NCBI GenBank assembly: GCA_963662615.2
Contig: CAXXSR010000002.1
Span: forward strand, 1 to 64,000
Direction of reading: 5' to 3'
Source: Dehalococcoidia bacterium
GTDB taxonomy: Bacteria > Chloroflexota > Dehalococcoidia > Bin125
DNA: 64,000 nt
Part shown: positions 1 to 64,000 of the stretch, piece after piece
Layout of the letters: each line of letters begins with the position of its first letter
Numbering within the stretch: position 1 is the first letter of the stretch
Program-made: the position numbers and the translations under genes
Notes under the pieces: model-generated
What the model was told of the DNA's origin: nothing
The model's input: only the letters and a program-made list of their open reading frames with translations
The model's database searches: none

Positions 1-415
1 CCTCGTCCACGTGACCGTCGTCAACGCGCGCTAGCTCCGCCGCGGGCGGCGGGAGTACGGGCGCTCCGACAACGCGGCGCGTCCTCACCGCGCGCTGGCG
101 CTCGAGCCGCCGGAGGGGCCGCGCCCACCACGGCACCGCGGGGCGCGCGTCGCCGCGCGTCCCGGCCTCGGGGGGCTGCATCCACGTCTCCGCCTGGGCA
201 ACCTGAGGGGAGGACGGTGTTTGGCCACCCCACAGGGAATGAGATCACGATCGCGCGGCTGGCCTCCTCCGCGAAGTACTCGCGCCGGAACTCCATCCGG
301 CCCAGTCCGCTTGGGCCCTGGACATTACTGAGCTTTAGGTCCCGCTATCCAGTCGCAATCCCACTGGGCCAGCCTGCTGGCAGCGGTGCTTGAGCACGCA
401 GCACCTCCGCTGCCC

Positions 416-780
416 TCAGTGCCAATCGTGGGCCTGCGGCATGGGGACACCGGTGAGGAGGGACTCCACCTGCGCCACGACGAGCGTGGTGGTCCCGTCC
501 CAGCGTGTCACCCGCAGCACCGTCCCGTCGGCCGCCTCCGCCACGGTGGCGGCGGGCCGGACATCCGGGGGCAGCGTGGGCCGCACGAACGCCATCAGGT
601 GGCCGCGGGGGTAGAGCCCCAGCGCCCGGTACTCCCCCACCATCTTTTCGGAGGCGCTCCAGCCCGCCAGCGTGGGGACCTCCGTCGCCACCGCCAAGGC
701 GCGCTGGCCGCCGCGGGCCGGCGGGATGGCGCCTTCGGCCTCCCAGAGCGCCCGCCGGCGGTTGGGGGTGATCGCATCGA
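416..780 (-). pseudogene. dnaE2: C-terminal remnant of error-prone DNA polymerase III alpha (DnaE2), internally deleted
   Basis: Translates NRRRALWEA...EYRALGLYPRGHLMAFVRPTL...PQAHDWH*, resembling the DnaE2 C-terminus (SRDFH-type ending); most of the OB domain is missing. Confidence 0.7.
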
Positions 781-966
781 CGGCCCCGCCACATCAAACT
801 GCTCGGGGTGCGATTGGCACCGACAGGTCAGTCCCGGTGAGGCTAGGACACACTCCAGAGGCGTCGGGCGTGCGGCGATGCTGCCCCGCCCCCCGCAGGA
901 CTCGCACGCGCGGTTCGAACGCGGTGCGGAGCTCGTCTAGCTGCGGCGCAACGGTCCGGTTTGGAC

Positions 967-1300
967 CTACTGTCGAAGCGCGTCTGGCCGGCCGTCCGGC
1001 ATCACCGCCTGGTGCCCCAGCTGCGGCCCCGCCGCGGGCGCGCTCGCCCGTTCCAGCCGCTCGTCCAGCGGCAGGTCCTCGTTCCAGTGGGTGGCCCTGA
1101 TGCGCCGCCCATTGAACTGTGCCGACTCCTCACTCGCGAGCCAGAGCGCCGGCGCCTCCATGATCGACGGCTGGTGGAGCACCTCTGGGTCCATGTGCCC
1201 GACGGTCATTCCCGAGTACGTCCCACCGCCCGGCACGAGTACGTTGGCCGTCACGCCGCTCCCCTCCAGCTCCTGGGCAAGGATCGCGACCAGGCGCCTC
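967..1300 (-). pseudogene. C-terminal fragment of an SDR-family oxidoreductase
   Basis: LAQELEGSGVTANVLVPGG...PALWLASEESAQFNGRRI; N-terminal Rossmann motif absent. Confidence 0.7.
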
Positions 1301-1422
1301 AGCCGTAAGGGTCCAAGAGCCCCTGGCAACACTGTTGTTCGTTTTGCTAGTGGAGTTCTATCAACTGGTAAAGGCTACGTGCTTCCAGAGTCGTCAGTCT
1401 ATCAAAGCTGACGAAGGTTTAT

Positions 1423-2253
1423 TCATACCCATTGAGCCCGCCCTTCGCTCCCCTCATCGACGGCCCCGGAAGCGCCGCCTCCGTCATTCTCCGGAACCAC
1501 GTCGTCGCGCTGAGCGTTGTCCACATCCGGGAGCAGCGCCCCGCTCCCGTCGTCCACGGCCCCGGAAGCGCCGCCTCCGTCATCCTCTGGAACCACGTCG
1601 TCGCGCTGAGCGTTGTCCACATCCGGGAGCCGCCCTTCGGTCCCCTCATCGACGGCCCCGGAAGCGCCGCCTCCGTCATCCTCCCGAATCACATCGTCGC
1701 GCTGAGCGTTGTCCACATCCGGGAGCAGCACCCCGCTCCCGTCGTCCACGGCCCCGGAAGCACCGCCTCCGTCATCCTCCCGAATCACATCGTCGCGCTG
1801 AGCGTTGTCCACATCCGGGAGCCGCCCTTCGGTCCCCTCATCGATGGCCCCGGAAGCGCCGCCTCCGTCATCCTCCCGAATCACATCGTCGCGCTGAGCG
1901 TTGTCCACATCCGGGAGCAGCACCCCGCTCCCGTCGTCCACGGCCCCGGAAGCGCCGCCTCCGTCATCCTCCGGAACCACGTCGTCGCGCTGGGCAGTGT
2001 CTACGCCTGGCGGCGGCTGGCCGAAGCGCTCCAGGGTCGCCCCGTGTTGGATCGAGACTGCTCTCCCCGCGAAAACTGCAGAAAACTTCTCCAGCTCTTC
2101 GGAAGGAGTCCCAGGTTGCGCACACTTACACGCGTGGACCTGCCCGCGGTCCCCAAGGAACCAAAGGACACCCACCATGAGCGCGAGGCTCAATACGGCT
2201 GCTCGTACGGCCGTGGACCCAATCCCCTGCCGCTTTGCAATCACTGGCCGCAT
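1423..2253 (-). CDS. Secreted protein: signal peptide, CxC (TIMP/NTR-like) start, then acidic 32-aa tandem repeats
   Basis: Hydrophobic leader, HA-CKCAQPG, then repeated PDVDNAQRDDV(I/V)xEDDGGGASGA(V/I)D. Confidence 0.6.
   Translation of the reverse strand: MRPVIAKRQGIGSTAVRAAVLSLALMVGVLWFLGDRGQVHACKCAQPGTPSEELEKFSAVFAGRAVSIQHGATLERFGQPPPGVDTAQRDDVVPEDDGGGASGAVDDGSGVLLPDVDNAQRDDVIREDDGGGASGAIDEGTEGRLPDVDNAQRDDVIREDDGGGASGAVDDGSGVLLPDVDNAQRDDVIREDDGGGASGAVDEGTEGRLPDVDNAQRDDVVPEDDGGGASGAVDDGSGALLPDVDNAQRDDVVPENDGGGASGAVDEGSEGRAQWV
1441..1992. repeat. 96-bp tandem repeat, about 5.7 copies, alternating A/B variants (192-bp higher-order unit)
   Basis: GGCCCCGGAAGCRCCGCCTCCGTCAT recurs every 96 bp; units alternate CCCTCATCGA and CCCGTCGTCCA. 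Confidence 0.95.
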
Positions 2254-2489
2254 GACCCATTTCCCTTGTCCTGGTTGACTCTGCTCTACGCCTCTATTGA
2301 GTAAGACGCTGCGAGAACCTGGATGGTTCCAATGAGTCTGCGTCCGCCGCGGAATCAGGAGTTAGTCCTCGCTGCGCATTCACAGCTGAAGAGAAGGTCA
2401 ACCCCTAACTCAGGCTGGTTGCAACGGCATGGGCACGAGCGACATTGGCAGCCGGCGCTGCCATCCTGTCATAATCATGCGGCAGCAGC

Positions 2490-2590
2490 CCGGCAGCAGC
2501 TCCAGCCGCTGGGCCGGGCTGCCCGTCCATGCTGACCAGTCGAAGCCGTGGAGCAGGCCGCAGCAGACCTCGTACTTCTCCTGCATCACG
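2490..2590 (-). pseudogene. hsdR: Short fragment of a type I restriction enzyme R subunit C-terminal region
   Basis: VMQEKYEVCCGLLHGFDWSAWTGSPAQRLELLP resembles, from memory, the HsdR C-terminal (DUF3387-type) segment. Confidence 0.6.
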
Positions 2591-2775
2591 GTGGCGGCGG
2601 GCCGGACATCCGGGGGCAGCGTGGGCCGCACGAACGCCATCAGGTGGCCGCGGGGGTAGAGCCCCAGCGCCCGGTACTCCCCCACCATCTTTTCGGAGGC
2701 GCTCCAGCCCGCCAGCGTGGGGACCTCCGTCGCCACCGCCAAGGCGCGCTGGCCGCCGCGGGCCGCCGGGATGGC
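2587..2775. repeat. 189-bp near-identical duplicate of dnaE2 segment 542-730
   Basis: Direct comparison CACGGTGGCGGCGGGCCGGACATCC...GGGATGGC; ends exactly at the IS left terminus. Confidence 0.92.
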
Positions 2776-3897
2776 TGTGGTGTCTCAAAACTCCGTCACG
2801 CGGCCTCCCAGGCATACTCGTGATGGAGGCCACCGAGGATCGGTCGGCTCGTGAGTCGCACGGGTCCGGGAGGGCGATGGGCATGCCGTGGCCCATCCGG
2901 CGGTTCGTCTCCCAGCGACTGGTGGGGTCGGGTGGTGTTGTAGTACTCGACGTATTCCTGCAAGACGTGCCGGAGGTGGCGCTCGCTCAGCACGAGGACG
3001 TGGTCGAGACAGTCCCGCCGGAGGGTGCCGATGACGCGCTCCGCGATCGCGTTCGCTTGGGGGGCCCGCACCGGGGACAGCACCGTCGTGATCCCCATCG
3101 CCGCCGCCCGGCGCACGAAATCGCCGCCGTAGCAGCGGTCCCGGTCCCGAAGGAGAAAACGCGGCTGCACGCCCCAGGGCGTCGCTTCGCGAATCTGCTG
3201 CCAGACCCAGCCCTGGGTCGGATGACGGGTCACGTTCCAATGCACCAGGCGCCGGCGATCATGGCTGATCAGCACGAAGACGTAGCAGGTGCGGAACGGC
3301 AGCGTCTGTACGGTGAAAAAGTCCGCCGCCCAAATCTCGGACGCGTGCAGGCGCAGAAAGGTCCGCCAACTGGGCGAGGGAGGGCGGTCCCCGCGATACC
3401 GCTGCACCGTTGCCGCGCTGACCGGATGGCCCAGCACCGCCAGCTCGGCCGCGATGCGCCGCACGCCCCAGGTCGGATTCTCCGCCTCGATCCGGACGAT
3501 CAGGCAGCGGATGATGGGATCGATGCGCGGACGACCCCTAGGTCGTCCGCGGCTCTTCCAACCCCAGTAGCGTCGCCACGCCGTCCGGTGCCAACCGACC
3601 ACGGTGGCGGGCTGCACCAGCTGGACATGCCGACGCCACCCCCGCCAGTGCCGCGCGGTCACGGACCAGAAGCGCCGATCCGCGGCCGCCAACGTCGGGT
3701 GCCGTCCCGTGCGCTCCCAGACCGCCAGCTGTTGCCGCAGCACCAGGTTCTCTAGGACCAAGTCCCGGCGTCGGCGCCCCGTCAGGCGCAACGCGATCAG
3801 AAAGAGCCGCCAATAGATCCACATCGCCGTGCCTCCGCCTGGAGGCTCCGGCGATCAAAGCATTTAGGCAATGCCGATCGACTTCTGAGACACCACA
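2776..3897 (-). mobile_element. Insertion sequence (IS481/IS3-like DDE), 1122 bp, TGT...ACA ends
   Basis: Terminal inverted repeats TGTGGTGTCTCAAAACT (2776) and ACTTCTGAGACACCACA (3881-3897); no target duplication visible. Confidence 0.85.
2796..3824 (-). CDS. rve/integrase-core DDE transposase
   Basis: WAADFF, LLRDRD, PQANAIAERVIGTLRRDCLD, YYNTTRPHQSL motifs; upstream HTH segment ENPTWGVRRIAAEL. Confidence 0.92.
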   Translation of the reverse strand: MWIYWRLFLIALRLTGRRRRDLVLENLVLRQQLAVWERTGRHPTLAAADRRFWSVTARHWRGWRRHVQLVQPATVVGWHRTAWRRYWGWKSRGRPRGRPRIDPIIRCLIVRIEAENPTWGVRRIAAELAVLGHPVSAATVQRYRGDRPPSPSWRTFLRLHASEIWAADFFTVQTLPFRTCYVFVLISHDRRRLVHWNVTRHPTQGWVWQQIREATPWGVQPRFLLRDRDRCYGGDFVRRAAAMGITTVLSPVRAPQANAIAERVIGTLRRDCLDHVLVLSERHLRHVLQEYVEYYNTTRPHQSLGDEPPDGPRHAHRPPGPVRLTSRPILGGLHHEYAWEAA

Positions 3898-4354
3898 GCC
3901 CGAACCTGCGGGACGAGTAGGGGCACAGCTCGGCGAACACCATGCGGGTCGTGGCGAACTCCTGCTCCATCTCGGGATGCATCTCGACGCCCATCGCCTG
4001 TGCGGCCAGCCTCACGAACGGCCGGTAGAAGCGTGGATTCCAATGGTCGTTCTTGTTGAGCCAGCGCCAGTGGTCCCAGTACGTCTGCTCGGTGTAGCGC
4101 TGGGCGAGGTGCCGCTCTTCGTCTTCCTCCCGGCGGGCCTGGTTCAGGGAGACGAGCACCCACTGGCGCGGCGGCACGGCCTCGACATCACCGACAAACC
4201 AGGGTGGCGGCAGGCCGCGTGCCGGAACGCCGAAGGCGTCGGGGCCGGTCAGCCCCAGTTCGCGATTCAGAGCGCTGACGTGGCTGGTCCAGTCCTCGCG
4301 GAAGTTCTCGTCGCGCAGCTGCCGCAGCTCGCGGAACCATGGAGTAGGCACCAC
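3898..4354 (-). pseudogene. Possible UDG-superfamily glycosylase-like protein truncated by the IS
   Basis: PPWFVGD...VLVSLNQ and FAELCPYSSRRF resemble UDG-like motifs; the frame runs into the IS right end. Confidence 0.4.
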
Positions 4355-4625
4355 GGAATCATACGGGCGCGCATCGGGTCCCCCAGGGCGCTCCGCGGTG
4401 GGCGGATGCTTGAATGCTTCGGACGCTCGCAGGCCGGTGTGGGCCCCGCCGATCCCTCCAACCCGGCCCTGGGGCGCCAGGAACACCGCGACGCCCCGTC
4501 GGAGCGTGCGTATACGGGGCGCGACGGGCTTCGCCCCCGCTCGGTGAACGACGCGCACCTCGCCTCCAATGCGACAGCACCTGTCGCCACGACTTGGAGA
4601 TGGGGCAAGTCAGTCCACGTCAGGG

Positions 4626-6275
4626 TCACCGAGTCCTGCGTGGAGGAAAGGAAGCCGTCAGGTTCTGAGGCGGTGGCGGGGGACATAGCACATCGTTGGT
4701 CGCGCCAGTCAGGCCGGGAGGACTTTCACTGATGCGCAGCATCAGAAGGTCTCCGTCATTCCAAGACCGCTCGCATACCCCCCAGGTCAGCGCGCGCGTG
4801 CGGCCCTCCTCAACAACGTCGACAGCGTCGTCGAAATCCAGCCGCAGCACGACCGTCCCGTCTAGGGCGATGAAGTCGATGTGATGGCCTGTGGGCCTCC
4901 CGGGCGGATCAATCTGCATCTCGACCCTTGCTGACTCCCACCGGATCCGCTTGATGTCTGTTGTGCCCACCCCCTCGATGGCAAACGACGCCGGCTTCAA
5001 AACACCACGTGAGCCGTCGGCGCCTACCGCCGCGCCAATCACCACCGGATCGAAGAACGCCTCGTGAACAGTGCCCTCGGGTGCCGTCACGGTCATCGTC
5101 ATTTCGTAGGTGAAGACGTGATTGCAGGGAATGAAGGCCAACAGAAGGTAATTGTTATTGACCTTGTATTCTCCTGCGGGAATCGGCCGCGCAGAGACCA
5201 CGGTCTGGGTGAATGTAAATGCAGAGCGCTCTGGTACGAGGTCGCCAGTCACGACATCGAATAGGGCAGAGTCCCGTCCATCGAACCAGAGCCTTGATCT
5301 CTGTTCAGTTGATTCGGCGCTGACGACTTCGTCTTCATAGATCGTGGTGCCGGCGGGCTGGCCGGAGTCGAATTCATGTGTAGGATGCGTGACGTAGACT
5401 CGCCGACCCTCACCCTCGGCTATGAAGTACCTATCCTCGCGCTCATTCTGATATTTAAACCGGACGCATTCTTTGTATTCTTCCGAGCCGTCGCTGGCGC
5501 TAAGCTCAGCGGTAACAGCTGCGAGCCGCTGTTTCAGGTCGCCCAGCGTTATCGTTGGACCCGCCGGTGTGCTCGCGCCACTTGCGCCTGCACCGGCTGG
5601 GTCCGTCGGGACGGCCAGGAGGAACTCCTGGCCGTCCCGCACGGTCCCGCTCTGGCCGGTAGCGCCCGAAGCGATCTCGGTCGCCGGCAGCCACAACTTA
5701 CTGTATTCGCTGGACAGGCTGTAGCCGTCCCGGTGGGGCTGAGAGAAACCGAACGACAGGTAGTAATGGTTGTCACCCTGCAATGTAGGTAAGACATCAA
5801 GGGGAAAAGCCTGAGCATCACCCAGGTCTTGCAGGAAGAAGACCGCCTCCCGATTGTCCCATTGCGTATCCCTTCGGGCGCGGATGTCGGGCAACGCGTC
5901 TTCGGCTTCCTGGCGGGTGCCGAATTCATCGGCTGCGACCCATATCGCCGTGATGTTGTCGGCACCTGTCCCATTCAGGTACTCACCGACTTCAAGGTCG
6001 AACTTCAAGGCAGCGTAGTAGTTACCCTCAAACCTCCCCGCCCCGGCGACCACCTCGGTGGACTCGGAGGTCATCCGAGCTCTGACGACGGTGGGGTAGT
6101 TGGCGATCCTCTCTTCGAGCGAGGTCTCTCCTCGAGGGAAGACTCGCGAAGAATGGCTCCTGTCCGTGGCCAGAGTTTCGGCAGGAACCGCATCGTCGGG
6201 CGTATTGCTTCCCGTGCCCTGGCTGCACGCCAGCAGCAGCATCCCCGTCAAGAGAGCGATGAGGATTATTCGCAT
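4626..6275 (-). CDS. Large hypothetical lipoprotein; a C-terminal FN3-like start is frameshifted
   Basis: MRIILIALLTGMLLLAC lipobox with GGGAGA RBS; PPPPQNLTAS continues as STQDSVTLTW in another frame. Confidence 0.75.
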   Translation of the reverse strand: MRIILIALLTGMLLLACSQGTGSNTPDDAVPAETLATDRSHSSRVFPRGETSLEERIANYPTVVRARMTSESTEVVAGAGRFEGNYYAALKFDLEVGEYLNGTGADNITAIWVAADEFGTRQEAEDALPDIRARRDTQWDNREAVFFLQDLGDAQAFPLDVLPTLQGDNHYYLSFGFSQPHRDGYSLSSEYSKLWLPATEIASGATGQSGTVRDGQEFLLAVPTDPAGAGASGASTPAGPTITLGDLKQRLAAVTAELSASDGSEEYKECVRFKYQNEREDRYFIAEGEGRRVYVTHPTHEFDSGQPAGTTIYEDEVVSAESTEQRSRLWFDGRDSALFDVVTGDLVPERSAFTFTQTVVSARPIPAGEYKVNNNYLLLAFIPCNHVFTYEMTMTVTAPEGTVHEAFFDPVVIGAAVGADGSRGVLKPASFAIEGVGTTDIKRIRWESARVEMQIDPPGRPTGHHIDFIALDGTVVLRLDFDDAVDVVEEGRTRALTWGVCERSWNDGDLLMLRISESPPGLTGATNDVLCPPPPPQNLTASFPPRRTR

Positions 6276-6598
6276 CGTGGTTCTCCCTAGTGGGTCGTAT
6301 GAAGGATAAGGGAGAACGTCGGCCATTTTGGGAATTGTGGGACGAGGTTCGGGTCGATCCGTGACCTGCCCGCGCGAGTCGTCCGATGGCGGGCTCCATT
6401 CGTCTGTTCGCGGGCGGCCACCTCCGAGCGGATGCACAGCGCTGTCCGGCATGCCGCAGGGCACGCGCGCCCGCCGTAGGCTGCAGGGATGAATGCAAGC
6501 GACCGCAAAGGGCGCTTCCCCGGGCTGTGGGGGCTCATTATTCCGTGCGGTCTGCCTCCCCAGATAGGAAAGCCATGCGCTGGCCGCAGGCGCCGTGG

Positions 6599-6630
6599 GA
6601 CCTCTGCTTGGGAAGCAGCGGGTTAACCGG
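6599..6630 (-). other. Secondary att-like site 1 (CTGC-TTCCCAA-GCAG, tRNA-Gly(CCC)-type anticodon arm) after the recombinase stop
   Basis: Minus strand CCGGTTAACCCGCTGCTTCCCAAGCAGAGGTC; homologous to 18442-18491, 28270-28322 and 31240-31300. Confidence 0.65.
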
Positions 6631-7582
6631 TCCCGTTCGACCTCGCCAGAAACCGCGCCGCGGGGCTGAACGCGGCGTGCGCGTCGGCCGCTTTCGCGGC
6701 ATCGTAGGTGGCGGAATAGCGACGGACCATCGCCGACGTCGAGTGGCCGAGCAGGTATTGCACGTCCAGCTCCCGCGCATGGTTCTCGATGGCCCAGGTA
6801 GCGAACGTATGGCGGAAGCGGTGCGGGTTGGCGTGCACGCCGGCCCGCTCGCCGAGCCGCGCGAACAGGGTGCCCAACAGGTATTTGTTCATCGGGCGCC
6901 GCGACTCCCCCCAGCGTGAGATGGTCAGAAACAACGGTCCCTCGTCCTCGCCGCGGAAGCGGTCGATGTATCCGCGCAGCGCCGCTTCCGGCCCATCGCC
7001 GAACGGCACCACCCGCTGCTTGCGGCCCTTGCCGTGGCGGATGTGGATCCGGCGGTCCTCCCAGGACACGTCGGCCAGGGTGAGCTGGTGCAGCTCCGCG
7101 TAGCGCATCCCGGTGTCGAGGAAGAGCAAGATGATGGCCCGGTTGCGGCAGCCGAACTCGTCGCCGGCATCGCAGACCGCCAGGAGGGCCTGGATGTCCT
7201 CCTCACTGAGCGGCTGGATCACTTTCTGCTCCACGCGCACGTTGGCGATGCCCGTGAAGGGGTGGCGCGCGCAGGCGCCCATGCGCAGGCACCAGGAGAA
7301 GAAGGCGCGGGTCTCGCGGAAGCGGCGGTGCCGGGTGCCCAGCGAGACGCCGCTGTCGGCGACGGCCTTGAGGAACGCGTAGACGTGGGGAGGACGGAAG
7401 TCGGCGACCCGGGCCGGCAGGGCCTCGGCGAGGCAGACGGCCTGGAAGCGGCGCAGGGTCTCGGCGTAGGCGTCGACGGTGCGGGGGCTTTTCCCTTCGA
7501 CATCGCAGGCGGCGAGGTAGGCCGCGATCGCCTCCCCCAGACCCATGCCGTCGTCCGTCTGAAGTACCAGTTCCGCGACCAT
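6623..7582 (-). CDS. Tyrosine recombinase/integrase, copy C (intact)
   Basis: DTGMR, GKGRKQR, HRFRH, LLGH, RRY catalytic motifs; SAM-like N-domain; GAAAGGGG RBS. Confidence 0.95.
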   Translation of the reverse strand: MVAELVLQTDDGMGLGEAIAAYLAACDVEGKSPRTVDAYAETLRRFQAVCLAEALPARVADFRPPHVYAFLKAVADSGVSLGTRHRRFRETRAFFSWCLRMGACARHPFTGIANVRVEQKVIQPLSEEDIQALLAVCDAGDEFGCRNRAIILLFLDTGMRYAELHQLTLADVSWEDRRIHIRHGKGRKQRVVPFGDGPEAALRGYIDRFRGEDEGPLFLTISRWGESRRPMNKYLLGTLFARLGERAGVHANPHRFRHTFATWAIENHARELDVQYLLGHSTSAMVRRYSATYDAAKAADAHAAFSPAARFLARSNGTG

Positions 7583-7724
7583 GATTGCCCCCCTTTCGCC
7601 CATCCATGGACGCTCTGATGGGGGGGTGAAGTCAAGCGAAATCCGGGAGCAGAACCGATGCGGTCCGCTGCTCCAGGCTCGGATTCGGGCCGGATCACAG
7701 CGCGCGCTAATAGATGAAGTGTGG

Positions 7725-7771
7725 TGGTGGGCCCTCAGGGGTTCGAACCCTGGACCTTCGGATTAAAAGTC
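7725..7771 (-). repeat. att repeat: 3' half of tRNA-Lys(UUU)
   Basis: Matches 32188-32234 with one mismatch; identity stops just past the anticodon loop. Confidence 0.95.
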
Positions 7772-7981
7772 TGGTGTTCCGCTCACCGATCTGATCAGTT
7801 CCTCGCTGTCTCCTTCCGGCCACAATCCCGGTCGTCTCGAGACTTCAGCGCGATACGGCGGGCGGGTGTCGACGCCGTGCCGAGGATCGTTCGGTTCGCG
7901 TCGCCAGAGCGTTGAGCAACCTCGGCCCGTGCACGCTACCAGGCCGGGTTCTTCGGTCCGCCCGGCCGCCTTGGCACGTAA

Positions 7982-8097
7982 GTCGGACTCTATGTCGAAC
8001 AGATCTATACGAAACTCAATCCGACCTACGGCTGGCTACGTGGAGTCGAGCTGGTTGCGCTCTGTGCCGGACAGATTTGTCGAATATCCGCTGGCGG
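7982..8097. repeat. Two copies of the 44-bp four-half-site palindrome (7982-8025, degenerate 8054-8097)
   Basis: GTCGGA CTCTAT GTCGAA C AGATCT A TACGAA ACTCAA TCCGAC. Confidence 0.8.
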
Positions 8098-8230
8098 ATC
8101 AATCGCCCGGGCCACTGGCTCGAGCCGCCCGCCGAGGCTAGGGATCGAGCCGCGCCTACGCAGTCCCGCGCCATGCTGCCGCGCCAACACGTGCGCCGAG
8201 TAGCATGGACGTGAGCACGTGGGGGAACCT

Positions 8231-8997
<767 letters not shown>

Positions 8998-9001
<4 letters not shown>

Positions 9002-9750
9002 CCGCACTCTTGGCAGTCGACCGTGTCAGCGCCGGCTATGGCAATATCGAGATCGTCCATGACGTCTCGCTGCACATGGACCGTGGCGAGATCATCACCA
9101 TCATCGGCCCCAATGGGGCAGGCAAATCGACGCTGCTCAAAGCGATCTTCGGCCTCCTGCCGGCCATGAGTGGCACCATTCACTTCCGCGACCGCGACGT
9201 CACCGGTGTTTCTGCCCCCAAGATGGTCGGCGCGGGTGCGTCGTTCGTTCCGCAGACGAACAATATCTTTCCGTCCTTGACCATCCGCGAAAACTTGCAA
9301 ATGGGCGCCTATCGGCGCAGAGACGGCGTGGCCGAGCGGATGCGCGAAGTGCTCTCGCTGTTCCCCGACCTCGAACGCCGTCCCCGGGAGCGAGCCTCGC
9401 ATCTGTCCGGCGGCCAGCGGCAAGCGCTGGCGATCGCCCGCGCGCTTATGCTCGATCCCGTGCTGCTCTTGCTCGATGAGCCGACCGCCGGACTGTCGCC
9501 CGTCCTTCGGGAGGGGATCTTCAAGCGCATCTGCGCCATCCGCGACAGTGGCGTGGGGGTGCTGATGGTGGAGCAGAGCGCCAAGGAGGCGCTCTCCGTC
9601 TCCGCCCGCGGCTACCTGATGGTGGGCGGCCGCAACGCCTTGGAGCAGAGCGGCGCGGAGATGCTCGCCAACCCGGACGTGGGGCGCCTCTACCTGGGCC
9701 AGGAGGAAGATCGCACGGATGCCGGCGCCGCTCGACCGCCGACGCCGTAA
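8998..9750 (+). CDS. livF: Branched-chain amino acid ABC transporter ATPase (LivF-like)
   Basis: GPNGAGKS, LSGGQ, LLDEPTAGL, VEQ; ATGA overlap with livG. Confidence 0.9.
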
Positions 9751-9759
9751 GGAGGGCGC

Positions 9760-10664
9760 GTACGGAGATCGCCCAACTCGTCATTATCGGGATCGTCGTC
9801 GGTTCCATCATCGGGCTGGGCGCCATCGGCCTGACGTTGACCTATGGCGTCATGAAGTTCGCCAACTTCGCCCACGGCGACCTCATGACGCTGGGGATGT
9901 TCCTCGCGCTCTTCATCATCGCCGACGCCGGGCTCGACGGGGGCCAGATCGGACCCCTCTCCTTCGGCTGGGGGATGATCCCCGCCGCGCTGTTCGCCAT
10001 GGCCGGCGTCGCACTGGCCGCCGTCACTCTCGATCGCGTCGTTTTCCGCCCCCTGCGCTCCCGCGGCGGCGGCATCGTCACGATGGCGGTCGCCTCGTTG
10101 GGCATCGGCATCGCGGTACGAGCGATCGTTCAGATGATCTGGGGCCCCAGCGGCACACGCTTCACGACCGGGATCAACAAGGCCGAGACGATCTTCTGGG
10201 ACCTGAAGGTGAAGCCCGACCAGTTCTTCATCGTCGGGCTCATGCTGGTGCTCGCTGTCGCCGTCTACTTCCTCCTCTACCGCACGAAGCTAGGCACCGC
10301 CATGCGCGCCACCTCCGACAACGCGGAACTCGCCGAGGTGGCGGGGATCGAGACGGACCGCGTCCGTCAATGGACCTGGGTGATTGGTGGAGCGCTGATC
10401 GCGATCGCCGGCATCATGCTCGCCATCCAGGCGCAGCTACGCTTCAACGCGGGCTTCAGCCTCATTCTCCCGCTGTTCGCCGCCACCATCTTGGGCGGGA
10501 TCGGCAACCCCTTGGGCGCGCTGGCGGGCGGCCTCGTCGTGGGCATCTCCCAAGAAGTCTCCACGCAATGGATCAATAGCGGGCTCAAGCCGGGCGTGCC
10601 CTTTCTGATCCTGATTATCATGCTGATCGTCCGCCCTCGCGGACTTTTTGGGACGCACATCTAG
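9760..10664 (+). CDS. livH: Branched-chain amino acid ABC permease (LivH-like); start codon appears damaged
   Basis: AIGLTLTYGVMKFANFAHGD, RTKLGTAMRATSDN, ILGGIG; RBS GGAGGG at 9751 followed by GTACG (likely GTG-ACG minus one base). Confidence 0.88.
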
Positions 10665-10673
10665 GAGACGGCC

Positions 10674-11759
10674 GTGGACGTGTGGCTGGCCGACCTTCTC
10701 CCCCTGGTGACGTTTTCAGGCGCCGTCAACTGGACGGTGGGCTTCCTGACGACGGTGGCGATCTTCGCCATGCTGGCGCTGGCGCTGAATCTGCAGTGGG
10801 GATACACCGGCGTCTTCAACTTCGGCATCGTCGCCTTCTTCATGGTCGGCGCCTACACCAGCGCCATCCTGACGCTGGATGCCCCGGGAGAATTCGAGGA
10901 CTACGTGGGCGGCTTCAGCCTCCCTGTACCCGTTGGCTGGCTCGCCGGCATGGGGGCAGCGGGAGCGCTGGCGCTGCTCGTGGGTCTCCCCACGCTGCGC
11001 CTGCGGCGTGACTTCCTGGCCATCGCCACGATCGGCATCGCCGAGATCCTCCGCAGCGCCGCCAACTCCGTGCCGGGCCTGGTCAACCGGGGCCGCGGCC
11101 TCAACGGCATCCCCCGCTTTCTCGACGAGCTGGCGAGCGGCGCGGACTACCGCTGGGTCCTCCTGGGCATCACGCTGGTAATGCTGTTCGTGGTGTATGT
11201 GGTTGTCTGGCGTGCGACCGGGTCGCCCTGGGGCCGGGTGCTGCGCGCCATCCGCGAGAATGAGGACACCGCGAAGGCGTCGGGCAAGGATACTGTCAAC
11301 TTCCGCATGCAGAGCTTCGTGCTGGGCGGGATGATTATGGGCCTGGCCGGCGCCATTTTTGCGCACCGCATTGGCACCATCGCCCCCAATGCGTTCAGTA
11401 ACGTCTTCGGCACCTTCCTGGTTTGGGCCATGCTCATGGTGGGAGGGAGCGGCAACAATCGTGGCGCCGTGCTCGGCGCCTTAGTCGTGGGCTTTTTCTG
11501 GTTCGGCACGCCGCTGATCCAAGAGGACCTGCCGGACTTCTTGGGCACGCGCGTCTTCCAGATCCGCCAACTGGTCATCGGGCTGCTGATCGTGATCTTC
11601 CTGCTCCTCCGCCCTCAGGGTCTCCTCCCGGAGGAGCGGCGGGTCAGCCGCTACGTGCAGGATTTTCTGCGCGAGGAGCCCCCCTGGAAGAGATTGCTGC
11701 ATCGCCTGACAGGCAAAGGGCCTGCCGCGAGGTCAACCGAGTCCTCCGACGGGGGCTAG
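10674..11759 (+). CDS. livM: Branched-chain amino acid ABC permease (LivM-like)
   Basis: LNLQWGYTGVFNFG, LRLRRDFLAIAT, SPWGRVLRAIRENE, VGGSG. Confidence 0.9.
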   Translation: MDVWLADLLPLVTFSGAVNWTVGFLTTVAIFAMLALALNLQWGYTGVFNFGIVAFFMVGAYTSAILTLDAPGEFEDYVGGFSLPVPVGWLAGMGAAGALALLVGLPTLRLRRDFLAIATIGIAEILRSAANSVPGLVNRGRGLNGIPRFLDELASGADYRWVLLGITLVMLFVVYVVVWRATGSPWGRVLRAIRENEDTAKASGKDTVNFRMQSFVLGGMIMGLAGAIFAHRIGTIAPNAFSNVFGTFLVWAMLMVGGSGNNRGAVLGALVVGFFWFGTPLIQEDLPDFLGTRVFQIRQLVIGLLIVIFLLLRPQGLLPEERRVSRYVQDFLREEPPWKRLLHRLTGKGPAARSTESSDGG

Positions 11760-11788
11760 GCATCAGCTGCCTGCGGCGCAAGGGCGAA

Positions 11789-11823
11789 GATGGGAGGGCG
11801 GCCTTCATGGCCGCCCTCCCGTC
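11789..11823. terminator. GC-rich hairpin between convergent livM and SBP genes
   Basis: GGGAGGGCGGCC-TTCAT-GGCCGCCCTCCC. Confidence 0.65.
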
Positions 11824-11851
11824 GCGGTACCGGGCCGAGCCTGGAACAGCA

Positions 11852-13246
11852 TCATTCCAGCGAGAAGGGAATCTCCTCCAGCTCCTCTATCGTCCCACCC
11901 GCGAATTGCCAGATGCCAATGAAGCCGCTGGTCACGTCGCCTTCGGGATTCCAGTCCAGCGTGGTCGCGGCGCCTTCGTAGTTGATGTCCTCGCCGTTGC
12001 GGACCGCCGTGAGAGCGGCAGCGATGCCATCAGCACCGGGGATGACTGTCGTGCCCGGCGGGCTCGCGATCTGCACCAGCGCGTCGCGAATGGCCGCCCC
12101 ATCCGTGGAGCCGGCCAGCTCCGCCGCCAGGGCGATGGCGATGACGGCGTCATAGGACTCGCGCACGAACGGCCGCGTGGGCAACTCGCCGAATTCGGCA
12201 ATGTAGGCTTCGTTCCAAGCCGCCGTTGCCTCCGTCTCGGGGCCCCCGGTCGGCGCGGTTCCCTTGAAGCCGTCCAAGAACTCGCCGCCGATCGCGTCGA
12301 TCAGGTCCTGGCTCTTGGTCCCGTCCACAAACAGAAACTGGTCGAAGATGTCGTTCTCCAACGCCTCCCGGACGAAGATGATCGCCTCCGTCGGGAAACC
12401 GATCGCAACCAGGACGGGCGCCCCTTCTCCGGCCACCCGCTGCAACTCCGCCAGGAACGTCACCTGGTCCGGCTCGTACGACGTGCTCGTCACAGTCCCG
12501 CCGTAGCTCGCCTCGAACACCTCCGCCAGCCCCTGCCCGTAGGCGTCGTTGAGGAAGAGCACCGCCACGTTGTCAAAACCCTCGTCCACGGCCAGGTTCG
12601 CCAGCACCGGGCCCTGCGCCCCATCCGAAACCACGCTGCGGAAGAGGAAGCCGGCATCGTTGGCGTTCGACACTGCCGGTGACGTCGCCGAGGGAGAGAT
12701 CGTGGGGATGCCGGCCAACCCTGTGACGCTCTCCGCCACCGCGATCGTGGCCGTGCTCGACAGCGGGCCAACAATGCCGTGCACGCCCGCAATGTCAACG
12801 AGGCGGCGCGCCTCTTCCACGGCGATCGTGGGATCGACCTGCGTATCGCCGGTGACGAACTCGACCGGTTGCCCCAGCACACCGCCGGCGTCGTTGATGT
12901 GCTTAATCGCCAGCTCTACGCCCGTCTGAATCACCGGCCCGAATTCCGCCAGCGGCCCCGAGAAGTCGGCCAGGTAGCCGATCTTGAGCGGCCCGGCGGC
13001 GGCGGGGGCCGGCTCGGGCTCGGGCGCGGGTTCCGGCGCGGGGGCCGGCGCAGGCTCCGGCTCCGGGGCGGGCGCGGGTTCCGGCTGAGCGGCGGCCGCC
13101 GGCGCCACTTCCTCCCCGTCATCGTCGTCACCGCCGCAGGCGGTGGCGACCAAGCCAACCGCGACGATCAGCATTAATCCGAACACCAGCCAGCGGTGGG
13201 AGAAGAAGCGAATCAACTCCGTCATTGCGTTCATCACTGCTCGCAT
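11852..13246 (-). CDS. ABC substrate-binding lipoprotein (LivK/Peripla_BP_6 family) with a Pro-rich linker
   Basis: VATACGGDDD lipobox; LKIGYLADFSGPLAEFG, INDAGGVLG, ISPSATSP. Confidence 0.9.
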   Translation of the reverse strand: MRAVMNAMTELIRFFSHRWLVFGLMLIVAVGLVATACGGDDDDGEEVAPAAAAQPEPAPAPEPEPAPAPAPEPAPEPEPAPAAAGPLKIGYLADFSGPLAEFGPVIQTGVELAIKHINDAGGVLGQPVEFVTGDTQVDPTIAVEEARRLVDIAGVHGIVGPLSSTATIAVAESVTGLAGIPTISPSATSPAVSNANDAGFLFRSVVSDGAQGPVLANLAVDEGFDNVAVLFLNDAYGQGLAEVFEASYGGTVTSTSYEPDQVTFLAELQRVAGEGAPVLVAIGFPTEAIIFVREALENDIFDQFLFVDGTKSQDLIDAIGGEFLDGFKGTAPTGGPETEATAAWNEAYIAEFGELPTRPFVRESYDAVIAIALAAELAGSTDGAAIRDALVQIASPPGTTVIPGADGIAAALTAVRNGEDINYEGAATTLDWNPEGDVTSGFIGIWQFAGGTIEELEEIPFSLE

Positions 13247-13297
13247 CTCCAACTCCCCTCCTGCGCAATTTCGCCGTCGTGAAGGGCGGCATCCGTG

Positions 13298-13317
13298 GGC
13301 CGTAAGAATACACCCGG
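13298..13317 (-). promoter_or_regulatory. Putative promoter shared with the aapJ-like gene
   Basis: CCGGGTGTATTCTTACGGCC (contains -10-like TATTCT) identical to 18391-18410. Confidence 0.55.
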
Positions 13318-13405
13318 GGCGGGGTCAGCGATCGACAGTCCCCCCGCCGCTCAGCCTCCAGATAGGGCCCTCCAGTTCGCGACCTGGATCCCCCGGATAG
13401 ACCCC

Positions 13406-13462
13406 CGCCCGCGGTGTCTTTGCGAAACCCAGGCCGAATGGGGTGAAAGAGGCGTCACGGCT
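13406..13462 (-). other. Degenerate secondary att-like site
   Basis: Plus strand CGAAACCCAGGCCGAATGGGGTGAAAGAGGCGTCACGG aligns by eye, with gaps, to CGAACCCAAGACGATCGGATTGGGAAGCAGGCGATCAACCGG (31259-31300). Confidence 0.35.
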
Positions 13463-13492
13463 GCACGCGAGCACCATTACGCCGACTCCAAA

Positions 13493-13970
13493 GTCCGGTT
13501 CTACGTCGGATAGACCTAGACCATCTAGAGGACGTTATTAGACGCAAACGCGGAGAAAGCGGCTGCGTGGCGGAGGGTGGACGCCGCTGTCCCGGATCGC
13601 CTTGAAGAACCGGACATCCCGTGGGAAGAACGGCGGCTGTGCTGAGGAGGGTGGTAGGTCGGTCACACCTGTTCTGCTCGGCGTCGAGAACAGGACCGTC
13701 CGAGTTCCAATACTGCTCAGTGAGGGTGCCGACCTGGCTCGGTCTGACGACGACAACGCGACCAGTCTCTATCTCAGACAGCCCGCCGCCCAACACCGCG
13801 TCCGATCCTATGTCCGACGGATCTGTCCGAAATTCGATCTGCGGCGGACGCCAGCCCGAGGGCACCCCCCAGCCCTGCTCGCACTCGGCGATCTTGACGG
13901 CCTTCTGGCGAACCGGAGTGCTTCCAATCGAACTCTATGTCGGACTGACTTTCCCGACTTAGAGTCCGAT
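13493..13970. repeat. Three copies of the 44-bp palindrome (13493-13536, 13800-13843, 13927-13970)
   Basis: e.g. ATCGAA CTCTAT GTCGGA C TGACTT T CCCGAC TTAGAG TCCGAT. Confidence 0.78.
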
Positions 13971-14006
13971 CCAGTGTGAAGCGGGTTATCGCCAGGAACA
14001 CGCTCG

Positions 14007-14755
14007 CTAGAGGATCTGCGAGAGGAAGCGCTTGGTGCGCTCTTCTCGCGGGTTGGTAAAAAATGCTCCGGTGTGCCCTCTTCGACGATCTCCCCTTCGT
14101 CGAAGAAGAGGAAGCGGTCGGCCACTTCGCGCGCGAAGCCCATCTCATGCGTGATGACCAACATGGTCATCCCGGACTGCGCCAGCTCGCGCATAACGTC
14201 CAGTACCTCCTTGATCATCTCAGGGTCGAGGGCGCTGGTGGGCTCATCGAAAAGCATGATCTTGGGTCGCATGGCCAAGGCGCGGGCGATGGCGACACGC
14301 TGTTGCTGGCCACCGGAGAGTTGGCTGGGAAACTTGTCGGCCTGCTCGGGAATGCCCACACGCTCGAGTAGTTCATTGGCCAGCGCCTCGGCCTTGGGTC
14401 GCGACATGTGACGGACCTTCTGCGGGCCCAGCGCCACATTGCGCAGGACGGAGAGGTGCGGGAAGAGGTTGAACTGCTGAAACACCATGCCGACCTCTGA
14501 GCGGACCCGCTCCAGGTTGCGGAGGTCGTCGTTGAGTTCAACGCCGTCGACAATGATGCGGCCGGCGTCGTGCTCCTCGAGTCGATTGATGGTGCGGATA
14601 AACGTGGACTTGCCGGATCCGGAGGGGCCAAAAATGACCACGACTTCCCCTTCCACGACGCTTGTGGTGATGCCCTTGAGCGCCTGGAAATCGCCGAACC
14701 ACTTCTCGACCTGTTCGCACTGAATGATGACGGTGCCGTCGTCCGTGGCGTTCAT
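14007..14755 (-). CDS. aapP: Polar amino acid ABC ATPase (AapP/GlnQ-like); 1-bp loss in a T-run near the 3' end
   Basis: [39 protein letters not shown]; adding one T at 14058-14063 restores [18 protein letters not shown]. Confidence 0.88.
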
Positions 14756-14763
14756 GGCGTCAA

Positions 14764-15954
14764 TTATCGCACCCCGATGCCGAGCGCCCGCTCCAGTCGT
14801 TGGCTGAGGCGGGACATGGCGAAGGCGACGCTCCAGAAGGCCAGCGCGATGAAGAGGAGTACCTCCTTCTGCCGACCGATGAAGTCGGCTTGGGCGATGG
14901 CGGCCTGAGCGCCGCCGAGGGCGTCCGTGAAATTCAGAATCGAGAAAAGCGTGGTGTCCTTCCAAAGCGAGATGATCTGGCTGACGAGGGCTGGAATGAC
15001 GGCACGAAGCGCCTGCGGTAGCACGATAAAGACGGTGGTGTTGACCGTGCCCAGCCCAACGGCGTGGGCCGCTTCGATCTGTCCGGGCGGTATCGACTGC
15101 AGTCCGCCGCGCACAATTTCCGCCACGTAGGCGCCGGTGAAGAGGCTGACGATGACGAGGGCGTTGACGATGACGTCGGTGTTGAGTGCGTCGGGCAGGA
15201 ACTCCGGCAGCACGAAGCGGGCGATGAACAACCAGGCGATGAGCGGGCCACCGCGTGTGATTTCGATGATGGCGGTGGCGACACCCTTGAGGGCAGGCAG
15301 AGAGCTGGCGCGGGCGAGGGCGAGCAGGATACCGAGAGGGAGACCGACCGCGATGCCGATGGTGGCCAACATGACGTTCAGCATGAGCCCGCCCCAGAGG
15401 GCCGGTTTGACGCCGCCGAAGGCCACAATGATGAGGACGGTGAAGGGGATTAGAACGGCCCATCCCAGGGCGGCAAGCTTGGCTGCGCGGCTCCGTGAGC
15501 GGTGGTCGCGTCGGACCCACCGCCCCATGCCGTAGGCGAGCGCGGCGGCGGCAGCGGCTCCGCCGAAGAGGCCGCCGTTCTCCCCGTGGGCCAAGAGGGC
15601 GAGGATGAAGACGATGGCGGCGCCCAGCCAGAGCACGTCGCGACGGCTGAGGCGCGCCCAGAGCCCAAAGGAAAATCCCCCCAGGATGAAGGCGAACCAG
15701 AGCGGGGGCCAGAGGCGCCATTCCTCGCTCTGCGGGTAGCGGCCGACGAAGAGCAGGCGCCGGTTGACCTCGACGACCGAGAAGTCGAGATCGAAGAAGT
15801 CTTGCTGAACGAGGAAATAGGCTACGAGGCCGAGCGTGGCAATAGTAGCTACGGTGAGGGTGGTGTTGGGCCGGCTGGAGAAGAGGTTGTCGCGGGCCCA
15901 GAATCGCAGTCGGTGGCCGGCGTCGCGGCTCGCTTGGATGTGCGTCGATTGCAT
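14764..15954 (-). CDS. aapM: General L-amino acid ABC permease (AapM-like)
   Basis: [39 protein letters not shown]. Confidence 0.88.
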
Positions 15955-17148
15955 CTATCGGCCCACCAACTGTACGCGTCGATTAAGAGCGTTCATGACG
16001 ACGGAGACGACGAGGCTGAGCGCCAGGTAGGTTGCAAAAATCAAGATGAAGACAGGGACGGCGTGGCCGATGTTGTTGATAATGGTGGTGCCGACGAACA
16101 CGAGTTCGGGAAAGGCGATGGCGACGGCCAGACTCGAGTTCTTGGTGAGGTTGAGATATTGGTTGGTGAGCGGCGGAATCATGATCCGCAAGGCTTGCGG
16201 CAGAATGATCAGGATCATGCGCTGATAGGCAGAGAGCCCAATAGCCGCGGCGGCCTCCGACTGGCCGCGGGGCAGTGCTTGAATGCTGCCTCGCACGATC
16301 TCGGCGATGAAGGCGCCCGTGTAGAGCACCAGTCCGACGAGGATGGCCGCAAACTCCGGGGTGACCTGGAGGCCACCATCGATGGTGCGGATTCCAAACG
16401 GTGTGACGGAGGTGTGGGGTACGTCAGCGGCGAGCGGGAATCCGGTGGCCAGGAAGCCAACGGCGCCAATGACGGCGAAGAGCAGGAGGGCAACGGGTGT
16501 GGCGTGCAGCGTGCGGCCGGTGGCCTCTTCGCCTCGCAATAGGCGTGCCCGGGCCCACCAGGCGCTGACGGCGCCCACGAAGAGGAAGATCAACCAGATC
16601 CCGAAGGCGCCGTCCGAGTCGACGAAGGGCAAGGCCAAGGCCCGGTTGGAGAAGTAGAGGGCGCCGAACAGGTTGCGGTTTTCGACGATCTCGGGCAGTT
16701 CCAAGAACACTGCGATGTACCAGAACGTGATCTGGACGAGCAACGGGGTGTTGCGGATGGTTTCGACGTAAAGGGACGCGAGACGGGAGAGCAACCAGTT
16801 ACTGGACAGGCGGGCTATGCCTGCCAACACGCCGATTACCGTGGTGAGCACGATTCCGATTAGAACCAAGCGGATTGTGTTGACGATTCCGGTGGTGTAG
16901 GCCGCCAGACGAGAGTCCGTCGCTACGTAGTCGGTGAGCCATTGGTGGGAGATCGAAAAGCCGCCGGGGCCGGAGAGAAAATCGAAGTCGAGCTCGAGGT
17001 CAAGGGCCTGGGCGATGAGGTAGGCGACGACGAGCCCGACGGCCAGTAGAAAGACGGCTTGGAGCAGATAGCGCCGGGTGCGCCGCCGTCGCCAGAGCGC
17101 GGCAGGCGTGAGTGAGCGCGGTTGCAGGCCTTGCGAGAGGACGCTCAT
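15955..17148 (-). CDS. aapQ: General L-amino acid ABC permease (AapQ-like)
   Basis: [40 protein letters not shown]. Confidence 0.88.
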
Positions 17149-17226
17149 TCGACCCGTTCGACGGGCCAGCGGGTCAAGCCGATCGCACCGATCGGCTCGA
17201 CCTCCTTGGCGCTGTGGCGGCTCGCC

Positions 17227-18339
17227 TTACTTGATGGGCGGCGCGTAGATCAGGCCACCGTTCGTCCAAATGTCATTGAGCGTGCCAGCACGCGGCAGGC
17301 CGATCTGCCCGATGGTGCGCGAGTAGATCTGGTCGTAGTTGCCCACCTGGAAGATCACATCCTGCATGAATGTGGCGTTCAGGCCCAGGCTGGTGCCGAA
17401 CGCAAGGACGGGCGCCCCATCGAAGCTGGCGCCCAAGAGGTTTGCGATGTCCTGGTTCGGTGGGTTGGCGGCCATGCTGGTGACGTTAGTTGAGGTCACG
17501 TCGAGCTCGTCGGCGATCATGGTGCCGAAGACGACCCATTGGACGATGTCGAACCACTCAGTGTCGCCGTCGCGCACCACGGGGCCGAGCGGTTCCTTGG
17601 AGAGGGTTTCGGGCAGGATCCGCACGGCCTCGGGGCCGTCCTCGCCGGCCGGGAAGTTGGCGCGCTGACCGGCCAAGTTGCCCTTGTCCGCGGTCCAGGC
17701 GTCGCAGCGGCCGGCGGTAAAGGCCGCCAGACTCTCCGGGTCGCCTTCGAAACTGAGCGCCGTGTGATCGACGCCAAGTTCGGAGAGGCGGGTTTGGAGG
17801 TTGATCTCGGTGGTGGTGCCGCCGGTTACACAGATCGTCGCACCCTGCAGGTCCGTCACGGACTGGAAGGGCGAGTCGCTGCGCACGATGATGCCTTGGC
17901 CGTCGTAAAAGGTGGTGGCGACGAACTGGGAATTCAGATCAATGTCGCGGCTGGAAGTCCAGGTGGCGGTGCGGATCAGCACGTCGATTTCGCCGCTGGC
18001 GAGCAGCTCGAAGCGGTCGCTGGCGCTGGCGGGGATGAATTCAATGGCGTTGGCGTTGCCAAAGAGGGCCGCGGCCAAGGCGCGGCCGAACTAGACATCC
18101 TGGCCGGAGAAGGTGCCATCCGGTTCGAGGTTGCCAAAGCCGGGTTGGCTGTCCTTCACCCCCACGACCACGCGACCGCGATCGAGCACGTCATCCAAAG
18201 TGCCGCTGCCGTCGCCGTCATCGTCGCCGCAAGCGGCGGCGACCAAGCCAACCGCGACTATCAGCATTAATCCGAATACCAGCCAGCGATGGGAGAGCCG
18301 TCGCCTTATCTCTCGCATTCCGTGATGTGCTGCGAACAT
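17227..18339 (-). pseudogene. aapJ: General L-amino acid ABC substrate-binding lipoprotein (AapJ-like) with an in-frame TAG at 18091-18093
   Basis: TLDDVLDRG...GQDV*FGRALAAALFG...SKEPLGPVVRDGD...GGLIYAPP in one continuous frame. Confidence 0.85.
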
Positions 18340-18441
18340 CTCGCCCTTCTCTCCTATCCAAATCCGTCATCGCAGCCGGCGGCTACCGTCGGCCGTAAGA
18401 ATACACCCGGACTGCCGTGGAGGATCACCGTTCTCGACGCT

Positions 18442-18491
18442 GCCGGTCTCGACGCCGAGACGTTCGGATTGGGACGAAGAGGATCAACTGG
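18442..18491 (-). other. Secondary att-like site 2 (GTCCCAA-TCCGA plus a degenerate T-arm) after the recombinase stop
   Basis: Minus strand CCAGTTGATCCTCTTCGTCCCAATCCGAACGTCTCGGCGTCGAGACCGGC. Confidence 0.55.
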
Positions 18492-19443
18492 CAGCGTTCC
18501 CAGCCGCGAGGAGCCGGGCGGCCGGGCTGAACGCCGCGTGGGCATCCGCCGCCTTCGCCGCGTCGTACGTCGCCGAGTAGCGGCGCACCATCGCCGAGGT
18601 CGAGTGGCCGAGGAGGTACTGCACGTCGAGCTCCCGGGCGTGGTTCTCGATCGCCCAGGTGGCGAACGTGTGGCGGAAGCGGTGCGGATTGGCGTGCACG
18701 CCGGCCCGCTGGCCGAGCCGCGTGAAGAGAGTCCCCAGCAGGTACTTGTTCATCGGTCCGCGCGGTTTCTTGGGTCGCTCGATCGTGAGGAACAACGGCC
18801 CCTCGTCCTCCCCGCGGAAGCGGTCGATGTATTCGCCGAGCGCGGCCGCCGGCCCATCGCCGAACGGCACGATGCGCTGCTTGCGTCCCTTGCCGTGGCG
18901 GATGTGGATCCGCCGTTCCTCCCAGGACACATCACCGAGGGTGAGCTGGTGCAACTCCGCCAGCCGCATGCCCGTGTCGAGAAAGAGCAAGATGATCGCC
19001 CGGTTGCGGCAGCCGTACTCCTCGGTCGGGTCGCAGACCGCGAGCAGCGCCTGGATCTCGGCCTCCGTCAGCGGCTGAATCTCCTTCTGCTCGACTTTCA
19101 CGTTGGGGATTCCCGCGAAGGGGTGCCGCTCGCAGTAGCCCATGCGGATGCACCAGGAGAAGAACGCGCGGGTCTCGCGGAAGCGCCGGTGCCGGGTCCC
19201 CAGCGACACGCCCGAGTCGGCAATCACCTTGAGGAAGGCGTAGACGTGGGCCGGGCGGAAGTCGGTGACCTGCGCTGGCAGCCTCTGCTGCAGGCAGGTC
19301 CGGCGGAACATGGCCAAGGTCTTGGCGTAGGCGTCGACCGTGCGGGGGCTCTTCCCTTCCACCTCGCAGGCCGCGAGATAGGCCGCGATCGCCTCATCGA
19401 GGCCCATCCCATCGTCCGTGTAGCGCACCAGTTCCGCGACCAT
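18484..19443 (-). CDS. Tyrosine recombinase/integrase, copy B (intact)
   Basis: Same catalytic motifs as copy C, with long identical peptide stretches. Confidence 0.95.
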   Translation of the reverse strand: MVAELVRYTDDGMGLDEAIAAYLAACEVEGKSPRTVDAYAKTLAMFRRTCLQQRLPAQVTDFRPAHVYAFLKVIADSGVSLGTRHRRFRETRAFFSWCIRMGYCERHPFAGIPNVKVEQKEIQPLTEAEIQALLAVCDPTEEYGCRNRAIILLFLDTGMRLAELHQLTLGDVSWEERRIHIRHGKGRKQRIVPFGDGPAAALGEYIDRFRGEDEGPLFLTIERPKKPRGPMNKYLLGTLFTRLGQRAGVHANPHRFRHTFATWAIENHARELDVQYLLGHSTSAMVRRYSATYDAAKAADAHAAFSPAARLLAAGNAAS

Positions 19444-19584
19444 CATCGCCCCCTTTCGGCGTGTCCATGGACGCTCTGGTGCGGCACGAAGTCAAGCGAG
19501 ATTGCGGAGCATCGGAGTTGCAGTCTGATGCTCTGGGCCCGAATTCGGCCCATGTGCGGAGTCGCCCTATTAAGAAGCGTGGTC

Positions 19585-19629
19585 GTGGGCCCTCAGGGAT
19601 TCGAACCCTGGACCTTCGGATTAAAAGTC
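19585..19629 (-). repeat. att repeat: 3' half of tRNA-Lys(UUU)
   Basis: 45 bp identical to 32190-32234. Confidence 0.95.
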
Positions 19630-19784
19630 TGGTGTTCCGATCATCGATCTGATCAGATCCGTGCTGTCTCCTTCCGGCCAGAATCCCGGTCGTCTCGCGC
19701 AAGACGAGGCCCTGAGGATTCTCCGCGTCGTCCGGCCTCGAATTGTATGAACTCGTCGATGCTCGGTGAAGACGACGATGCGAA

Positions 19785-19919
19785 GTCCGCGTCAATGTTG
19801 GACAGATCTGTCCGACTTAGATTCCGACATGCCGCGGGGCATCAGCGTGCGTCTCCCCACGGAAGTGATCGAGGTCCCGATTTGGATCTTGAACAGTACT
19901 GTCCGACATAGAATCCGAG
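19785..19919. repeat. Two copies of the 44-bp palindrome (19785-19828, 19876-19919)
   Basis: GTTGGA C AGATCT G TCCGAC TTAGAT TCCGAC; CTTGAA C AGTACT G TCCGAC ATAGAA TCCGAG. Confidence 0.8.
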
Positions 19920-20183
19920 ATACTGTCCCGTAACGGACCGAGCCGTCGGCGGCGAGCGCGGATGAATTGCCAACTGCCGTCCGCGATGAAGAGGTTCCGC
20001 TGATCATCGGCGCCGGCGTCGAAGTACACATCATGGCGTCGATGAACCCGATCTTCCTGACGATCTTCATTGTCGTGGTGTGGACTGTCCTGCTGAGCGT
20101 GGTCGCCCACGGCGGCACCTCAACGGGGCCCGAGCGGGCGGCGATGACACCGATCTTGACGGTTCTGGCGGACCTTGCCGATG

Positions 20184-21392
20184 TCATTCGGCACTGCCAA
20201 GCACTTCGATGACCAGCTCGTACCAAACAGCGGAGAGATGGCCCTGGGCACCAGCGAATTCCTGCGCCGAAACTGCGGCCTCCCCCATGGCGCGTGCGAC
20301 ATCCGCTTCTCTGACCTCTCCCCGCTGCAGAGCGATACCGATTTCCAGTAGACCTTCTGCCTGGCGGAGTTGCTCAATCTGTGCGGCGTTGACCTCTAGC
20401 TGGAGCTGATGAAGTTCTAGGGCCTCAGGGGGCGGTTCGAGCTCCTGCAATCGACGGTCGACGGCCTCCAGAGTCCCGACCAGCTCCTCCAAGACAGCGG
20501 AGCCTTCTTCAGTGAGCGAGAAGAAAAGCGCCTCTGGGAAGCCAGATTCCAGGAGCACCTCTGCGAGCTCCAGCCGCGCCTCCGTCAGAGCGATGAAGTA
20601 AGCATTGAGGCGGTCGTCGCCGTCCTCACGAAAGGCTCGAATGACCAGGCGCTGCCCCTCTCCGGTCAGCCGGCCGAGATTCTCGATCCGAGCGATGAGC
20701 GGCACTGTGACGCCCTCAGCCTCGACGGCTGCTCCGCCGTCTGCGAACTCGTCGTACGCGGCCAGAAGCGTTGCGTGGTAACCCTCGGCCTCTGCCGGTG
20801 GCGCCACATCACAAAGGGCCTGCAGCGCTTCGCCGAAAAGGCGTGCTAAATCTCGAAACAGGCTCGCGTTTTGCTCGATAAGAGCTTCTGGATTCGCCTC
20901 CGCACCTGGGCGCGCAAAGAGCGCCTGCCCAATTTCGACACTGGTCTCATTCAGCTCCGCTTCGATGCGGAGGGTGATGACCAAGTAGTCCGCCAGAGAC
21001 TGGGCTGGGCTGGATGCGGACGGGCACGGGCCAAGCCCTTCGTCTCTGGCAGCGTCCGTGGACTGTTCCTCGGCACCTCCAGTTGGGGCCGCTTCGCGCT
21101 CCTGCGTCTCCACAGCTGCGGGCTCGCGCCCCCTGGCGCGCTCGCCTGCCGACTCATTCGCCGGCTCGTCTGGGAATGAAGGAGAGACATCCGTCGGGAT
21201 GGCGACGCCCGGCTCCGGGACCCGGTCGGCGAGTTCACCCGCATCGCGATCACCGTCGTCACCGCCGCTGCAAGCGGCGAGGGCGAGCGCTGCGATCGCC
21301 AGGAATGCGATGCGGAACACGGGTGCCAGCGTGGTCTCAATTCGATCCGTTGTCACAGATCGCATGTTCCAACTTTCACGCACACCGGACAA
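20184..21392 (-). CDS. Hypothetical helical lipoprotein (start uncertain)
   Basis: ALALAACSGGDD lipobox; acidic helical body with repeated PPxE...H motifs. Confidence 0.7.
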   Translation of the reverse strand: MSGVRESWNMRSVTTDRIETTLAPVFRIAFLAIAALALAACSGGDDGDRDAGELADRVPEPGVAIPTDVSPSFPDEPANESAGERARGREPAAVETQEREAAPTGGAEEQSTDAARDEGLGPCPSASSPAQSLADYLVITLRIEAELNETSVEIGQALFARPGAEANPEALIEQNASLFRDLARLFGEALQALCDVAPPAEAEGYHATLLAAYDEFADGGAAVEAEGVTVPLIARIENLGRLTGEGQRLVIRAFREDGDDRLNAYFIALTEARLELAEVLLESGFPEALFFSLTEEGSAVLEELVGTLEAVDRRLQELEPPPEALELHQLQLEVNAAQIEQLRQAEGLLEIGIALQRGEVREADVARAMGEAAVSAQEFAGAQGHLSAVWYELVIEVLGSAE

Positions 21393-21693
21393 CCTTCTCA
21401 GGGCCGTTCATTCCTGCCAAACAGCTGGCGGGGTTCGACGGTGGATACCGGATCGAGCACGTGCCAGCAGTGCGGGAAGCCTCTCGCCGCCGCCGCCGTG
21501 CGGCTGGCCGCGCGCCTGTGCACGGACTGCGGTGGCTCTCTCTACGATCGGCTTAGTGCGCGCGCGCGCGCGGAGGGAGTGGTTGCCCCCCGCCGGTTTC
21601 GTTTCGTCCTCCACCTGCGCGATGCTACGATGCGCCGGACGGCGGCGCCCAGCTCACGCCGGCGCGGTCGCATGCTCGGGGGGGGCAGGGGCG

Positions 21694-23241
21694 ATGTCAG
21701 CGGAATACGACGTCATCATTGTGGGTGCAGGATCATCTGGCGGGGTGCTGGCGGCACGGTTGAGCGAGGACCGCCATCGCAGCGTCCTTCTCCTGGAGGC
21801 GGGCCCCGACTACGCCAATCTGGACGAGAGGCCCGACGATCTGGCCAGCAGCTACTGCCATTCGCTGGAAGCGCACGACTGGAACTTCGAAGGCGAGGCG
21901 TTTCCCGGCCGCATGATCCAGTTGCCGCGCGGGAAAGTCGTCGGCGGCTCTTCGTCCGTCAACGGTTGTATGGCCGTGCGGACTGGTCCCGCCGACTACG
22001 ACGAATGGGCGGCGCTGGGCAACCCAGACTGGTCCTGGAAAGACGTCCTCCCCTACTTCCGCCGCCTGGAGGACGACCAAGATGAGGGCGGCGATTACCA
22101 CGGGCAGGGAGGCCCCATCCCTATCGTGCGCTGGAAAGAGCATGAACTCCTCCCCTTGCACAAGGCCTTCATGACCGCGTGCATCGACCATGGCTACGAG
22201 TACGCGCCGGACCACAACCACCCCGACTCAACCGGCGTCAGCCCTATCGCCATGAATCGGAGTGGCCGTGCCCGTATCGACACCGCGGTGGGCTACCTGG
22301 CGCCGGCGCGCCACCGCCTCAACTTGAGCATCCGCGCCGACTGCCTGGTCAATCGTGTGATCTTCGAAGGGGACCGCGCCGTCGGCCTGGAGGTGGAGTG
22401 CGGCGGCGAAATGCAGACCGTCTCTGGTCGGCAGATCGTGCTCTCCGCGGGCGCGATTCAGACGCCGCCCATCCTCTGGCGCTCTGGTGTGGGGCCCCGG
22501 GCGGAGTTGGAGGCGCTGGGCATACCAGTCCTGGTGGATCTGCCGGGCGTTGGCGCCAACCTGATCGATCATCCCGTGGCGGTGATCCGGTGCCTATACA
22601 AGGAAGGGATCGATGCCAAGGCAGAGGATCCGATCGTTCAGGTCACCCTCCGCTACACGTCGGAAGGGAGCGCCCGAACCAACGACATGCAGCTGCTGTC
22701 GCTCACGTATGCCACCTGGTCAGAGGGGCCGGAGTTAAAGGACGCGTATGGCTGGTTACGGCTCTTCGTCATGGGAGTCATCCTTGAGCATGTGCCCAAC
22801 ACACGCGGCGGCGTCCGTCTTCGCAGCGCTGACTGCCATGAGGCGCCGCTTGTCAGCCTCAATTATGGTGACGACCCGGACGACATGCGCCGCTGGCGAG
22901 AGGGCATGCGGCTCGCCTGGGACATCGTCCACTCGCCGGCGATGAGTGAGGTGATGGAGCGGGTGGTGGGGCTGGACGAGGCCACTCTACGCGATGATGC
23001 GGCGCTGGACGAGTACCTCCGCGCCGAGGCCAACACGGGCAACCATCTGAGCTGCACGTGCAAGATGGGTCCGCCGGACGACCCCAGTGCCGTCGTCGAT
23101 CAGCAGGGGCGTGTCCGCGGGCTGCAAAACCTGCGCGTAGTCGACGCCTCCATTATGCCAGCGATTCCCACTGCGAACACCAACCTCCCCTGCATCATGA
23201 TCGGTGAGCGCATTGCCGATTGGATGCGCGCGTCAATTTGA
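21694..23241 (+). CDS. GMC-family FAD oxidoreductase (choline dehydrogenase/MftG-like)
   Basis: YDVIIVGAGSSG, RGKVVGGSSSVNG, HxxxTCKMG, LRVVDASIMP, NTNLP. Confidence 0.93.
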   Translation: MSAEYDVIIVGAGSSGGVLAARLSEDRHRSVLLLEAGPDYANLDERPDDLASSYCHSLEAHDWNFEGEAFPGRMIQLPRGKVVGGSSSVNGCMAVRTGPADYDEWAALGNPDWSWKDVLPYFRRLEDDQDEGGDYHGQGGPIPIVRWKEHELLPLHKAFMTACIDHGYEYAPDHNHPDSTGVSPIAMNRSGRARIDTAVGYLAPARHRLNLSIRADCLVNRVIFEGDRAVGLEVECGGEMQTVSGRQIVLSAGAIQTPPILWRSGVGPRAELEALGIPVLVDLPGVGANLIDHPVAVIRCLYKEGIDAKAEDPIVQVTLRYTSEGSARTNDMQLLSLTYATWSEGPELKDAYGWLRLFVMGVILEHVPNTRGGVRLRSADCHEAPLVSLNYGDDPDDMRRWREGMRLAWDIVHSPAMSEVMERVVGLDEATLRDDAALDEYLRAEANTGNHLSCTCKMGPPDDPSAVVDQQGRVRGLQNLRVVDASIMPAIPTANTNLPCIMIGERIADWMRASI

Positions 23242-23391
23242 GACCAGAGGGGGGATCTTCCCGCGAGAGCGTGAGGACGCTGTCGTCGGACCGGGCGGGG
23301 TCGCGCAGCCAGACGTGTGAACCTCCGCCGCCAGCGGCCGGCAACGACGGCGCTTTGCGGAGAGTTCCCGAGCGCCAAGGCGTATGGTGAA

Positions 23392-23424
23392 CGGAAGGCC
23401 GGTCTTTATCAGACCGGCCTTCCG
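23392..23424. terminator. Hairpin between convergent GMC and SBP genes
   Basis: CGGAAGGCCGGTCT-TTATC-AGACCGGCCTTCCG followed by CTTTCT. Confidence 0.7.
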
Positions 23425-23450
23425 CTTTCTCAGGCAATCGGCGGCCGAGA

Positions 23451-24989
23451 TCAGGGCAGTTCAATCTCCGGTAGCACTGCCGGGAGACCTGTAAACTGCT
23501 CGTACCATCGGCATTCCATATCTGCTTCTGTCTTCCCAACCCCACCGGCGAAACACAGTTCGAATCCGTGCTCCACGATGTGGCGGTTGTCGAAGTAGAT
23601 CTCGCCGTAGGGACCGTCGTAGCGGATGTCCTCGATGTAGTCGACGAGGACCTCCGTATCGTCCACGGTGCCGGTGTTGACCATGGCCTCCGCGAGGACC
23701 TTGACGTACGGGCCCGTCATGAGCGCGTGCCCGACGATCGCCGAGAAGGTGCCGCCGGAGGCCCGGAACCGATCCCAGTACTCTTGGACGCTGGGCAGCC
23801 CCGAATCCCAACAGGCCATCATGCAGGCGAGTACGGCCTTGCTGTCGTACCCATCCGGGAACGCCTCCCAGAAGTCGACAGGGTCGATCGCCATCAGGAA
23901 GTAGGCGGGGGCCGCGTCGATCTCGGCGCCTATCCGAATCTGCTCATACATATCCTGCGCCAGGTACCAGAGGAAGGCGACATCCGCCCCAATGGCCTTC
24001 AACCGCGTCATGATGGGGGCAAAGTCGGTCGTGCCCGGTGGGTACTTGAGGATGGCTATTGGCTCCCGGCCAACCTCTCGCTCCGCCCACGTCCAGAATG
24101 GCGGGACAGAATCGCCGACGGGATCATCCCGGATCAAGAGCACCGAGGTCTTCGCTTCCGGGACGAAGTCGGACACCCCCTGCGCCAAGATCACGTCCCT
24201 GACGATGTCAGTCGGGTGCACCTTGAAGAGGAAACGCTTGTCGCCACCGGGGGCCACGGACTCCGGGGTGAGGTACGTCTGGTGAACCGTCGAACCGGAG
24301 AACATGATGACGCCCTCCTCGTTCGTGTACTCCTGCGTGAGGACGGAGTAGTCGTCCAGCATGGGACCGATGACGTACTTCACGCCGACGTCCCGAACCA
24401 GCTCGATCGCCGCGGGCACCGCCAGATCCTGTTCGGAGCGGATATCCCGTTCGTAGATTTCGAAGGTGTAGAGCGTGTCGCCCACCATGAAGCCGCCACC
24501 GGGCTCGCAGACTTCGCATTCACCCCGGTTGACCTCGTTAACGGCCATATGCACCGCGTCGTGGGTCGGCACGCCCCAGAGGACCGCGAAGCCGCTCAGC
24601 GACCCGATGAGGCCAAGCTTGAGCACCCCCGTCTTCTGGACGGCCTCCGCCACCGTGGCCCGCTCCTCTGCGGCCCGCGCCTCCGCCGCTGCGGCCCGCG
24701 TCTCCGCTTCTGCGGCCGTCGCGCGCGCCGCGGCCGCCTCAGCCTCGGTCTCCGCCTCTGCCACGGCAGCCTGCGCTGCCTCCGCCTCCGCCCGCGCCGC
24801 CGCGGCCTCCGCCTCGGCGGATTCCGCCGCCGCAGTCGCCGCTGCTACCTCCCCTTGGGCCGCTGCCGTTGCCGCCGCCGCCGCCGGCGCCTCATCGTCG
24901 TCGTCCCCGCAGGCCGCCGCCAGCGCGAGGGCCAAGACGACGAAAATGAGGGAGAGTCCGCGCACTCGTCTAAGTCGAAGGTTCATCAT
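23451..24989 (-). CDS. Orphan ABC substrate-binding lipoprotein (LivK-like) with an Ala/Glu-rich linker
   Basis: LAAACGDDD; LKLGLIGSLSGFAVLWG; YPPGTTDFAPIMTRLKA. Confidence 0.87.
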   Translation of the reverse strand: MMNLRLRRVRGLSLIFVVLALALAAACGDDDDEAPAAAAATAAAQGEVAAATAAAESAEAEAAAARAEAEAAQAAVAEAETEAEAAAARATAAEAETRAAAAEARAAEERATVAEAVQKTGVLKLGLIGSLSGFAVLWGVPTHDAVHMAVNEVNRGECEVCEPGGGFMVGDTLYTFEIYERDIRSEQDLAVPAAIELVRDVGVKYVIGPMLDDYSVLTQEYTNEEGVIMFSGSTVHQTYLTPESVAPGGDKRFLFKVHPTDIVRDVILAQGVSDFVPEAKTSVLLIRDDPVGDSVPPFWTWAEREVGREPIAILKYPPGTTDFAPIMTRLKAIGADVAFLWYLAQDMYEQIRIGAEIDAAPAYFLMAIDPVDFWEAFPDGYDSKAVLACMMACWDSGLPSVQEYWDRFRASGGTFSAIVGHALMTGPYVKVLAEAMVNTGTVDDTEVLVDYIEDIRYDGPYGEIYFDNRHIVEHGFELCFAGGVGKTEADMECRWYEQFTGLPAVLPEIELP

Positions 24990-25735
24990 CTCGCTAATTG
25001 CCTTCCTTCACTTGCACGTTCTTCGTGCATCCTCCCTGCCTCCGAGGAGAATCCCCGCTCATGCACTCTCCCTCCCGCGTCGGGCGGTGAGCACACCCTA
25101 ACTCTTGATGCAACCTGCCCATCCGGGGCTCTGCATAGCAGAACGTCGGGCATTTGGCAACAGCCCCGCCTGGCCGCGGAGATGGAGAGGGTGAGGCACC
25201 TGGGTCCATCTCTCTGTTGGACACCACATGAGGGCCATACCTGGCCCCCACCCGTAAAGCGGCACCGAAGGGGGCAACGCCGTACGGTGCCTACCAGACA
25301 GGGAAGGATGGGGGCCCGTTCAGGTGGCTCATTCGACTTCGGCGCGGCAAAGGCGCGGTAGATCCCAGTTGGCCGACGAGCACTGGTCCCTCTTCGACAG
25401 CGTTGATGCCTCTGTACCGCCATATACCCGCACCCGTGCAGGCGAGACGAGTCGCCGCCGCTTGCCGCGACCGCAACCGCTGCGGGTTCGTGCTCATGCT
25501 GGCGCCGCCGAGCCCAGAGCGGGGCGCCGCGTCGCCCGTAAACGTCATCGCCGTCCCCGGAGGCGCGACGGGCTAGGCCTCCCGCGACCGTGTCCGGTCT
25601 CTCGCCGACGGCTTCCCGCCCGGACAGGCCCGGGCCATGCTGACGGTCCCCGCAATCCCCGCCTGAAATTTCGTTTGGGACTACCATCGTAACCCCGCCA
25701 GTCCGGCCGGTTGCGGCGAGGGATGGAGGGGCGAC

Positions 25736-25984
25736 GTGTTGCCCAAGCGCTGGAATTCGCTCATCCAGGGCATGGGTGGCACGGTCGAGGCGGACTACTG
25801 GGCCTACGGCGCCGATGACTTCGTCTCGATCATCGACTTCCCCGACGGTGCTGCGGCCGTCGCGTGCTCGCTGGCCTTGAGCCGCAGCGGGGCAGTTCAG
25901 CTGACGACGACCCCATTGCTCACCGCCGAGGATATGGAAGCGGCCGCCCAGCGGCTGCCCAACTACCGCGCACCTGGCGCCTAG
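25736..25984 (+). pseudogene. GYD-domain protein, N-terminally truncated
   Basis: MGGTVEADYWAYGADDFVSIIDFPD...TTPLLTAED...YRAPG. Confidence 0.65.
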
Positions 25985-26260
25985 CGCCGCAGCAACCGCT
26001 GAGAACCTGGCCCAGGTGCTGGGAGGAGGAGCCCGCACCCAGTCGAGAGCGATGGAGACGGGTCGAGCCACGTACTGAAAAGCGGCGACGGTGAGGGCGA
26101 CGAAGCGCCGTTCCTTCCGCGAATCGGGCCAGTGCAGGACCGGCGCGGTCCCTTTAACCGCGCCCCTGCCCTGGGAAGGCCTGCGGCTCCGCGCGGGCCG
26201 GCGCCAGCATGGCGGTGGCGACGGCCCGGACAGAGCATTGCGAGCCCGTTTTGGCGGTCG

Positions 26261-28003
26261 CTAGCTCGCCGCTCTGCCGTGCCTCAGCAGCGCGCCGGGG
26301 GTGGCGCCGGTGCACTCACCGTTCTCGAACGTCACCTCGCCGTTCACCAGGGTCCAGCGATAGCCGTCGGCTCGCTGCACGCGCCTCCACTCGCCAGCGG
26401 GGACATCGTGAACGATCACGGAATCGTGCTCCGGCACGCATTTGAGATTGTCGAAGTCGTAGACCACGATATCCGCGGCCATGCCCTCGCGGAGATAGCC
26501 GCGGTCTTTGAACCCGCCCGCGTGGGCCGGCAGGGTGCTCAGGCGATAGTGGGCCTCCTCCAGGGTGAGCTTCTGCGTGTCCCGGACCAGCCAGGTGAGG
26601 AAGTCGGTGGTGTACGCGCCGCCGACGAGGAACTTGGTGTGGGCGCTCCCGTCGGAGATGCCCGGCATCGTGTAGGGCGAGAGCATCAGCTCACCGACCT
26701 TGTCGGGGTCGTTACTCGTCATGTCAGATTTGGTCCGGAATTCGGCCGTGAGGTCGCTCCCCACGGCGATGTCCAGGACGACGTCCAGCGCGTCCTTGCC
26801 CTCCTCCTGCGCGATCTCTTCCGCCATGCGCCCCCAGTACTTCTCCAATTCCGGGTGGTCACCAACGGACTGAACGGTCCACTTAGCAATCGGGCCGCCC
26901 AGCACCTCGTACAGCAGGAGATGTTCTTCGGCCCTCATCTGCGCGCGGAGCTCCGGGTCCGCGAGCTTCTGCATCTTTTCGGCATTCGTGCCTGTCGTTG
27001 CTTTCGCCCACGCGGGGCTGGTGTCGAAGAAATTCCAGTCTTCCATGGTCAGGCGTATCGACTGACGGTGGGTGAAGCCTTGACCGAAGAGAGGCAGGCC
27101 GCGGGAATTGCAGTCCTCCAGCCAGCGCATCTGATCGCGGTGAAACTCGGGGGACGTGTCGAAGGCCGCGACGATGTTGTAGAGAATCGGCCGGCCGCTG
27201 ACCCGGGCAAGCTGCTCCACGAAACGGTAGTCAGTGTTGTCCTCAAGGTTGGCGGCAAAGTCACCGGTTTGTTGGGTGATCTGGATGAGCCCCTGATCAC
27301 GCTCGCGCAGGACCTCACCCATGGCCAGCACGTCTTCGTCCGCCATGACGTCCGTGGGCATGGGCGTGCCGTCGTAGTCCGCCTGCTGTGAATTCTCCCC
27401 TAAGCGCTGGATGGACCAGCCGCAGGCGCCGGCGTCCATGCCCTCCCCCAGCAGCCGCTGTATTTCGCGGCGCTCCTTGTCGGTCGCGGGCCTGCTCTTG
27501 GCTGCCTCCAGGCCCATCACCCAGATCATGAGCGGGGAGAGGGGGACGTAGCTGAGGCAGTTCACGCCCTTGGGGATACGCTCCAGCGAATCGAGGAAAT
27601 CCGGGAACGTGACCCAGTCCCAGAGCATTCCCACCTGCATGGTCTTGAGCGGAATCGCCTCGTTGCGCGACATCATCAGCATGGCGCGCTCGCGCTCGTC
27701 CGGCCGGACCGGCGCAAAGCCGAAGCCGCAGTTCCCCATGGCCACCGAGGTCACCCCGTGCCAGCAAGAGATCGAGCACCAGGGGTCCCACTGGATCTGC
27801 GCGTCGTAGTGGGTATGGAGGTCCACGAAGCCCGGCGCCACGATCAGCCCGCCGGCGTCGAGAACCCGATCGGCGTCGCTGGTCCGGATCCCCCCGACCT
27901 GGGCGATGCGCCCGTCCTTAATCCCGATGTCGGCGCGGTAGCGGGGCACCCGGAGACCGTCGACCACCGTGCCGCCCTTGATCAGCGTGTCGAACTCCGC
28001 CAT
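26261..28003 (-). CDS. N-acyl-D-amino-acid deacylase-family amidohydrolase
   Basis: APGFVDLHTHYDAQ, HGVTSVAMGNCG, SDGSAH, DRGYLREGMAADIVVYD. Confidence 0.9.
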   Translation of the reverse strand: MAEFDTLIKGGTVVDGLRVPRYRADIGIKDGRIAQVGGIRTSDADRVLDAGGLIVAPGFVDLHTHYDAQIQWDPWCSISCWHGVTSVAMGNCGFGFAPVRPDERERAMLMMSRNEAIPLKTMQVGMLWDWVTFPDFLDSLERIPKGVNCLSYVPLSPLMIWVMGLEAAKSRPATDKERREIQRLLGEGMDAGACGWSIQRLGENSQQADYDGTPMPTDVMADEDVLAMGEVLRERDQGLIQITQQTGDFAANLEDNTDYRFVEQLARVSGRPILYNIVAAFDTSPEFHRDQMRWLEDCNSRGLPLFGQGFTHRQSIRLTMEDWNFFDTSPAWAKATTGTNAEKMQKLADPELRAQMRAEEHLLLYEVLGGPIAKWTVQSVGDHPELEKYWGRMAEEIAQEEGKDALDVVLDIAVGSDLTAEFRTKSDMTSNDPDKVGELMLSPYTMPGISDGSAHTKFLVGGAYTTDFLTWLVRDTQKLTLEEAHYRLSTLPAHAGGFKDRGYLREGMAADIVVYDFDNLKCVPEHDSVIVHDVPAGEWRRVQRADGYRWTLVNGEVTFENGECTGATPGALLRHGRAAS

Positions 28004-28269
28004 CTCCTACCCCTCCTCCGTGAACGGTTCAGCGGGCTGCCCGGCCAGCGCGCACGCGGCCCAAGTGTCGGTTCGACCAAACCGGTTTGCTGAACTCTCC
28101 ATGTCGCGGTGGTGACCCTCACAAACAACCGCGAGACCGAGCCATGACGGCATGCTGACGATCACCTCCCAGGCTGTCAAGCACAGCGAAAGCCATTGCA
28201 ACGTCGTGGCGCACCGATCGCCGCGTGATGTTTTTCACTTGACGCCGGACAGCGTCGCGTACAGGTCCA

Positions 28270-28322
28270 GGGAGACGGCTCGAACCCGCGACCGCCTGCT
28301 TGGGAAGCAGGGGATCAACCGG
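28270..28322 (-). other. Secondary att-like site without a recombinase: 3' half of tRNA-Gly(CCC) fused to the recombinase-end motif
   Basis: Minus strand CCGGTTGATCC-CCTGC TTCCCAA GCAGG CGGTC GCGGG TTCGAG CCGT CTCCC (anticodon arm, variable loop, T-arm about 2 nt short). Confidence 0.75.
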
Positions 28323-28510
28323 CAGGCAGTAGTTCAATAGTTAGTAGCGGAGATCCCTCCAGTCGCAGCCTCAGCTGGCGCAGCGCTCGGTATTGCAGCG
28401 CCCGCACCGCGTTCTCACTGCGCTGCATCCGTGCCGCGATCTCCCGGTGGGAACGATCGCCGAAAAAGCGCAGGACGATCACCTCTTGCTGCGTGGGCGT
28501 CTCGAGGCCT
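28315..28510 (-). pseudogene. Sigma-70 region 4 (ECF-type HTH) fragment
   Basis: QQEVIVLRFFGDRSHREIAARMQRSENAVRALQYRALRQLR. Confidence 0.75.
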
Positions 28511-28563
28511 TCGTATCCGCTGCTCTGGCCATGGCCGCACTGTAACCATGCCGTATTGGATCT

Positions 28564-28606
28564 CGGCCAGTACTGTTCTGGACGCGACGCAGAACAGTAC
28601 TGGCCG
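28564..28606. repeat. Perfect 17-bp inverted repeat, each arm containing CAGTACTG
   Basis: CGGCCAGTACTGTTCTG-9 nt-CAGAACAGTACTGGCCG; left context TTGGATCT shared with 19882-19889. Confidence 0.8.
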
Positions 28607-28840
28607 CCGTGCAACCGCGCCTTGAATCGATCTCGAGATCGGAAAGGCTCGGCCGGGGGCTGCTCGGCACGAGGGCGGGCGATCGGCCGTCAAGGTCGAA
28701 CGAAGGCGAGGAATGGTTCCTCCGCCGCGCATCAGAGTCAGCGGCCGGCTCCGAGGACTCCTGAAGCCAGGGATGCCGTGAGATCAAGGCGACAGACGGT
28801 CCGCGACCCACCGTCACGGCGTGCATTGGCACTCCGAGCC

Positions 28841-29086
28841 TCAGCCTCGGAGTGCATCCGTGCGGTCGACGACGCGCCGCCAGACCTGTCTCAATCGCTC
28901 CGGAGCTGAGGTGCGGCGCCGGCCAAACGCCTGCGCGAGATGCTCCGCGGTGGTCATGAGCTGGAGCAGCTCCTCGCGGTCGGGATGGTCAGGGGGGATC
29001 TCCCCCTGCCAGTCCACACCCTCAAGCAGTCGGTCCAGGGCCCGATCGAGGATGGCCTCCGGCTCCTCGGGACGCTGCGCTGTCAT
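28841..29086 (-). CDS. Small protein resembling an anti-sigma-factor N-terminal domain
   Basis: ILDRALDRLLEG...HPDREELLQLMTTAEHL...RLRQVWRRV, directly downstream of a sigma-4 ORF. Confidence 0.5.
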   Translation of the reverse strand: MTAQRPEEPEAILDRALDRLLEGVDWQGEIPPDHPDREELLQLMTTAEHLAQAFGRRRTSAPERLRQVWRRVVDRTDALRG

Positions 29087-29161
29087 GGCACCCCTGCGTG
29101 ACGGGATCCGCGCGGTTCGCTTCGGAGTGCCGATGAGGGCAGCGGCAATCCGGCAGCCCGC

Positions 29162-29530
29162 TCAATCCGTCGTCGGTGGCGGCGGCGATGGCGAGTTGAG
29201 GACGGCATGCAACCGCCGGAGCGCTTCCCCCTGGAGGTGACGGAGGGTTGGGCCGTCGCACCCGAGGGCGCGCGCCGTGTCGGCGCTCGACCGCCCCTTA
29301 TGGAGGCGCAGGAACAGCACCTGCTGTTCGACCGCGGGAAGCTGCGCGATGGCGGCGGTGAGCGCAGTCGGCTCGAAGCTCTTGGCGGTCCGCAGCAGGG
29401 GCGGCGTGGCCGCCCGCGAGCGCCTCCGGGGGGCCAGTCTGCGCGCGTAGCGGTGTGCCACTGCGAGACGCAACATCCTGACAGTCATGCGCCATTCCTC
29501 CGACCAGCACAGCCATGCAGATCGTGCCAT
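29162..29530 (-). CDS. Sigma-70 region 4-only protein
   Basis: LTAAIAQLPAVEQQVLFLRLHKGRSSADTARALG...LQGEALRRL. Confidence 0.7.
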   Translation of the reverse strand: MARSAWLCWSEEWRMTVRMLRLAVAHRYARRLAPRRRSRAATPPLLRTAKSFEPTALTAAIAQLPAVEQQVLFLRLHKGRSSADTARALGCDGPTLRHLQGEALRRLHAVLNSPSPPPPTTD

Positions 29531-29757
29531 GCACCATCGCGGAACGCGTCACCAGTTCGCAAGTCCCAGACGAACGTTTCTCCGGAGGTCGAATTGACAT
29601 AGCGGCTGCCGCGTCGGGGCACTGGCGGCGCTGCGGGCGAGCTCCTCGGCACGTTCGTCATCTGAGGAGCCGGTCACCCTGAGCCTGCGCGTCTTCGACG
29701 GGGCAGGTCCAGTTCTGAATCTGGCGATTAAGTAATACGATCATGAACCATTGACGG

Positions 29758-30321
29758 GTGCGCCTTTCCAGAACAGGCACCGTCACGTCGGCGCCTCCGC
29801 GAGGTCTATCGGCATCGGGTTCCAGTGCGAGCATCAGCGAGGGCGAGGGACCGCCCGTGCAATTGACGTGGGACCGTCACCCCTACCGCGTCGGCGACGT
29901 CGATGGCCTCGCCGTCTTCTACTCTTGGGCCAGCAATCAAGAGGCGGTGGTGGGGCGATCGTTCGACCTGATGCCCGATGACGTCGACCGCATGTTGCGT
30001 GACGGCTCCTTTCGCCTGGCCCGCATGGTGGAAGTCGCAGCCGGCCCGACGCCGTTCGTCGGCGAGTTCGAACCGTTCCTCGGCAAGCGGCAGCTCATCG
30101 GATTGGAGCGAGTCCTGGCGACTCGGCCAGAGCCCTCTGTGGGCGCCGGCGCCGTGTGGCGCCGAGTCCTAGCGACGGCGTTCGGGAGCGGGACAGGTCT
30201 CCGCCCGTCCGCCGGCGATGCCACACCCGAGGGTGGGGATCCCACCGACCACCCCCGCCACGGCGCCCGCCGGCGATTCCCAGACGTGAGATGGCGCACG
30301 CGATCGTCGTTGGGGGTGTAG
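29758..30321 (+). CDS. Hypothetical protein (start uncertain)
   Basis: Protein-like central segment PPVQLTWDRHPYRVGDVDGLAVFYSW; no family recognised. Confidence 0.35.
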   Translation: MRLSRTGTVTSAPPRGLSASGSSASISEGEGPPVQLTWDRHPYRVGDVDGLAVFYSWASNQEAVVGRSFDLMPDDVDRMLRDGSFRLARMVEVAAGPTPFVGEFEPFLGKRQLIGLERVLATRPEPSVGAGAVWRRVLATAFGSGTGLRPSAGDATPEGGDPTDHPRHGARRRFPDVRWRTRSSLGV

Positions 30322-30810
30322 CCATGGCGAATGCCGTCCCGAAAGCGTCCGTGCGGCCGCGCAGTCGTCCCCGCAGCGCTCTCCGTGACAATGAGAAGGC
30401 GCTGCTGCACCGCGCTGGCGCGGGAGCCGCGCTCCTCCTCCTTGCCGTCGTTATCGGGCTCGTCTGCGTGCAGCCCCGGGGTGGCGAACGACGCGCCACA
30501 AGGAGTCGAGGCCGTCCGCCCGTTTCCCGACCGCGATCTGTTCTGGAGATGCCCACATGTCCTGCCTCACTCCGAATCGAATCGTCACCCCAGAGGGTGG
30601 TCGCCAAATCGCAGCGCCTCCAGGCGCTCCACCGCCTCCGGCGGACGCTACGCCGGGAGAATGGATGCGCGTGATGCGCCGACGCAGGACCGGCACGGCC
30701 GTCCATGGTGCCCATCCGATCCCGTGATTGCTTGCGGGGCCGCGGCCGGACGAGCGTGCTGATTCGACGAAGATTCCAAGTGGGTTGTGATCCGCAATCA
30801 GCAGGGGGTC

Positions 30811-31077
30811 TCAATCGCTCTCACGGCTCGCAAGCGACTGGCGAAGCAACCGCATACCTGAGCGCTGAAAGCGCTAAACCTCGGCCACTGACCTATCGAG
30901 CCGTTTCGCAATTTCCGTACTTGAGAGGCCCTGCACGATTCGCAAGGTGACAACCTCCCGCTCCGGGGAAGGCAGGTTGAGGAGGAATGTCCGCACGAAA
31001 TAGTCGCTCTGCATGTCACCGACCGGCGGAAGGGCGTCTCTGCCCTGATCATCGGATTCCGCCTTCGCCGGCTTCAT
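30811..31077 (-). pseudogene. Sigma-70 region 4-only ORF with an in-frame TAG at 30874-30876
   Basis: LLNLPSPEREVVTLRIVQGLSSTEIAKRLDRSVAEV*RFQRSGMRLLRQSL. Confidence 0.7.
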
Positions 31078-31239
31078 AGGGGTTTCCCTGAGATTCGCGA
31101 CGCGCCAACTGGTCGATAATCGGACGCGCCAGCCGCCAGTGGTCCATATGGCATACTGTCCGTCGGAAACTGCGTCCTAAATTGAACTCTCCGTCGGATT
31201 CGCAGGCGGAAACCTATCCGGATTATCGGGGTTTGTTGG

Positions 31240-31300
31240 GGGTGCGCCCCACAGAGTTCGAACCCAAGACGATCGGATTGGGAAGCAGGCGATCAACCGG
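31240..31300 (-). other. Secondary att-like site 3: TTCCCAA plus a degenerate tRNA 3' half, after the recombinase stop
   Basis: Minus strand CCTGC TTCCCAA TCCGA TCGTC TTGGG TTCGAAC TCTGT GGGGCGC ACC; gap-free 45-nt alignment with the tRNA-Lys 3' half. Confidence 0.75.
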
Positions 31301-32048
31301 TAGCGTCCCCGCTGGCGAGGAGCCGCGTGAAGAGGGTGCCGAGGAGGTACTTGTTCATCGGGCGCCGTGGCTCACCCCACCGCGAGATAGTGAGGAACAA
31401 CGGCCCCTCGTCCTCCCCGCGGAAACGATCCACGTACTCGCGCAGCGCCGCCTCCGGCCCCTCCCCGAACGGCACGACCCGCTGCTTGCGCCCCTTGCCG
31501 TGGCGGATGTGGATCCGCTTGTCCTCCCAGGACACGTCCGCAAGGGTGAGCCGGTGCAGCTCCGCGTAGCGCATCCCGGTGTCGAGGAAGAGCAAGATGA
31601 TCGCCCGGTTGCGGCAGCCGTACTCCTCGGTCGAGTCGCAGAGCGCCAGCAGCGCCTGGATCTCCGCCTCTGTCAGCGGCTGGATCACCTTTTGCTCCAC
31701 CTTCACGTTGGCGATTCCCGTGAACGGGCTCGCGGCGCAGCCGCCCATCCGCGTGCACCAGGAGAAGAAGGCGCGCGTTTCGCGGAAGCGGCGGTGCCGG
31801 GTTCCCAGCGACACGCCGGAGTCAGTGATCGTCTTCATGAAGCGGTAGACGTCGGCCGGGCGGAAGGCGGCGACCCGATCGGGCAGCCCTTCCGCCACGC
31901 AGATCCTCAGGAAGCGGCTGAGTGTCTCGCGGTAGGCCTGGACTGTGCGGGGGCTCTTCCCTTCCACCTCGCAGGCCGCGAGATAGGCCGCGATCGCCTC
32001 ATCGAGGCCCATCCCATCGTCCGTGTAGCGCACCAGTTCCGCGACCAT
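31293..32048 (-). pseudogene. Tyrosine recombinase copy A with an in-frame 68-codon deletion of the catalytic C-terminus
   Basis: TLFTRL joins LASGDATG; the HRFRH, LGH and Tyr motifs of copies B and C are missing. Confidence 0.92.
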
Positions 32049-32187
32049 GATCGCCCCCTTTCGGCGTGTCCATGGACGCTCTGGCGGGGGACGAAGTCAA
32101 GCGAAAACCGGAGCAGAACTTTTGCAGTCCGCTGCTCCAGGCCCGAGTTCGGGCGGGTTTTCGGCGTGTCCTATTAATGAAGCGGGG

Positions 32188-32263
32188 TGGTGGGCCCTCA
32201 GGGATTCGAACCCTGGACCTTCGGATTAAAAGTCCGCTGCTCTGCCAACTGAGCTAAGGGCCC
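32188..32263 (-). tRNA. tRNA-Lys(UUU)
   Basis: GGGCCCTTAGCTCAGTTGGCAGAGCAGCGGACTTTTAATCCGAAGGTCCAGGGTTCGAATCCCTGAGGGCCCACCA; full cloverleaf with encoded CCA. Confidence 0.97.
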
Positions 32264-32468
32264 ACCGCAGTGTGCGCGAGATGCCGATACCTGTCGAGCA
32301 GCCACGGTCTCAGATCAGACAGAAGCCCCCAGGAACTGGACGACATCCTGCGTCGGCGCCGACTGCTGCCATCCGGATGCCCCCAAAACATTGTGAGCGC
32401 TCAACCGCCGGCGGCCGGATTGTCGCGGTCCACTTCGGAACGGACTTGGCGCGACAGGCTTGACGACC

Positions 32469-32939
32469 TCAGCGGGGCGACCGGGCGCGGACAGCGTCGC
32501 GGCATCCGCTCGAGATGCGCAGGCATGGAGGGGTGAGGCGCAGAACCAATTCGGCAGCAAGGAGCAAGCCCCCAGCGCCGAGCACCAACCACAGCATCGG
32601 TGGCGGGCCTGCTGATGAATCTGCATCCCTGGGTTCGACTACCCCCGCTGGCAGGAAGCGGGGAGCTTTGGGCGCCCCGCCTGAGCTGATTGCAGCGCTC
32701 ATGGCCATCGACGCCGCTACCCCCGTACGGGCTGCTCGGACGGCCGTCTCCATCCACCGCGCGCGCACGGCGTTGTGCCACGAGCCAACGAACCGTGGAC
32801 TCGCAGAGACGGCGATCACCAAGTCATCGCCGTGTCCGCTGGGCGCGGGAGCCGCGGCAATGGCTCGCGTGCCCCCTATGAAGGACAGCACCACGATTGC
32901 GACAGCGGCTACCAATGTGGAATTGCGGATGCGCATCAC
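32469..32939 (-). CDS. Hypothetical secreted/membrane-anchored protein, possibly decayed
   Basis: N-terminal signal-like segment and a C-terminal hydrophobic stretch. Confidence 0.35.
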   Translation of the reverse strand: MMRIRNSTLVAAVAIVVLSFIGGTRAIAAAPAPSGHGDDLVIAVSASPRFVGSWHNAVRARWMETAVRAARTGVAASMAMSAAISSGGAPKAPRFLPAGVVEPRDADSSAGPPPMLWLVLGAGGLLLAAELVLRLTPPCLRISSGCRDAVRARSPR

Positions 32940-33401
32940 GCTTCCGAGTTCGCCCCCGGCACCAGGCGGACTACTCTACGCGTCACGTCAACTCCGCTGC
33001 AACTCCTGTCTGAGACTGCCGCGGAAACCCCACGAGGTTCCGCAAGTGTCGGCTCTCTGCCACGACGACCCTTCGCCAGGGCTGCGGTCGGCCGGGTCGG
33101 AACGTCCGGGAGGTTGGGCGGATAGGATGCGCAGCCGGCGCCCCACGTCCTAGGCCCATGGATCGCGGACGTTCGCCCCTCTACGGGCCACGTCTCCACT
33201 GGCCGATGCTTGTTCTTTGGCGGCGGTCTGGCCTTGGCCGCCGTTGCCGGGCGAACGTGGGCAGTTCTGTGACGACGCCGCAGAATCGTCCGGTTGGGCC
33301 TGGCGAGCCAGCGTCGGACGGTGTTGGCGAGGTCGGGCCGGACTTTACTGCTCGGCGCTCTACCCGCTGATGTACCCTCAACTCACGAGAAAGGTGAACC
33401 G

Positions 33402-33734
33402 ATGCGGCCAGTGGCCCAGCATGTCTCGTTCTTCACTGCCAGGGCGAAACCGCGGAGGCGCGGGGCGGTGCTACGCCACTTCGAGAAGTGGGACCGCGAG
33501 CAGCGGCGCCACACGAAGGGCTTTCTCTGCTCCTCCGTCGCGGCGGGGCGAGACGACCCGAACGAGATCAGGGGCGCGGTATACTGGGACCGCAGCCGCA
33601 ACGACTACGCCAGTGCGGGACGGCTAGCGCAGAGCCAGAGGCGCCGGCGGTTGGTGGCGCTGCCGCAGAAGCCGCCACATTGGTGGGACGGCATGATCGG
33701 CGTAAAAACCCGCCGCGGCCGTCGAGAGACCTAG
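33402..33734 (+). CDS. ABM/dimeric alpha-beta barrel-like protein, possibly decayed
   Basis: AKP...KWDRE...KGF...DDPNEI..AV.W...P.WWDG pattern; GAAAGGTG RBS. Confidence 0.45.
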   Translation: MRPVAQHVSFFTARAKPRRRGAVLRHFEKWDREQRRHTKGFLCSSVAAGRDDPNEIRGAVYWDRSRNDYASAGRLAQSQRRRRLVALPQKPPHWWDGMIGVKTRRGRRET

Positions 33735-33867
33735 TTTTCGCGTTCTTCGCGCTCGGAGCGAACGGAGGACTCGCTCTACTGCGACGCGACCCGCGTGCAG
33801 GAGCGCGAGATCTCGCGGCGAATCGCCTCGACTCGGTACTACCTGCGCTTGGAGAGAGGAGAGCGGG

Positions 33868-34809
33868 ATGGAGCAGATACGGGCGGTGGTGGTGGATCCG
33901 GCTGCAACAGGCCGCCTCGTCATCGGGGAATTCCCGCCGCCGTCCCCTGATCCCTCCGAAGCGCTCATCCGCGTTGCGGCCTTCTCCCTCAACCTGGGCG
34001 AGGTGCGCCGGTCGCGGGCGGCCCAGGCGGGAGCGCGGCCGGGTTGGGATCTCGCTGGCACGGTCGAACGGGCGGCGGCGGACGGGAGCGGGCCGCCGCT
34101 GGGCGCGCGCGTCGTCGGCCTGCTGCTCGCTGGGTCCTGGGCGGAGATTGTAGCGGTACCGACGAACGCCCTTGCCGTGGTGCCCGACGCTGTCTCTCTC
34201 GCCCAGGCGGCCACGCTCCCCATCGCCGGCCTCACGGCGCTGTACTCCCTCGACACCTGCGGAGCGCTCCTCGGCCGAACCCTCTTGGTCACGGGCGCCT
34301 CCGGCGGCGTTGGCCATTTCGCCTGCCAGCTCGCTCGGCGCGCGGGTGCGCGTGTGATCGCGTCGGTCCGGCGGCCTGAGCGCGAGCAGTATGCGCGCGA
34401 CGCGGGCGCCCACACGGTCGTCAGTGGCGAGGACCTGTCGCAGGCAGCGCCGTTCGGCCCCTATGACTTCATTCTGGAATCTGTTGGGGGCACGTCTCTT
34501 ACCTCCACGCTGTCCATGCTGGCTCCCCAAGGTCTCTGCGTGCTCTACGGCGTCTCCGCCTCCACGGACGTGACGTTCGATGCCGGTCAGTTCATGCGGA
34601 CTGGCGGGGCCAGGCTCTACGGCTTCATCGTCTTCCACGAGCTAAAAAGGAAGCCGGCGTCGGATGGGCTCGCTCGCCTGGTCGACTTCGTTACTCGCGG
34701 CCAACTGCACCCGCACATTGAAGTGGAGACGCCCTGGACCGAGATCGGTGAGGTCGCGCAGACGCTCTTCGACCGTGGCATCGCCGGCAAGGCCGTGCTG
34801 CTCCTGTAG
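33868..34809 (+). CDS. MDR-family NADPH:quinone reductase-like dehydrogenase
   Basis: QAATLPIAGLTAL, LVTGASGGVG, GKAVL. Confidence 0.9.
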   Translation: MEQIRAVVVDPAATGRLVIGEFPPPSPDPSEALIRVAAFSLNLGEVRRSRAAQAGARPGWDLAGTVERAAADGSGPPLGARVVGLLLAGSWAEIVAVPTNALAVVPDAVSLAQAATLPIAGLTALYSLDTCGALLGRTLLVTGASGGVGHFACQLARRAGARVIASVRRPEREQYARDAGAHTVVSGEDLSQAAPFGPYDFILESVGGTSLTSTLSMLAPQGLCVLYGVSASTDVTFDAGQFMRTGGARLYGFIVFHELKRKPASDGLARLVDFVTRGQLHPHIEVETPWTEIGEVAQTLFDRGIAGKAVLLL

Positions 34810-34893
34810 GCCGGCCCCGGCGTTCCCAGGCCCGCGGACATGGAGTGGGCCGGCCTTCCCCCCGCTCGCCCGCTGCAATATCGAGGTAGACAA

Positions 34894-36141
34894 TCACGCT
34901 CGCCGAATGCCGACGTATAGGACGAGCGCGGCTGTCGCCGCAAAGGCGGCCCAAACCCAAGCCGGAGCGGACGAGCTGCCGCCAGCTGCCAGGCCGCCAT
35001 TTCCAGCGGCGGGCAAGACGGCAGGCGATCGCATGACCTTGAAGACGTTGTGGCTCTCTTGCCCGGTCACGTAGACGATCCCGTCCGGTGTGACCGCGAT
35101 GCCTGCCAGCTCGCTGAGCGCGTGGATTCCGTCACCGCCGGCGTCCAGGATCTGCGTGATTGAGCCGTCCGGAGTGACGCGGAACACGTTGTCGCTCCGG
35201 AAACCGAGCACGTACACGTTGCCCGCGGCATCGATGGCGACATCCACGGGCGTGTCAAGCGCGTGCATCCCGTCGCCTGTGGAATCAAGAATCTGAGTAA
35301 CGCGGCCGCTCGGCTCGAGTTTGAACACATTGTCGCTCGTGAATCCCGCCACGTACACGTTCCCGTCCGGACCGGCCGCAACGTCCGCTGGCCCGTCGAG
35401 CGCGTGCCTCCCATCGCCAGTCGCGTCGAGGACTTGCGTGATAGAACCGTCCGAGCGGATCCGAAACACGTTGCCCGTGCGTTCCGCACTGACATAAACG
35501 TTGCCCGCCGCATCAGCGGTGATCCCCGTCGGAATGTCGAGAGCGTTCATCCCGTCGCCATTCTTGTCGATGATCTGCGTCACGATTCCGCCTGGAGTGA
35601 TCCGGAACACGTTGTCGCTAAGGATGCCCACGACGTATACGTTTTCAGCTCGGTCGATGATGATCTCAGTGCCACCCATGAACCGACCCAATCCGGCGCC
35701 CGTTGCGTCAAGGATCGTGGTAACGACGCCGTCCGGCGTCCTCTCGTAGAGGAACTGGGTATTGGTTGGATCCTCGCCACGCGCTGTGACGTAGACTGCA
35801 CCATCGCCACGGACTGCCACGCGCTCTGGGATACTGAGCCCATGCACTCCATCGCCACTCGCATCCAGGATCTGCTTGATGGTGCCGTCCGGTGCGATCC
35901 GAAAGACGTTATCGCTCTTTAGTCCGACGACATACACGTTCCCGTCTCGATCAACAGCAATGCCCCGGGGGGAACGGAGGGCATGCGTGCCATCACCACT
36001 CGCATCGAGGATTTGTGTGACGGTATAGCGCTCGTCGCGGCCGTCCGCGTTCGCAGGGGCGAATAGAACCGCAACCGCCGCCAGAGCGGCAAAGGACAGC
36101 AGCCCAAGAACCATCGCCCGCCTCCGCAACGCGACGCGCAT
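34894..36141 (-). CDS. Secreted NHL-repeat beta-propeller protein with an LPxxG-TM-basic tail
   Basis: About seven repeats of P.GIAVD..GNVYV.G..SDNVF(R/K)I.PDG..TQILD..GDG; C-terminal LPAAG, hydrophobic helix, RRA. Confidence 0.85.
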   Translation of the reverse strand: MRVALRRRAMVLGLLSFAALAAVAVLFAPANADGRDERYTVTQILDASGDGTHALRSPRGIAVDRDGNVYVVGLKSDNVFRIAPDGTIKQILDASGDGVHGLSIPERVAVRGDGAVYVTARGEDPTNTQFLYERTPDGVVTTILDATGAGLGRFMGGTEIIIDRAENVYVVGILSDNVFRITPGGIVTQIIDKNGDGMNALDIPTGITADAAGNVYVSAERTGNVFRIRSDGSITQVLDATGDGRHALDGPADVAAGPDGNVYVAGFTSDNVFKLEPSGRVTQILDSTGDGMHALDTPVDVAIDAAGNVYVLGFRSDNVFRVTPDGSITQILDAGGDGIHALSELAGIAVTPDGIVYVTGQESHNVFKVMRSPAVLPAAGNGGLAAGGSSSAPAWVWAAFAATAALVLYVGIRRA

Positions 36142-36552
36142 GCTCAAGACCCTCTCTGCAGCCAGACGGCGCAGGAGCCCGTGAGGTTCCGCTCAATCTT
36201 AAGACAGCTCGCTGCCCGCTTGAGTCGATCATGGAACGAGACCTCGGGGAAGCCCAAACGGGCGAAGTCGTCCGTCTCGGCTCGGGTTCCAGCAGCCCGC
36301 AGCGTGTCTGAGTGCAGGGACTGGGCGCAGGGGCACGGACTGCTGTAGAATCGACCACGCCTTCGACCCCGCCCGCTGCAAGACGAGCCAGATCGACGCA
36401 ACGGGGTGCCGCGGGGCCGGCAACCCCAGGTCGTCGTCGGTCGCGGCACACGCGATCGGGGATCGTCGGCGATGCGGGGCGTCGAGCATCTGGACACGCC
36501 GGCGACACCGTCTCGCACGGGGCGGGGCTTGAAGTCGCCGGGGGAGGCTGAA

Positions 36553-37347
36553 ATGGCAACGTCACTGACCGATGCGCAGGTGCAAGAGGCTGCAGACTTC
36601 CTGCTGGCGACGCGTGCGACTGGGGGGTCGATCGACCCCATCCCGGAGGGGTGCCGGCCGGCGACCATCGCGGACGGATGCCGGGTCTCGGAGGTCGTTG
36701 CGCGCGGGCTGAACAAACGGCCGGTCGGTTGGAAGGCGGGCGCCTCAAGCCCCGCGGCGATGCGGGAGCTCGGGTCCGACGCCCCACCCAGCGGCCCCTT
36801 GTACGACGGGATGTTGCGGGACAGTCCCGCCCAGCTGCGTGCGGCTGACTATCAGACATGCGTCATTGAGGCCGAGATCGCGTTCCGCTTGGCGCACGAC
36901 CTACCCCCGCGCGACGCACCGTACACAGAGGATGAAGTCCGTGACGCCGTCGCATCCGCGCACATCGCCATTGAAGCGCCCAACGTCCGCTTCGCTGCCG
37001 GCCGTGAGATCGGGCTGCCCAGCATCATCGCCGACGGTTTCGCCGCCCAGTCCCTCGTCATCGGACCGGCGATCGAACGCTGGCGCGAAGACGACCTCAC
37101 CAAACTCGACGTGGAATTGCTCTTCGACGGGGATGTCATTGCGCGCGGCTTCGAGGGCGACGCACGCTGCGATCCCCTGGCGGTCTTGCGCGCGGTGGCG
37201 AACGACCTCTCACGACGGGGCATGGGGCTCGCGGCGGGTCAGGTCGTCACGACCGGCGCCGCCGCGCCGGCGACACCGGCCCAGCCGGGCCAGACCGCCA
37301 TTGCGCGATTCGCCGGCATCGGCGACGTGGTTGCCACGCTGGCGTAG
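36553..37347 (+). CDS. 2-keto-4-pentenoate hydratase / FAH-family protein
   Basis: VGWKAG, IEAEIAF, AIE, IIAD, LAAGQVVTTG. Confidence 0.87.
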   Translation: MATSLTDAQVQEAADFLLATRATGGSIDPIPEGCRPATIADGCRVSEVVARGLNKRPVGWKAGASSPAAMRELGSDAPPSGPLYDGMLRDSPAQLRAADYQTCVIEAEIAFRLAHDLPPRDAPYTEDEVRDAVASAHIAIEAPNVRFAAGREIGLPSIIADGFAAQSLVIGPAIERWREDDLTKLDVELLFDGDVIARGFEGDARCDPLAVLRAVANDLSRRGMGLAAGQVVTTGAAAPATPAQPGQTAIARFAGIGDVVATLA

Positions 37348-37513
37348 CTCCCCCGCGCGCGATGGCCACCGCGTTCGGAGCGACCGCGCCGAGACGATTC
37401 GCCCTGCAAAAGGCGAGCGCTGTCTCAGCCGGCGCCGTCCGCCATCCCCCGCGACGGCGAACGATCGCGGCGCTTGCCATGCCGGCGAAAGTCGCCACCC
37501 ATCCATCGGCCCG

Positions 37514-38368
37514 TCACGTCGCGGGGGCAACGAGTCGCTCGCTGATCTCCCACAATCGTCGTGCCGCGTCCCCGTCCGCGGCGGCGCCTGACAGGTGCTC
37601 CCGCTTCATCCGCTTGAAGTAGGCCCCGCTTGGCGCGCTGATGTCCGCGGCCGTTGCCAGGAGCACAATGGGCGCCGCCCCCTTGCTCGGAGACATGAGG
37701 AAGCGCTTCACAACCCACCACCCAACCCCTTCCAGCCCCGTCAGCTCGCCGTCGCCTCCGAGCTCGGTTCGGACTGTGCCCGGGTGCACGGCGTAGACAG
37801 TCACGTCCCCTTCGCCCAGCCGACGGGCCAGCTCCCGGGTGAAGTAGATGTTGGCCAGCTTCGACGCGGCGTAAGCCCGCAGGGCGCTGTAGCCCCCTTC
37901 GAGCTGCAGGTCGTCGAAGTTGAGCCCATCGCGCTCCCGCCGGTATGTCTGTGAGCTCACGTTGATGATGCGAGCAGGGGCACTGGCCTGGAGCCGGTCC
38001 AGCAGCAACGAGGTCAAGAGGAAATGCCCCAAGTGGTTCACCTGGAACGTGACCTCGTAGCCGTCCGCGCTGATCGCCCGCCGGGACCGAATCGTGCCGG
38101 CGTTGTTCACCAGTACGTCCAGGCGGTCATACCGTTCCCGGAAGATTGATGCACACCGGCGCACCGACGCGAGATCGGCCAGGTCCAGCGCCAGCCAGTC
38201 CACGGCGGCGCTGCCGTTCTCCCTCCGTACCGCCGCCACGGCGGCTTCGCCCCGCTCCGATCGACGCGCGGCAATGACGACGCGGAAGTTCTGCTGCGCG
38301 AGCGCGAGCGCCACCGCATTGCCGATCCCTGCGTTGCCGCCGGTGATCAACGCCGTGGGTGCGGACAT
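37514..38368 (-). CDS. SDR oxidoreductase (retinol dehydrogenase-like)
   Basis: TGGNAGIG, NNAG, NHLGHF, YAASK, HPG. Confidence 0.93.
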   Translation of the reverse strand: MSAPTALITGGNAGIGNAVALALAQQNFRVVIAARRSERGEAAVAAVRRENGSAAVDWLALDLADLASVRRCASIFRERYDRLDVLVNNAGTIRSRRAISADGYEVTFQVNHLGHFLLTSLLLDRLQASAPARIINVSSQTYRRERDGLNFDDLQLEGGYSALRAYAASKLANIYFTRELARRLGEGDVTVYAVHPGTVRTELGGDGELTGLEGVGWWVVKRFLMSPSKGAAPIVLLATAADISAPSGAYFKRMKREHLSGAAADGDAARRLWEISERLVAPAT

Positions 38369-38414
38369 GTTCCAATTCTGCCACAGTCGCGCGAAGTTTT
38401 GGGACGCGCCCCAC

Positions 38415-39545
38415 TTAGCGCCGTAGCTGCTCCACGCTGCGCAGCGGACGCCCGTCGCTGGTGGTCAGCGGGACCGTCACCGGCTCCTGGTGTGCCCCGA
38501 ACGTTGGCAGCCACGATGAGTGCTTGCCCGGCCCGCCCGCCACGATGACGTGGATATACTCCGGCGCCTCGGCAATGGCGAGTTCGCTGTCTTCGTCGAT
38601 GACGAGCGGCGTATCCGGATCGTGCGTGGCGACCATCTCGCGGAACTCCTCCGAGAGCTTGCGGGCTGGGAAGCGGGCGTTCGTCCACAGGTACTCCTGC
38701 ACCGCCTCGCGGCTCCAGCCCTCCGCCGCAATGGTGGCGGCATGCTCGGGGCCCAGAGCGAGAAACGGCTCTCCCTGGCTCCAAATGTTGTTGCTGCCGG
38801 CCTGCCCCATGGCTCCGGCAACGGTACGAAGGATGCCCTCAGCCGTGTTGCTGCCGTGGTCCTGGATGTTGTGGGGCCCCTCGCAGGCGCAGATGGTCAC
38901 CGCACTCTGCTCGGGCCGCAATCCGCGCGTTGTATGAAAGGGTGGCCACGGGCTGGCATCCTCACGCTCGGCAATGCACAGAGCGAACTTGGCCGGCGTC
39001 CCCTGCGTGGCGCGGTCGCCGCGGCCGGGCACTGCCCGACCAACGTTGAGGAGCACCAGTCGCACCGCCCGACCAATGGCAGCGTTGGCGGGGAAGGTCG
39101 GCCCGAAGCAGCCGCTGCCGCTGTGGATGCCGACCTCCGGCCCCACCGGGCCATTGACCAACACGAAGATGGCGCAGGGGTGCGTGGTGGCGTTGACGGA
39201 ATCGATGTTGAAGGCGGGGTTGGCGAGGCCGCGAACGGCCGCCACCACGATGGGGAAGTGGCGCGGCTCGCAGCCGGCCATCACGGCGTTCACCGCAACG
39301 GCCTGCACCGTCGCCTCGCCCTGGCCCGGAGCAATCACGGCCAGCACGTCAAGGGGGGCAAGATCGCAGTAGCGGAGCATGCTGTCGACCCGCTCCTCGG
39401 TGGGCGGGATCAGCGGCAGGCCATCCGACCAGCCCCTCGCAATGCCCTCGCGGTGAAAGGCCTCGGCGTCGGCCGGCAGCTCGAGCGCCTCTGCCCAACG
39501 GCCACCGCCCAGCAACGACGGCGGCGCGCTACTGCTCGGGCTCAT
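38415..39545 (-). CDS. Conserved protein of unknown function accompanying a UGSC-family protein
   Basis: GWSDGLPLIPPTEERV, AVNAVMAGC, NAAIGRA, IVAGGPG motifs; directly downstream of the UGSC ORF. Confidence 0.8.
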   Translation of the reverse strand: MSPSSSAPPSLLGGGRWAEALELPADAEAFHREGIARGWSDGLPLIPPTEERVDSMLRYCDLAPLDVLAVIAPGQGEATVQAVAVNAVMAGCEPRHFPIVVAAVRGLANPAFNIDSVNATTHPCAIFVLVNGPVGPEVGIHSGSGCFGPTFPANAAIGRAVRLVLLNVGRAVPGRGDRATQGTPAKFALCIAEREDASPWPPFHTTRGLRPEQSAVTICACEGPHNIQDHGSNTAEGILRTVAGAMGQAGSNNIWSQGEPFLALGPEHAATIAAEGWSREAVQEYLWTNARFPARKLSEEFREMVATHDPDTPLVIDEDSELAIAEAPEYIHVIVAGGPGKHSSWLPTFGAHQEPVTVPLTTSDGRPLRSVEQLRR

Positions 39546-39558
39546 TCGGCAACGCCGT

Positions 39559-40092
39559 TCATGCGGAGTCCGTCAGCGCGGCCAACAGCTCGTCCACCGT
39601 GGGCGTCGCCTTCGTTCGCACGGCCTCCGGCTTGAGTCCGCCAATCGGATGCGGCACCAGCACGTGTGCCAAGTCAGGGAGACCGCGCTGCTCGGCCTCT
39701 AGATGGAGCAGATCCGTGAACTCGTCGGTGCCCACGGTCACGGTGGGGATTCCCTTGCTCTCCAACAGGACGGCGGCGTGGACACTCCACGTCGTGCACG
39801 ATCCTCAATCGCTTGACCCGACGAGGACGAAGTCACATTGGGAGGTGAGTCGCTCGACGGCGGCGCGGCTGGGCGGGCCCGCCACCGGCTTCCTTTCCAC
39901 CGTCAGATCACCCAGGGACGCCCGCCCCCGCAGCGCTTCAACCATCGCCTCCATTAGGACGCGCGCGTTCGCCTTGCGGTTCTCAAGGATGCCGGGGCGT
40001 AACCCCTCCAGCGACGCTGGCCGCGCCGCCGCCTCCATTTCCGGGATGCGGGCGTGCCCAACCGGGCTGAGAATGCGGACAGTATTCGCCAT
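39559..40092 (-). CDS. UGSC-family selenoprotein (Sec at TGA 39805-39807)
   Basis: Two ORFs in one frame read VLVGSSD-U-GSCTTWSVH...ESKGIPTV...VPHP; hairpin CGTGGA-GTG-TCCACG 13 nt after the TGA. Confidence 0.85.
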
Positions 40093-40349
40093 CGGCTTTA
40101 CTCCTCATCCAGCTTGGCGTCGACGAGCCCGTTGAAAGCGGCTGCCGGGAGCGGGGATCAGTCTGGCACCCTCATCGTGGTCCCGAAGTTCGGGGAGGAT
40201 CGCTCCCGCCATCCAGGCGGTTCGCGGCGGGTCCTCGCGGGATGCGCAAGATCTGACGCCGATCTCGATGCCGCTGCCGTCCATCGCTATCCTCCCCGCA
40301 CGGGAGCCGTCAGGGTAGTCTACCGCCAGAGACGAGAGGAGCGCGCCAC

Positions 40350-40721
40350 ATGCGAATCGTTCGCTTTTACACCGGCAGCGACAACCAGTCCCATTTCGAG
40401 GAGATCGACGTCCCCCTCGGCAACGCCCGCAGCGGCCGCGAGTCCGAACTGCTGGCCGCCAGGGGCGTGATCTTTCGGGAGACGGAGGCCGGGCAGGAGA
40501 TGGATTTTCATAATGCGCCGCGCCGGCAGTTCGTCATCAACCTAGAAGGCGAGTTCGAGATCGAATGTGGCGACGGCAGCAAGCGACGCTTCGGCCCCGG
40601 CGAGATCGTCCTGGCCGACGATACCACGGGACAGGGACACATCACCCGATCCATGGGGCGCCGGCGCATGCTCTTCGTCGCGCTGCCCGATGATTTTGAC
40701 GTGGATTCGTTGCGCGGCTGA
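40350..40721 (+). CDS. Cupin-domain protein
   Basis: SHFEE, FHNAPRRQFV, DDTTGQGH. Confidence 0.85.
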   Translation: MRIVRFYTGSDNQSHFEEIDVPLGNARSGRESELLAARGVIFRETEAGQEMDFHNAPRRQFVINLEGEFEIECGDGSKRRFGPGEIVLADDTTGQGHITRSMGRRRMLFVALPDDFDVDSLRG

Positions 40722-40862
40722 AGCCGGCGGGCGGCTCGCCTGCCCCACGAGTCTGGCCCCTGAGCGCCGCCGTGCGGCGCGCTGGCGCGGTGGGAGGGGG
40801 AACCTCGCGTCGCATCTTTGGCGGTAGCGACCTACAGGTGAAAGCCCGCTTGTGCACTTCGC

Positions 40863-40881
40863 CTTCATCTCCTCTTCATCT
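40863..40881 (+). promoter_or_regulatory. Tandem direct repeat CTTCATC-N4-CTTCATC, putative OmpR-family binding site
   Basis: 11-bp period upstream of the response regulator; same motif at 43015-43032. Confidence 0.6.
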
Positions 40882-40910
40882 CCCCCGTGCGACAATCAAC
40901 GGACGTCACA

Positions 40911-41591
40911 ATGCGCATCCTCGTCGTCGAAGATGAGCCGGACATCGCCGATTTCCTCTCCCGGGGCCTGCGTGAGGATGGCTACGCCGTCGACGTTGCC
41001 GTAAACGGAGGCGACGCGCTCGACTGCATTGCCTCGACGAACTTCGATGTCATCATCCTCGACATCATGCTGCCGGACCCCGACGGGCTCGAGGTCTGCC
41101 GTCGCCTGCGCGCGCGGCGAGTGCGCGCGCCGGTGCTCATGCTCACGGCGCGCGACACGACCGCTGATCGAGTAACCGGTCTCGACGCTGGAGCCGACGA
41201 CTATCTCGTCAAGCCCTTCGCCTTTGCGGAGCTACGGGCTCGCGTACGCGCTCTCTTGCGCCGGCCGCCTGACCTCGTCCCCACGACCCACGCGATTGCG
41301 AACATGGTTCTGGATCCACGGATGCGATCCTGTACGCGCGCCGGCTCTCCCATCGACCTCACCCCGAAGGAGTTCGCGATCCTGGAGCTTCTTGTTCGCA
41401 ACCCAGGACATGTTCTCACCCGCGAGATGCTGGCCGACCACGTGTGGGGCTACGACTTTGATGCCGAGTCCAACGTCATTGACGTGCATGTGCGCAACTT
41501 GCGCCGAAAGGTCGATGACGCCTTCCCCACGAAGCTCATCGAGACCGTACGCGGGGTTGGGTACCGCCTCGCCCTGCCGGAAGAGCCGTGA
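40911..41591 (+). CDS. OmpR-family response regulator
   Basis: MRILVVED, ILDIMLP, GADDYLVKPF, IETVRGVGY. Confidence 0.95.
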   Translation: MRILVVEDEPDIADFLSRGLREDGYAVDVAVNGGDALDCIASTNFDVIILDIMLPDPDGLEVCRRLRARRVRAPVLMLTARDTTADRVTGLDAGADDYLVKPFAFAELRARVRALLRRPPDLVPTTHAIANMVLDPRMRSCTRAGSPIDLTPKEFAILELLVRNPGHVLTREMLADHVWGYDFDAESNVIDVHVRNLRRKVDDAFPTKLIETVRGVGYRLALPEEP

Positions 41592-42997
41592 TCCTCGGGC
41601 GACGGTCATTCCGGGCCCGTGTCACGTTGTGGTACGTGGGGCTCCTGGGCCTCCTCCTGATCGCGCTCTCCTTCGCCATCTATCTCATCGTCCGTGACAC
41701 GTTGAATGAGTCGCTGGACGAAGACCTCGAGCGGCGAGTCGCGTTGGTGCAGGCGTCGGTCGTGATCGATGACGAAGGACCCACCCTCGCGAACGTGCCG
41801 CGCAACCTGGGCGACGATGCCGACGAGGCGTTCGTCAGAGTCTTCGGCTCCGCCGGCCAGTTGCGGGACTCGGACACCGAACTTGCGCGCCGCTTGCCGG
41901 TCGCAAAGGACCGGGTCGAAGCGGCGCTGGCCGGGCGCTCCCGGACGTACGAGGTTGACGGGGCCGGCGAGTCGTACCGCGTTACAGCCACACCCATCCG
42001 GGCCGGAACCAACGTCGTCGGGGCGCTTGAGGTCGGCATCAGCCGCAGTGACACCGACGAGGCGCTTGGCACTCTCCTGGTCGTTCTCCTGATCGCCGTG
42101 CCGGTTACGGTCGCCGTGGCGCTGCTGGGCGGGCTGCTGATCGCGGGTCGCGCCCTGCGGCCGATCATCGACATGACGAACCTCGCCCGGGGGATGTCGG
42201 TGGACGCATTGGACCAACGGCTCCACTACGACGGTCCCCATGACGAGCTCGGACACTTGGCCGATACCTTCGACCGCATGCTCGACCGACTTGACGCCGC
42301 CTTCCAGCGGCAGACACAGTTCACCGGCGATGCCGCCCATGAACTCCGCACGCCGCTGACCGCGATCCAAGGCCAGGTCGACGTCGCGCTCCAGCGCGAC
42401 CGCTCCGGCGACGAGTATCGGGACGTCCTCGGGCGAATCGGACACCAGGCGGGCCGTCTCACCCAGTTGGTGCGAGGCCTCCTCACGCTTGCGAGAGCGG
42501 ACGCCGGCCGGCAAGCCCTCCAATTCGAGCTTGTCGACCTTCCCAGCGTCATCCGCGAAGTCCTGGAAACAGCGCGACCAGAGGCCACGACGCGGGACAT
42601 CGATCTGCGCCTTGCGACCGTTCGGGATCCCTTCCCGATAAGCGCGGACCGACAGTTGATCGGACAGCTGCTCGACAACCTGGTGCGCAACGCACTGACC
42701 GTCACGCCTCCGGGCGGCACCGTCGAAATCTCCGTGGCGGAGGGGCCGGACGGGGTGGATCTCTCGGTTGCGGACACCGGCCCCGGCATCCCGGAGGACG
42801 ATCGCGAGCGCATCTTCGACCGGTTCTACCGTGTGGAGGCCGCGCGGAGCCGGCGGGATGGCGGAGCGGGGCTCGGACTCGCCATCTCTCGCTGGATCGC
42901 GGAAGCGCACGGAGGGTCGATCCACGCCCAAAACCGCCCCGGCGGGGGCGCCCGTTTCACGGTCCGCCTGCCCGCCGGAGGAGATCCGGCGCAATAG
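41588..42997 (+). CDS. HAMP sensor histidine kinase (CusS-like architecture)
   Basis: Two TM segments, HAMP, AHELRTPL, N box, DTGPGI, GLGL. Confidence 0.95.
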   Translation: MILGRRSFRARVTLWYVGLLGLLLIALSFAIYLIVRDTLNESLDEDLERRVALVQASVVIDDEGPTLANVPRNLGDDADEAFVRVFGSAGQLRDSDTELARRLPVAKDRVEAALAGRSRTYEVDGAGESYRVTATPIRAGTNVVGALEVGISRSDTDEALGTLLVVLLIAVPVTVAVALLGGLLIAGRALRPIIDMTNLARGMSVDALDQRLHYDGPHDELGHLADTFDRMLDRLDAAFQRQTQFTGDAAHELRTPLTAIQGQVDVALQRDRSGDEYRDVLGRIGHQAGRLTQLVRGLLTLARADAGRQALQFELVDLPSVIREVLETARPEATTRDIDLRLATVRDPFPISADRQLIGQLLDNLVRNALTVTPPGGTVEISVAEGPDGVDLSVADTGPGIPEDDRERIFDRFYRVEAARSRRDGGAGLGLAISRWIAEAHGGSIHAQNRPGGGARFTVRLPAGGDPAQ

Positions 42998-43014
42998 GCG
43001 GGGCGCCCACACGT

Positions 43015-43032
43015 CTTCATCAAGGCTTCATC
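43015..43032 (+). promoter_or_regulatory. Second CTTCATC-N4-CTTCATC site, upstream of the PepSY gene
   Basis: CTTCATCAAGGCTTCATC. Confidence 0.6.
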
Positions 43033-43194
43033 TTGTCCCGCAACGATCGTGGGCGCCGAATGCTGAAGAGTTCAGCCTTGTCGGGTCAGGGGTCGAACTG
43101 ATTGAAGTTGAGGTGCTGACGGAGAGACGGGGCGAGTCGAGATGGTGAGTTCCGAACCGGCCGAGTGATACGGTTCAGTAGGGAAGGGACGAGC

Positions 43195-43533
43195 ATGAAC
43201 CGAAGAATCGTTGGCATCGTGGCGGCAACAGCGCTCGTGGCGGGCGGCGTCAGCGGCGGCGTGATCGCGGCTCAGCGCGGTGGTGGTGACGACAACGAGC
43301 CTCCGATCACTGGCGAGGCCCTCGAACGCGCGACCAGAGCGGCCCTCGACTACATGGGCGGGGGCAGGGTGACAGAGACCGAAGTCGGCGACGAAGACAG
43401 CTTTTACGAGGTTGAGGTCACGCTCGACGACGGACGCCAGTACGACGTCCAGCTCGACCGGAACTTCAAGGTCCTCTACGGCGAGGCCGACGACGACGGT
43501 CCCGGTGGCGAGGATGCCGACGGCGACGACTAG
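43195..43533 (+). CDS. Secreted PepSY-domain protein
   Basis: Signal peptide; AALDYMGGGRVTETE...YEVEV...DVQLD. Confidence 0.85.
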   Translation: MNRRIVGIVAATALVAGGVSGGVIAAQRGGGDDNEPPITGEALERATRAALDYMGGGRVTETEVGDEDSFYEVEVTLDDGRQYDVQLDRNFKVLYGEADDDGPGGEDADGDD

Positions 43534-43588
43534 CCCGGCGCCCGAGTTGGCGCTCCGCCATCGGCGTCGGTTCGCACGCCCCGCGTCG

Positions 43589-44515
43589 TCACCATAGAAA
43601 AGCGACGGCCAGGAGCGCGCCGAAGAGCAGGTGGAGCTGCGCGGTCAGCTTGAGGATGGCGTTGAGCGAACGCCCGCTCGCGCCGCCGCGCACGCGCCCG
43701 ACCAAGTAGAGGCCCAACGGCAGAGCGATGCCGGTCTCCAGCGACCACCAGGGCAACAGGTCGGCGGAGGCGAAGATGGGCGCCAACGCGAACGCTCCCA
43801 GCACGAACAGTTGATACTGCAAGCGCGTCCTCGACGGCCCCAGGATCACCGCCAGGGTGCGCTTGCCGCTGCGACGGTCGCCGTCGATATCGCGGAGGTT
43901 GTTGACGACCAGGATGGCGGTCACGAGCAATCCCACCGGCAGCGCCGCCGCGAATGCCTCCCACGTCAGCTCCTCCACCTGGACGTAGGCGCTTCCCATG
44001 ACGGCAACTAGGCCAAAGAAGATGAAGACGAAGAGATCGCCCAGGCCGCGATAGCCGTAGGGCCAGGGCCCGCCCGTGTAGGCGATCGCGGCGAGGACGG
44101 CAGCGACGCCGACAACGACGATCGGCCAGCCCACCACGACGGTCAGGTAAGCGCCCGCGCCCGCCGCTGCGGCGAAAGCGAGCGCCATGGCGCCGCGTAT
44201 CTGCGCCGGCGTCACCAGGCCCGCCTGCGTCGCGCGGGTTGGCCCCAGCCGGTCCGCTCGGTCCGCGCCCCTCTTGAAATCGAACAGGTCGTTGGCGAAG
44301 TTCGCGCCGATCTGGAGGAGGATGGCGGCGGCGAGCGTGGCGGCGAAGGGGCCGACCCGGAGGTCGGCATCGGCCGTCGCCTGGGCTGTGCCGACGAGCA
44401 CCGGCGCGATGGCGGCGGGGAGCGTCGCCGGCCGGGCGGCAAGGAGCCAAACGCGCCACCCCTGCCCTCGCCAGCGCCAGAGGGCGGGTCGTCGGCGGGC
44501 CGCTCGGCGCAGCAT
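43589..44515 (-). CDS. menA: 1,4-dihydroxy-2-naphthoate prenyltransferase
   Basis: ARPATLPAA, NFANDLFDFKRGAD, YTGGP, NNLRDIDGD..GKRTL. Confidence 0.93.
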   Translation of the reverse strand: MLRRAARRRPALWRWRGQGWRVWLLAARPATLPAAIAPVLVGTAQATADADLRVGPFAATLAAAILLQIGANFANDLFDFKRGADRADRLGPTRATQAGLVTPAQIRGAMALAFAAAAGAGAYLTVVVGWPIVVVGVAAVLAAIAYTGGPWPYGYRGLGDLFVFIFFGLVAVMGSAYVQVEELTWEAFAAALPVGLLVTAILVVNNLRDIDGDRRSGKRTLAVILGPSRTRLQYQLFVLGAFALAPIFASADLLPWWSLETGIALPLGLYLVGRVRGGASGRSLNAILKLTAQLHLLFGALLAVAFLW

Positions 44516-44524
44516 GGTCAGCGC

Positions 44525-45343
44525 CTAGGGAAGACGCGGAAACTTGGAGAAGTCCGGCTTGCGCCTCTCCAGGAACGCATTCCGGCCCTCCTTCGACTCG
44601 TCTGTGAGATAGAAGAGGAGAGTGGCGTCGCCGGCGAGCTGCTGGAGGCCGGCCAGGCCGTCCGTATCGGCGTTGAACGCTGCCTTCAGGAAGCGCAGGG
44701 CGGTGGCGCTCATCTGCAGGATCTCGCGGCACCACTGCACCGTCTCCTCCTCCAGCCGGGCCAGAGGCACCACGGTGTTGACCAACCCCATCTCGCGGGC
44801 TTCCTCCGCCGTGTACTGCCGGCAGAGGAACCAGATCTCGCGGGCCTTCTTATGCCCGACGGTGCGAGCGAGCAACGCGGCTCCGTAGCCCGCATCGAAG
44901 CTGCCCACTTTCGGCCCCGTCTGCCCGAAGCGGGCGTTGTCCGCGGCGATGGTGAGGTCACAGACCAAATGGAGCACCTGGCCGCCGCCGATGGCGTAAC
45001 CGGCAACCATGGCGATGACCGGCTTCGGCAGCGTGCGGATCTGTCGCTGCAACTCCAGCACGTTAAGGCGCGGCACGCGGTCCTCCCCCACGTAGCCCCC
45101 CTCGCCACGGACGCGCTGGTCGCCGCCGGAGCAGAACGCCTCATTCCCAGCCCCGGTCAGGATGATCACCCCGACCGTCGAATCCTCATGGGCGTGATGA
45201 AAGGCATGCTGAAGTTCAAAGAGCGTCTCGGGGCGGAAGGCGTTGCGGACCTCGGGCCGGTTGATCGTGATCTTGGCGATGCCCTCCGCCGTCGCATAGA
45301 GGATGTCCTCGTACTCGCCTTGGGCTTGCCAGCTGACAGCCAC
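44525..45343 (-). CDS. menB: 1,4-dihydroxy-2-naphthoyl-CoA synthase
   Basis: [30 protein letters not shown]. Confidence 0.96.
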
Positions 45344-45354
45344 GGGACACCCCC

Positions 45355-46005
45355 TCACGTGCCGGAGCTACGCCTCGCTCCCCTGACGGGAATGGCGGGG
45401 GCCGCGCCCGGAAGTTCGGCCCCTATGCTGCGCAGGAGCAGGAGTCGCAAGCTGGCGTGCGTCGCTTCGAGCGGGGCTCGCTGCGGCACGGTGACCCAGC
45501 GCAGGACGACGCTGTACAGCGCTCCCATCCAGGCCCGGGCGGCCAGGGCGGTGTCCAGCGGCTCAATGGCGCCGTCCTCTACGGCGAGATCCAGTTGCTC
45601 TTGGATCATCGCCGCGAATTCATCCTGAATGGCGGTCACGCGGGCATGAAACGGCCGCCCAGCACCCACCGCCTCAACGGCGAAGACCCTGGCCAGGGTG
45701 CCATGTCTCGCCATGGTTTGCAGAAGCACCGTCAGCGCCGCGTCCGCTCTGGCCACCGGCTCCCGCTCGGCCGCGATCGCGGCTTCGACCTTGCCGCGAA
45801 GCAGAGCGGCGGTGTGGTCCAGAAGGGCGAGAAGGATGGCCTCTTTGCCGGGGAAGTGAAAATACACGCCGCCTTTGGATGTGGCTGCCTCTCGCGCGAT
45901 CTCGTCAACCGCGGCATCGCGGTAACCGCGCCGCGCGATCACGGAGGCAGCGGCGCGAAGGATTCGTTGCTGGCGCGTGCGAGCGCGCGCTTGTTGCACG
46001 GTCAT
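45355..46005 (-). CDS. TetR-family regulator
   Basis: ILRAA..VIARRGY...VDEIA...[13 protein letters not shown]. Confidence 0.93.
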
Positions 46006-46030
46006 GAATGCAGACTGCTCAACGGCTCAG

Positions 46031-46060
46031 AGCAAAACCGACTCGGAGGTCGGTTTTGCT
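46031..46060. promoter_or_regulatory. Perfect 12-6-12 palindrome, candidate TetR operator
   Basis: AGCAAAACCGAC-TCGGAG-GTCGGTTTTGCT between divergent tetR and menG. Confidence 0.65.
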
Positions 46061-46129
46061 ACGCTAGCAAACGCCCCCAAGCAGAACAAGCCTGGCGGGT
46101 GCGCGCACAGCCCTGAGGGAGGCGAACGC

Positions 46130-46861
46130 ATGCAGGCGCACGAGCAGCAAGCTCAAGCGACGCCCATGCGTGCGGCCCAGATTCGGGCGATGTTTGACCG
46201 CATCGTCCCGCGCTATGACCTGATGAACCGTGTCATGACGGCGGGGATGGACGGACGCTGGCGCCGTCGGACAGCCGTCGCGGCCGCTCCTCAGGGCGCG
46301 CTGGTCCTGGATCTGGGCACGGGCACCGGCGATCTGGCGCGCGAATTACGGCGCGCCGGCGCCCGCCGTGTCATCGCCGCTGATTTCGCCCGGCTCATGT
46401 TGATGGACGGCCGCCGCAAGAAAGGCCTCGGGCCTGGCGACGCCGTGACCTGGGTGCAGGCCGACGCGCTACGACTCCCCTTCGCCGACGAGAGCTTTGA
46501 TGCGGTCACCAGCGGATTCCTGCTGCGCAATCTGGTGGACCTGCCTGCGGGGTTCGTGGAGATGGTGCGAATGCTGAAGCCGGGCGGCCGTCTCGTCGCC
46601 CTCGATATCACGCATCCGCCGCCGGGACCGCTGGGCGCGAGCCTACAGTTCAGCTTCAATCGCATCGTGACTCCGTTGGCGGGAGCCCTCAGCGGCGACC
46701 GAGCGGCCTACCGCTACCTTTCCGGCTCGCTGGCCGGGTTTCCCCCCGCGCCCGATCTCGCGGCGATCATGGAGGGCGCCGGCCTTGTCGATGTGGGATT
46801 CAATCGCTTGGGCCTCGGCGCGATGGCGCTCCACCGCGGGCGCAAGCCCCTCCCGGCGTAA
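46130..46861 (+). CDS. menG: Demethylmenaquinone methyltransferase (MenG/UbiE)
   Basis: MFDRIVPRYDLMN, LDLGTGTGD, DALRLPF, LRN, AYRYL. Confidence 0.92.
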   Translation: MQAHEQQAQATPMRAAQIRAMFDRIVPRYDLMNRVMTAGMDGRWRRRTAVAAAPQGALVLDLGTGTGDLARELRRAGARRVIAADFARLMLMDGRRKKGLGPGDAVTWVQADALRLPFADESFDAVTSGFLLRNLVDLPAGFVEMVRMLKPGGRLVALDITHPPPGPLGASLQFSFNRIVTPLAGALSGDRAAYRYLSGSLAGFPPAPDLAAIMEGAGLVDVGFNRLGLGAMALHRGRKPLPA

Positions 46862-46903
46862 GTGCAATTCCAGCCGTGCACCGCTTCGCGGTGGCGGGCC
46901 CGG

Positions 46904-47590
46904 CTAAGGTTCGAGCGTGTGGCCGCCGATCGCTGAATCGAGAATGGCGGTCAGAGCCGCCGGCGGCTCCCCGCGGGTTGCACGGATGAGAAGCACGCGC
47001 CGCCCGCTCCCGCGGATGAGCCGGCCTCCCCAGCGACTGCCGACCCGCGCTCCGGGCGAAAGCCTGGTGAGGACCCGAAGCGAGAAGCCGGCCTCCGCGA
47101 GCGCAGGGACCAGCGTCTCATGCAGCCCGTCCAACGTATTCGGTGGCAGCCCCGCCACCTCCACATCGCTGTTGAGCAGGAGCTGAAGCAGACAGGAGGG
47201 CGCGGCCAGCTGCCGCAGCGCAGCGATCAGGGTCGCGTCGCCCAGAGCGACGTGCCGGAGCAAGGCCGCCCAGGGAAAATTGATCGTGATCATGTGCGCC
47301 GCGCCCACCAGCTCAGCCGGCGGCAACTCCACGGACCCCACGACGTACAGCACGTTGTCGCGCCCGCCGCGTGCCGGCTTGCGCTGCGAACGACGAGCGT
47401 ACTCCGCCATCGTGGCGCGGTTCGGGTCCAGGCCCACGCAGAGCATGTCTGGCCGCTCGCGTCCGACACGGTACGAGAACGCGCCGTCGCCGCAGCCCAC
47501 ATCCATAAGGACGATGGGATAGCGCCCGCTCAGGTCAGCGAACGCCTCTGCGTCCATCTCCTCGGTCGTGCGGCCGGTGACAACCTGCAG
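46904..47590 (-). CDS. 16S rRNA m1A1408 methyltransferase-like protein (NpmA/KamB family); probable CTG start at 47590
   Basis: LQVVTGR..., DVGCGDG, RKPARGG..NVLYV, INFPW, SRWGGRL. Confidence 0.75.
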   Translation of the reverse strand: MQVVTGRTTEEMDAEAFADLSGRYPIVLMDVGCGDGAFSYRVGRERPDMLCVGLDPNRATMAEYARRSQRKPARGGRDNVLYVVGSVELPPAELVGAAHMITINFPWAALLRHVALGDATLIAALRQLAAPSCLLQLLLNSDVEVAGLPPNTLDGLHETLVPALAEAGFSLRVLTRLSPGARVGSRWGGRLIRGSGRRVLLIRATRGEPPAALTAILDSAIGGHTLEP

Positions 47591-47789
47591 CGGAAACTCC
47601 CAACGGGCCCCGGCACATGCGGCGACCTAGGCCTATCGTAGGCGCACGACTACGTCCCCACGTGGTCCTGACACGCTTCCGGGTTGACCGCTGGAACGAA
47701 CAGGGCGAGAGTGCTCTGCATCACGACGTGGATCCCACGCCGTCGCGGATCGATTCCGCGCGACGGACCACAGGAGAGGGAAACGCACC

Positions 47790-47927
47790 ATGGCGCAAGC
47801 TCAAGAGAAGAGTCTGATGCGGCGCGTGCATGACAGCACGTGTCCGGGAGCGTTCGCCAACTTCAAACCCATGCAGAAAGTGTGTCCGGTCTGCCGGGCG
47901 GACGCGGCCAACCGCGCCGGCGGCTGA
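47790..47927 (+). CDS. 45-aa putative zinc-binding small protein (below the ORF-track cutoff)
   Basis: GGAGAGGG RBS; MAQAQEKSLMRRVHDSTCPGAFANFKPMQKVCPVCRADAANRAGG*. Confidence 0.55.
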   Translation: MAQAQEKSLMRRVHDSTCPGAFANFKPMQKVCPVCRADAANRAGG

Positions 47928-48049
47928 TCGTCCGGGTGAGCGGCGGCTCCCGGGGGCGACGCACGCCCGGGTCCGAGCAGCGACGTTCCCGGCGCTGCGC
48001 GGACGCTGCGCTGTCGCACAGACGTGCGCAACCCTCCCGGCCACGCGGC

Positions 48050-48973
48050 TCACTCCCCCCGCCAGAGAAGGCGCCGCATTGCGGCCAGCCGGCCCTGCTG
48101 TTCGCGCAAGTCCGCGGCGAGCTGGGGCAACGTGGCAGGATTGCCGGCTGCAAGGCTATCGTTCCAGGACCGCAGCTCGGTGAGAGGAGGCGGCCGCTCG
48201 TCGCCCCCGGCGAGGCGCTCTAGCGGACGCCAGGCGCCGCGGCGCCGCGACCGCACGTGTACCGCGGCGCCCGCCTCCCCGCAGATCACGACTCCGCCCG
48301 CGACGTCCCAGACCTTCGCCCCCTCGAACACGCTCATCTGCAACGTTCCTTCGGCCGTCAAGACGAGCTCCGCGGCGATGCTCCCAGTGGTCCGAGTGCA
48401 GCCGAATCGCCGCCCGCGCGGCCCCTGGACCCCGCGTGTGCCGGCGGGGACGGCGCTGAGGCGCACGCCGGGATTCAAGCCGCTGGGGCGGAACCGCACT
48501 GCCTCATCCTCGCGCGTCTCGCCCAGCGTTCGGAACGAGGCGCCGCCGCCGCGTCGCGCGTGATACACGCCCGGCCGAAGATGGCGGCTCGTGGGCAGGA
48601 AGACCGCACCCACCACCGGGATCCCGCGCCAGAGCAGACCCAGCGAGCAGGCGAAGACGGCGAGGCCGTTGAGGAAGTTCACGGTTCCGTCCAGGGGGTC
48701 CACCACCCAGACCGAATCGGCGCCGGCCGGCCCACTGTCGTCCCCCTCCTCGCCCAAGACGGCACACTGCGGAAACCGCTTCGTCAGTTCCGCCCGCACC
48801 ATCGCCTCAACCGCACGATCCACATCGCTGACGGGGTCCAGCCCCCGACGATCCTTGAATTCGACATGGAGCGTGGAGCGAAACCGCTCCAACAGGACCT
48901 CGCCCGCCCTCCCAGCGATTTCGCAGGCAGCTTCCTCCATCTCCCTGAGCACGGCGTCTGCTGGGATAGCCAT
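48050..48973 (-). CDS. Inositol monophosphatase-family protein
   Basis: LGEE, WVVDPLDGTVNF, WDVAGG. Confidence 0.92.
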   Translation of the reverse strand: MAIPADAVLREMEEAACEIAGRAGEVLLERFRSTLHVEFKDRRGLDPVSDVDRAVEAMVRAELTKRFPQCAVLGEEGDDSGPAGADSVWVVDPLDGTVNFLNGLAVFACSLGLLWRGIPVVGAVFLPTSRHLRPGVYHARRGGGASFRTLGETREDEAVRFRPSGLNPGVRLSAVPAGTRGVQGPRGRRFGCTRTTGSIAAELVLTAEGTLQMSVFEGAKVWDVAGGVVICGEAGAAVHVRSRRRGAWRPLERLAGGDERPPPLTELRSWNDSLAAGNPATLPQLAADLREQQGRLAAMRRLLWRGE

Positions 48974-49088
48974 GCCGCCATCCTACCCCGCCCCCAGGGG
49001 CGTCACTGCGGCGCACTGCGCCACCGAGCGCCGCTGGCGTAGACTGCAAGCACAAGGTCCGAGACTCCGGAGAGAGGCAGGGGGCAGG

Positions 49089-50309
49089 ATGCCCGATCCA
49101 AGATCGCCGGCCCAGCCCGCGATCCGCGCTCGAGCGAGCGCGACCGCCGCGTCGGCGAGCGGTTCGGCTTCGCTGCACAGCGGCGAGAGCTGGGAGACGG
49201 CAACGGAGGCGGTCCTGGCGGACTTGGCCTCGGATACTGCGCCGGACCTGCTCATTGTCTTCGTCGATTCGCGCTTCGGGGCGCATTACGCGGACGTCAT
49301 TGAGCGCCTGCAAACGCGCACGGGCGCGCGGAATCTCGTCGGGTGTAGCGGCCAGGGGGTCATTGGGTCCGCCGTGGAAGCGGAGGACAGCCCCGCCGTC
49401 TCAGCGCTGGCGCTCTGTCTGCCGGAGGCGACGATGACGCCGCTGGCCATCACGCCCGGAGCGAGCGACGAGCACGGCATCAACGCGCAGGTCGCCGCCG
49501 GGCCTTCGGTGTGGCTCCTGTTCGCGGACCCCTACTCCGTCCACACGGAGAATCTGGTTGCCGAACTCCAGGGCCAGACGCCCGACATCATCTTGTTGGG
49601 AGGCATGGCGTCCGCGCACGACCAGGCGGCGGGCACCGCCCTGTTCCTCGACGGGCAGGTGCACAATCGCGGCGCGGTGCTCTTGGGCATCGGCGACGTA
49701 GAGGTGCACAGCATCGTGGCGCAGGGGGCGGAGCCGCTCGGCCGTCCCCTCACCATCACCGAGTGCGAGGAGAACGTGGTGCGGACCGTCGGATCACGGC
49801 CGGCGCTGGAAGTGTTGCGCGACACGCTGGCGGAGCTGGATGAAGGCACACGGCAGCGCGCCCTGCAGAACCTGCTCGTCGGCATCGCCATGGATGAATA
49901 TCAGGCGGAGCACGGCCGCGGCGACTACTTGATTCGCAACATCTTGGGGGCGGACCACGACACCGGTGCCATCGCAATCAACGCCCTCCCCCGGACCGGG
50001 CAAACGTTCCAGTTCCAGTTCCGCGACGCGCGAGCGGCCGACCAGGACCTGCGGCAGCATCTCGCTGATTTCAAGCACCGTTTGGGCGACGATCGGGCAG
50101 TCGTGGGCGCCGTCCTCTGCGCCTGCAACGGCCGCGGCCAAGGGCTGTTCGGGGAGCCCAGCCACGATGCGCGCGCCCTCGCCGAGGCGCTGGGGCCCGT
50201 GCCCACGGTGGGGCTGTTCTGCAACGGCGAGGTCGGCCCGGTCGGCGGCGCGACCTTCGTACACGGCTTCACGGCCAGCATCGCATTGCTGACGGCGGCG
50301 CGGGCGTAA
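49089..50309 (+). CDS. FIST-domain protein
   Basis: LVGCSGQGVIG, ADPYS, GGMAS, VAQG, CNGRG, GLFCNGEVGP, HGFTAS. Confidence 0.9.
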   Translation: MPDPRSPAQPAIRARASATAASASGSASLHSGESWETATEAVLADLASDTAPDLLIVFVDSRFGAHYADVIERLQTRTGARNLVGCSGQGVIGSAVEAEDSPAVSALALCLPEATMTPLAITPGASDEHGINAQVAAGPSVWLLFADPYSVHTENLVAELQGQTPDIILLGGMASAHDQAAGTALFLDGQVHNRGAVLLGIGDVEVHSIVAQGAEPLGRPLTITECEENVVRTVGSRPALEVLRDTLAELDEGTRQRALQNLLVGIAMDEYQAEHGRGDYLIRNILGADHDTGAIAINALPRTGQTFQFQFRDARAADQDLRQHLADFKHRLGDDRAVVGAVLCACNGRGQGLFGEPSHDARALAEALGPVPTVGLFCNGEVGPVGGATFVHGFTASIALLTAARA

Positions 50310-50340
50310 CGCGCCTCCTGCGCAGGCGGCAGCAGCGCCG

Positions 50341-50610
50341 CTAGCGCCCGCCGCCGCTGATGGCGGAGACAATCACGACCTCCGCGTCCGCGGGCACCGG
50401 CTCCACGAGGCCGGACGAGATGATGTCGCCGTTGACGGCAATGGAGATCTCCGGCCGGATCATCCCGCTGTCGATGATGAGCGCTTTCGTCCCGGGGTGT
50501 TGCGCCTCCAGGGCGTTGACGACCTGCCGCAGCGTGCTGCCGTCCACCTCCACGCGGTCCCGGCCGCCGGTCAGCTCACGCATGACCGAGGGGATGAGCA
50601 CGGTCACCAT
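50341..50610 (-). CDS. MoaD/ThiS-family sulfur carrier
   Basis: Ubiquitin-like size; ends AISGGGR. Confidence 0.85.
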   Translation of the reverse strand: MVTVLIPSVMRELTGGRDRVEVDGSTLRQVVNALEAQHPGTKALIIDSGMIRPEISIAVNGDIISSGLVEPVPADAEVVIVSAISGGGR

Positions 50611-50653
50611 CGGCCCGGACCCTCATCTCCCCGCACCCGCGAAGAGGAGCGCG

Positions 50654-52939
50654 CTACTCCTCGGCGAGGATCGTCTTCTCCAGGATCGCACGCGGCGACA
50701 TGGGCAGCTTGTTCATGCGCACACCAATGGCGTTGTTGATGGCGGCGTGGAGCGCCGGCGCCGGCGGGATGATGGGCACCTCGCCAACGCCGCGAACGCC
50801 GTACGGATGGCCCGGATTGGGCACCTCGGCCAGGATCGTCTCGATCATGGGGAGGTCCAGCGCCGTCGGCGTGCGGTAGTCCAGAAGGCTGGAGTTGAGC
50901 AGATGGCCCTCGTCGTCGTAGAAGTACTCCTCGTTGAGCGCCATGCCGATGCCCTGCGCAGCGCCGCCCTGCACCTGTCCCTCCACGTAGGAAGGGTGGA
51001 TGGCGATGCCCGGGTCCTGAACGGCCGTATAGCGCAGGATTTCGACCTTGCCGGTCTCCGGGTCCACTTCCACGTCCACAATGTGTGTGGCGAACGCCGG
51101 TCCGGAGCTGGTCTTGTTGGTGTCCGCCCGGCCGGTGACCCGGCCGCCGGTATCGGGCAACTGGGCGGCGATCTCCTTGAACGTGAAGGAGCGCTCCTTG
51201 CCGTCCTCATCCTTGGGGCCGCGGATCACGCCATCGTCGCCATAGGCCACGTCGGCCCGCTCGCACTCCCAGATCGCCGCGGCCCGCTCTTCCAGCAGGC
51301 GGCGCACGTCCAGCGCCGCCTCATGGGCGGCCCAGCCACCGGCAAAGGCCGTGCGGCTGCCGCCGGTCACAAAGGTGTAGCCCACCGAGTCCGTGTCCAC
51401 GATCTGCGGCTTGACGTCCTGCGCCGTGATCCCCAGCGTCTCGGCCAGCTGCATGGCAATGGCGACTCGCGTTCCGCCGATATCCGGGGAGCCGAGGGAG
51501 AGCGACACCGTGCCATCCGCGTTCACGGCAACAATGGCGCCCGATTCCTGGCCAATGTTGAACCAGAAGCCGGATGCGACGCCGCGGCCGCGGTTTTCAC
51601 CCGTCAGCTCAGACCTATAGTGGGGGCTGTTCTTCGCGGCCTCCAAGACCGCCACGTTGCCAATGATCCCGAACTTGTAGCCGTCCGCCCGTGTCGTGCC
51701 TTCCACGGAGGCGTTCTGCAATCGCAGCTCAATGGGGTCCATGTCCAGCTTCTCAGCCAGCTCATCAATGACGCACTCTGAGGCGTACTCCGCGGCCGGG
51801 GCGCCGGGAGCGCGGTAGGCCGAGACCCGAGGCTTGTTGACGAAGACCTCGTACCCGTCCACGCGCTGGTGGGGGATCTTGTACGGAGCGAACACCGCCA
51901 TGCAGCCGGGCATGATCGGTGCGCCCATGTAAGCGCCCGCCTCGTAGGCGAGGTAGGCCTCCGCCGCCACGATGGTCCCGTCCTTTTTCGCGCCGATCTT
52001 GATGCGGTCGTAGGTGCCGCAGGTCGGGCCGGTCCCCTGCAGCACGTCCGTGCGGCTCATGTACATCTTGACGGGCCGGCCGCTCTTCTTGGACAGCAGC
52101 GCCGCGATCGGCTCCAGGTAGGAGTGGATCTTGCCGCCGAAGCCACCGCCGATCTCCACGGGCGAGACCTTCACCTTAGAGACCGGCAACTGCAGGATCT
52201 TGGCGGTAGTGTCACGCATCCCAAAGTTGCCCTGGGTGCTGGTCCAGATGGTCACTTCGTCGTCTTTGTTCCAGAACGCGCTGCCGTTCTGGAGCTCTAT
52301 GTAGCCTTGGTGGACCATCGTCGTCTCGAACTCGCGTTCGATGATCACGTCCGCCTCGCCGAAACCGGCCTCAACGTCCCCGACTTCGTGGTGGATGTGC
52401 ATATTGACGTTGGAGGGCTTGTCCGCGCCTTGACCCATGCTCTCCGGCGCTTTCACGCCCTCCTGCAGGATCGGCGCGTCGTCCAACATCGCGTCGCGAA
52501 CGTCCAGGACAAGGGGCAGCAGCTCGTACTCCACCTTGATCAGCCGCAGCGCGTCCTCCGCAATATGTTGGTCCGTCGCACAGACGGCCGCCACCGCATG
52601 GCCCTGGTAGAGCACCTTGTCGGACGCCATCAGGTTGTCGCGGTACCAGCGGAACTTGACCACGAACGGCCCAAAGTTCGTGACGCGCTCCTCATCCTCG
52701 TCGGGAGGGAAATCGGCGGCGGTGATTACCGCCTTGACGCCGGGCAGCGCCGCCGCCTTGGACGTGTCGATCCGCTTGATGCGCGCATGCGCATGGGGAC
52801 TGCGGAGCATGCGCCCATAGAGCATCCCCGGCAGGCGGATATCCGCGCCGTACTGCGCGCGTCCGGTCACCTTGTCAACGCCGTCGTGGCGGATCGGGCG
52901 GGTGCCAACAACCTTATACCGCCGCTCTGTGGTCACCAT
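50654..52939 (-). CDS. Xanthine dehydrogenase-family molybdopterin subunit (CoxL-like)
   Basis: DKVTGRAQY, RSPHAHA, GGGFGGK, AYRAPG, VEGQVQGG, GVGE. Confidence 0.93.
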   Translation of the reverse strand: MVTTERRYKVVGTRPIRHDGVDKVTGRAQYGADIRLPGMLYGRMLRSPHAHARIKRIDTSKAAALPGVKAVITAADFPPDEDEERVTNFGPFVVKFRWYRDNLMASDKVLYQGHAVAAVCATDQHIAEDALRLIKVEYELLPLVLDVRDAMLDDAPILQEGVKAPESMGQGADKPSNVNMHIHHEVGDVEAGFGEADVIIEREFETTMVHQGYIELQNGSAFWNKDDEVTIWTSTQGNFGMRDTTAKILQLPVSKVKVSPVEIGGGFGGKIHSYLEPIAALLSKKSGRPVKMYMSRTDVLQGTGPTCGTYDRIKIGAKKDGTIVAAEAYLAYEAGAYMGAPIMPGCMAVFAPYKIPHQRVDGYEVFVNKPRVSAYRAPGAPAAEYASECVIDELAEKLDMDPIELRLQNASVEGTTRADGYKFGIIGNVAVLEAAKNSPHYRSELTGENRGRGVASGFWFNIGQESGAIVAVNADGTVSLSLGSPDIGGTRVAIAMQLAETLGITAQDVKPQIVDTDSVGYTFVTGGSRTAFAGGWAAHEAALDVRRLLEERAAAIWECERADVAYGDDGVIRGPKDEDGKERSFTFKEIAAQLPDTGGRVTGRADTNKTSSGPAFATHIVDVEVDPETGKVEILRYTAVQDPGIAIHPSYVEGQVQGGAAQGIGMALNEEYFYDDEGHLLNSSLLDYRTPTALDLPMIETILAEVPNPGHPYGVRGVGEVPIIPPAPALHAAINNAIGVRMNKLPMSPRAILEKTILAEE

Positions 52940-52983
52940 GGCTTACCCCTTCCGGGCCGAACGTTCACGGCGTCCTGCTGCGA

Positions 52984-53460
52984 TCACGAGCCATTCTCGG
53001 CGGCGGTCCGCAGGACCGCGCGGACAATCTTGTCGTACCCGGTACAGCGGCAGAGGTTCCCGGCCAGCCAGTAGCGAATCTCCTGCTCGCTCGGCGTGGC
53101 GTTCTGATCCAGCAACGCCTTCGCGGCAATCAGAAAGCCGGGTGTGCAGATGCCGCACTGGAGCGCCGCCTCCTCCAAGAACGTCTGCTGCAGAGGGATC
53201 AGTTCCTCTTGTCGGGCCAGCCCCTCCACGGTGGTGATCTCCGACTCGTTGACCTCCGCTGCCATGACCAGGCAGGAGTTGACCAAACGGCCATCCAGGA
53301 TGACGGAGCAGGCGCCGCAGTTGCCGTCGTTGCAGCCTTCCTTCGTGCCGGTGAGGCCCACCCGCTCGCGCAGCGCTTCCAAGAGGCTGTCGCGCTCGTC
53401 GGCGAGGAATTCCATCTCCTCGCCGTTGATGGTGGCGCGTACAACAATCCGAGTGGTCAC
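52984..53460 (-). CDS. 2Fe-2S subunit (CoxS-like)
   Basis: GTKEGCNDGNCGAC, QCGICTPG, GNLCRCTGY. Confidence 0.95.
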   Translation of the reverse strand: MTTRIVVRATINGEEMEFLADERDSLLEALRERVGLTGTKEGCNDGNCGACSVILDGRLVNSCLVMAAEVNESEITTVEGLARQEELIPLQQTFLEEAALQCGICTPGFLIAAKALLDQNATPSEQEIRYWLAGNLCRCTGYDKIVRAVLRTAAENGS

Positions 53461-53464
53461 GGTG

Positions 53465-54334
53465 CTACCCCCCTCGAGCGCGGTCGGCGGCGGCGCGCAG
53501 CGTGCGCTCGGTCAAGACGGCCGCCAGGTGCTTGCGCTGCTTGATCGTGCCCCGCATGTCGTCAATGGGCCGCGCCGCGGCCCTCGCGGCGGCCGCGGCT
53601 GCGGCGATGCTCGCGTCGGTCAGCGGCTTGCCCACCAGCGCGTCGGCCGCTTTCTGAACGAGCAGCGGTGTGGGCGCTGTCGCCCCAATGGAAACTCGCG
53701 CCCAGGTGACGACATCGCCGTCGAGGCGTACCTGCGAGGCGGCATTGACGACGGCGATGTCCATCTCATTGCGGGGAATGAAGCGCAGGAAATGCGCCCC
53801 GCTGTTGGGCGCCGGCGGCGGGAAGTGGAGTGAGACCAGGAACTCGCCGGGCGCCATGACGTTCTTCCCGGGCCCCGTGCAGAAGTCCGCTACGGCCACC
53901 TCCCGAGTGCCGTCGGGCCCGGCGATCATGGCCGTCGCCTCCAGCACGATCATCGGCGGGATCGTGTCGCCGGAGGGAGAGGAGTTACAGAGGTTGCCGC
54001 CCAGACTGGCCCGACCCTGAATGCCCGTGCCGCCAATGAGCGAGGAGCAATCCACGAGGCAGGGGTAATGCTCCGCCACTGCCGGGTGGCCATAGATCTG
54101 GTAGCACGGCGTCGCCGCGCCCACCGTCAGGCCGGTGTCCGGGTCGAAATCGACTCGCAGGACCTCCGGGATCCCCTTGATGTCCACGAAGAGGTCCACA
54201 TCCATTCGCCGCTCTCGGGCCAGGACAATGAGGTCGGTGCCGCCGGCGAGGATGCGGGCCTTGGACCCGTTCTCGCGCAGCAGATCCAGCGCCTCTTGGA
54301 TGGTGGTCGTCCGTGCGTAGCTGACTGCCTGCAA
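53465..54334 (-). CDS. FAD-binding subunit (CoxM-like)
   Basis: LAGGTDL, ASLGGNLCNSSPSGD, PIDDMRGT. Confidence 0.93.
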   Translation of the reverse strand: MQAVSYARTTTIQEALDLLRENGSKARILAGGTDLIVLARERRMDVDLFVDIKGIPEVLRVDFDPDTGLTVGAATPCYQIYGHPAVAEHYPCLVDCSSLIGGTGIQGRASLGGNLCNSSPSGDTIPPMIVLEATAMIAGPDGTREVAVADFCTGPGKNVMAPGEFLVSLHFPPPAPNSGAHFLRFIPRNEMDIAVVNAASQVRLDGDVVTWARVSIGATAPTPLLVQKAADALVGKPLTDASIAAAAAAARAAARPIDDMRGTIKQRKHLAAVLTERTLRAAADRARGG

Positions 54335-54439
54335 GTCGTCCGCCTTCCTCGCCCGTTGAGCCTCAAGGGAGCATAACGCATTCCCGTTTGCCAGTGTAGC
54401 GAGCCGTATCCGGAGGACCAGGACACCGTGCGGCGTGGG

Positions 54440-55858
54440 CTAGCGGGCGGCGTCAGACCCCACGTCGTCCGGGGCGCCCGCCGCGCCGGGCCTGCAGGCG
54501 ATGCGTAAGACGAAATAGCCCAGGACCGCCGCCACCAGCGAGGCCGCAAAGATGCCCATCTTGGCGTTTTCCGCGAGCGGCGCGCCCGCGACCGTCTCGT
54601 CGAACGAGAGGGTGGCAATGAAGATTGCCACGGTGAAGCCGATCCCGGCCAGGAGCGCGACGCCAGCGATCTGTGACCAGCGGACCCCCGACGGCAGCAT
54701 GGCGACGCCGAGGCGGACAGCGAGGTAGGTGAAGCTGGAGACGCCGACGACCTTCCCGAGCAGCAGGCCGGCGGCGATTCCTATCGCGACATCCGATCCC
54801 GCAGCGTCGGGGATCCTCCCGCCCCCCAGGTCGATTCCGGCGTTCGCCAGGGCGAAAATGGGGACAATGAGGAAAGCGCTCCAGGGCTCAACCACCCGCT
54901 CCAGCCGCTCCAGTGGGCTCTGCGACTCGCGGCTGAACTCCTCTATGAGACGGAGCGCTTCGCCCGCCTCCTCCTCCCGCACTAGACCAGGCTCCATCTG
55001 CTGCGCTGCGTCCAATTCCTCTAGATGGACGTGCAGTGTGGGGTCCAGGCGCGCCCGGTTGTAGAGCGGCGCCGCCGGCGTGAGGAGTCCCAGAACGACC
55101 CCTGCGATCGTCGCCGCCACTCCGGATTCGAACACACAGAGCCAGAGCCCGAGCCCAGCGATGAGGTAGACGGGGATCGGCCGGACGCCGGCGAGGTTCA
55201 TTGCCACGATGAGCCCCACCATCCCCAGGGCGGCTCCCAACCAGCCCACGGAGATGTCGTTGGTGTAGAAGAACGCAATGATGGCAATCCCGCCCACGTC
55301 GTCGGCCACGGCCAGCGTAAGCAGGAACACCTTGAGCGGCGGCGGAACTCGGGGCCCGACCAGAGCCAGCACGCCCAACGCGAAGGCGATGTCGGTGGCC
55401 ACGGGAATGCCCCAGCCGTCCGCGCCCTCACCGCCGGCGTTGAAGGCGGTGTAGATCAGCGCCGGCACGATCATGCCGCCCAGCGCGGCCATCACCGGCA
55501 GCGCTGCCTGCCGGCGGTCCGCAAGCTCTCCCAACACCAGCTCACGCTTGATCTCCATGGCCACGACGAAGAAGAAGACGACCATGAGGCCGTCATTAAC
55601 CCATCCCTCCAGCGACTCCCGGAGGGTGAGAATGTCGAAGTCCAGGACGATCTCCGTGCCCCAGAGCTCTTCGTAGGCGCTGGAGGCCACGTTGGCCCAG
55701 ATCAGCGCGGCCAGCGCCGCAATCACGATGACGATGCCGCCGGCCGCCTCGATCTGGATGAAGCGCGCGGTCGGGCGGACCACGTAGCGCGGAATGGGTC
55801 CGGGGCCTTCCCGCCAGCGGGGCCGGAACCGATCGATCATGCGCGGTCCCTCGGACAA
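54440..55858 (-). CDS. nhaA: Na+/H+ antiporter NhaA
   Basis: WVNDGLM, EIKRE, GGMIVPA, ATDIAF, LAVADD, AGIGFT. Confidence 0.95.
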   Translation of the reverse strand: MSEGPRMIDRFRPRWREGPGPIPRYVVRPTARFIQIEAAGGIVIVIAALAALIWANVASSAYEELWGTEIVLDFDILTLRESLEGWVNDGLMVVFFFVVAMEIKRELVLGELADRRQAALPVMAALGGMIVPALIYTAFNAGGEGADGWGIPVATDIAFALGVLALVGPRVPPPLKVFLLTLAVADDVGGIAIIAFFYTNDISVGWLGAALGMVGLIVAMNLAGVRPIPVYLIAGLGLWLCVFESGVAATIAGVVLGLLTPAAPLYNRARLDPTLHVHLEELDAAQQMEPGLVREEEAGEALRLIEEFSRESQSPLERLERVVEPWSAFLIVPIFALANAGIDLGGGRIPDAAGSDVAIGIAAGLLLGKVVGVSSFTYLAVRLGVAMLPSGVRWSQIAGVALLAGIGFTVAIFIATLSFDETVAGAPLAENAKMGIFAASLVAAVLGYFVLRIACRPGAAGAPDDVGSDAAR

Positions 55859-56183
55859 GATGCCTCCCCTAATGACAAAACGCGTCCAGCTCGGTTACGG
55901 CACGTGCGGAAGGGGTCAACGGACCGCGGCGCGCCGCAATGTAGCGTAGAGGGCGCTCTGACTGGCGTCATCCAAGCGGGATGGCGTGCAGTCGCAGCAC
56001 GAGCGCCTTGGGGGGTTCCCGGTCGTCGCCCGTCCAGACCGAATAGGCGATGTGGATCGAGGCGGTCTCTTCGTACGCTGAGATGGCAGAATCGCTGGGC
56101 GACAGCGGCAGCCGCAAGCCGCAACAGGGACAGCCACCGCTGACCGGCCCAACCCGCTCACCGCTGATGCTGAACTGGCCGAC

Positions 56184-58403
56184 ATGACCGAGACCGCGAT
56201 CGCCACCCTGCTGGTCGAAGACAACCGCCTGGACGCCAGGCGGATTCAGCAGCACCTGGATGCGTCAGAAGGTCCCCAATTTGACGTCTCCCATGTCATG
56301 GAACTCAAGGACGCCATTGAACTGCTCCGCAGCCGCTCTTTCCAAGTCATCCTGCTGGACCTGGTTCTGCCCGACAGCAGCGACCTGCGCACGGTGCGGC
56401 GCATGCTCGCGCACTGCGGCGAGACGCCGGTGGTGGTGCTGACGAACCTGAACGACGCCAGCGTCGCGAAGGCCGCGGTGCGCGAGGGGGCCCAGGACTA
56501 TCTGCCCAAGGCGAAGCTCTCCGCGGATGAGTTGATCCGCTGCATCCAATACGCCATGGAGCGGCAGGAGCTGGTCCGCAACCTCCACACCTCGGAGCGG
56601 CGCTGGCGGCGCGCCATGACGCTGACTCGAGACGCGATTTGGCAGATCGACGGCGACGGCAAAGTCATCTTTGCCAATGAGGCGATGTGCGATCTGCTGC
56701 GGCGGGAAGCGCATGAAGTGCTGGGGCAGCCGCTGGTGGACTTCATCGCCGGCGAGGATCGGGCAGCGCTTGACGAGGTGCAGGCAGAGCTCCGAGAGAC
56801 AGGCTCCAGCCGCTTCCAGATCCGCATCATTCGGGGGGACGGCGCAACCCTGCCCATCTCCACCACCGCCACTGATCTCGGCGACGGCACCTACAGCGGC
56901 ATCTGTCGCAACATCTCCCAGTGGCTGGAGACGCAGGCGGCGTTGCGGGCCAGCGAGCGGCGCTACATGAGCATCCTGGAGTCCACATCCGACGCCATTG
57001 TCACCGTCAACGCCCAGCAGCAGATTGTGCTATTCAACCGAGCGGCGGAAGAGATGCTCCGTGTGCCGGCAAGCCAGGCGCTGGGACAGCGGCTGGACAT
57101 GTTCATCCCCCTCGATCTGCCAGCGGGCGACGGAGGCGCCGTCGCGGACGTCAAGGCCGGCGCCTCCGCTCCACGCGCGCTGCCGCAGCGCCGCACCGTG
57201 ACCGCGCGACGCGCGGACGACACAACGTTCCCCGCGGAGGCCACGGTCTCTCCCGTCAGCGGGGGCGATCAGCCGCTCTTTACCGCGATCGTCCGCGACA
57301 TCTCCGAGCAGGAGAAAGCCCAGCGCGCCCTGCGGGCGACGACGGCGCGGTTCCAGGCGATGATCGCGAACGCTTCCGACCTTGTGGCGGAACTCGATCT
57401 GGGCGGACGCTTCACATTCGTGAGTCCCAACCACCAAGCCATCCTCGGCTACGAACCGACTTCGTTGATCGGCCGCGCCGTCCAGGACTTGGTCCACCCC
57501 GCCGACCAAGAGGAGCTGGCGAGTTGCCTGGAAGCGCTCCAGGGCGGGGCGAGCGGGTTCGGCGCCACCCTGCGACTGCGCCACGAGTCCGGGGACTGGC
57601 GCTGGTTCGAAGGCAGCGGGGTGACGCTGGCCACGGAAACGGGCGAGACCCGCATCGTGACGGTCAGTCGCGACATGACCGCCCGGATCGAGGCGATGGA
57701 ACGGCTGCGCGAGTCCGAGACTCGCAACCGCCTTTTGCTGGACGCGGCCCCGGACGCGATCTGGATCCTCACGCAGCGACACCGCTACGAGTACGTGAAT
57801 GAGGCGGCCTGCCGGCTGTTTCAGCGAGCCCGCGAAGATTTGCTGGGCCAGCCGATCGCCGAGTGCCTGGATCCCACCGGCTTGGAGCCGCTGCGCCAAG
57901 GCCTGCAGCAGCTTCGCGAGGCGGGTACCGCCACGTTCCTGACGCATGTCCGACACCGAGACGGCTCCACCGTGGCTGTGGAGATTCACGCGGCGAGCCT
58001 TGGCAATCAGACGTACCAGTGCGTGGCCCGTGACGTCAGCGAATGGCTCAACGAGGAGCGGGCGCGGGAAGCCTCCGAGGGGCGCTACCGCCGCGCCATG
58101 GAGCAGGCGACGGAGGCCATTTGCATCCTTGATCAGGACGGCCGCATCACGTTCGCCAACTCCACGGCATCGCAGCTGCTGGAACGGGAGCGCCAGGAGT
58201 TGGAAGGGCGCTCCATCTTCGATCTTGTCCCCAAGGAGGAGCACGGCCGGCTGCGGGAATCGTTGGCGCGGATCGAATCCCACGGCGAATCGCTGTTCGC
58301 CGCCCCGTTCCACGGCGACGGCGGCATCACCGTGCTGGAGGTGGAGAGCGTGCGCCTCCCAGACGGCGGCTGCCAGGCGTTCCTGCGCGCGGCCAGCGAA
58401 TAG
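56184..58403 (+). CDS. Receiver domain plus multiple PAS domains, no output domain
   Basis: LLVED, LLDLVLPD, GAQDYLPK; about five PAS/PAC repeats up to the stop. Confidence 0.85.
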   Translation: MTETAIATLLVEDNRLDARRIQQHLDASEGPQFDVSHVMELKDAIELLRSRSFQVILLDLVLPDSSDLRTVRRMLAHCGETPVVVLTNLNDASVAKAAVREGAQDYLPKAKLSADELIRCIQYAMERQELVRNLHTSERRWRRAMTLTRDAIWQIDGDGKVIFANEAMCDLLRREAHEVLGQPLVDFIAGEDRAALDEVQAELRETGSSRFQIRIIRGDGATLPISTTATDLGDGTYSGICRNISQWLETQAALRASERRYMSILESTSDAIVTVNAQQQIVLFNRAAEEMLRVPASQALGQRLDMFIPLDLPAGDGGAVADVKAGASAPRALPQRRTVTARRADDTTFPAEATVSPVSGGDQPLFTAIVRDISEQEKAQRALRATTARFQAMIANASDLVAELDLGGRFTFVSPNHQAILGYEPTSLIGRAVQDLVHPADQEELASCLEALQGGASGFGATLRLRHESGDWRWFEGSGVTLATETGETRIVTVSRDMTARIEAMERLRESETRNRLLLDAAPDAIWILTQRHRYEYVNEAACRLFQRAREDLLGQPIAECLDPTGLEPLRQGLQQLREAGTATFLTHVRHRDGSTVAVEIHAASLGNQTYQCVARDVSEWLNEERAREASEGRYRRAMEQATEAICILDQDGRITFANSTASQLLERERQELEGRSIFDLVPKEEHGRLRESLARIESHGESLFAAPFHGDGGITVLEVESVRLPDGGCQAFLRAASE

Positions 58404-58414
58404 GGGCCGGACCC

Positions 58415-58819
58415 ATGTTCACACTTGCCTGCGACGTCTGCGAAGTGGCCATCAAGGAGACCGGTTACGTCTGTGACATGGTGGAAGCGAAGCTGGTTTA
58501 CGGGGAAGATACCGTCCCCCGCGTGACGGAGCGCGGCCAGATCCTCTTCCTCTACCTCTGCGGACGCTGCGCCGCTCAAGTGCAGCGCAAGATCCACACG
58601 CTGCGCGCGCGGGCGGCGGGGGCCCAGCTGACTGCGGTCGCGCCCGGCTCAGCCGCCGCCGCCCGCCCCGCGTATCGCTGCCCGGGCGTTGCGGTCAGTT
58701 GGAGTCGGCGGCGGCCGGTTCCTACCCCTTGCGCAAGCGCTTCGCCGCTTCAACCATGCCGGTCACGCTGGCCTGCACTTCCTCCCACCCGCGCGTCTTC
58801 AGGCCGCAGTCCGGGTTGA
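58415..58819 (+). CDS. Small CxxC...CxxC protein (true 3' end may be near 58631)
   Basis: CDVC...CGRC; the tail overlaps metE and looks non-coding. Confidence 0.5.
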   Translation: MFTLACDVCEVAIKETGYVCDMVEAKLVYGEDTVPRVTERGQILFLYLCGRCAAQVQRKIHTLRARAAGAQLTAVAPGSAAAARPAYRCPGVAVSWSRRRPVPTPCASASPLQPCRSRWPALPPTRASSGRSPG

Positions 58820-61007
58820 CCCAGAGTTGCTCGGGGGAGAGGACCGTGAGCGCCTTGCGCAGCAACCTCTCCATCTCATCGACGGACGGCACCTGCGGCG
58901 AGTGGATGTCATACACACCGAGGCCAATCTCATTCGGGTAACGGAACCGGGCGAACGCATCCAGCAACTCCATCTGCGATCGTGACGCCTCAATGGAGAT
59001 GACGTCCGCATCCAGCCGCGCGATCGCGTCAATGATGTCGTTGAACTCGCCGTAGCACATGTGCGTGTGGATCTGCGTCTCGTCACGCACGCCGGCGGCG
59101 GCCAGGCGAAAGGCGTCCACGGCCCAGGCCAAATAGGCGTCCCATTCGTCGCGCCGCAGCGGCAGCCCTTCTCGCAGCGCCGGCTCGTCGATCTGCATGA
59201 TGGCGAACCCCGCCGCTTCCAGCTCCTGCACCTCATCCCGGAGCGCCAACGCGATCTGTCGCGCCGTCTCCGAGCGCGGCTGATCGTCCCGCACAAAGGA
59301 CCATTGCAGGATCGTGACCGGGCCCGTCAACATCCCCTTCACCGGCCGCGACGTCAGCGACTGCGCGTAGCGCGACCAGCGGACCGTCAGGGGCTCCGGC
59401 CGAGAGACGTCGCCAAAGATGATGGGCGGCCGGGCGCAGCGCGAGCCGTAGCTCTGCACCCAACCCGCGGTGGTCACGGCGACGCCGTTCAGCCGCTCGC
59501 CGAAGTACTCCACCATGTCCGTGCGCTCGCACTCACCGTGGACCACCACGTCCAGACCGATCTCCTCCTGAAAGCGGATCGTCCGCTCAATCTCAGCCTC
59601 TAGGAAACGGTCGTACTGGCTCGCCTCAAGGCGGCCGGAGCGAAACTGCGCGCGGGCGCGCCGCACTTCCGGCGTCTGGGGGAATGAGCCAATGGTGGTG
59701 GTGGGGAAGCTTGGCAAGGGCAGGCGCGCGCGCTGCTGCGGCCGACGCTGCGGATAGGCGCTGGTGCGGAACAACATCTCGGCGGTCACGGCTTCCGCGC
59801 GCTCGCGCACCGCGGGTGACCGCGTCCGCTCGGAGCGACGGCGGCTATCGTGCGCCTCACGCCGCTCGCGCAGGGCGGCCGCCACGCTGCCCCGTCCCTC
59901 GTTGGCGGCGCGCGCCAAAAGCGCCAGCTCTTCCAGTTTCTGATTCGCGAAGCTGAGCCAAGAGCGCAATTCCGGGTCCAGCCCCGACTCTCCGGCCAGG
60001 TCCACCGGCACGTGCAGCAACGAGCATGACGGCGCCACCAGGACCCGCTCCGACCCCAGCGTCGCCACGGCGCGCTCCAGCAGCGTCAGCGTCCGATCCA
60101 AATCCGTGCGCCAGACGTTGCGGCCGTCCACCAGGCCCAAGGAAAGCGCGAACGACGCCGGCAGCGACGCCAGCGCCCGCTCCAGGAGCTGCGGGGCACG
60201 CACCAGGTCCAGGTGAACGCCGGCGAGCGGGAGCGCCAGCACGGCGTCCAGGTTCTCACGGAGATCGCCGAAGTAGGTGGTCAGGAGGAGGCGGAGCCGA
60301 GGGCTCACGGCGCTGAGCTTCGTGTAGGCGGCGGTCAACGCGTCTCGAGCCGCCGCCGGCACGTCCAGTACCAGAGCGGGCTCGTCCATCTGCACCCAGT
60401 CGGCCCCGGCGTCGGCGAGCTGCCCCAGCACCTCCTCGTAGACGGGTAGGAGAGCGTCGAGCAGGATCAGCGGCTCCCTCCCGTCAGCGGGAGCGTCGTG
60501 CCGCCACTTTCCCAACAGCAGATAGGAGACGGGCCCCAGAAGCTTGGGCCGCGTGTGAATCCCTACATCTTGCGCTTCTTGGTACTCGTCAACCGGCTTC
60601 GTGGATGCCAGCCGAAAGCGCTGCCCCGGTTCAAATTCGGGCACCATGTAGTGGTAGTTCGTGTCGAACCACTTCGTCATTTCCAGAGCGGGCACGGCCG
60701 CGGCTCCGCGGGCCATGGCGAAATACGTGGCCACATCCACCTGCGCCCCGTCCCAGCCAAAGCGGTCCGGGATCGCGCCCACCATGGCCGTCGTGTCCAG
60801 GACGTGGTCGTAGAGCGAGAAGTCGTTCGAGGGGATGTGCTGGAGGCCGCACTCCTGCTGCAGCCGCCAGTGGCTCACCCGTAGCTCGCGGCCGGCCGCT
60901 TCCAACTCGAGCGCCGTGCTCGTTCCCGCCCAGAAGCTCTCCAGCGCCCTCTTCAGTTCGCGCTTGGGCCCAATGCGGGGATAGCCCAGATTCGTGGCCA
61001 GGACCAT
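58722..61007 (-). CDS. metE: Cobalamin-independent methionine synthase
   Basis: LGYPRIG, MTKWFDTNYHY, TTTIGSFPQT, IHTHMC, WVNPDCGLKTR. Confidence 0.97.
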   Translation of the reverse strand: MVLATNLGYPRIGPKRELKRALESFWAGTSTALELEAAGRELRVSHWRLQQECGLQHIPSNDFSLYDHVLDTTAMVGAIPDRFGWDGAQVDVATYFAMARGAAAVPALEMTKWFDTNYHYMVPEFEPGQRFRLASTKPVDEYQEAQDVGIHTRPKLLGPVSYLLLGKWRHDAPADGREPLILLDALLPVYEEVLGQLADAGADWVQMDEPALVLDVPAAARDALTAAYTKLSAVSPRLRLLLTTYFGDLRENLDAVLALPLAGVHLDLVRAPQLLERALASLPASFALSLGLVDGRNVWRTDLDRTLTLLERAVATLGSERVLVAPSCSLLHVPVDLAGESGLDPELRSWLSFANQKLEELALLARAANEGRGSVAAALRERREAHDSRRRSERTRSPAVRERAEAVTAEMLFRTSAYPQRRPQQRARLPLPSFPTTTIGSFPQTPEVRRARAQFRSGRLEASQYDRFLEAEIERTIRFQEEIGLDVVVHGECERTDMVEYFGERLNGVAVTTAGWVQSYGSRCARPPIIFGDVSRPEPLTVRWSRYAQSLTSRPVKGMLTGPVTILQWSFVRDDQPRSETARQIALALRDEVQELEAAGFAIMQIDEPALREGLPLRRDEWDAYLAWAVDAFRLAAAGVRDETQIHTHMCYGEFNDIIDAIARLDADVISIEASRSQMELLDAFARFRYPNEIGLGVYDIHSPQVPSVDEMERLLRKALTVLSPEQLWVNPDCGLKTRGWEEVQASVTGMVEAAKRLRKG

Positions 61008-61186
61008 GCCTGCTCCTCCGCTCTCCCGGCGACCCCAACTCCGCGACCATGACAGGGGCAGCGGCACTCGGGGCCCAGTGTAAAGGGCCGTCCCTGCCGA
61101 CGGCGTCCGCTAGCTGACAATCGTCCCCCGACCGGGGCGGCGCCCTCCCCGTGGCAACCGCCGCGGCGACGCGCCGCGCATACGAA

Positions 61187-61218
61187 CGAGGGCCCGACGG
61201 AATCCCGTCGGGCCCTCG
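61187..61218 (-). terminator. Hairpin downstream of the MCP gene
   Basis: CGAGGGCCCGACGG-AATC-CCGTCGGGCCCTCG. Confidence 0.7.
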
Positions 61219-61240
61219 CAGCATCCGTCTCTAACCGACG

Positions 61241-63381
61241 CTAGGCGGCGGCACGCTCTTCCGCGGTCGGCAGGGCGGTGGGGGCGTCGCCCGCGCGCTC
61301 CTGCCCTCGCAGCTTGAATGCCGCGACCCGCTGGTTGAGTTCGTCCGCCATGCGGCCCAACGACTCCGAGGCCGCCGTCACCTCCTGCACCTGCGCGCTC
61401 ATCTCTTGCGCCGCCGCCGAGACCTCCTGCGTGCCGGCGCTGTTCTCCTGGGCGACGGCGGCGATCGATCCCACCGCCTCGCTGACGCCCCGCAACTCTT
61501 CGAGGATCTCTCCAATCAGCGTCACCATCTGCCCGCCGGCCTCCTGCAGGTCGTTGGAGTTGGTGGAGAGCTGGCCGATCTCCACGGTGACCGATTCCAC
61601 CGCGGAGAGGATGCCCGCCAGGGCCTCCCCGGCCTCGGCCGCCACCGCGGCGCCGCTCTCCGTCTCCGCCGCCCCCTGCTCCATCGCCTTGACCGACCCG
61701 TCCACGCTTTCCTGCACGCCGCCGATCAGGTCGGCGATGTCCTTGGTGGCGCTGCTGACGCGCTCGGCCAGCTTGCGCACCTCGTCGGCGACGACAGCGA
61801 AGCCGCGGCCCTGCTCGCCGGCCCGGGCCGCCTCAATGGCGGCGTTGAGCGCCAGCAAGTTGGTCTGCGCCGCGATGTCGTCGATCACCGCCACGATCTT
61901 GCCAATCTCGGCCGAGCGCTCGCCCAGCCGGGCAATCTCCTCGGAGGCGGCGGCGACGGTGCTCTTAATCCGGGCCATGCCTTCCACCGTCTTCTGCACC
62001 GCCTCCGCGCCGCCCTGGGCCGTCTCCGTGGCCTGCTTGGCGTTGCCCGCCGCCGCCTCGGCGCGCTCCGCCATGGAGACCGCGGCGGCGGCAACCTGCT
62101 CGCGCGCCTGCTCTTCAATCGTCGCCGCGGACGCCGTGACCTTCTCCACCGACTCGTTGACGCCCTGCACGCTCTTGGCCTGCTCGCCTGTCCCCTCGGC
62201 CACCTGCCCCATCGTCGTAGCGATCTGGCCGGATGCCGCCGCTGCCTCTTTGGCCGCGCCGGCCAACTGATCCTTGGACGTGGCCACACTGCCGGCGGTC
62301 TCGCTCACCTGGCCAATGACGTTGTTCAAATTGTTCGTCATGGTGATGAAGGCGGCGCCCAGCTTGTCCTTCTCCGACTTGGCGGTGACCTCCACGGTGA
62401 GATCCCCATCCGCAATCTGCTCCGCCGCGCCGGCCATGCCCTGCATGTAGTCAACCATGTTGACGAAGGCGTTGCCCAGCGTGTCCTGTTCCGACTTGGG
62501 AGTCACTTCCACCGTGACGTCGCCCTCAGCGATGGTCCCCGCCGCCGTCGCCATCTCACCGAGGTATGCCTGCATGTTGCCGTAGGCGCGGGACATGTCG
62601 CCCACTTCGTCGTTATTCTTGATGCCGACCTTCACGCCCAGATCGCCCACGGCGATGCGCTGAAGTCCGCGCACGATCGCCTTGGTGCCCTTGGACAGGG
62701 ACCAGGACAGGTAGGCCGCCGTGCCCAGGCCAATGGCCACGGCGAGGACGAGCACTACGATGATGATGGTCCGCGAGGACGTGAAGGTGCTGTCCGCTTG
62801 CGCCGCGGAGATGGCCGCTTCGTGCTCGAAGTCGGCCGCAAGCTCTACCAGCTCGTCAACGAAGAGGGCGAACGCCACCTCGCCCTCGCCACTGAGGACG
62901 GCCTCCCCGGCGGCGACGTGAGGCCGGCCTCTTCGTCGGCCTGGACCTCTTCGAGCTCGAGCAGGAAGATGTGCCAGTTCGCGTCGATCTCGGCGACCAG
63001 CGCGAGCTCCGCGCTGTTGAGCAGGCCTGAATTCGCCAGCTCTTCGATCTTGTGCGTGACGTCCGCCGCTTCGACTTCGGCCTCGGCCAGGAAGTGCTCG
63101 GCCTGCTCCTGGAGCTCGGCGGAGTGGACGGGGTCCTCTACCGCGATGTCGGAGGCCATGAGAGCGGCGAGGACGCCCTTCGTCATGTGCTCCTCGACCT
63201 CCAGGCCCTCCTCTTCAATCTGACTGGTCAGGAGGATGGACTGCAGGTCCACCTCAAAGATCTGCTGCGCGTCCCGGTCAAGGCTGCCCATGCGGGTAAT
63301 GGACAGCACTCCCAGCACCGCCGTGAGGGCGATGACGATGCCGAACCCGGCAGCCAGCTTGGCGCTAATGGGTAGTCGCAT
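61241..63381 (-). CDS. Methyl-accepting chemotaxis protein (4HB-like sensor, HAMPs) split by a 1-bp frameshift near 62920
   Basis: [37 protein letters not shown]; N-terminal [12 protein letters not shown] rejoins as [19 protein letters not shown]. Confidence 0.88.
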
Positions 63382-63447
63382 GGTGGGGAACCTTTCGCTC
63401 GCTGAAGTGAGGCCTTGAAGTCTGAAGCCCAATACTCCTGTCGACCG

Positions 63448-64000
63448 CTAATCGGCCGACGCGTCCTCAAGGACGTCGCGCACATTCACCGGCTGAATCG
63501 GGCGATTGTTCGTCCCGACGACGTCCGTGAACGCCTCCGTCTGGGCCGAGGCGATCGGCAACGTGCCGCTGAGCACCGACCATTTCACACTCTCGGAGCA
63601 GGGTGGCGTGGTCAGGGAGCCCATGTAGCGGTAAGCAGTGCGCCCTACCGGCAGGATCGTGTCCAGCATGAAGGCGTGTACTGACGCTTCGTCCCCGGCG
63701 CTGTGTGGCATGGCCTCCCAGATCGGGTCAAGCGCTTCGCTGCGCTCGCCGTGCTCAAAGAGCACGCCCACCACGGCCAGGCTGCCTCCGGCGTTCGCGT
63801 GCACGAAGTGCATCTCCATGGCGAAGTGCTTGTCGTTCAGCTCGTGCTCGCTGGGCACGTGCCAGTGGAACTGGAGCAACTCGTAGCGTCCATCGTCGAT
63901 CACGACGTAGCTGCCGGCTTCCACGTTGGCCTGGATCGTGTGCCCGTTGTTGATGACGTGCAGGTCGGTGACTCCGTAGGCAAAGATGATGTCCGTCAGC
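63448..64000 (-). CDS. Alpha-class carbonic anhydrase (5' end outside the window)
   Basis: NNGHTIQ, QFHWHVPSEH, EMHFVH, YMGSLTTPPCSE, NNRPIQP. Confidence 0.95.
   Translation of the reverse strand, partial: LTDIIFAYGVTDLHVINNGHTIQANVEAGSYVVIDDGRYELLQFHWHVPSEHELNDKHFAMEMHFVHANAGGSLAVVGVLFEHGERSEALDPIWEAMPHSAGDEASVHAFMLDTILPVGRTAYRYMGSLTTPPCSESVKWSVLSGTLPIASAQTEAFTDVVGTNNRPIQPVNVRDVLEDASAD

Follow-up and report, generated by a model that had tools for sequence, protein, structure and literature searches.

The 64,000-nt stretch of a Dehalococcoidia genome analysed here (the window) carries three Xer-like integrase genes, A, B and C, each followed by a conserved site that resembles part of a tRNA. 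This arrangement raises the question of whether the locus is an integron-like cassette system of a new kind, as a first-pass annotation had proposed. Our analysis points instead to mobile islands that have piled up, in the usual manner, at a tRNA gene for lysine. Site-specific accretion and decay of islands in a tRNA-Lys array, with the Gly-type site as a second attachment core, is the reading that we consider probable.

At tRNA-Lys(TTT), at least five integrative islands have been inserted serially to form a tandem array, of which the window covers a part. The intact gene lies at 32188..32263 on the minus strand (ARAGORN; 73.6 bits with the Rfam tRNA model), is the only TTT-anticodon Lys gene called by ARAGORN in the genome, and forms the head of the array as an attL-type junction. 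Identity between this gene and the downstream repeats starts at the anticodon loop, position 32232; the anticodon loop reportedly defines one of the sublocation classes of tRNA-gene integration distinguished by Williams in 2002. Exact or near-exact 45-nt repeats of the tRNA-Lys 3' end, running from CTTTTAA, occur at 32232, 19627, 7769, C1:1997986 and C1:1988277. Each of the five is followed by a homologous arm of ~140 nt and then a two-domain Xer-like tyrosine integrase, and a left arm of ~65 nt is common to three of them. Two attP-like junctions on the minus strand, at 19583..19697 (units C/B) and 7725..7839 (units B/A), combine this conserved left arm with the repeats at 19583-19627 and 7725-7769, respectively. 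In the window, the Rfam tRNA model matches only the intact tRNA-Lys and two tRNA-Lys halves, with a partial match at 19594-19650 within the C/B junction.

Positions 1..6678 are identical to the final 6,678 bases of contig C1, and the array therefore continues into C1, where two further integrase units lie at C1:1996865-1997986 and C1:1987155-1988277. This C1/C2 join depends on the identity of those 6,678 nt, a stretch whose end falls within a repeated integrase and which may instead represent a true duplication. Homology between unit A and the loci of five relatives ends every time at 7769-7782, the Lys core, and 3,337 nt shared at 98.9% identity with G009, a relative of a different genus, start exactly there. 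Judging from these alignments, it is the tRNA-Lys repeats that bound the islands consistently, and they also occupy the positions near 19630 and 7772 that had been taken for module boundaries at Gly-type sites. The islands would have entered, one after another, the anticodon loop of the sole tRNA-Lys(TTT) gene of this Dehalococcoidia genome.

The second kind of site has the form CCRGTTRA-N4-CTKC-KTCCCAA. It occurs four times on the minus strand, at 6608-6630 (A), 18469-18491 (B), 28300-28322 (D) and 31278-31300 (C), against 0 expected from 100 shuffles; the consensus was derived from these four sites themselves, and only at D, the copy lacking an integrase, does paralogy of the integrases play no part. 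A fifth, degenerate site claimed at 13406..13462 (minus strand) is background, with 45% of 12,786 80-nt tiles of the window scoring equal or better against site D, and 94% against tRNA-Gly. As the first-pass annotation had observed, the site directly follows all three recombinase genes: their stop codons (TGA/TAA) fall within the word CCGGTTGA/CCGGTTAA/CCAGTTGA, and the 7-nt loop begins 8 nt past the stop. Each site is a copy of tRNA-Gly(CCC) from the D-loop to the anticodon loop, and some copies extend through the entire tRNA-Gly 3' half.

Beyond this common part, the four sites have different right arms. The core A region (6525..6630, minus strand) comprises the core, the stem-completing GCAGAGG, which is all that its right arm retains of a tRNA, and ~80 nt of right flank conserved with locus L037. 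Core B (18469..18491, minus strand) is indeed the more diverged copy described around 18469-18475, differing at 3 of 19 specified positions; its right arm begins with a Lys-like TCCGA, and its likeness to a tRNA 3' half is weak. In core C (31278..31300, minus strand) the integrase stop lies inside the tRNA-Gly copy, and the right arm (31241..31277, minus strand) is a decayed tRNA-Lys(TTT) 3' half, matching in 29 of 38 alignment columns and best among the genome's 48 tRNAs. With a Gly-type left arm and loop and a tRNA-Lys-like right arm, C is therefore a Gly/Lys hybrid, a class that had been correctly recognized and that recurs among the joints compiled below. Site D (28270..28322, minus strand), confirmed as an integrase-less copy, combines a left arm of ~19-26 nt resembling an integrase tail with the loop and a 3' half best matched by tRNA-Gly(CCC) (26 of 32 columns). 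The claim that every core precedes a tRNA 3' half thus holds for C (Lys) and D (Gly) but fails at A and is weak at B, and the Rfam tRNA model at E<=10 gave no match at the Gly-like sites.

Integrases A (6623..7603, minus strand, 326 aa) and B (18484..19446, minus strand, 320 aa) are full length and share 81% DNA identity over 1,237 nt. An identical copy of A is present in G009, and B aligns with a near-duplicate at C1:1987152-1988096 at 99% identity across the first 315 of 320 residues. Integrase C (31293..32048, minus strand), assigned to the Xer-like tyrosine recombinases by Pfam Phage_integrase and alignment, has an internal 68-residue deletion; the HxxR and Tyr catalytic region is gone from the alignment, the Pfam match spans only profile positions 3-118 of 172, and the protein is probably inactive. 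The integrases consist of SAM-like core-binding and catalytic domains only, with ~20 residues ahead of them, and their best profiles are XerC, XerD and XerA, which makes simple sites plausible. Codons in their tails vary, whereas the word CCGGYTRA is retained in the DNA, hinting at constraint at the DNA level.

The anatomy of the sites, their tRNA-Gly(CCC) origin and their family context are established, as is the reassortment of their arms. With up to two mismatches allowed, 15 of the 65 genomes of the family contain a match to the consensus (6 matches for a reversed-pattern control). In 10 of these 15 the sole match is an ARAGORN-called tRNA-Gly(CCC) gene, which bears out the earlier assignment of TTCCCAA to this tRNA type. 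Copies outside tRNA genes are confined, among the 65, to G000, G009, G004 and G010, plus one unexplained match in G056. Among 75 homologues, 15 carry a tRNA-Gly(CCC) 3' half on the integrase strand, 85-254 nt past the gene, and 6 carry a tRNA-Lys(TTT) half at the corresponding downstream position; the halves were found by regular expression, with nothing in 40 of the 75 rows, so that these counts are lower bounds and possibly biased. Since the consensus finds tRNA-Gly(CCC) genes and these 15 homologues carry Gly halves, we take the site to be the attachment core of the Xer-like integrase lineage itself.

In G009 the order is intact tRNA-Lys, integrase, then a core with a complete tRNA-Gly 3' half, and even L042, with only 47% identity and tRNA-Met upstream, has a Gly core after its stop codon. 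All nine members of the window's integrase clade (SH-aLRT 98) have tRNA-Lys upstream; the Gly core after the stop is absent from three of them (L002, L003 and L004) and from the copy at C1:1987155. In the 15 homologues, what occupies this position is an ordinary displaced tRNA-Gly 3' half. In the unrooted tree, the window clade and the clade with downstream tRNA-Gly halves occupy opposite halves; the former is not nested in the latter, so descent from a Gly-targeting ancestor is something we infer.

Of 22 Gly-core places compiled in G000, one is a real tRNA gene. The left arms are integrase 3' ends, 19 to ~230 nt long, or members of a second arm family of 286 nt, and the right arms are tRNA-Gly halves, tRNA-Lys-like halves or other shared arms. 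One right arm pairs with different left arms, and vice versa; overall, left arms at Gly-type sites are conserved and right arms variable. C, B, C1:1981762 and G009:C4 have one Lys-like right arm in common, and reassortment is seen both within G000 and between G000 and G009. At G009:C3, two Gly halves and one Lys-type site are stacked ahead of a single integrase. Cores without an integrase occur at D and at least three other places (C1:94635, C1:90635 and C1:1981762), where only 19-40 nt are retained beside the loop.

Several joints, some of which we read as traces of past crossovers, would also suit a working cassette platform, in which the Gly core beside the integrase is an attI-like landing pad that stacks site-bearing, integrase-less cargo and allows modular exchange. 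Cores C and D, identical at 22 of 23 nt, bracket an integrase-less segment of 2,955 bp (28323..31277, minus strand) with a sigma-70 region-4 protein and ORFs without a Pfam family. In G009:C4, two genes on a 2.1-kb segment are flanked by 117-nt repeats that are 94% identical and consist of integrase tail and core. At C1:1996819, a core is followed by ~870 nt with one methyltransferase-like ORF and then by a tRNA-Gly 3' half; this half agrees with the host tRNA in the T arm and acceptor strand, but not at the first base or in the final CCA. Public contigs from 3 runs join an integrase-tail allele to a D-type site. The G009 order described above could represent the unfilled state, the short stretches kept at integrase-less sites correspond to the need of a simple Xer-type site, and the recurrent Lys-like arm fits as well.

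We nevertheless regard such a platform as unlikely. Of the four modules said to be cut by Gly-type sites, only 31284-28300 is bounded by two such cores, and no site exists at the boundary proposed near 13445. Breakpoints in relatives had been expected at the 7-bp core; homology of copy A with eight other integrase copies ends at 4441, 6525, 6601, 6608, 6645 (twice), 6648 and 6654, and that of copy B with its 98% near-duplicate (C1:1987165-1988342) at 18515, ~40 nt left of the loop, so that only 2 of 9 comparisons end at the core. The C-D segment is absent from all 64 same-family relatives, and the right junction of the methyltransferase insert has no loop. The degeneracy of core B, the broken integrase C and the four core-less copies also argue against a functioning pad.

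The integron analogy fares no better. Integrons pair a recombinase gene with a neighbouring recombination site and collect extra genes behind that site, and the window does show a recombinase gene with an adjoining site and extra genes behind it. However, an integron integrase (IntI) is ruled out, as the Xer-like proteins score 64.9 bits on the integron-integrase model against a cut-off of 265. The site is located at the gene's 3' end rather than next to a divergent promoter, and single-strand folding of the four sites gave no significant, attC-like structure (z-scores of -1.0, +0.3, -1.4 and +0.6 against shuffles). The cargo consists of whole multi-gene operons on both strands, not of single-ORF cassettes.

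An improbable alternative is that the word is a purely passive relic, kept since integrase paralogy extends a few bases past the stop, which never recombined in this lineage. The divergence of sites A, B and C does roughly follow that of the genes, and the Rfam result at the Gly-like sites is compatible with it. The cores without an integrase, the reassorted arms, the Gly/Lys hybrids and the core retained at L042 all speak against it. From the joints themselves, genuine crossing-over at Gly-type cores appears to have taken place, at least in the past; we infer both that these integrases were the catalysts and the time at which they acted. Surviving integrase fragments are all C-terminal, none covering residues 1-200, and several independent breakpoints fall 31-42 nt left of the loop, a pattern beyond simple decay which hints that tail and core were kept for a reason. 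It is highly improbable that the stem-loop serves the integrase gene as a transcription terminator or a regulatory hairpin: it starts 4 nt past the stop and sites A and D can form a 4-6-bp stem, but the folding energies are ordinary, the right strand of the stem is replaced in C and B, no T run follows, and the sequence equals the tRNA-Gly anticodon arm.

Under site-specific accretion and decay, the Gly-type sequence after the integrase stop would serve the same integrase lineage as a second attachment core, namely the integrase-proximal att junction carried by many relatives located at tRNA-Gly(CCC). The recombination partners of such cores would have been other Gly-type sites and, now and then, Lys-type ones. 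Additional DNA would have been gained or exchanged immediately behind the integrase, producing hybrid sites and integrase-less segments, and decay would have followed. The window would then hold decayed islands accreted via cores derived from two different tRNAs. Site-specific accretion of islands that have decayed and lack an integrase (cis-mobilizable-type) is already described in earlier reports (PMC5704250, PMC3146451, bioRxiv 10.1101/2020.12.28.424599).

Among known systems, tandem genomic islands in tRNA genes of the Islander/TIGER type, as outlined in PMC4383910, likewise have a tyrosine integrase, an intact tRNA at one end, displaced 3' fragments as direct repeats, identity from the anticodon loop and several islands in series. 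Here, in contrast, each integrase lies between cores of two tRNAs, Lys upstream and Gly after the stop, and Gly/Lys hybrid joints occur. The CIMEs of ICE/IME families have lost the integrase, kept att sites and undergone site-specific accretion (PMC5704250, PMC3146451). Elements with att sites and no integrase are also found here, but no conjugation or mobilization genes were identified, and accretion occurs at a core that forms part of the 3' end of the integrase gene itself. Prochlorococcus tycheposons share tRNA-targeting tyrosine recombinases, nutrient-uptake cargo, and serial integration that shifts older elements inward and leaves integrase fragments and scattered partial tRNAs (bioRxiv 10.1101/2020.12.28.424599); they belong to a different phylum, and no replication module was seen here. 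In mycobacteriophages with tRNA-dependent lysogeny, the att core at the tRNA anticodon region is, according to PMC10865867, too short to rebuild the tRNA. Site A similarly holds merely ~18-20 nt of tRNA-Gly, but those phages carry a replacement tRNA gene, and none was found in the islands here. Within the same bacterial class, the Dehalococcoides ssrA islands also lie in tandem at a small-RNA gene; many of them lack the integration module, which contains a conserved 76-bp tRNA-Gly-like locus of unknown role (PMC3146451). Tandem islands and tRNA-Gly-like sequence are common to both, although the Dehalococcoides islands use a serine recombinase and ssrA, and their tRNA-Gly-like locus lies inside another gene, ~4.4 kb from attL.

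The three integrases encoded in the window, A (6623-7603), B (18484-19446) and C (31293-32048), all on the minus strand, are Pfam Phage_integrase proteins that are 82-83% identical to each other. Integrase C lacks 68 residues, the catalytic HxxR and Tyr region among them. Two further full-length copies lie on the other contig of the genome, C1 (1996865-1997815 and 1987155-1988105), giving five integrases in the tRNA-Lys array, all of full length except C with its internal deletion. The best-matching integrase profiles were XerC, XerD and XerA, each below its own cut-off. The proteins are Xer-like recombinases of two domains, too compact to include an arm-binding domain, which makes short, simple sites plausible for these enzymes.

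Beside the integrases, the first-pass annotation had proposed five sites built on the tRNA-Gly(CCC) anticodon loop TTCCCAA (Gly cores). A degenerate consensus matches four times in the window, at 6608-6630 (core A), 18469-18491 (B), 28300-28322 (D) and 31278-31300 (C), all on the minus strand and against 0 expected from 100 shuffles. The fifth proposed site, 13406-13462, is background, with 45% and 94% of 12,786 tiles scoring at least as high. An 11-nt core with at most one mismatch occurs three times in the window against 0.84 expected. The stop codons of integrases A, B and C fall within the first word of their respective sites, and core D has no integrase. To the right of the loop, the tRNA-3'-half-like sequence proposed for every core was found at D (tRNA-Gly-like, 26/32 columns) and C, but A retains GCAGAGG only and B gives a weak match. 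The right arm of C is a decayed tRNA-Lys(TTT) 3' half (29/38 columns), and the Gly/Lys hybrid sites noticed earlier do exist. An Rfam scan of window positions 1-34000 at E<=10 returned no match at any Gly-like site.

To place these sites, the consensus was compared with genuine tRNA genes. With up to two mismatches it matched in 15 of 65 family genomes (the pattern read backwards, used as a control, gave 6 matches), and in 10 of those 15 the sole match was a tRNA-Gly(CCC) gene called by ARAGORN. The genome's own tRNA-Gly(CCC) gene (C1:218950-219024), to which the first reading had pointed for comparison, is matched as well. Since the consensus matches genuine tRNA-Gly(CCC) genes, the Gly site is a copy of this tRNA from the D-loop to the anticodon loop, and the integrase stop codon falls at the D-loop position. 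To the left of the core, the next 29 nt bear no likeness to tRNA-Gly positions 1-14 (nine sites, none below 113/500 shuffles), and a whole-tRNA pseudogene was therefore rejected. A metagenome scan with the exact consensus gave no information on the site: all 12 stretches returned lie in unrelated contexts (47-66% G+C), with no integrase homologue in any by tblastn.

The integrases themselves sit in an array at a second tRNA. The genome (2.66 Mb, two contigs, 68% G+C) has one tRNA-Lys(TTT) gene, intact at 32188-32263. A 45-nt repeat of its 3' part, starting exactly at the anticodon loop CTTTTAA, lies about 140 nt upstream of every integrase copy (repeats at 19583-19627, 7725-7769, C1:1997986 and C1:1988277), and a shared arm of about 65 nt precedes three of these repeats. 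The array thus has an intact tRNA at one end, direct 3'-part repeats at the island ends and a tyrosine integrase beside the att junction in each unit. DNA shared with other genomes is bounded at the att core: homology of unit A, the island carrying integrase A, with loci L001, L002, L004, L006 and L037 ends at 7769-7782 in 5/5 loci. In a genome of another genus, 3,337 nt starting at the Lys core match unit A at 98.9% identity. The layout is the one classically expected when elements insert one after another into a tRNA-Lys gene, and attP-like junctions separate the units. The last 6,678 bases of C1 recur without a change at window positions 1-6678, which places the continuation of the locus on that contig. 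The overlap stops 55 nt inside integrase A, and the two contigs probably join there, the assembly having broken at the integrase repeat; no overlap exists between the end of the window's contig and the start of C1.

The sequences around the Gly cores hold evidence that these have probably served as crossover points in the past. We compiled 22 Gly-core places in the genome, which form clusters surrounding the real tRNA-Gly gene (C1:60-219 kb) and within the tRNA-Lys array. On the left, the cores are joined to integrase 3' ends (19 to about 230 nt) or to an unrelated 286-nt arm that two sites have in common. On the right follow tRNA-Gly halves, tRNA-Lys-like halves, or further arms common to sites with differing left arms, and one right arm recurs behind an integrase tail in G009, a family relative of a different genus. 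Cores C and D match at 22/23 nt and enclose 2,955 bp without an integrase (28323-31277), a recombinase-less segment flanked by att repeats and adjoining an integrase-bearing element. A similar segment is seen on contig C4 of G009, where two genes are flanked by 117-nt repeats, each made of an integrase tail and the core. At C1:1996819, about 870 nt with one methyltransferase-like ORF lie between a core and a loop-less tRNA-Gly 3' half. This half matches the T arm and acceptor strand of the host tRNA, but neither its first base nor the final CCA. Directly ahead of one integrase on contig C3 of G009 (7900-8300, locus L119), three tRNA-derived pieces are stacked: two from tRNA-Gly, a near-complete copy and a loop-less 3' half, and a Lys-type site with the loop CTTTAAA whose left arm is Gly-like.

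Of the four proposed cargo modules, the C-D segment is also the only one with a Gly core at each end; the boundaries of the others are tRNA-Lys repeats or correspond to no site. A DNA search for this segment in 64 family relatives gave chance-level matches only (23-68 nt), and its G+C content (0.663) is not set apart from that of its neighbors (0.654-0.68). Among the matches listed from assembled contigs of public runs, which cannot show rare excision products, there was no clean core-to-core joint. A joint from 28317 to 31302, with 7 other letters between, occurs in 3/4 public runs and is absent from this genome; it represents a different allele, in which an integrase tail runs into a D-type site, and not an excision product of the window locus. 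Joints from 28310 or 28308 to 32239 look like the real tRNA-Gly gene of another organism, while those from 18681 to 31466 and from 12985 to 18212 link paralogous or repeated stretches. These joints count neither for nor against activity of the Gly sites.

Content was further expected to vary exactly at the Gly core, and this did not hold: homology ends there in only 2/9 comparisons. Against eight other copies, copy A loses homology at 4441, 6525, 6601, 6608, 6645 (twice), 6648 and 6654, and copy B ends at 18515 against its 98% near-duplicate. Integrase B and the C1:1988 copy (to C1:1987165) are 98% identical over 1,178 nt, Lys junction included, and diverge completely about 40 nt ahead of the Gly loop. 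Breakpoints 31-42 nt left of the loop were seen in several other comparisons (6645-6654) and in the internal deletions of integrase C and of the copy at C1:60742.

To see how widely this arrangement is shared, we compared the integrase family. From 163 homologous stretches 79 loci were kept, and the tree holds 75 rows, 70 loci and the five copies of this genome (L005, L031, L032, L037, L046, L052, L054, L071 and L077 were dropped for stop codons or short matches). By regular expression, a tRNA-Gly(CCC) 3' half lies 85-254 nt past the gene on the same strand in 15/75 rows, a tRNA-Lys(TTT) half occupies that downstream position in 6/75 and a tRNA-Gly(TCC) half in 2/75; no tRNA half was detected on either side of the gene in 40/75. 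At L042 (47% identical, with tRNA-Met upstream), a Gly core lies directly past the stop codon. Because of these downstream halves and the L042 core, a putative att site just downstream of the integrase, mostly derived from tRNA-Gly(CCC), is a common family arrangement. The expectation of a site immediately behind homologous integrases holds at L042 but fails at L002, L003, L004 and the copy at C1:1987155, which have no Gly core past the stop codon. All nine rows of the window's clade (SH-aLRT 98) have tRNA-Lys upstream. The window's lineage combines the downstream Gly core with a tRNA-Lys site on the opposite side of the integrase gene, and G009 shows the order intact tRNA-Lys, integrase, and core with a complete tRNA-Gly 3' half.

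Site-specific accretion, a known process, is the best account of this anatomy. Decayed, integrase-less elements would retain their att sites, and new DNA would enter the att sites of residents. Such accretion is described for ICE/IME families, Dehalococcoides ssrA islands and tycheposon islands (PMC5704250, PMC3146451, bioRxiv 10.1101/2020.12.28.424599; PMC4383910). For the most part, the finding is a record of ordinary island accretion. The unusual points are that the cores of two tRNAs sit on one integrase module and that Gly/Lys hybrids exist, an arrangement for which our searches, not aimed squarely at it, returned no description.

Three features are left unexplained by accretion and decay. 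Integrase remnants in the genome are C-terminal fragments only, several independent breakpoints lie 31-42 nt left of the loop, and the DNA word at the integrase stop codon is conserved although the tail residues vary. Because of these features we still allow that the Gly cores are active sites, although we consider this unlikely. Less probable again, and to be entertained only as a long shot, is that the integrase module is bracketed by two heterospecific simple sites, with similar half-sites but the distinct 7-nt overlaps CTTTTAA (tRNA-Lys) and TTCCCAA (tRNA-Gly), so that one Xer-like integrase could dock the whole element at either tRNA gene and swap the cargo between a Gly core and the next Lys core by double reciprocal recombination. 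Recombinase-mediated cassette exchange would then have a natural counterpart, and the integrase-tail-plus-core remnants would be portable ends of integrase-less cargo.

The integron-like system proposed in the first-pass annotation is not supported. Integrons have an IntI-type integrase at the family threshold, whereas the profile TIGR02249 gave 64.9 bits against a cut-off of 265 and covered profile positions 15-179 only. Each integron cassette ends in an attC site, an imperfect single-strand hairpin, whereas the DNA fold z-scores of the four sites are -1.0, +0.3, -1.4 and +0.6 (against 200 shuffles), values that also led us to reject a terminator. In integrons, attI adjoins the 5' end of intI, and most cassettes consist of one promoterless ORF and share one orientation; here, the site lies 8 nt past the integrase stop codon, and the cargo occupies both strands, with multi-gene ABC-transporter operons (Liv-type and polar amino-acid), binding proteins, an amidohydrolase and a GMC oxidoreductase. 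Tycheposons combine a recombinase of their own clade with a replication module; among the ORFs scanned here, neither a primase nor a helicase was noted.

If the Gly cores are only fossils, they still leave a clear record of an integrase lineage with the attachment cores of two tRNA genes, and the locus informs how tRNA target specificity shifts. If the cores remain in use, they would account for the reshuffling of nutrient-uptake operons behind an integrase module that stays constant in Dehalococcoidia, a class that to our knowledge lacks most of the classical machinery for gene transfer. A small Xer-like integrase whose two short sites do not cross-react could then also find use as a genetic tool.

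A second hot spot, C1:60000-219100, holds the real tRNA-Gly(CCC) gene (218950-219024, minus strand), a displaced half at 189127 (minus strand) and at least 12 Gly-core sites as well as integrase 3' fragments, most of them on the opposite strand, a pattern suggestive of inversions between cores. The GMC oxidoreductase (window 21590-23381) is 96.7% identical to C1:177308-179099 within this hot spot, and the amidohydrolase (26214-28003) is 90% identical to C1:1808637-1810430, with three more copies at 73-83%. At C1:904385-918218, a paralogous integrase (917337-918218, minus strand, 49% identical) is followed after about 220 nt by a full tRNA-Gly 3' half, with a second half 13 kb further and no intact tRNA-Gly gene nearby. 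The ssrA islands of Dehalococcoides, whose recombinase is of the serine type, carry in their integration modules a conserved 76-bp tRNA-Gly-like locus of unknown role (PMC3146451), a possible parallel to the tRNA-Gly-like sequences on mobile elements of this class.

Further repeats were also noted. A 63-nt repeat occurs at window 28544-28606, C1:1991398-1991460 and C1:112233-112295, one copy abutting an integrase fragment at C1:112296; the window also holds an inverted partial copy. A 147-nt repeat at 28355-28501 matches positions 103089-103235 of the same contig at 94%. An IS-type transposase (rve_3/rve; 2796-3824, minus strand) has C1 paralogues that are 69-73% identical. To one side of it lies a 189-nt direct repeat (542-730 and 2587-2775, 99.5% identical), and a tandem-repeat block with copies 87-95% identical spans 1438-2004.
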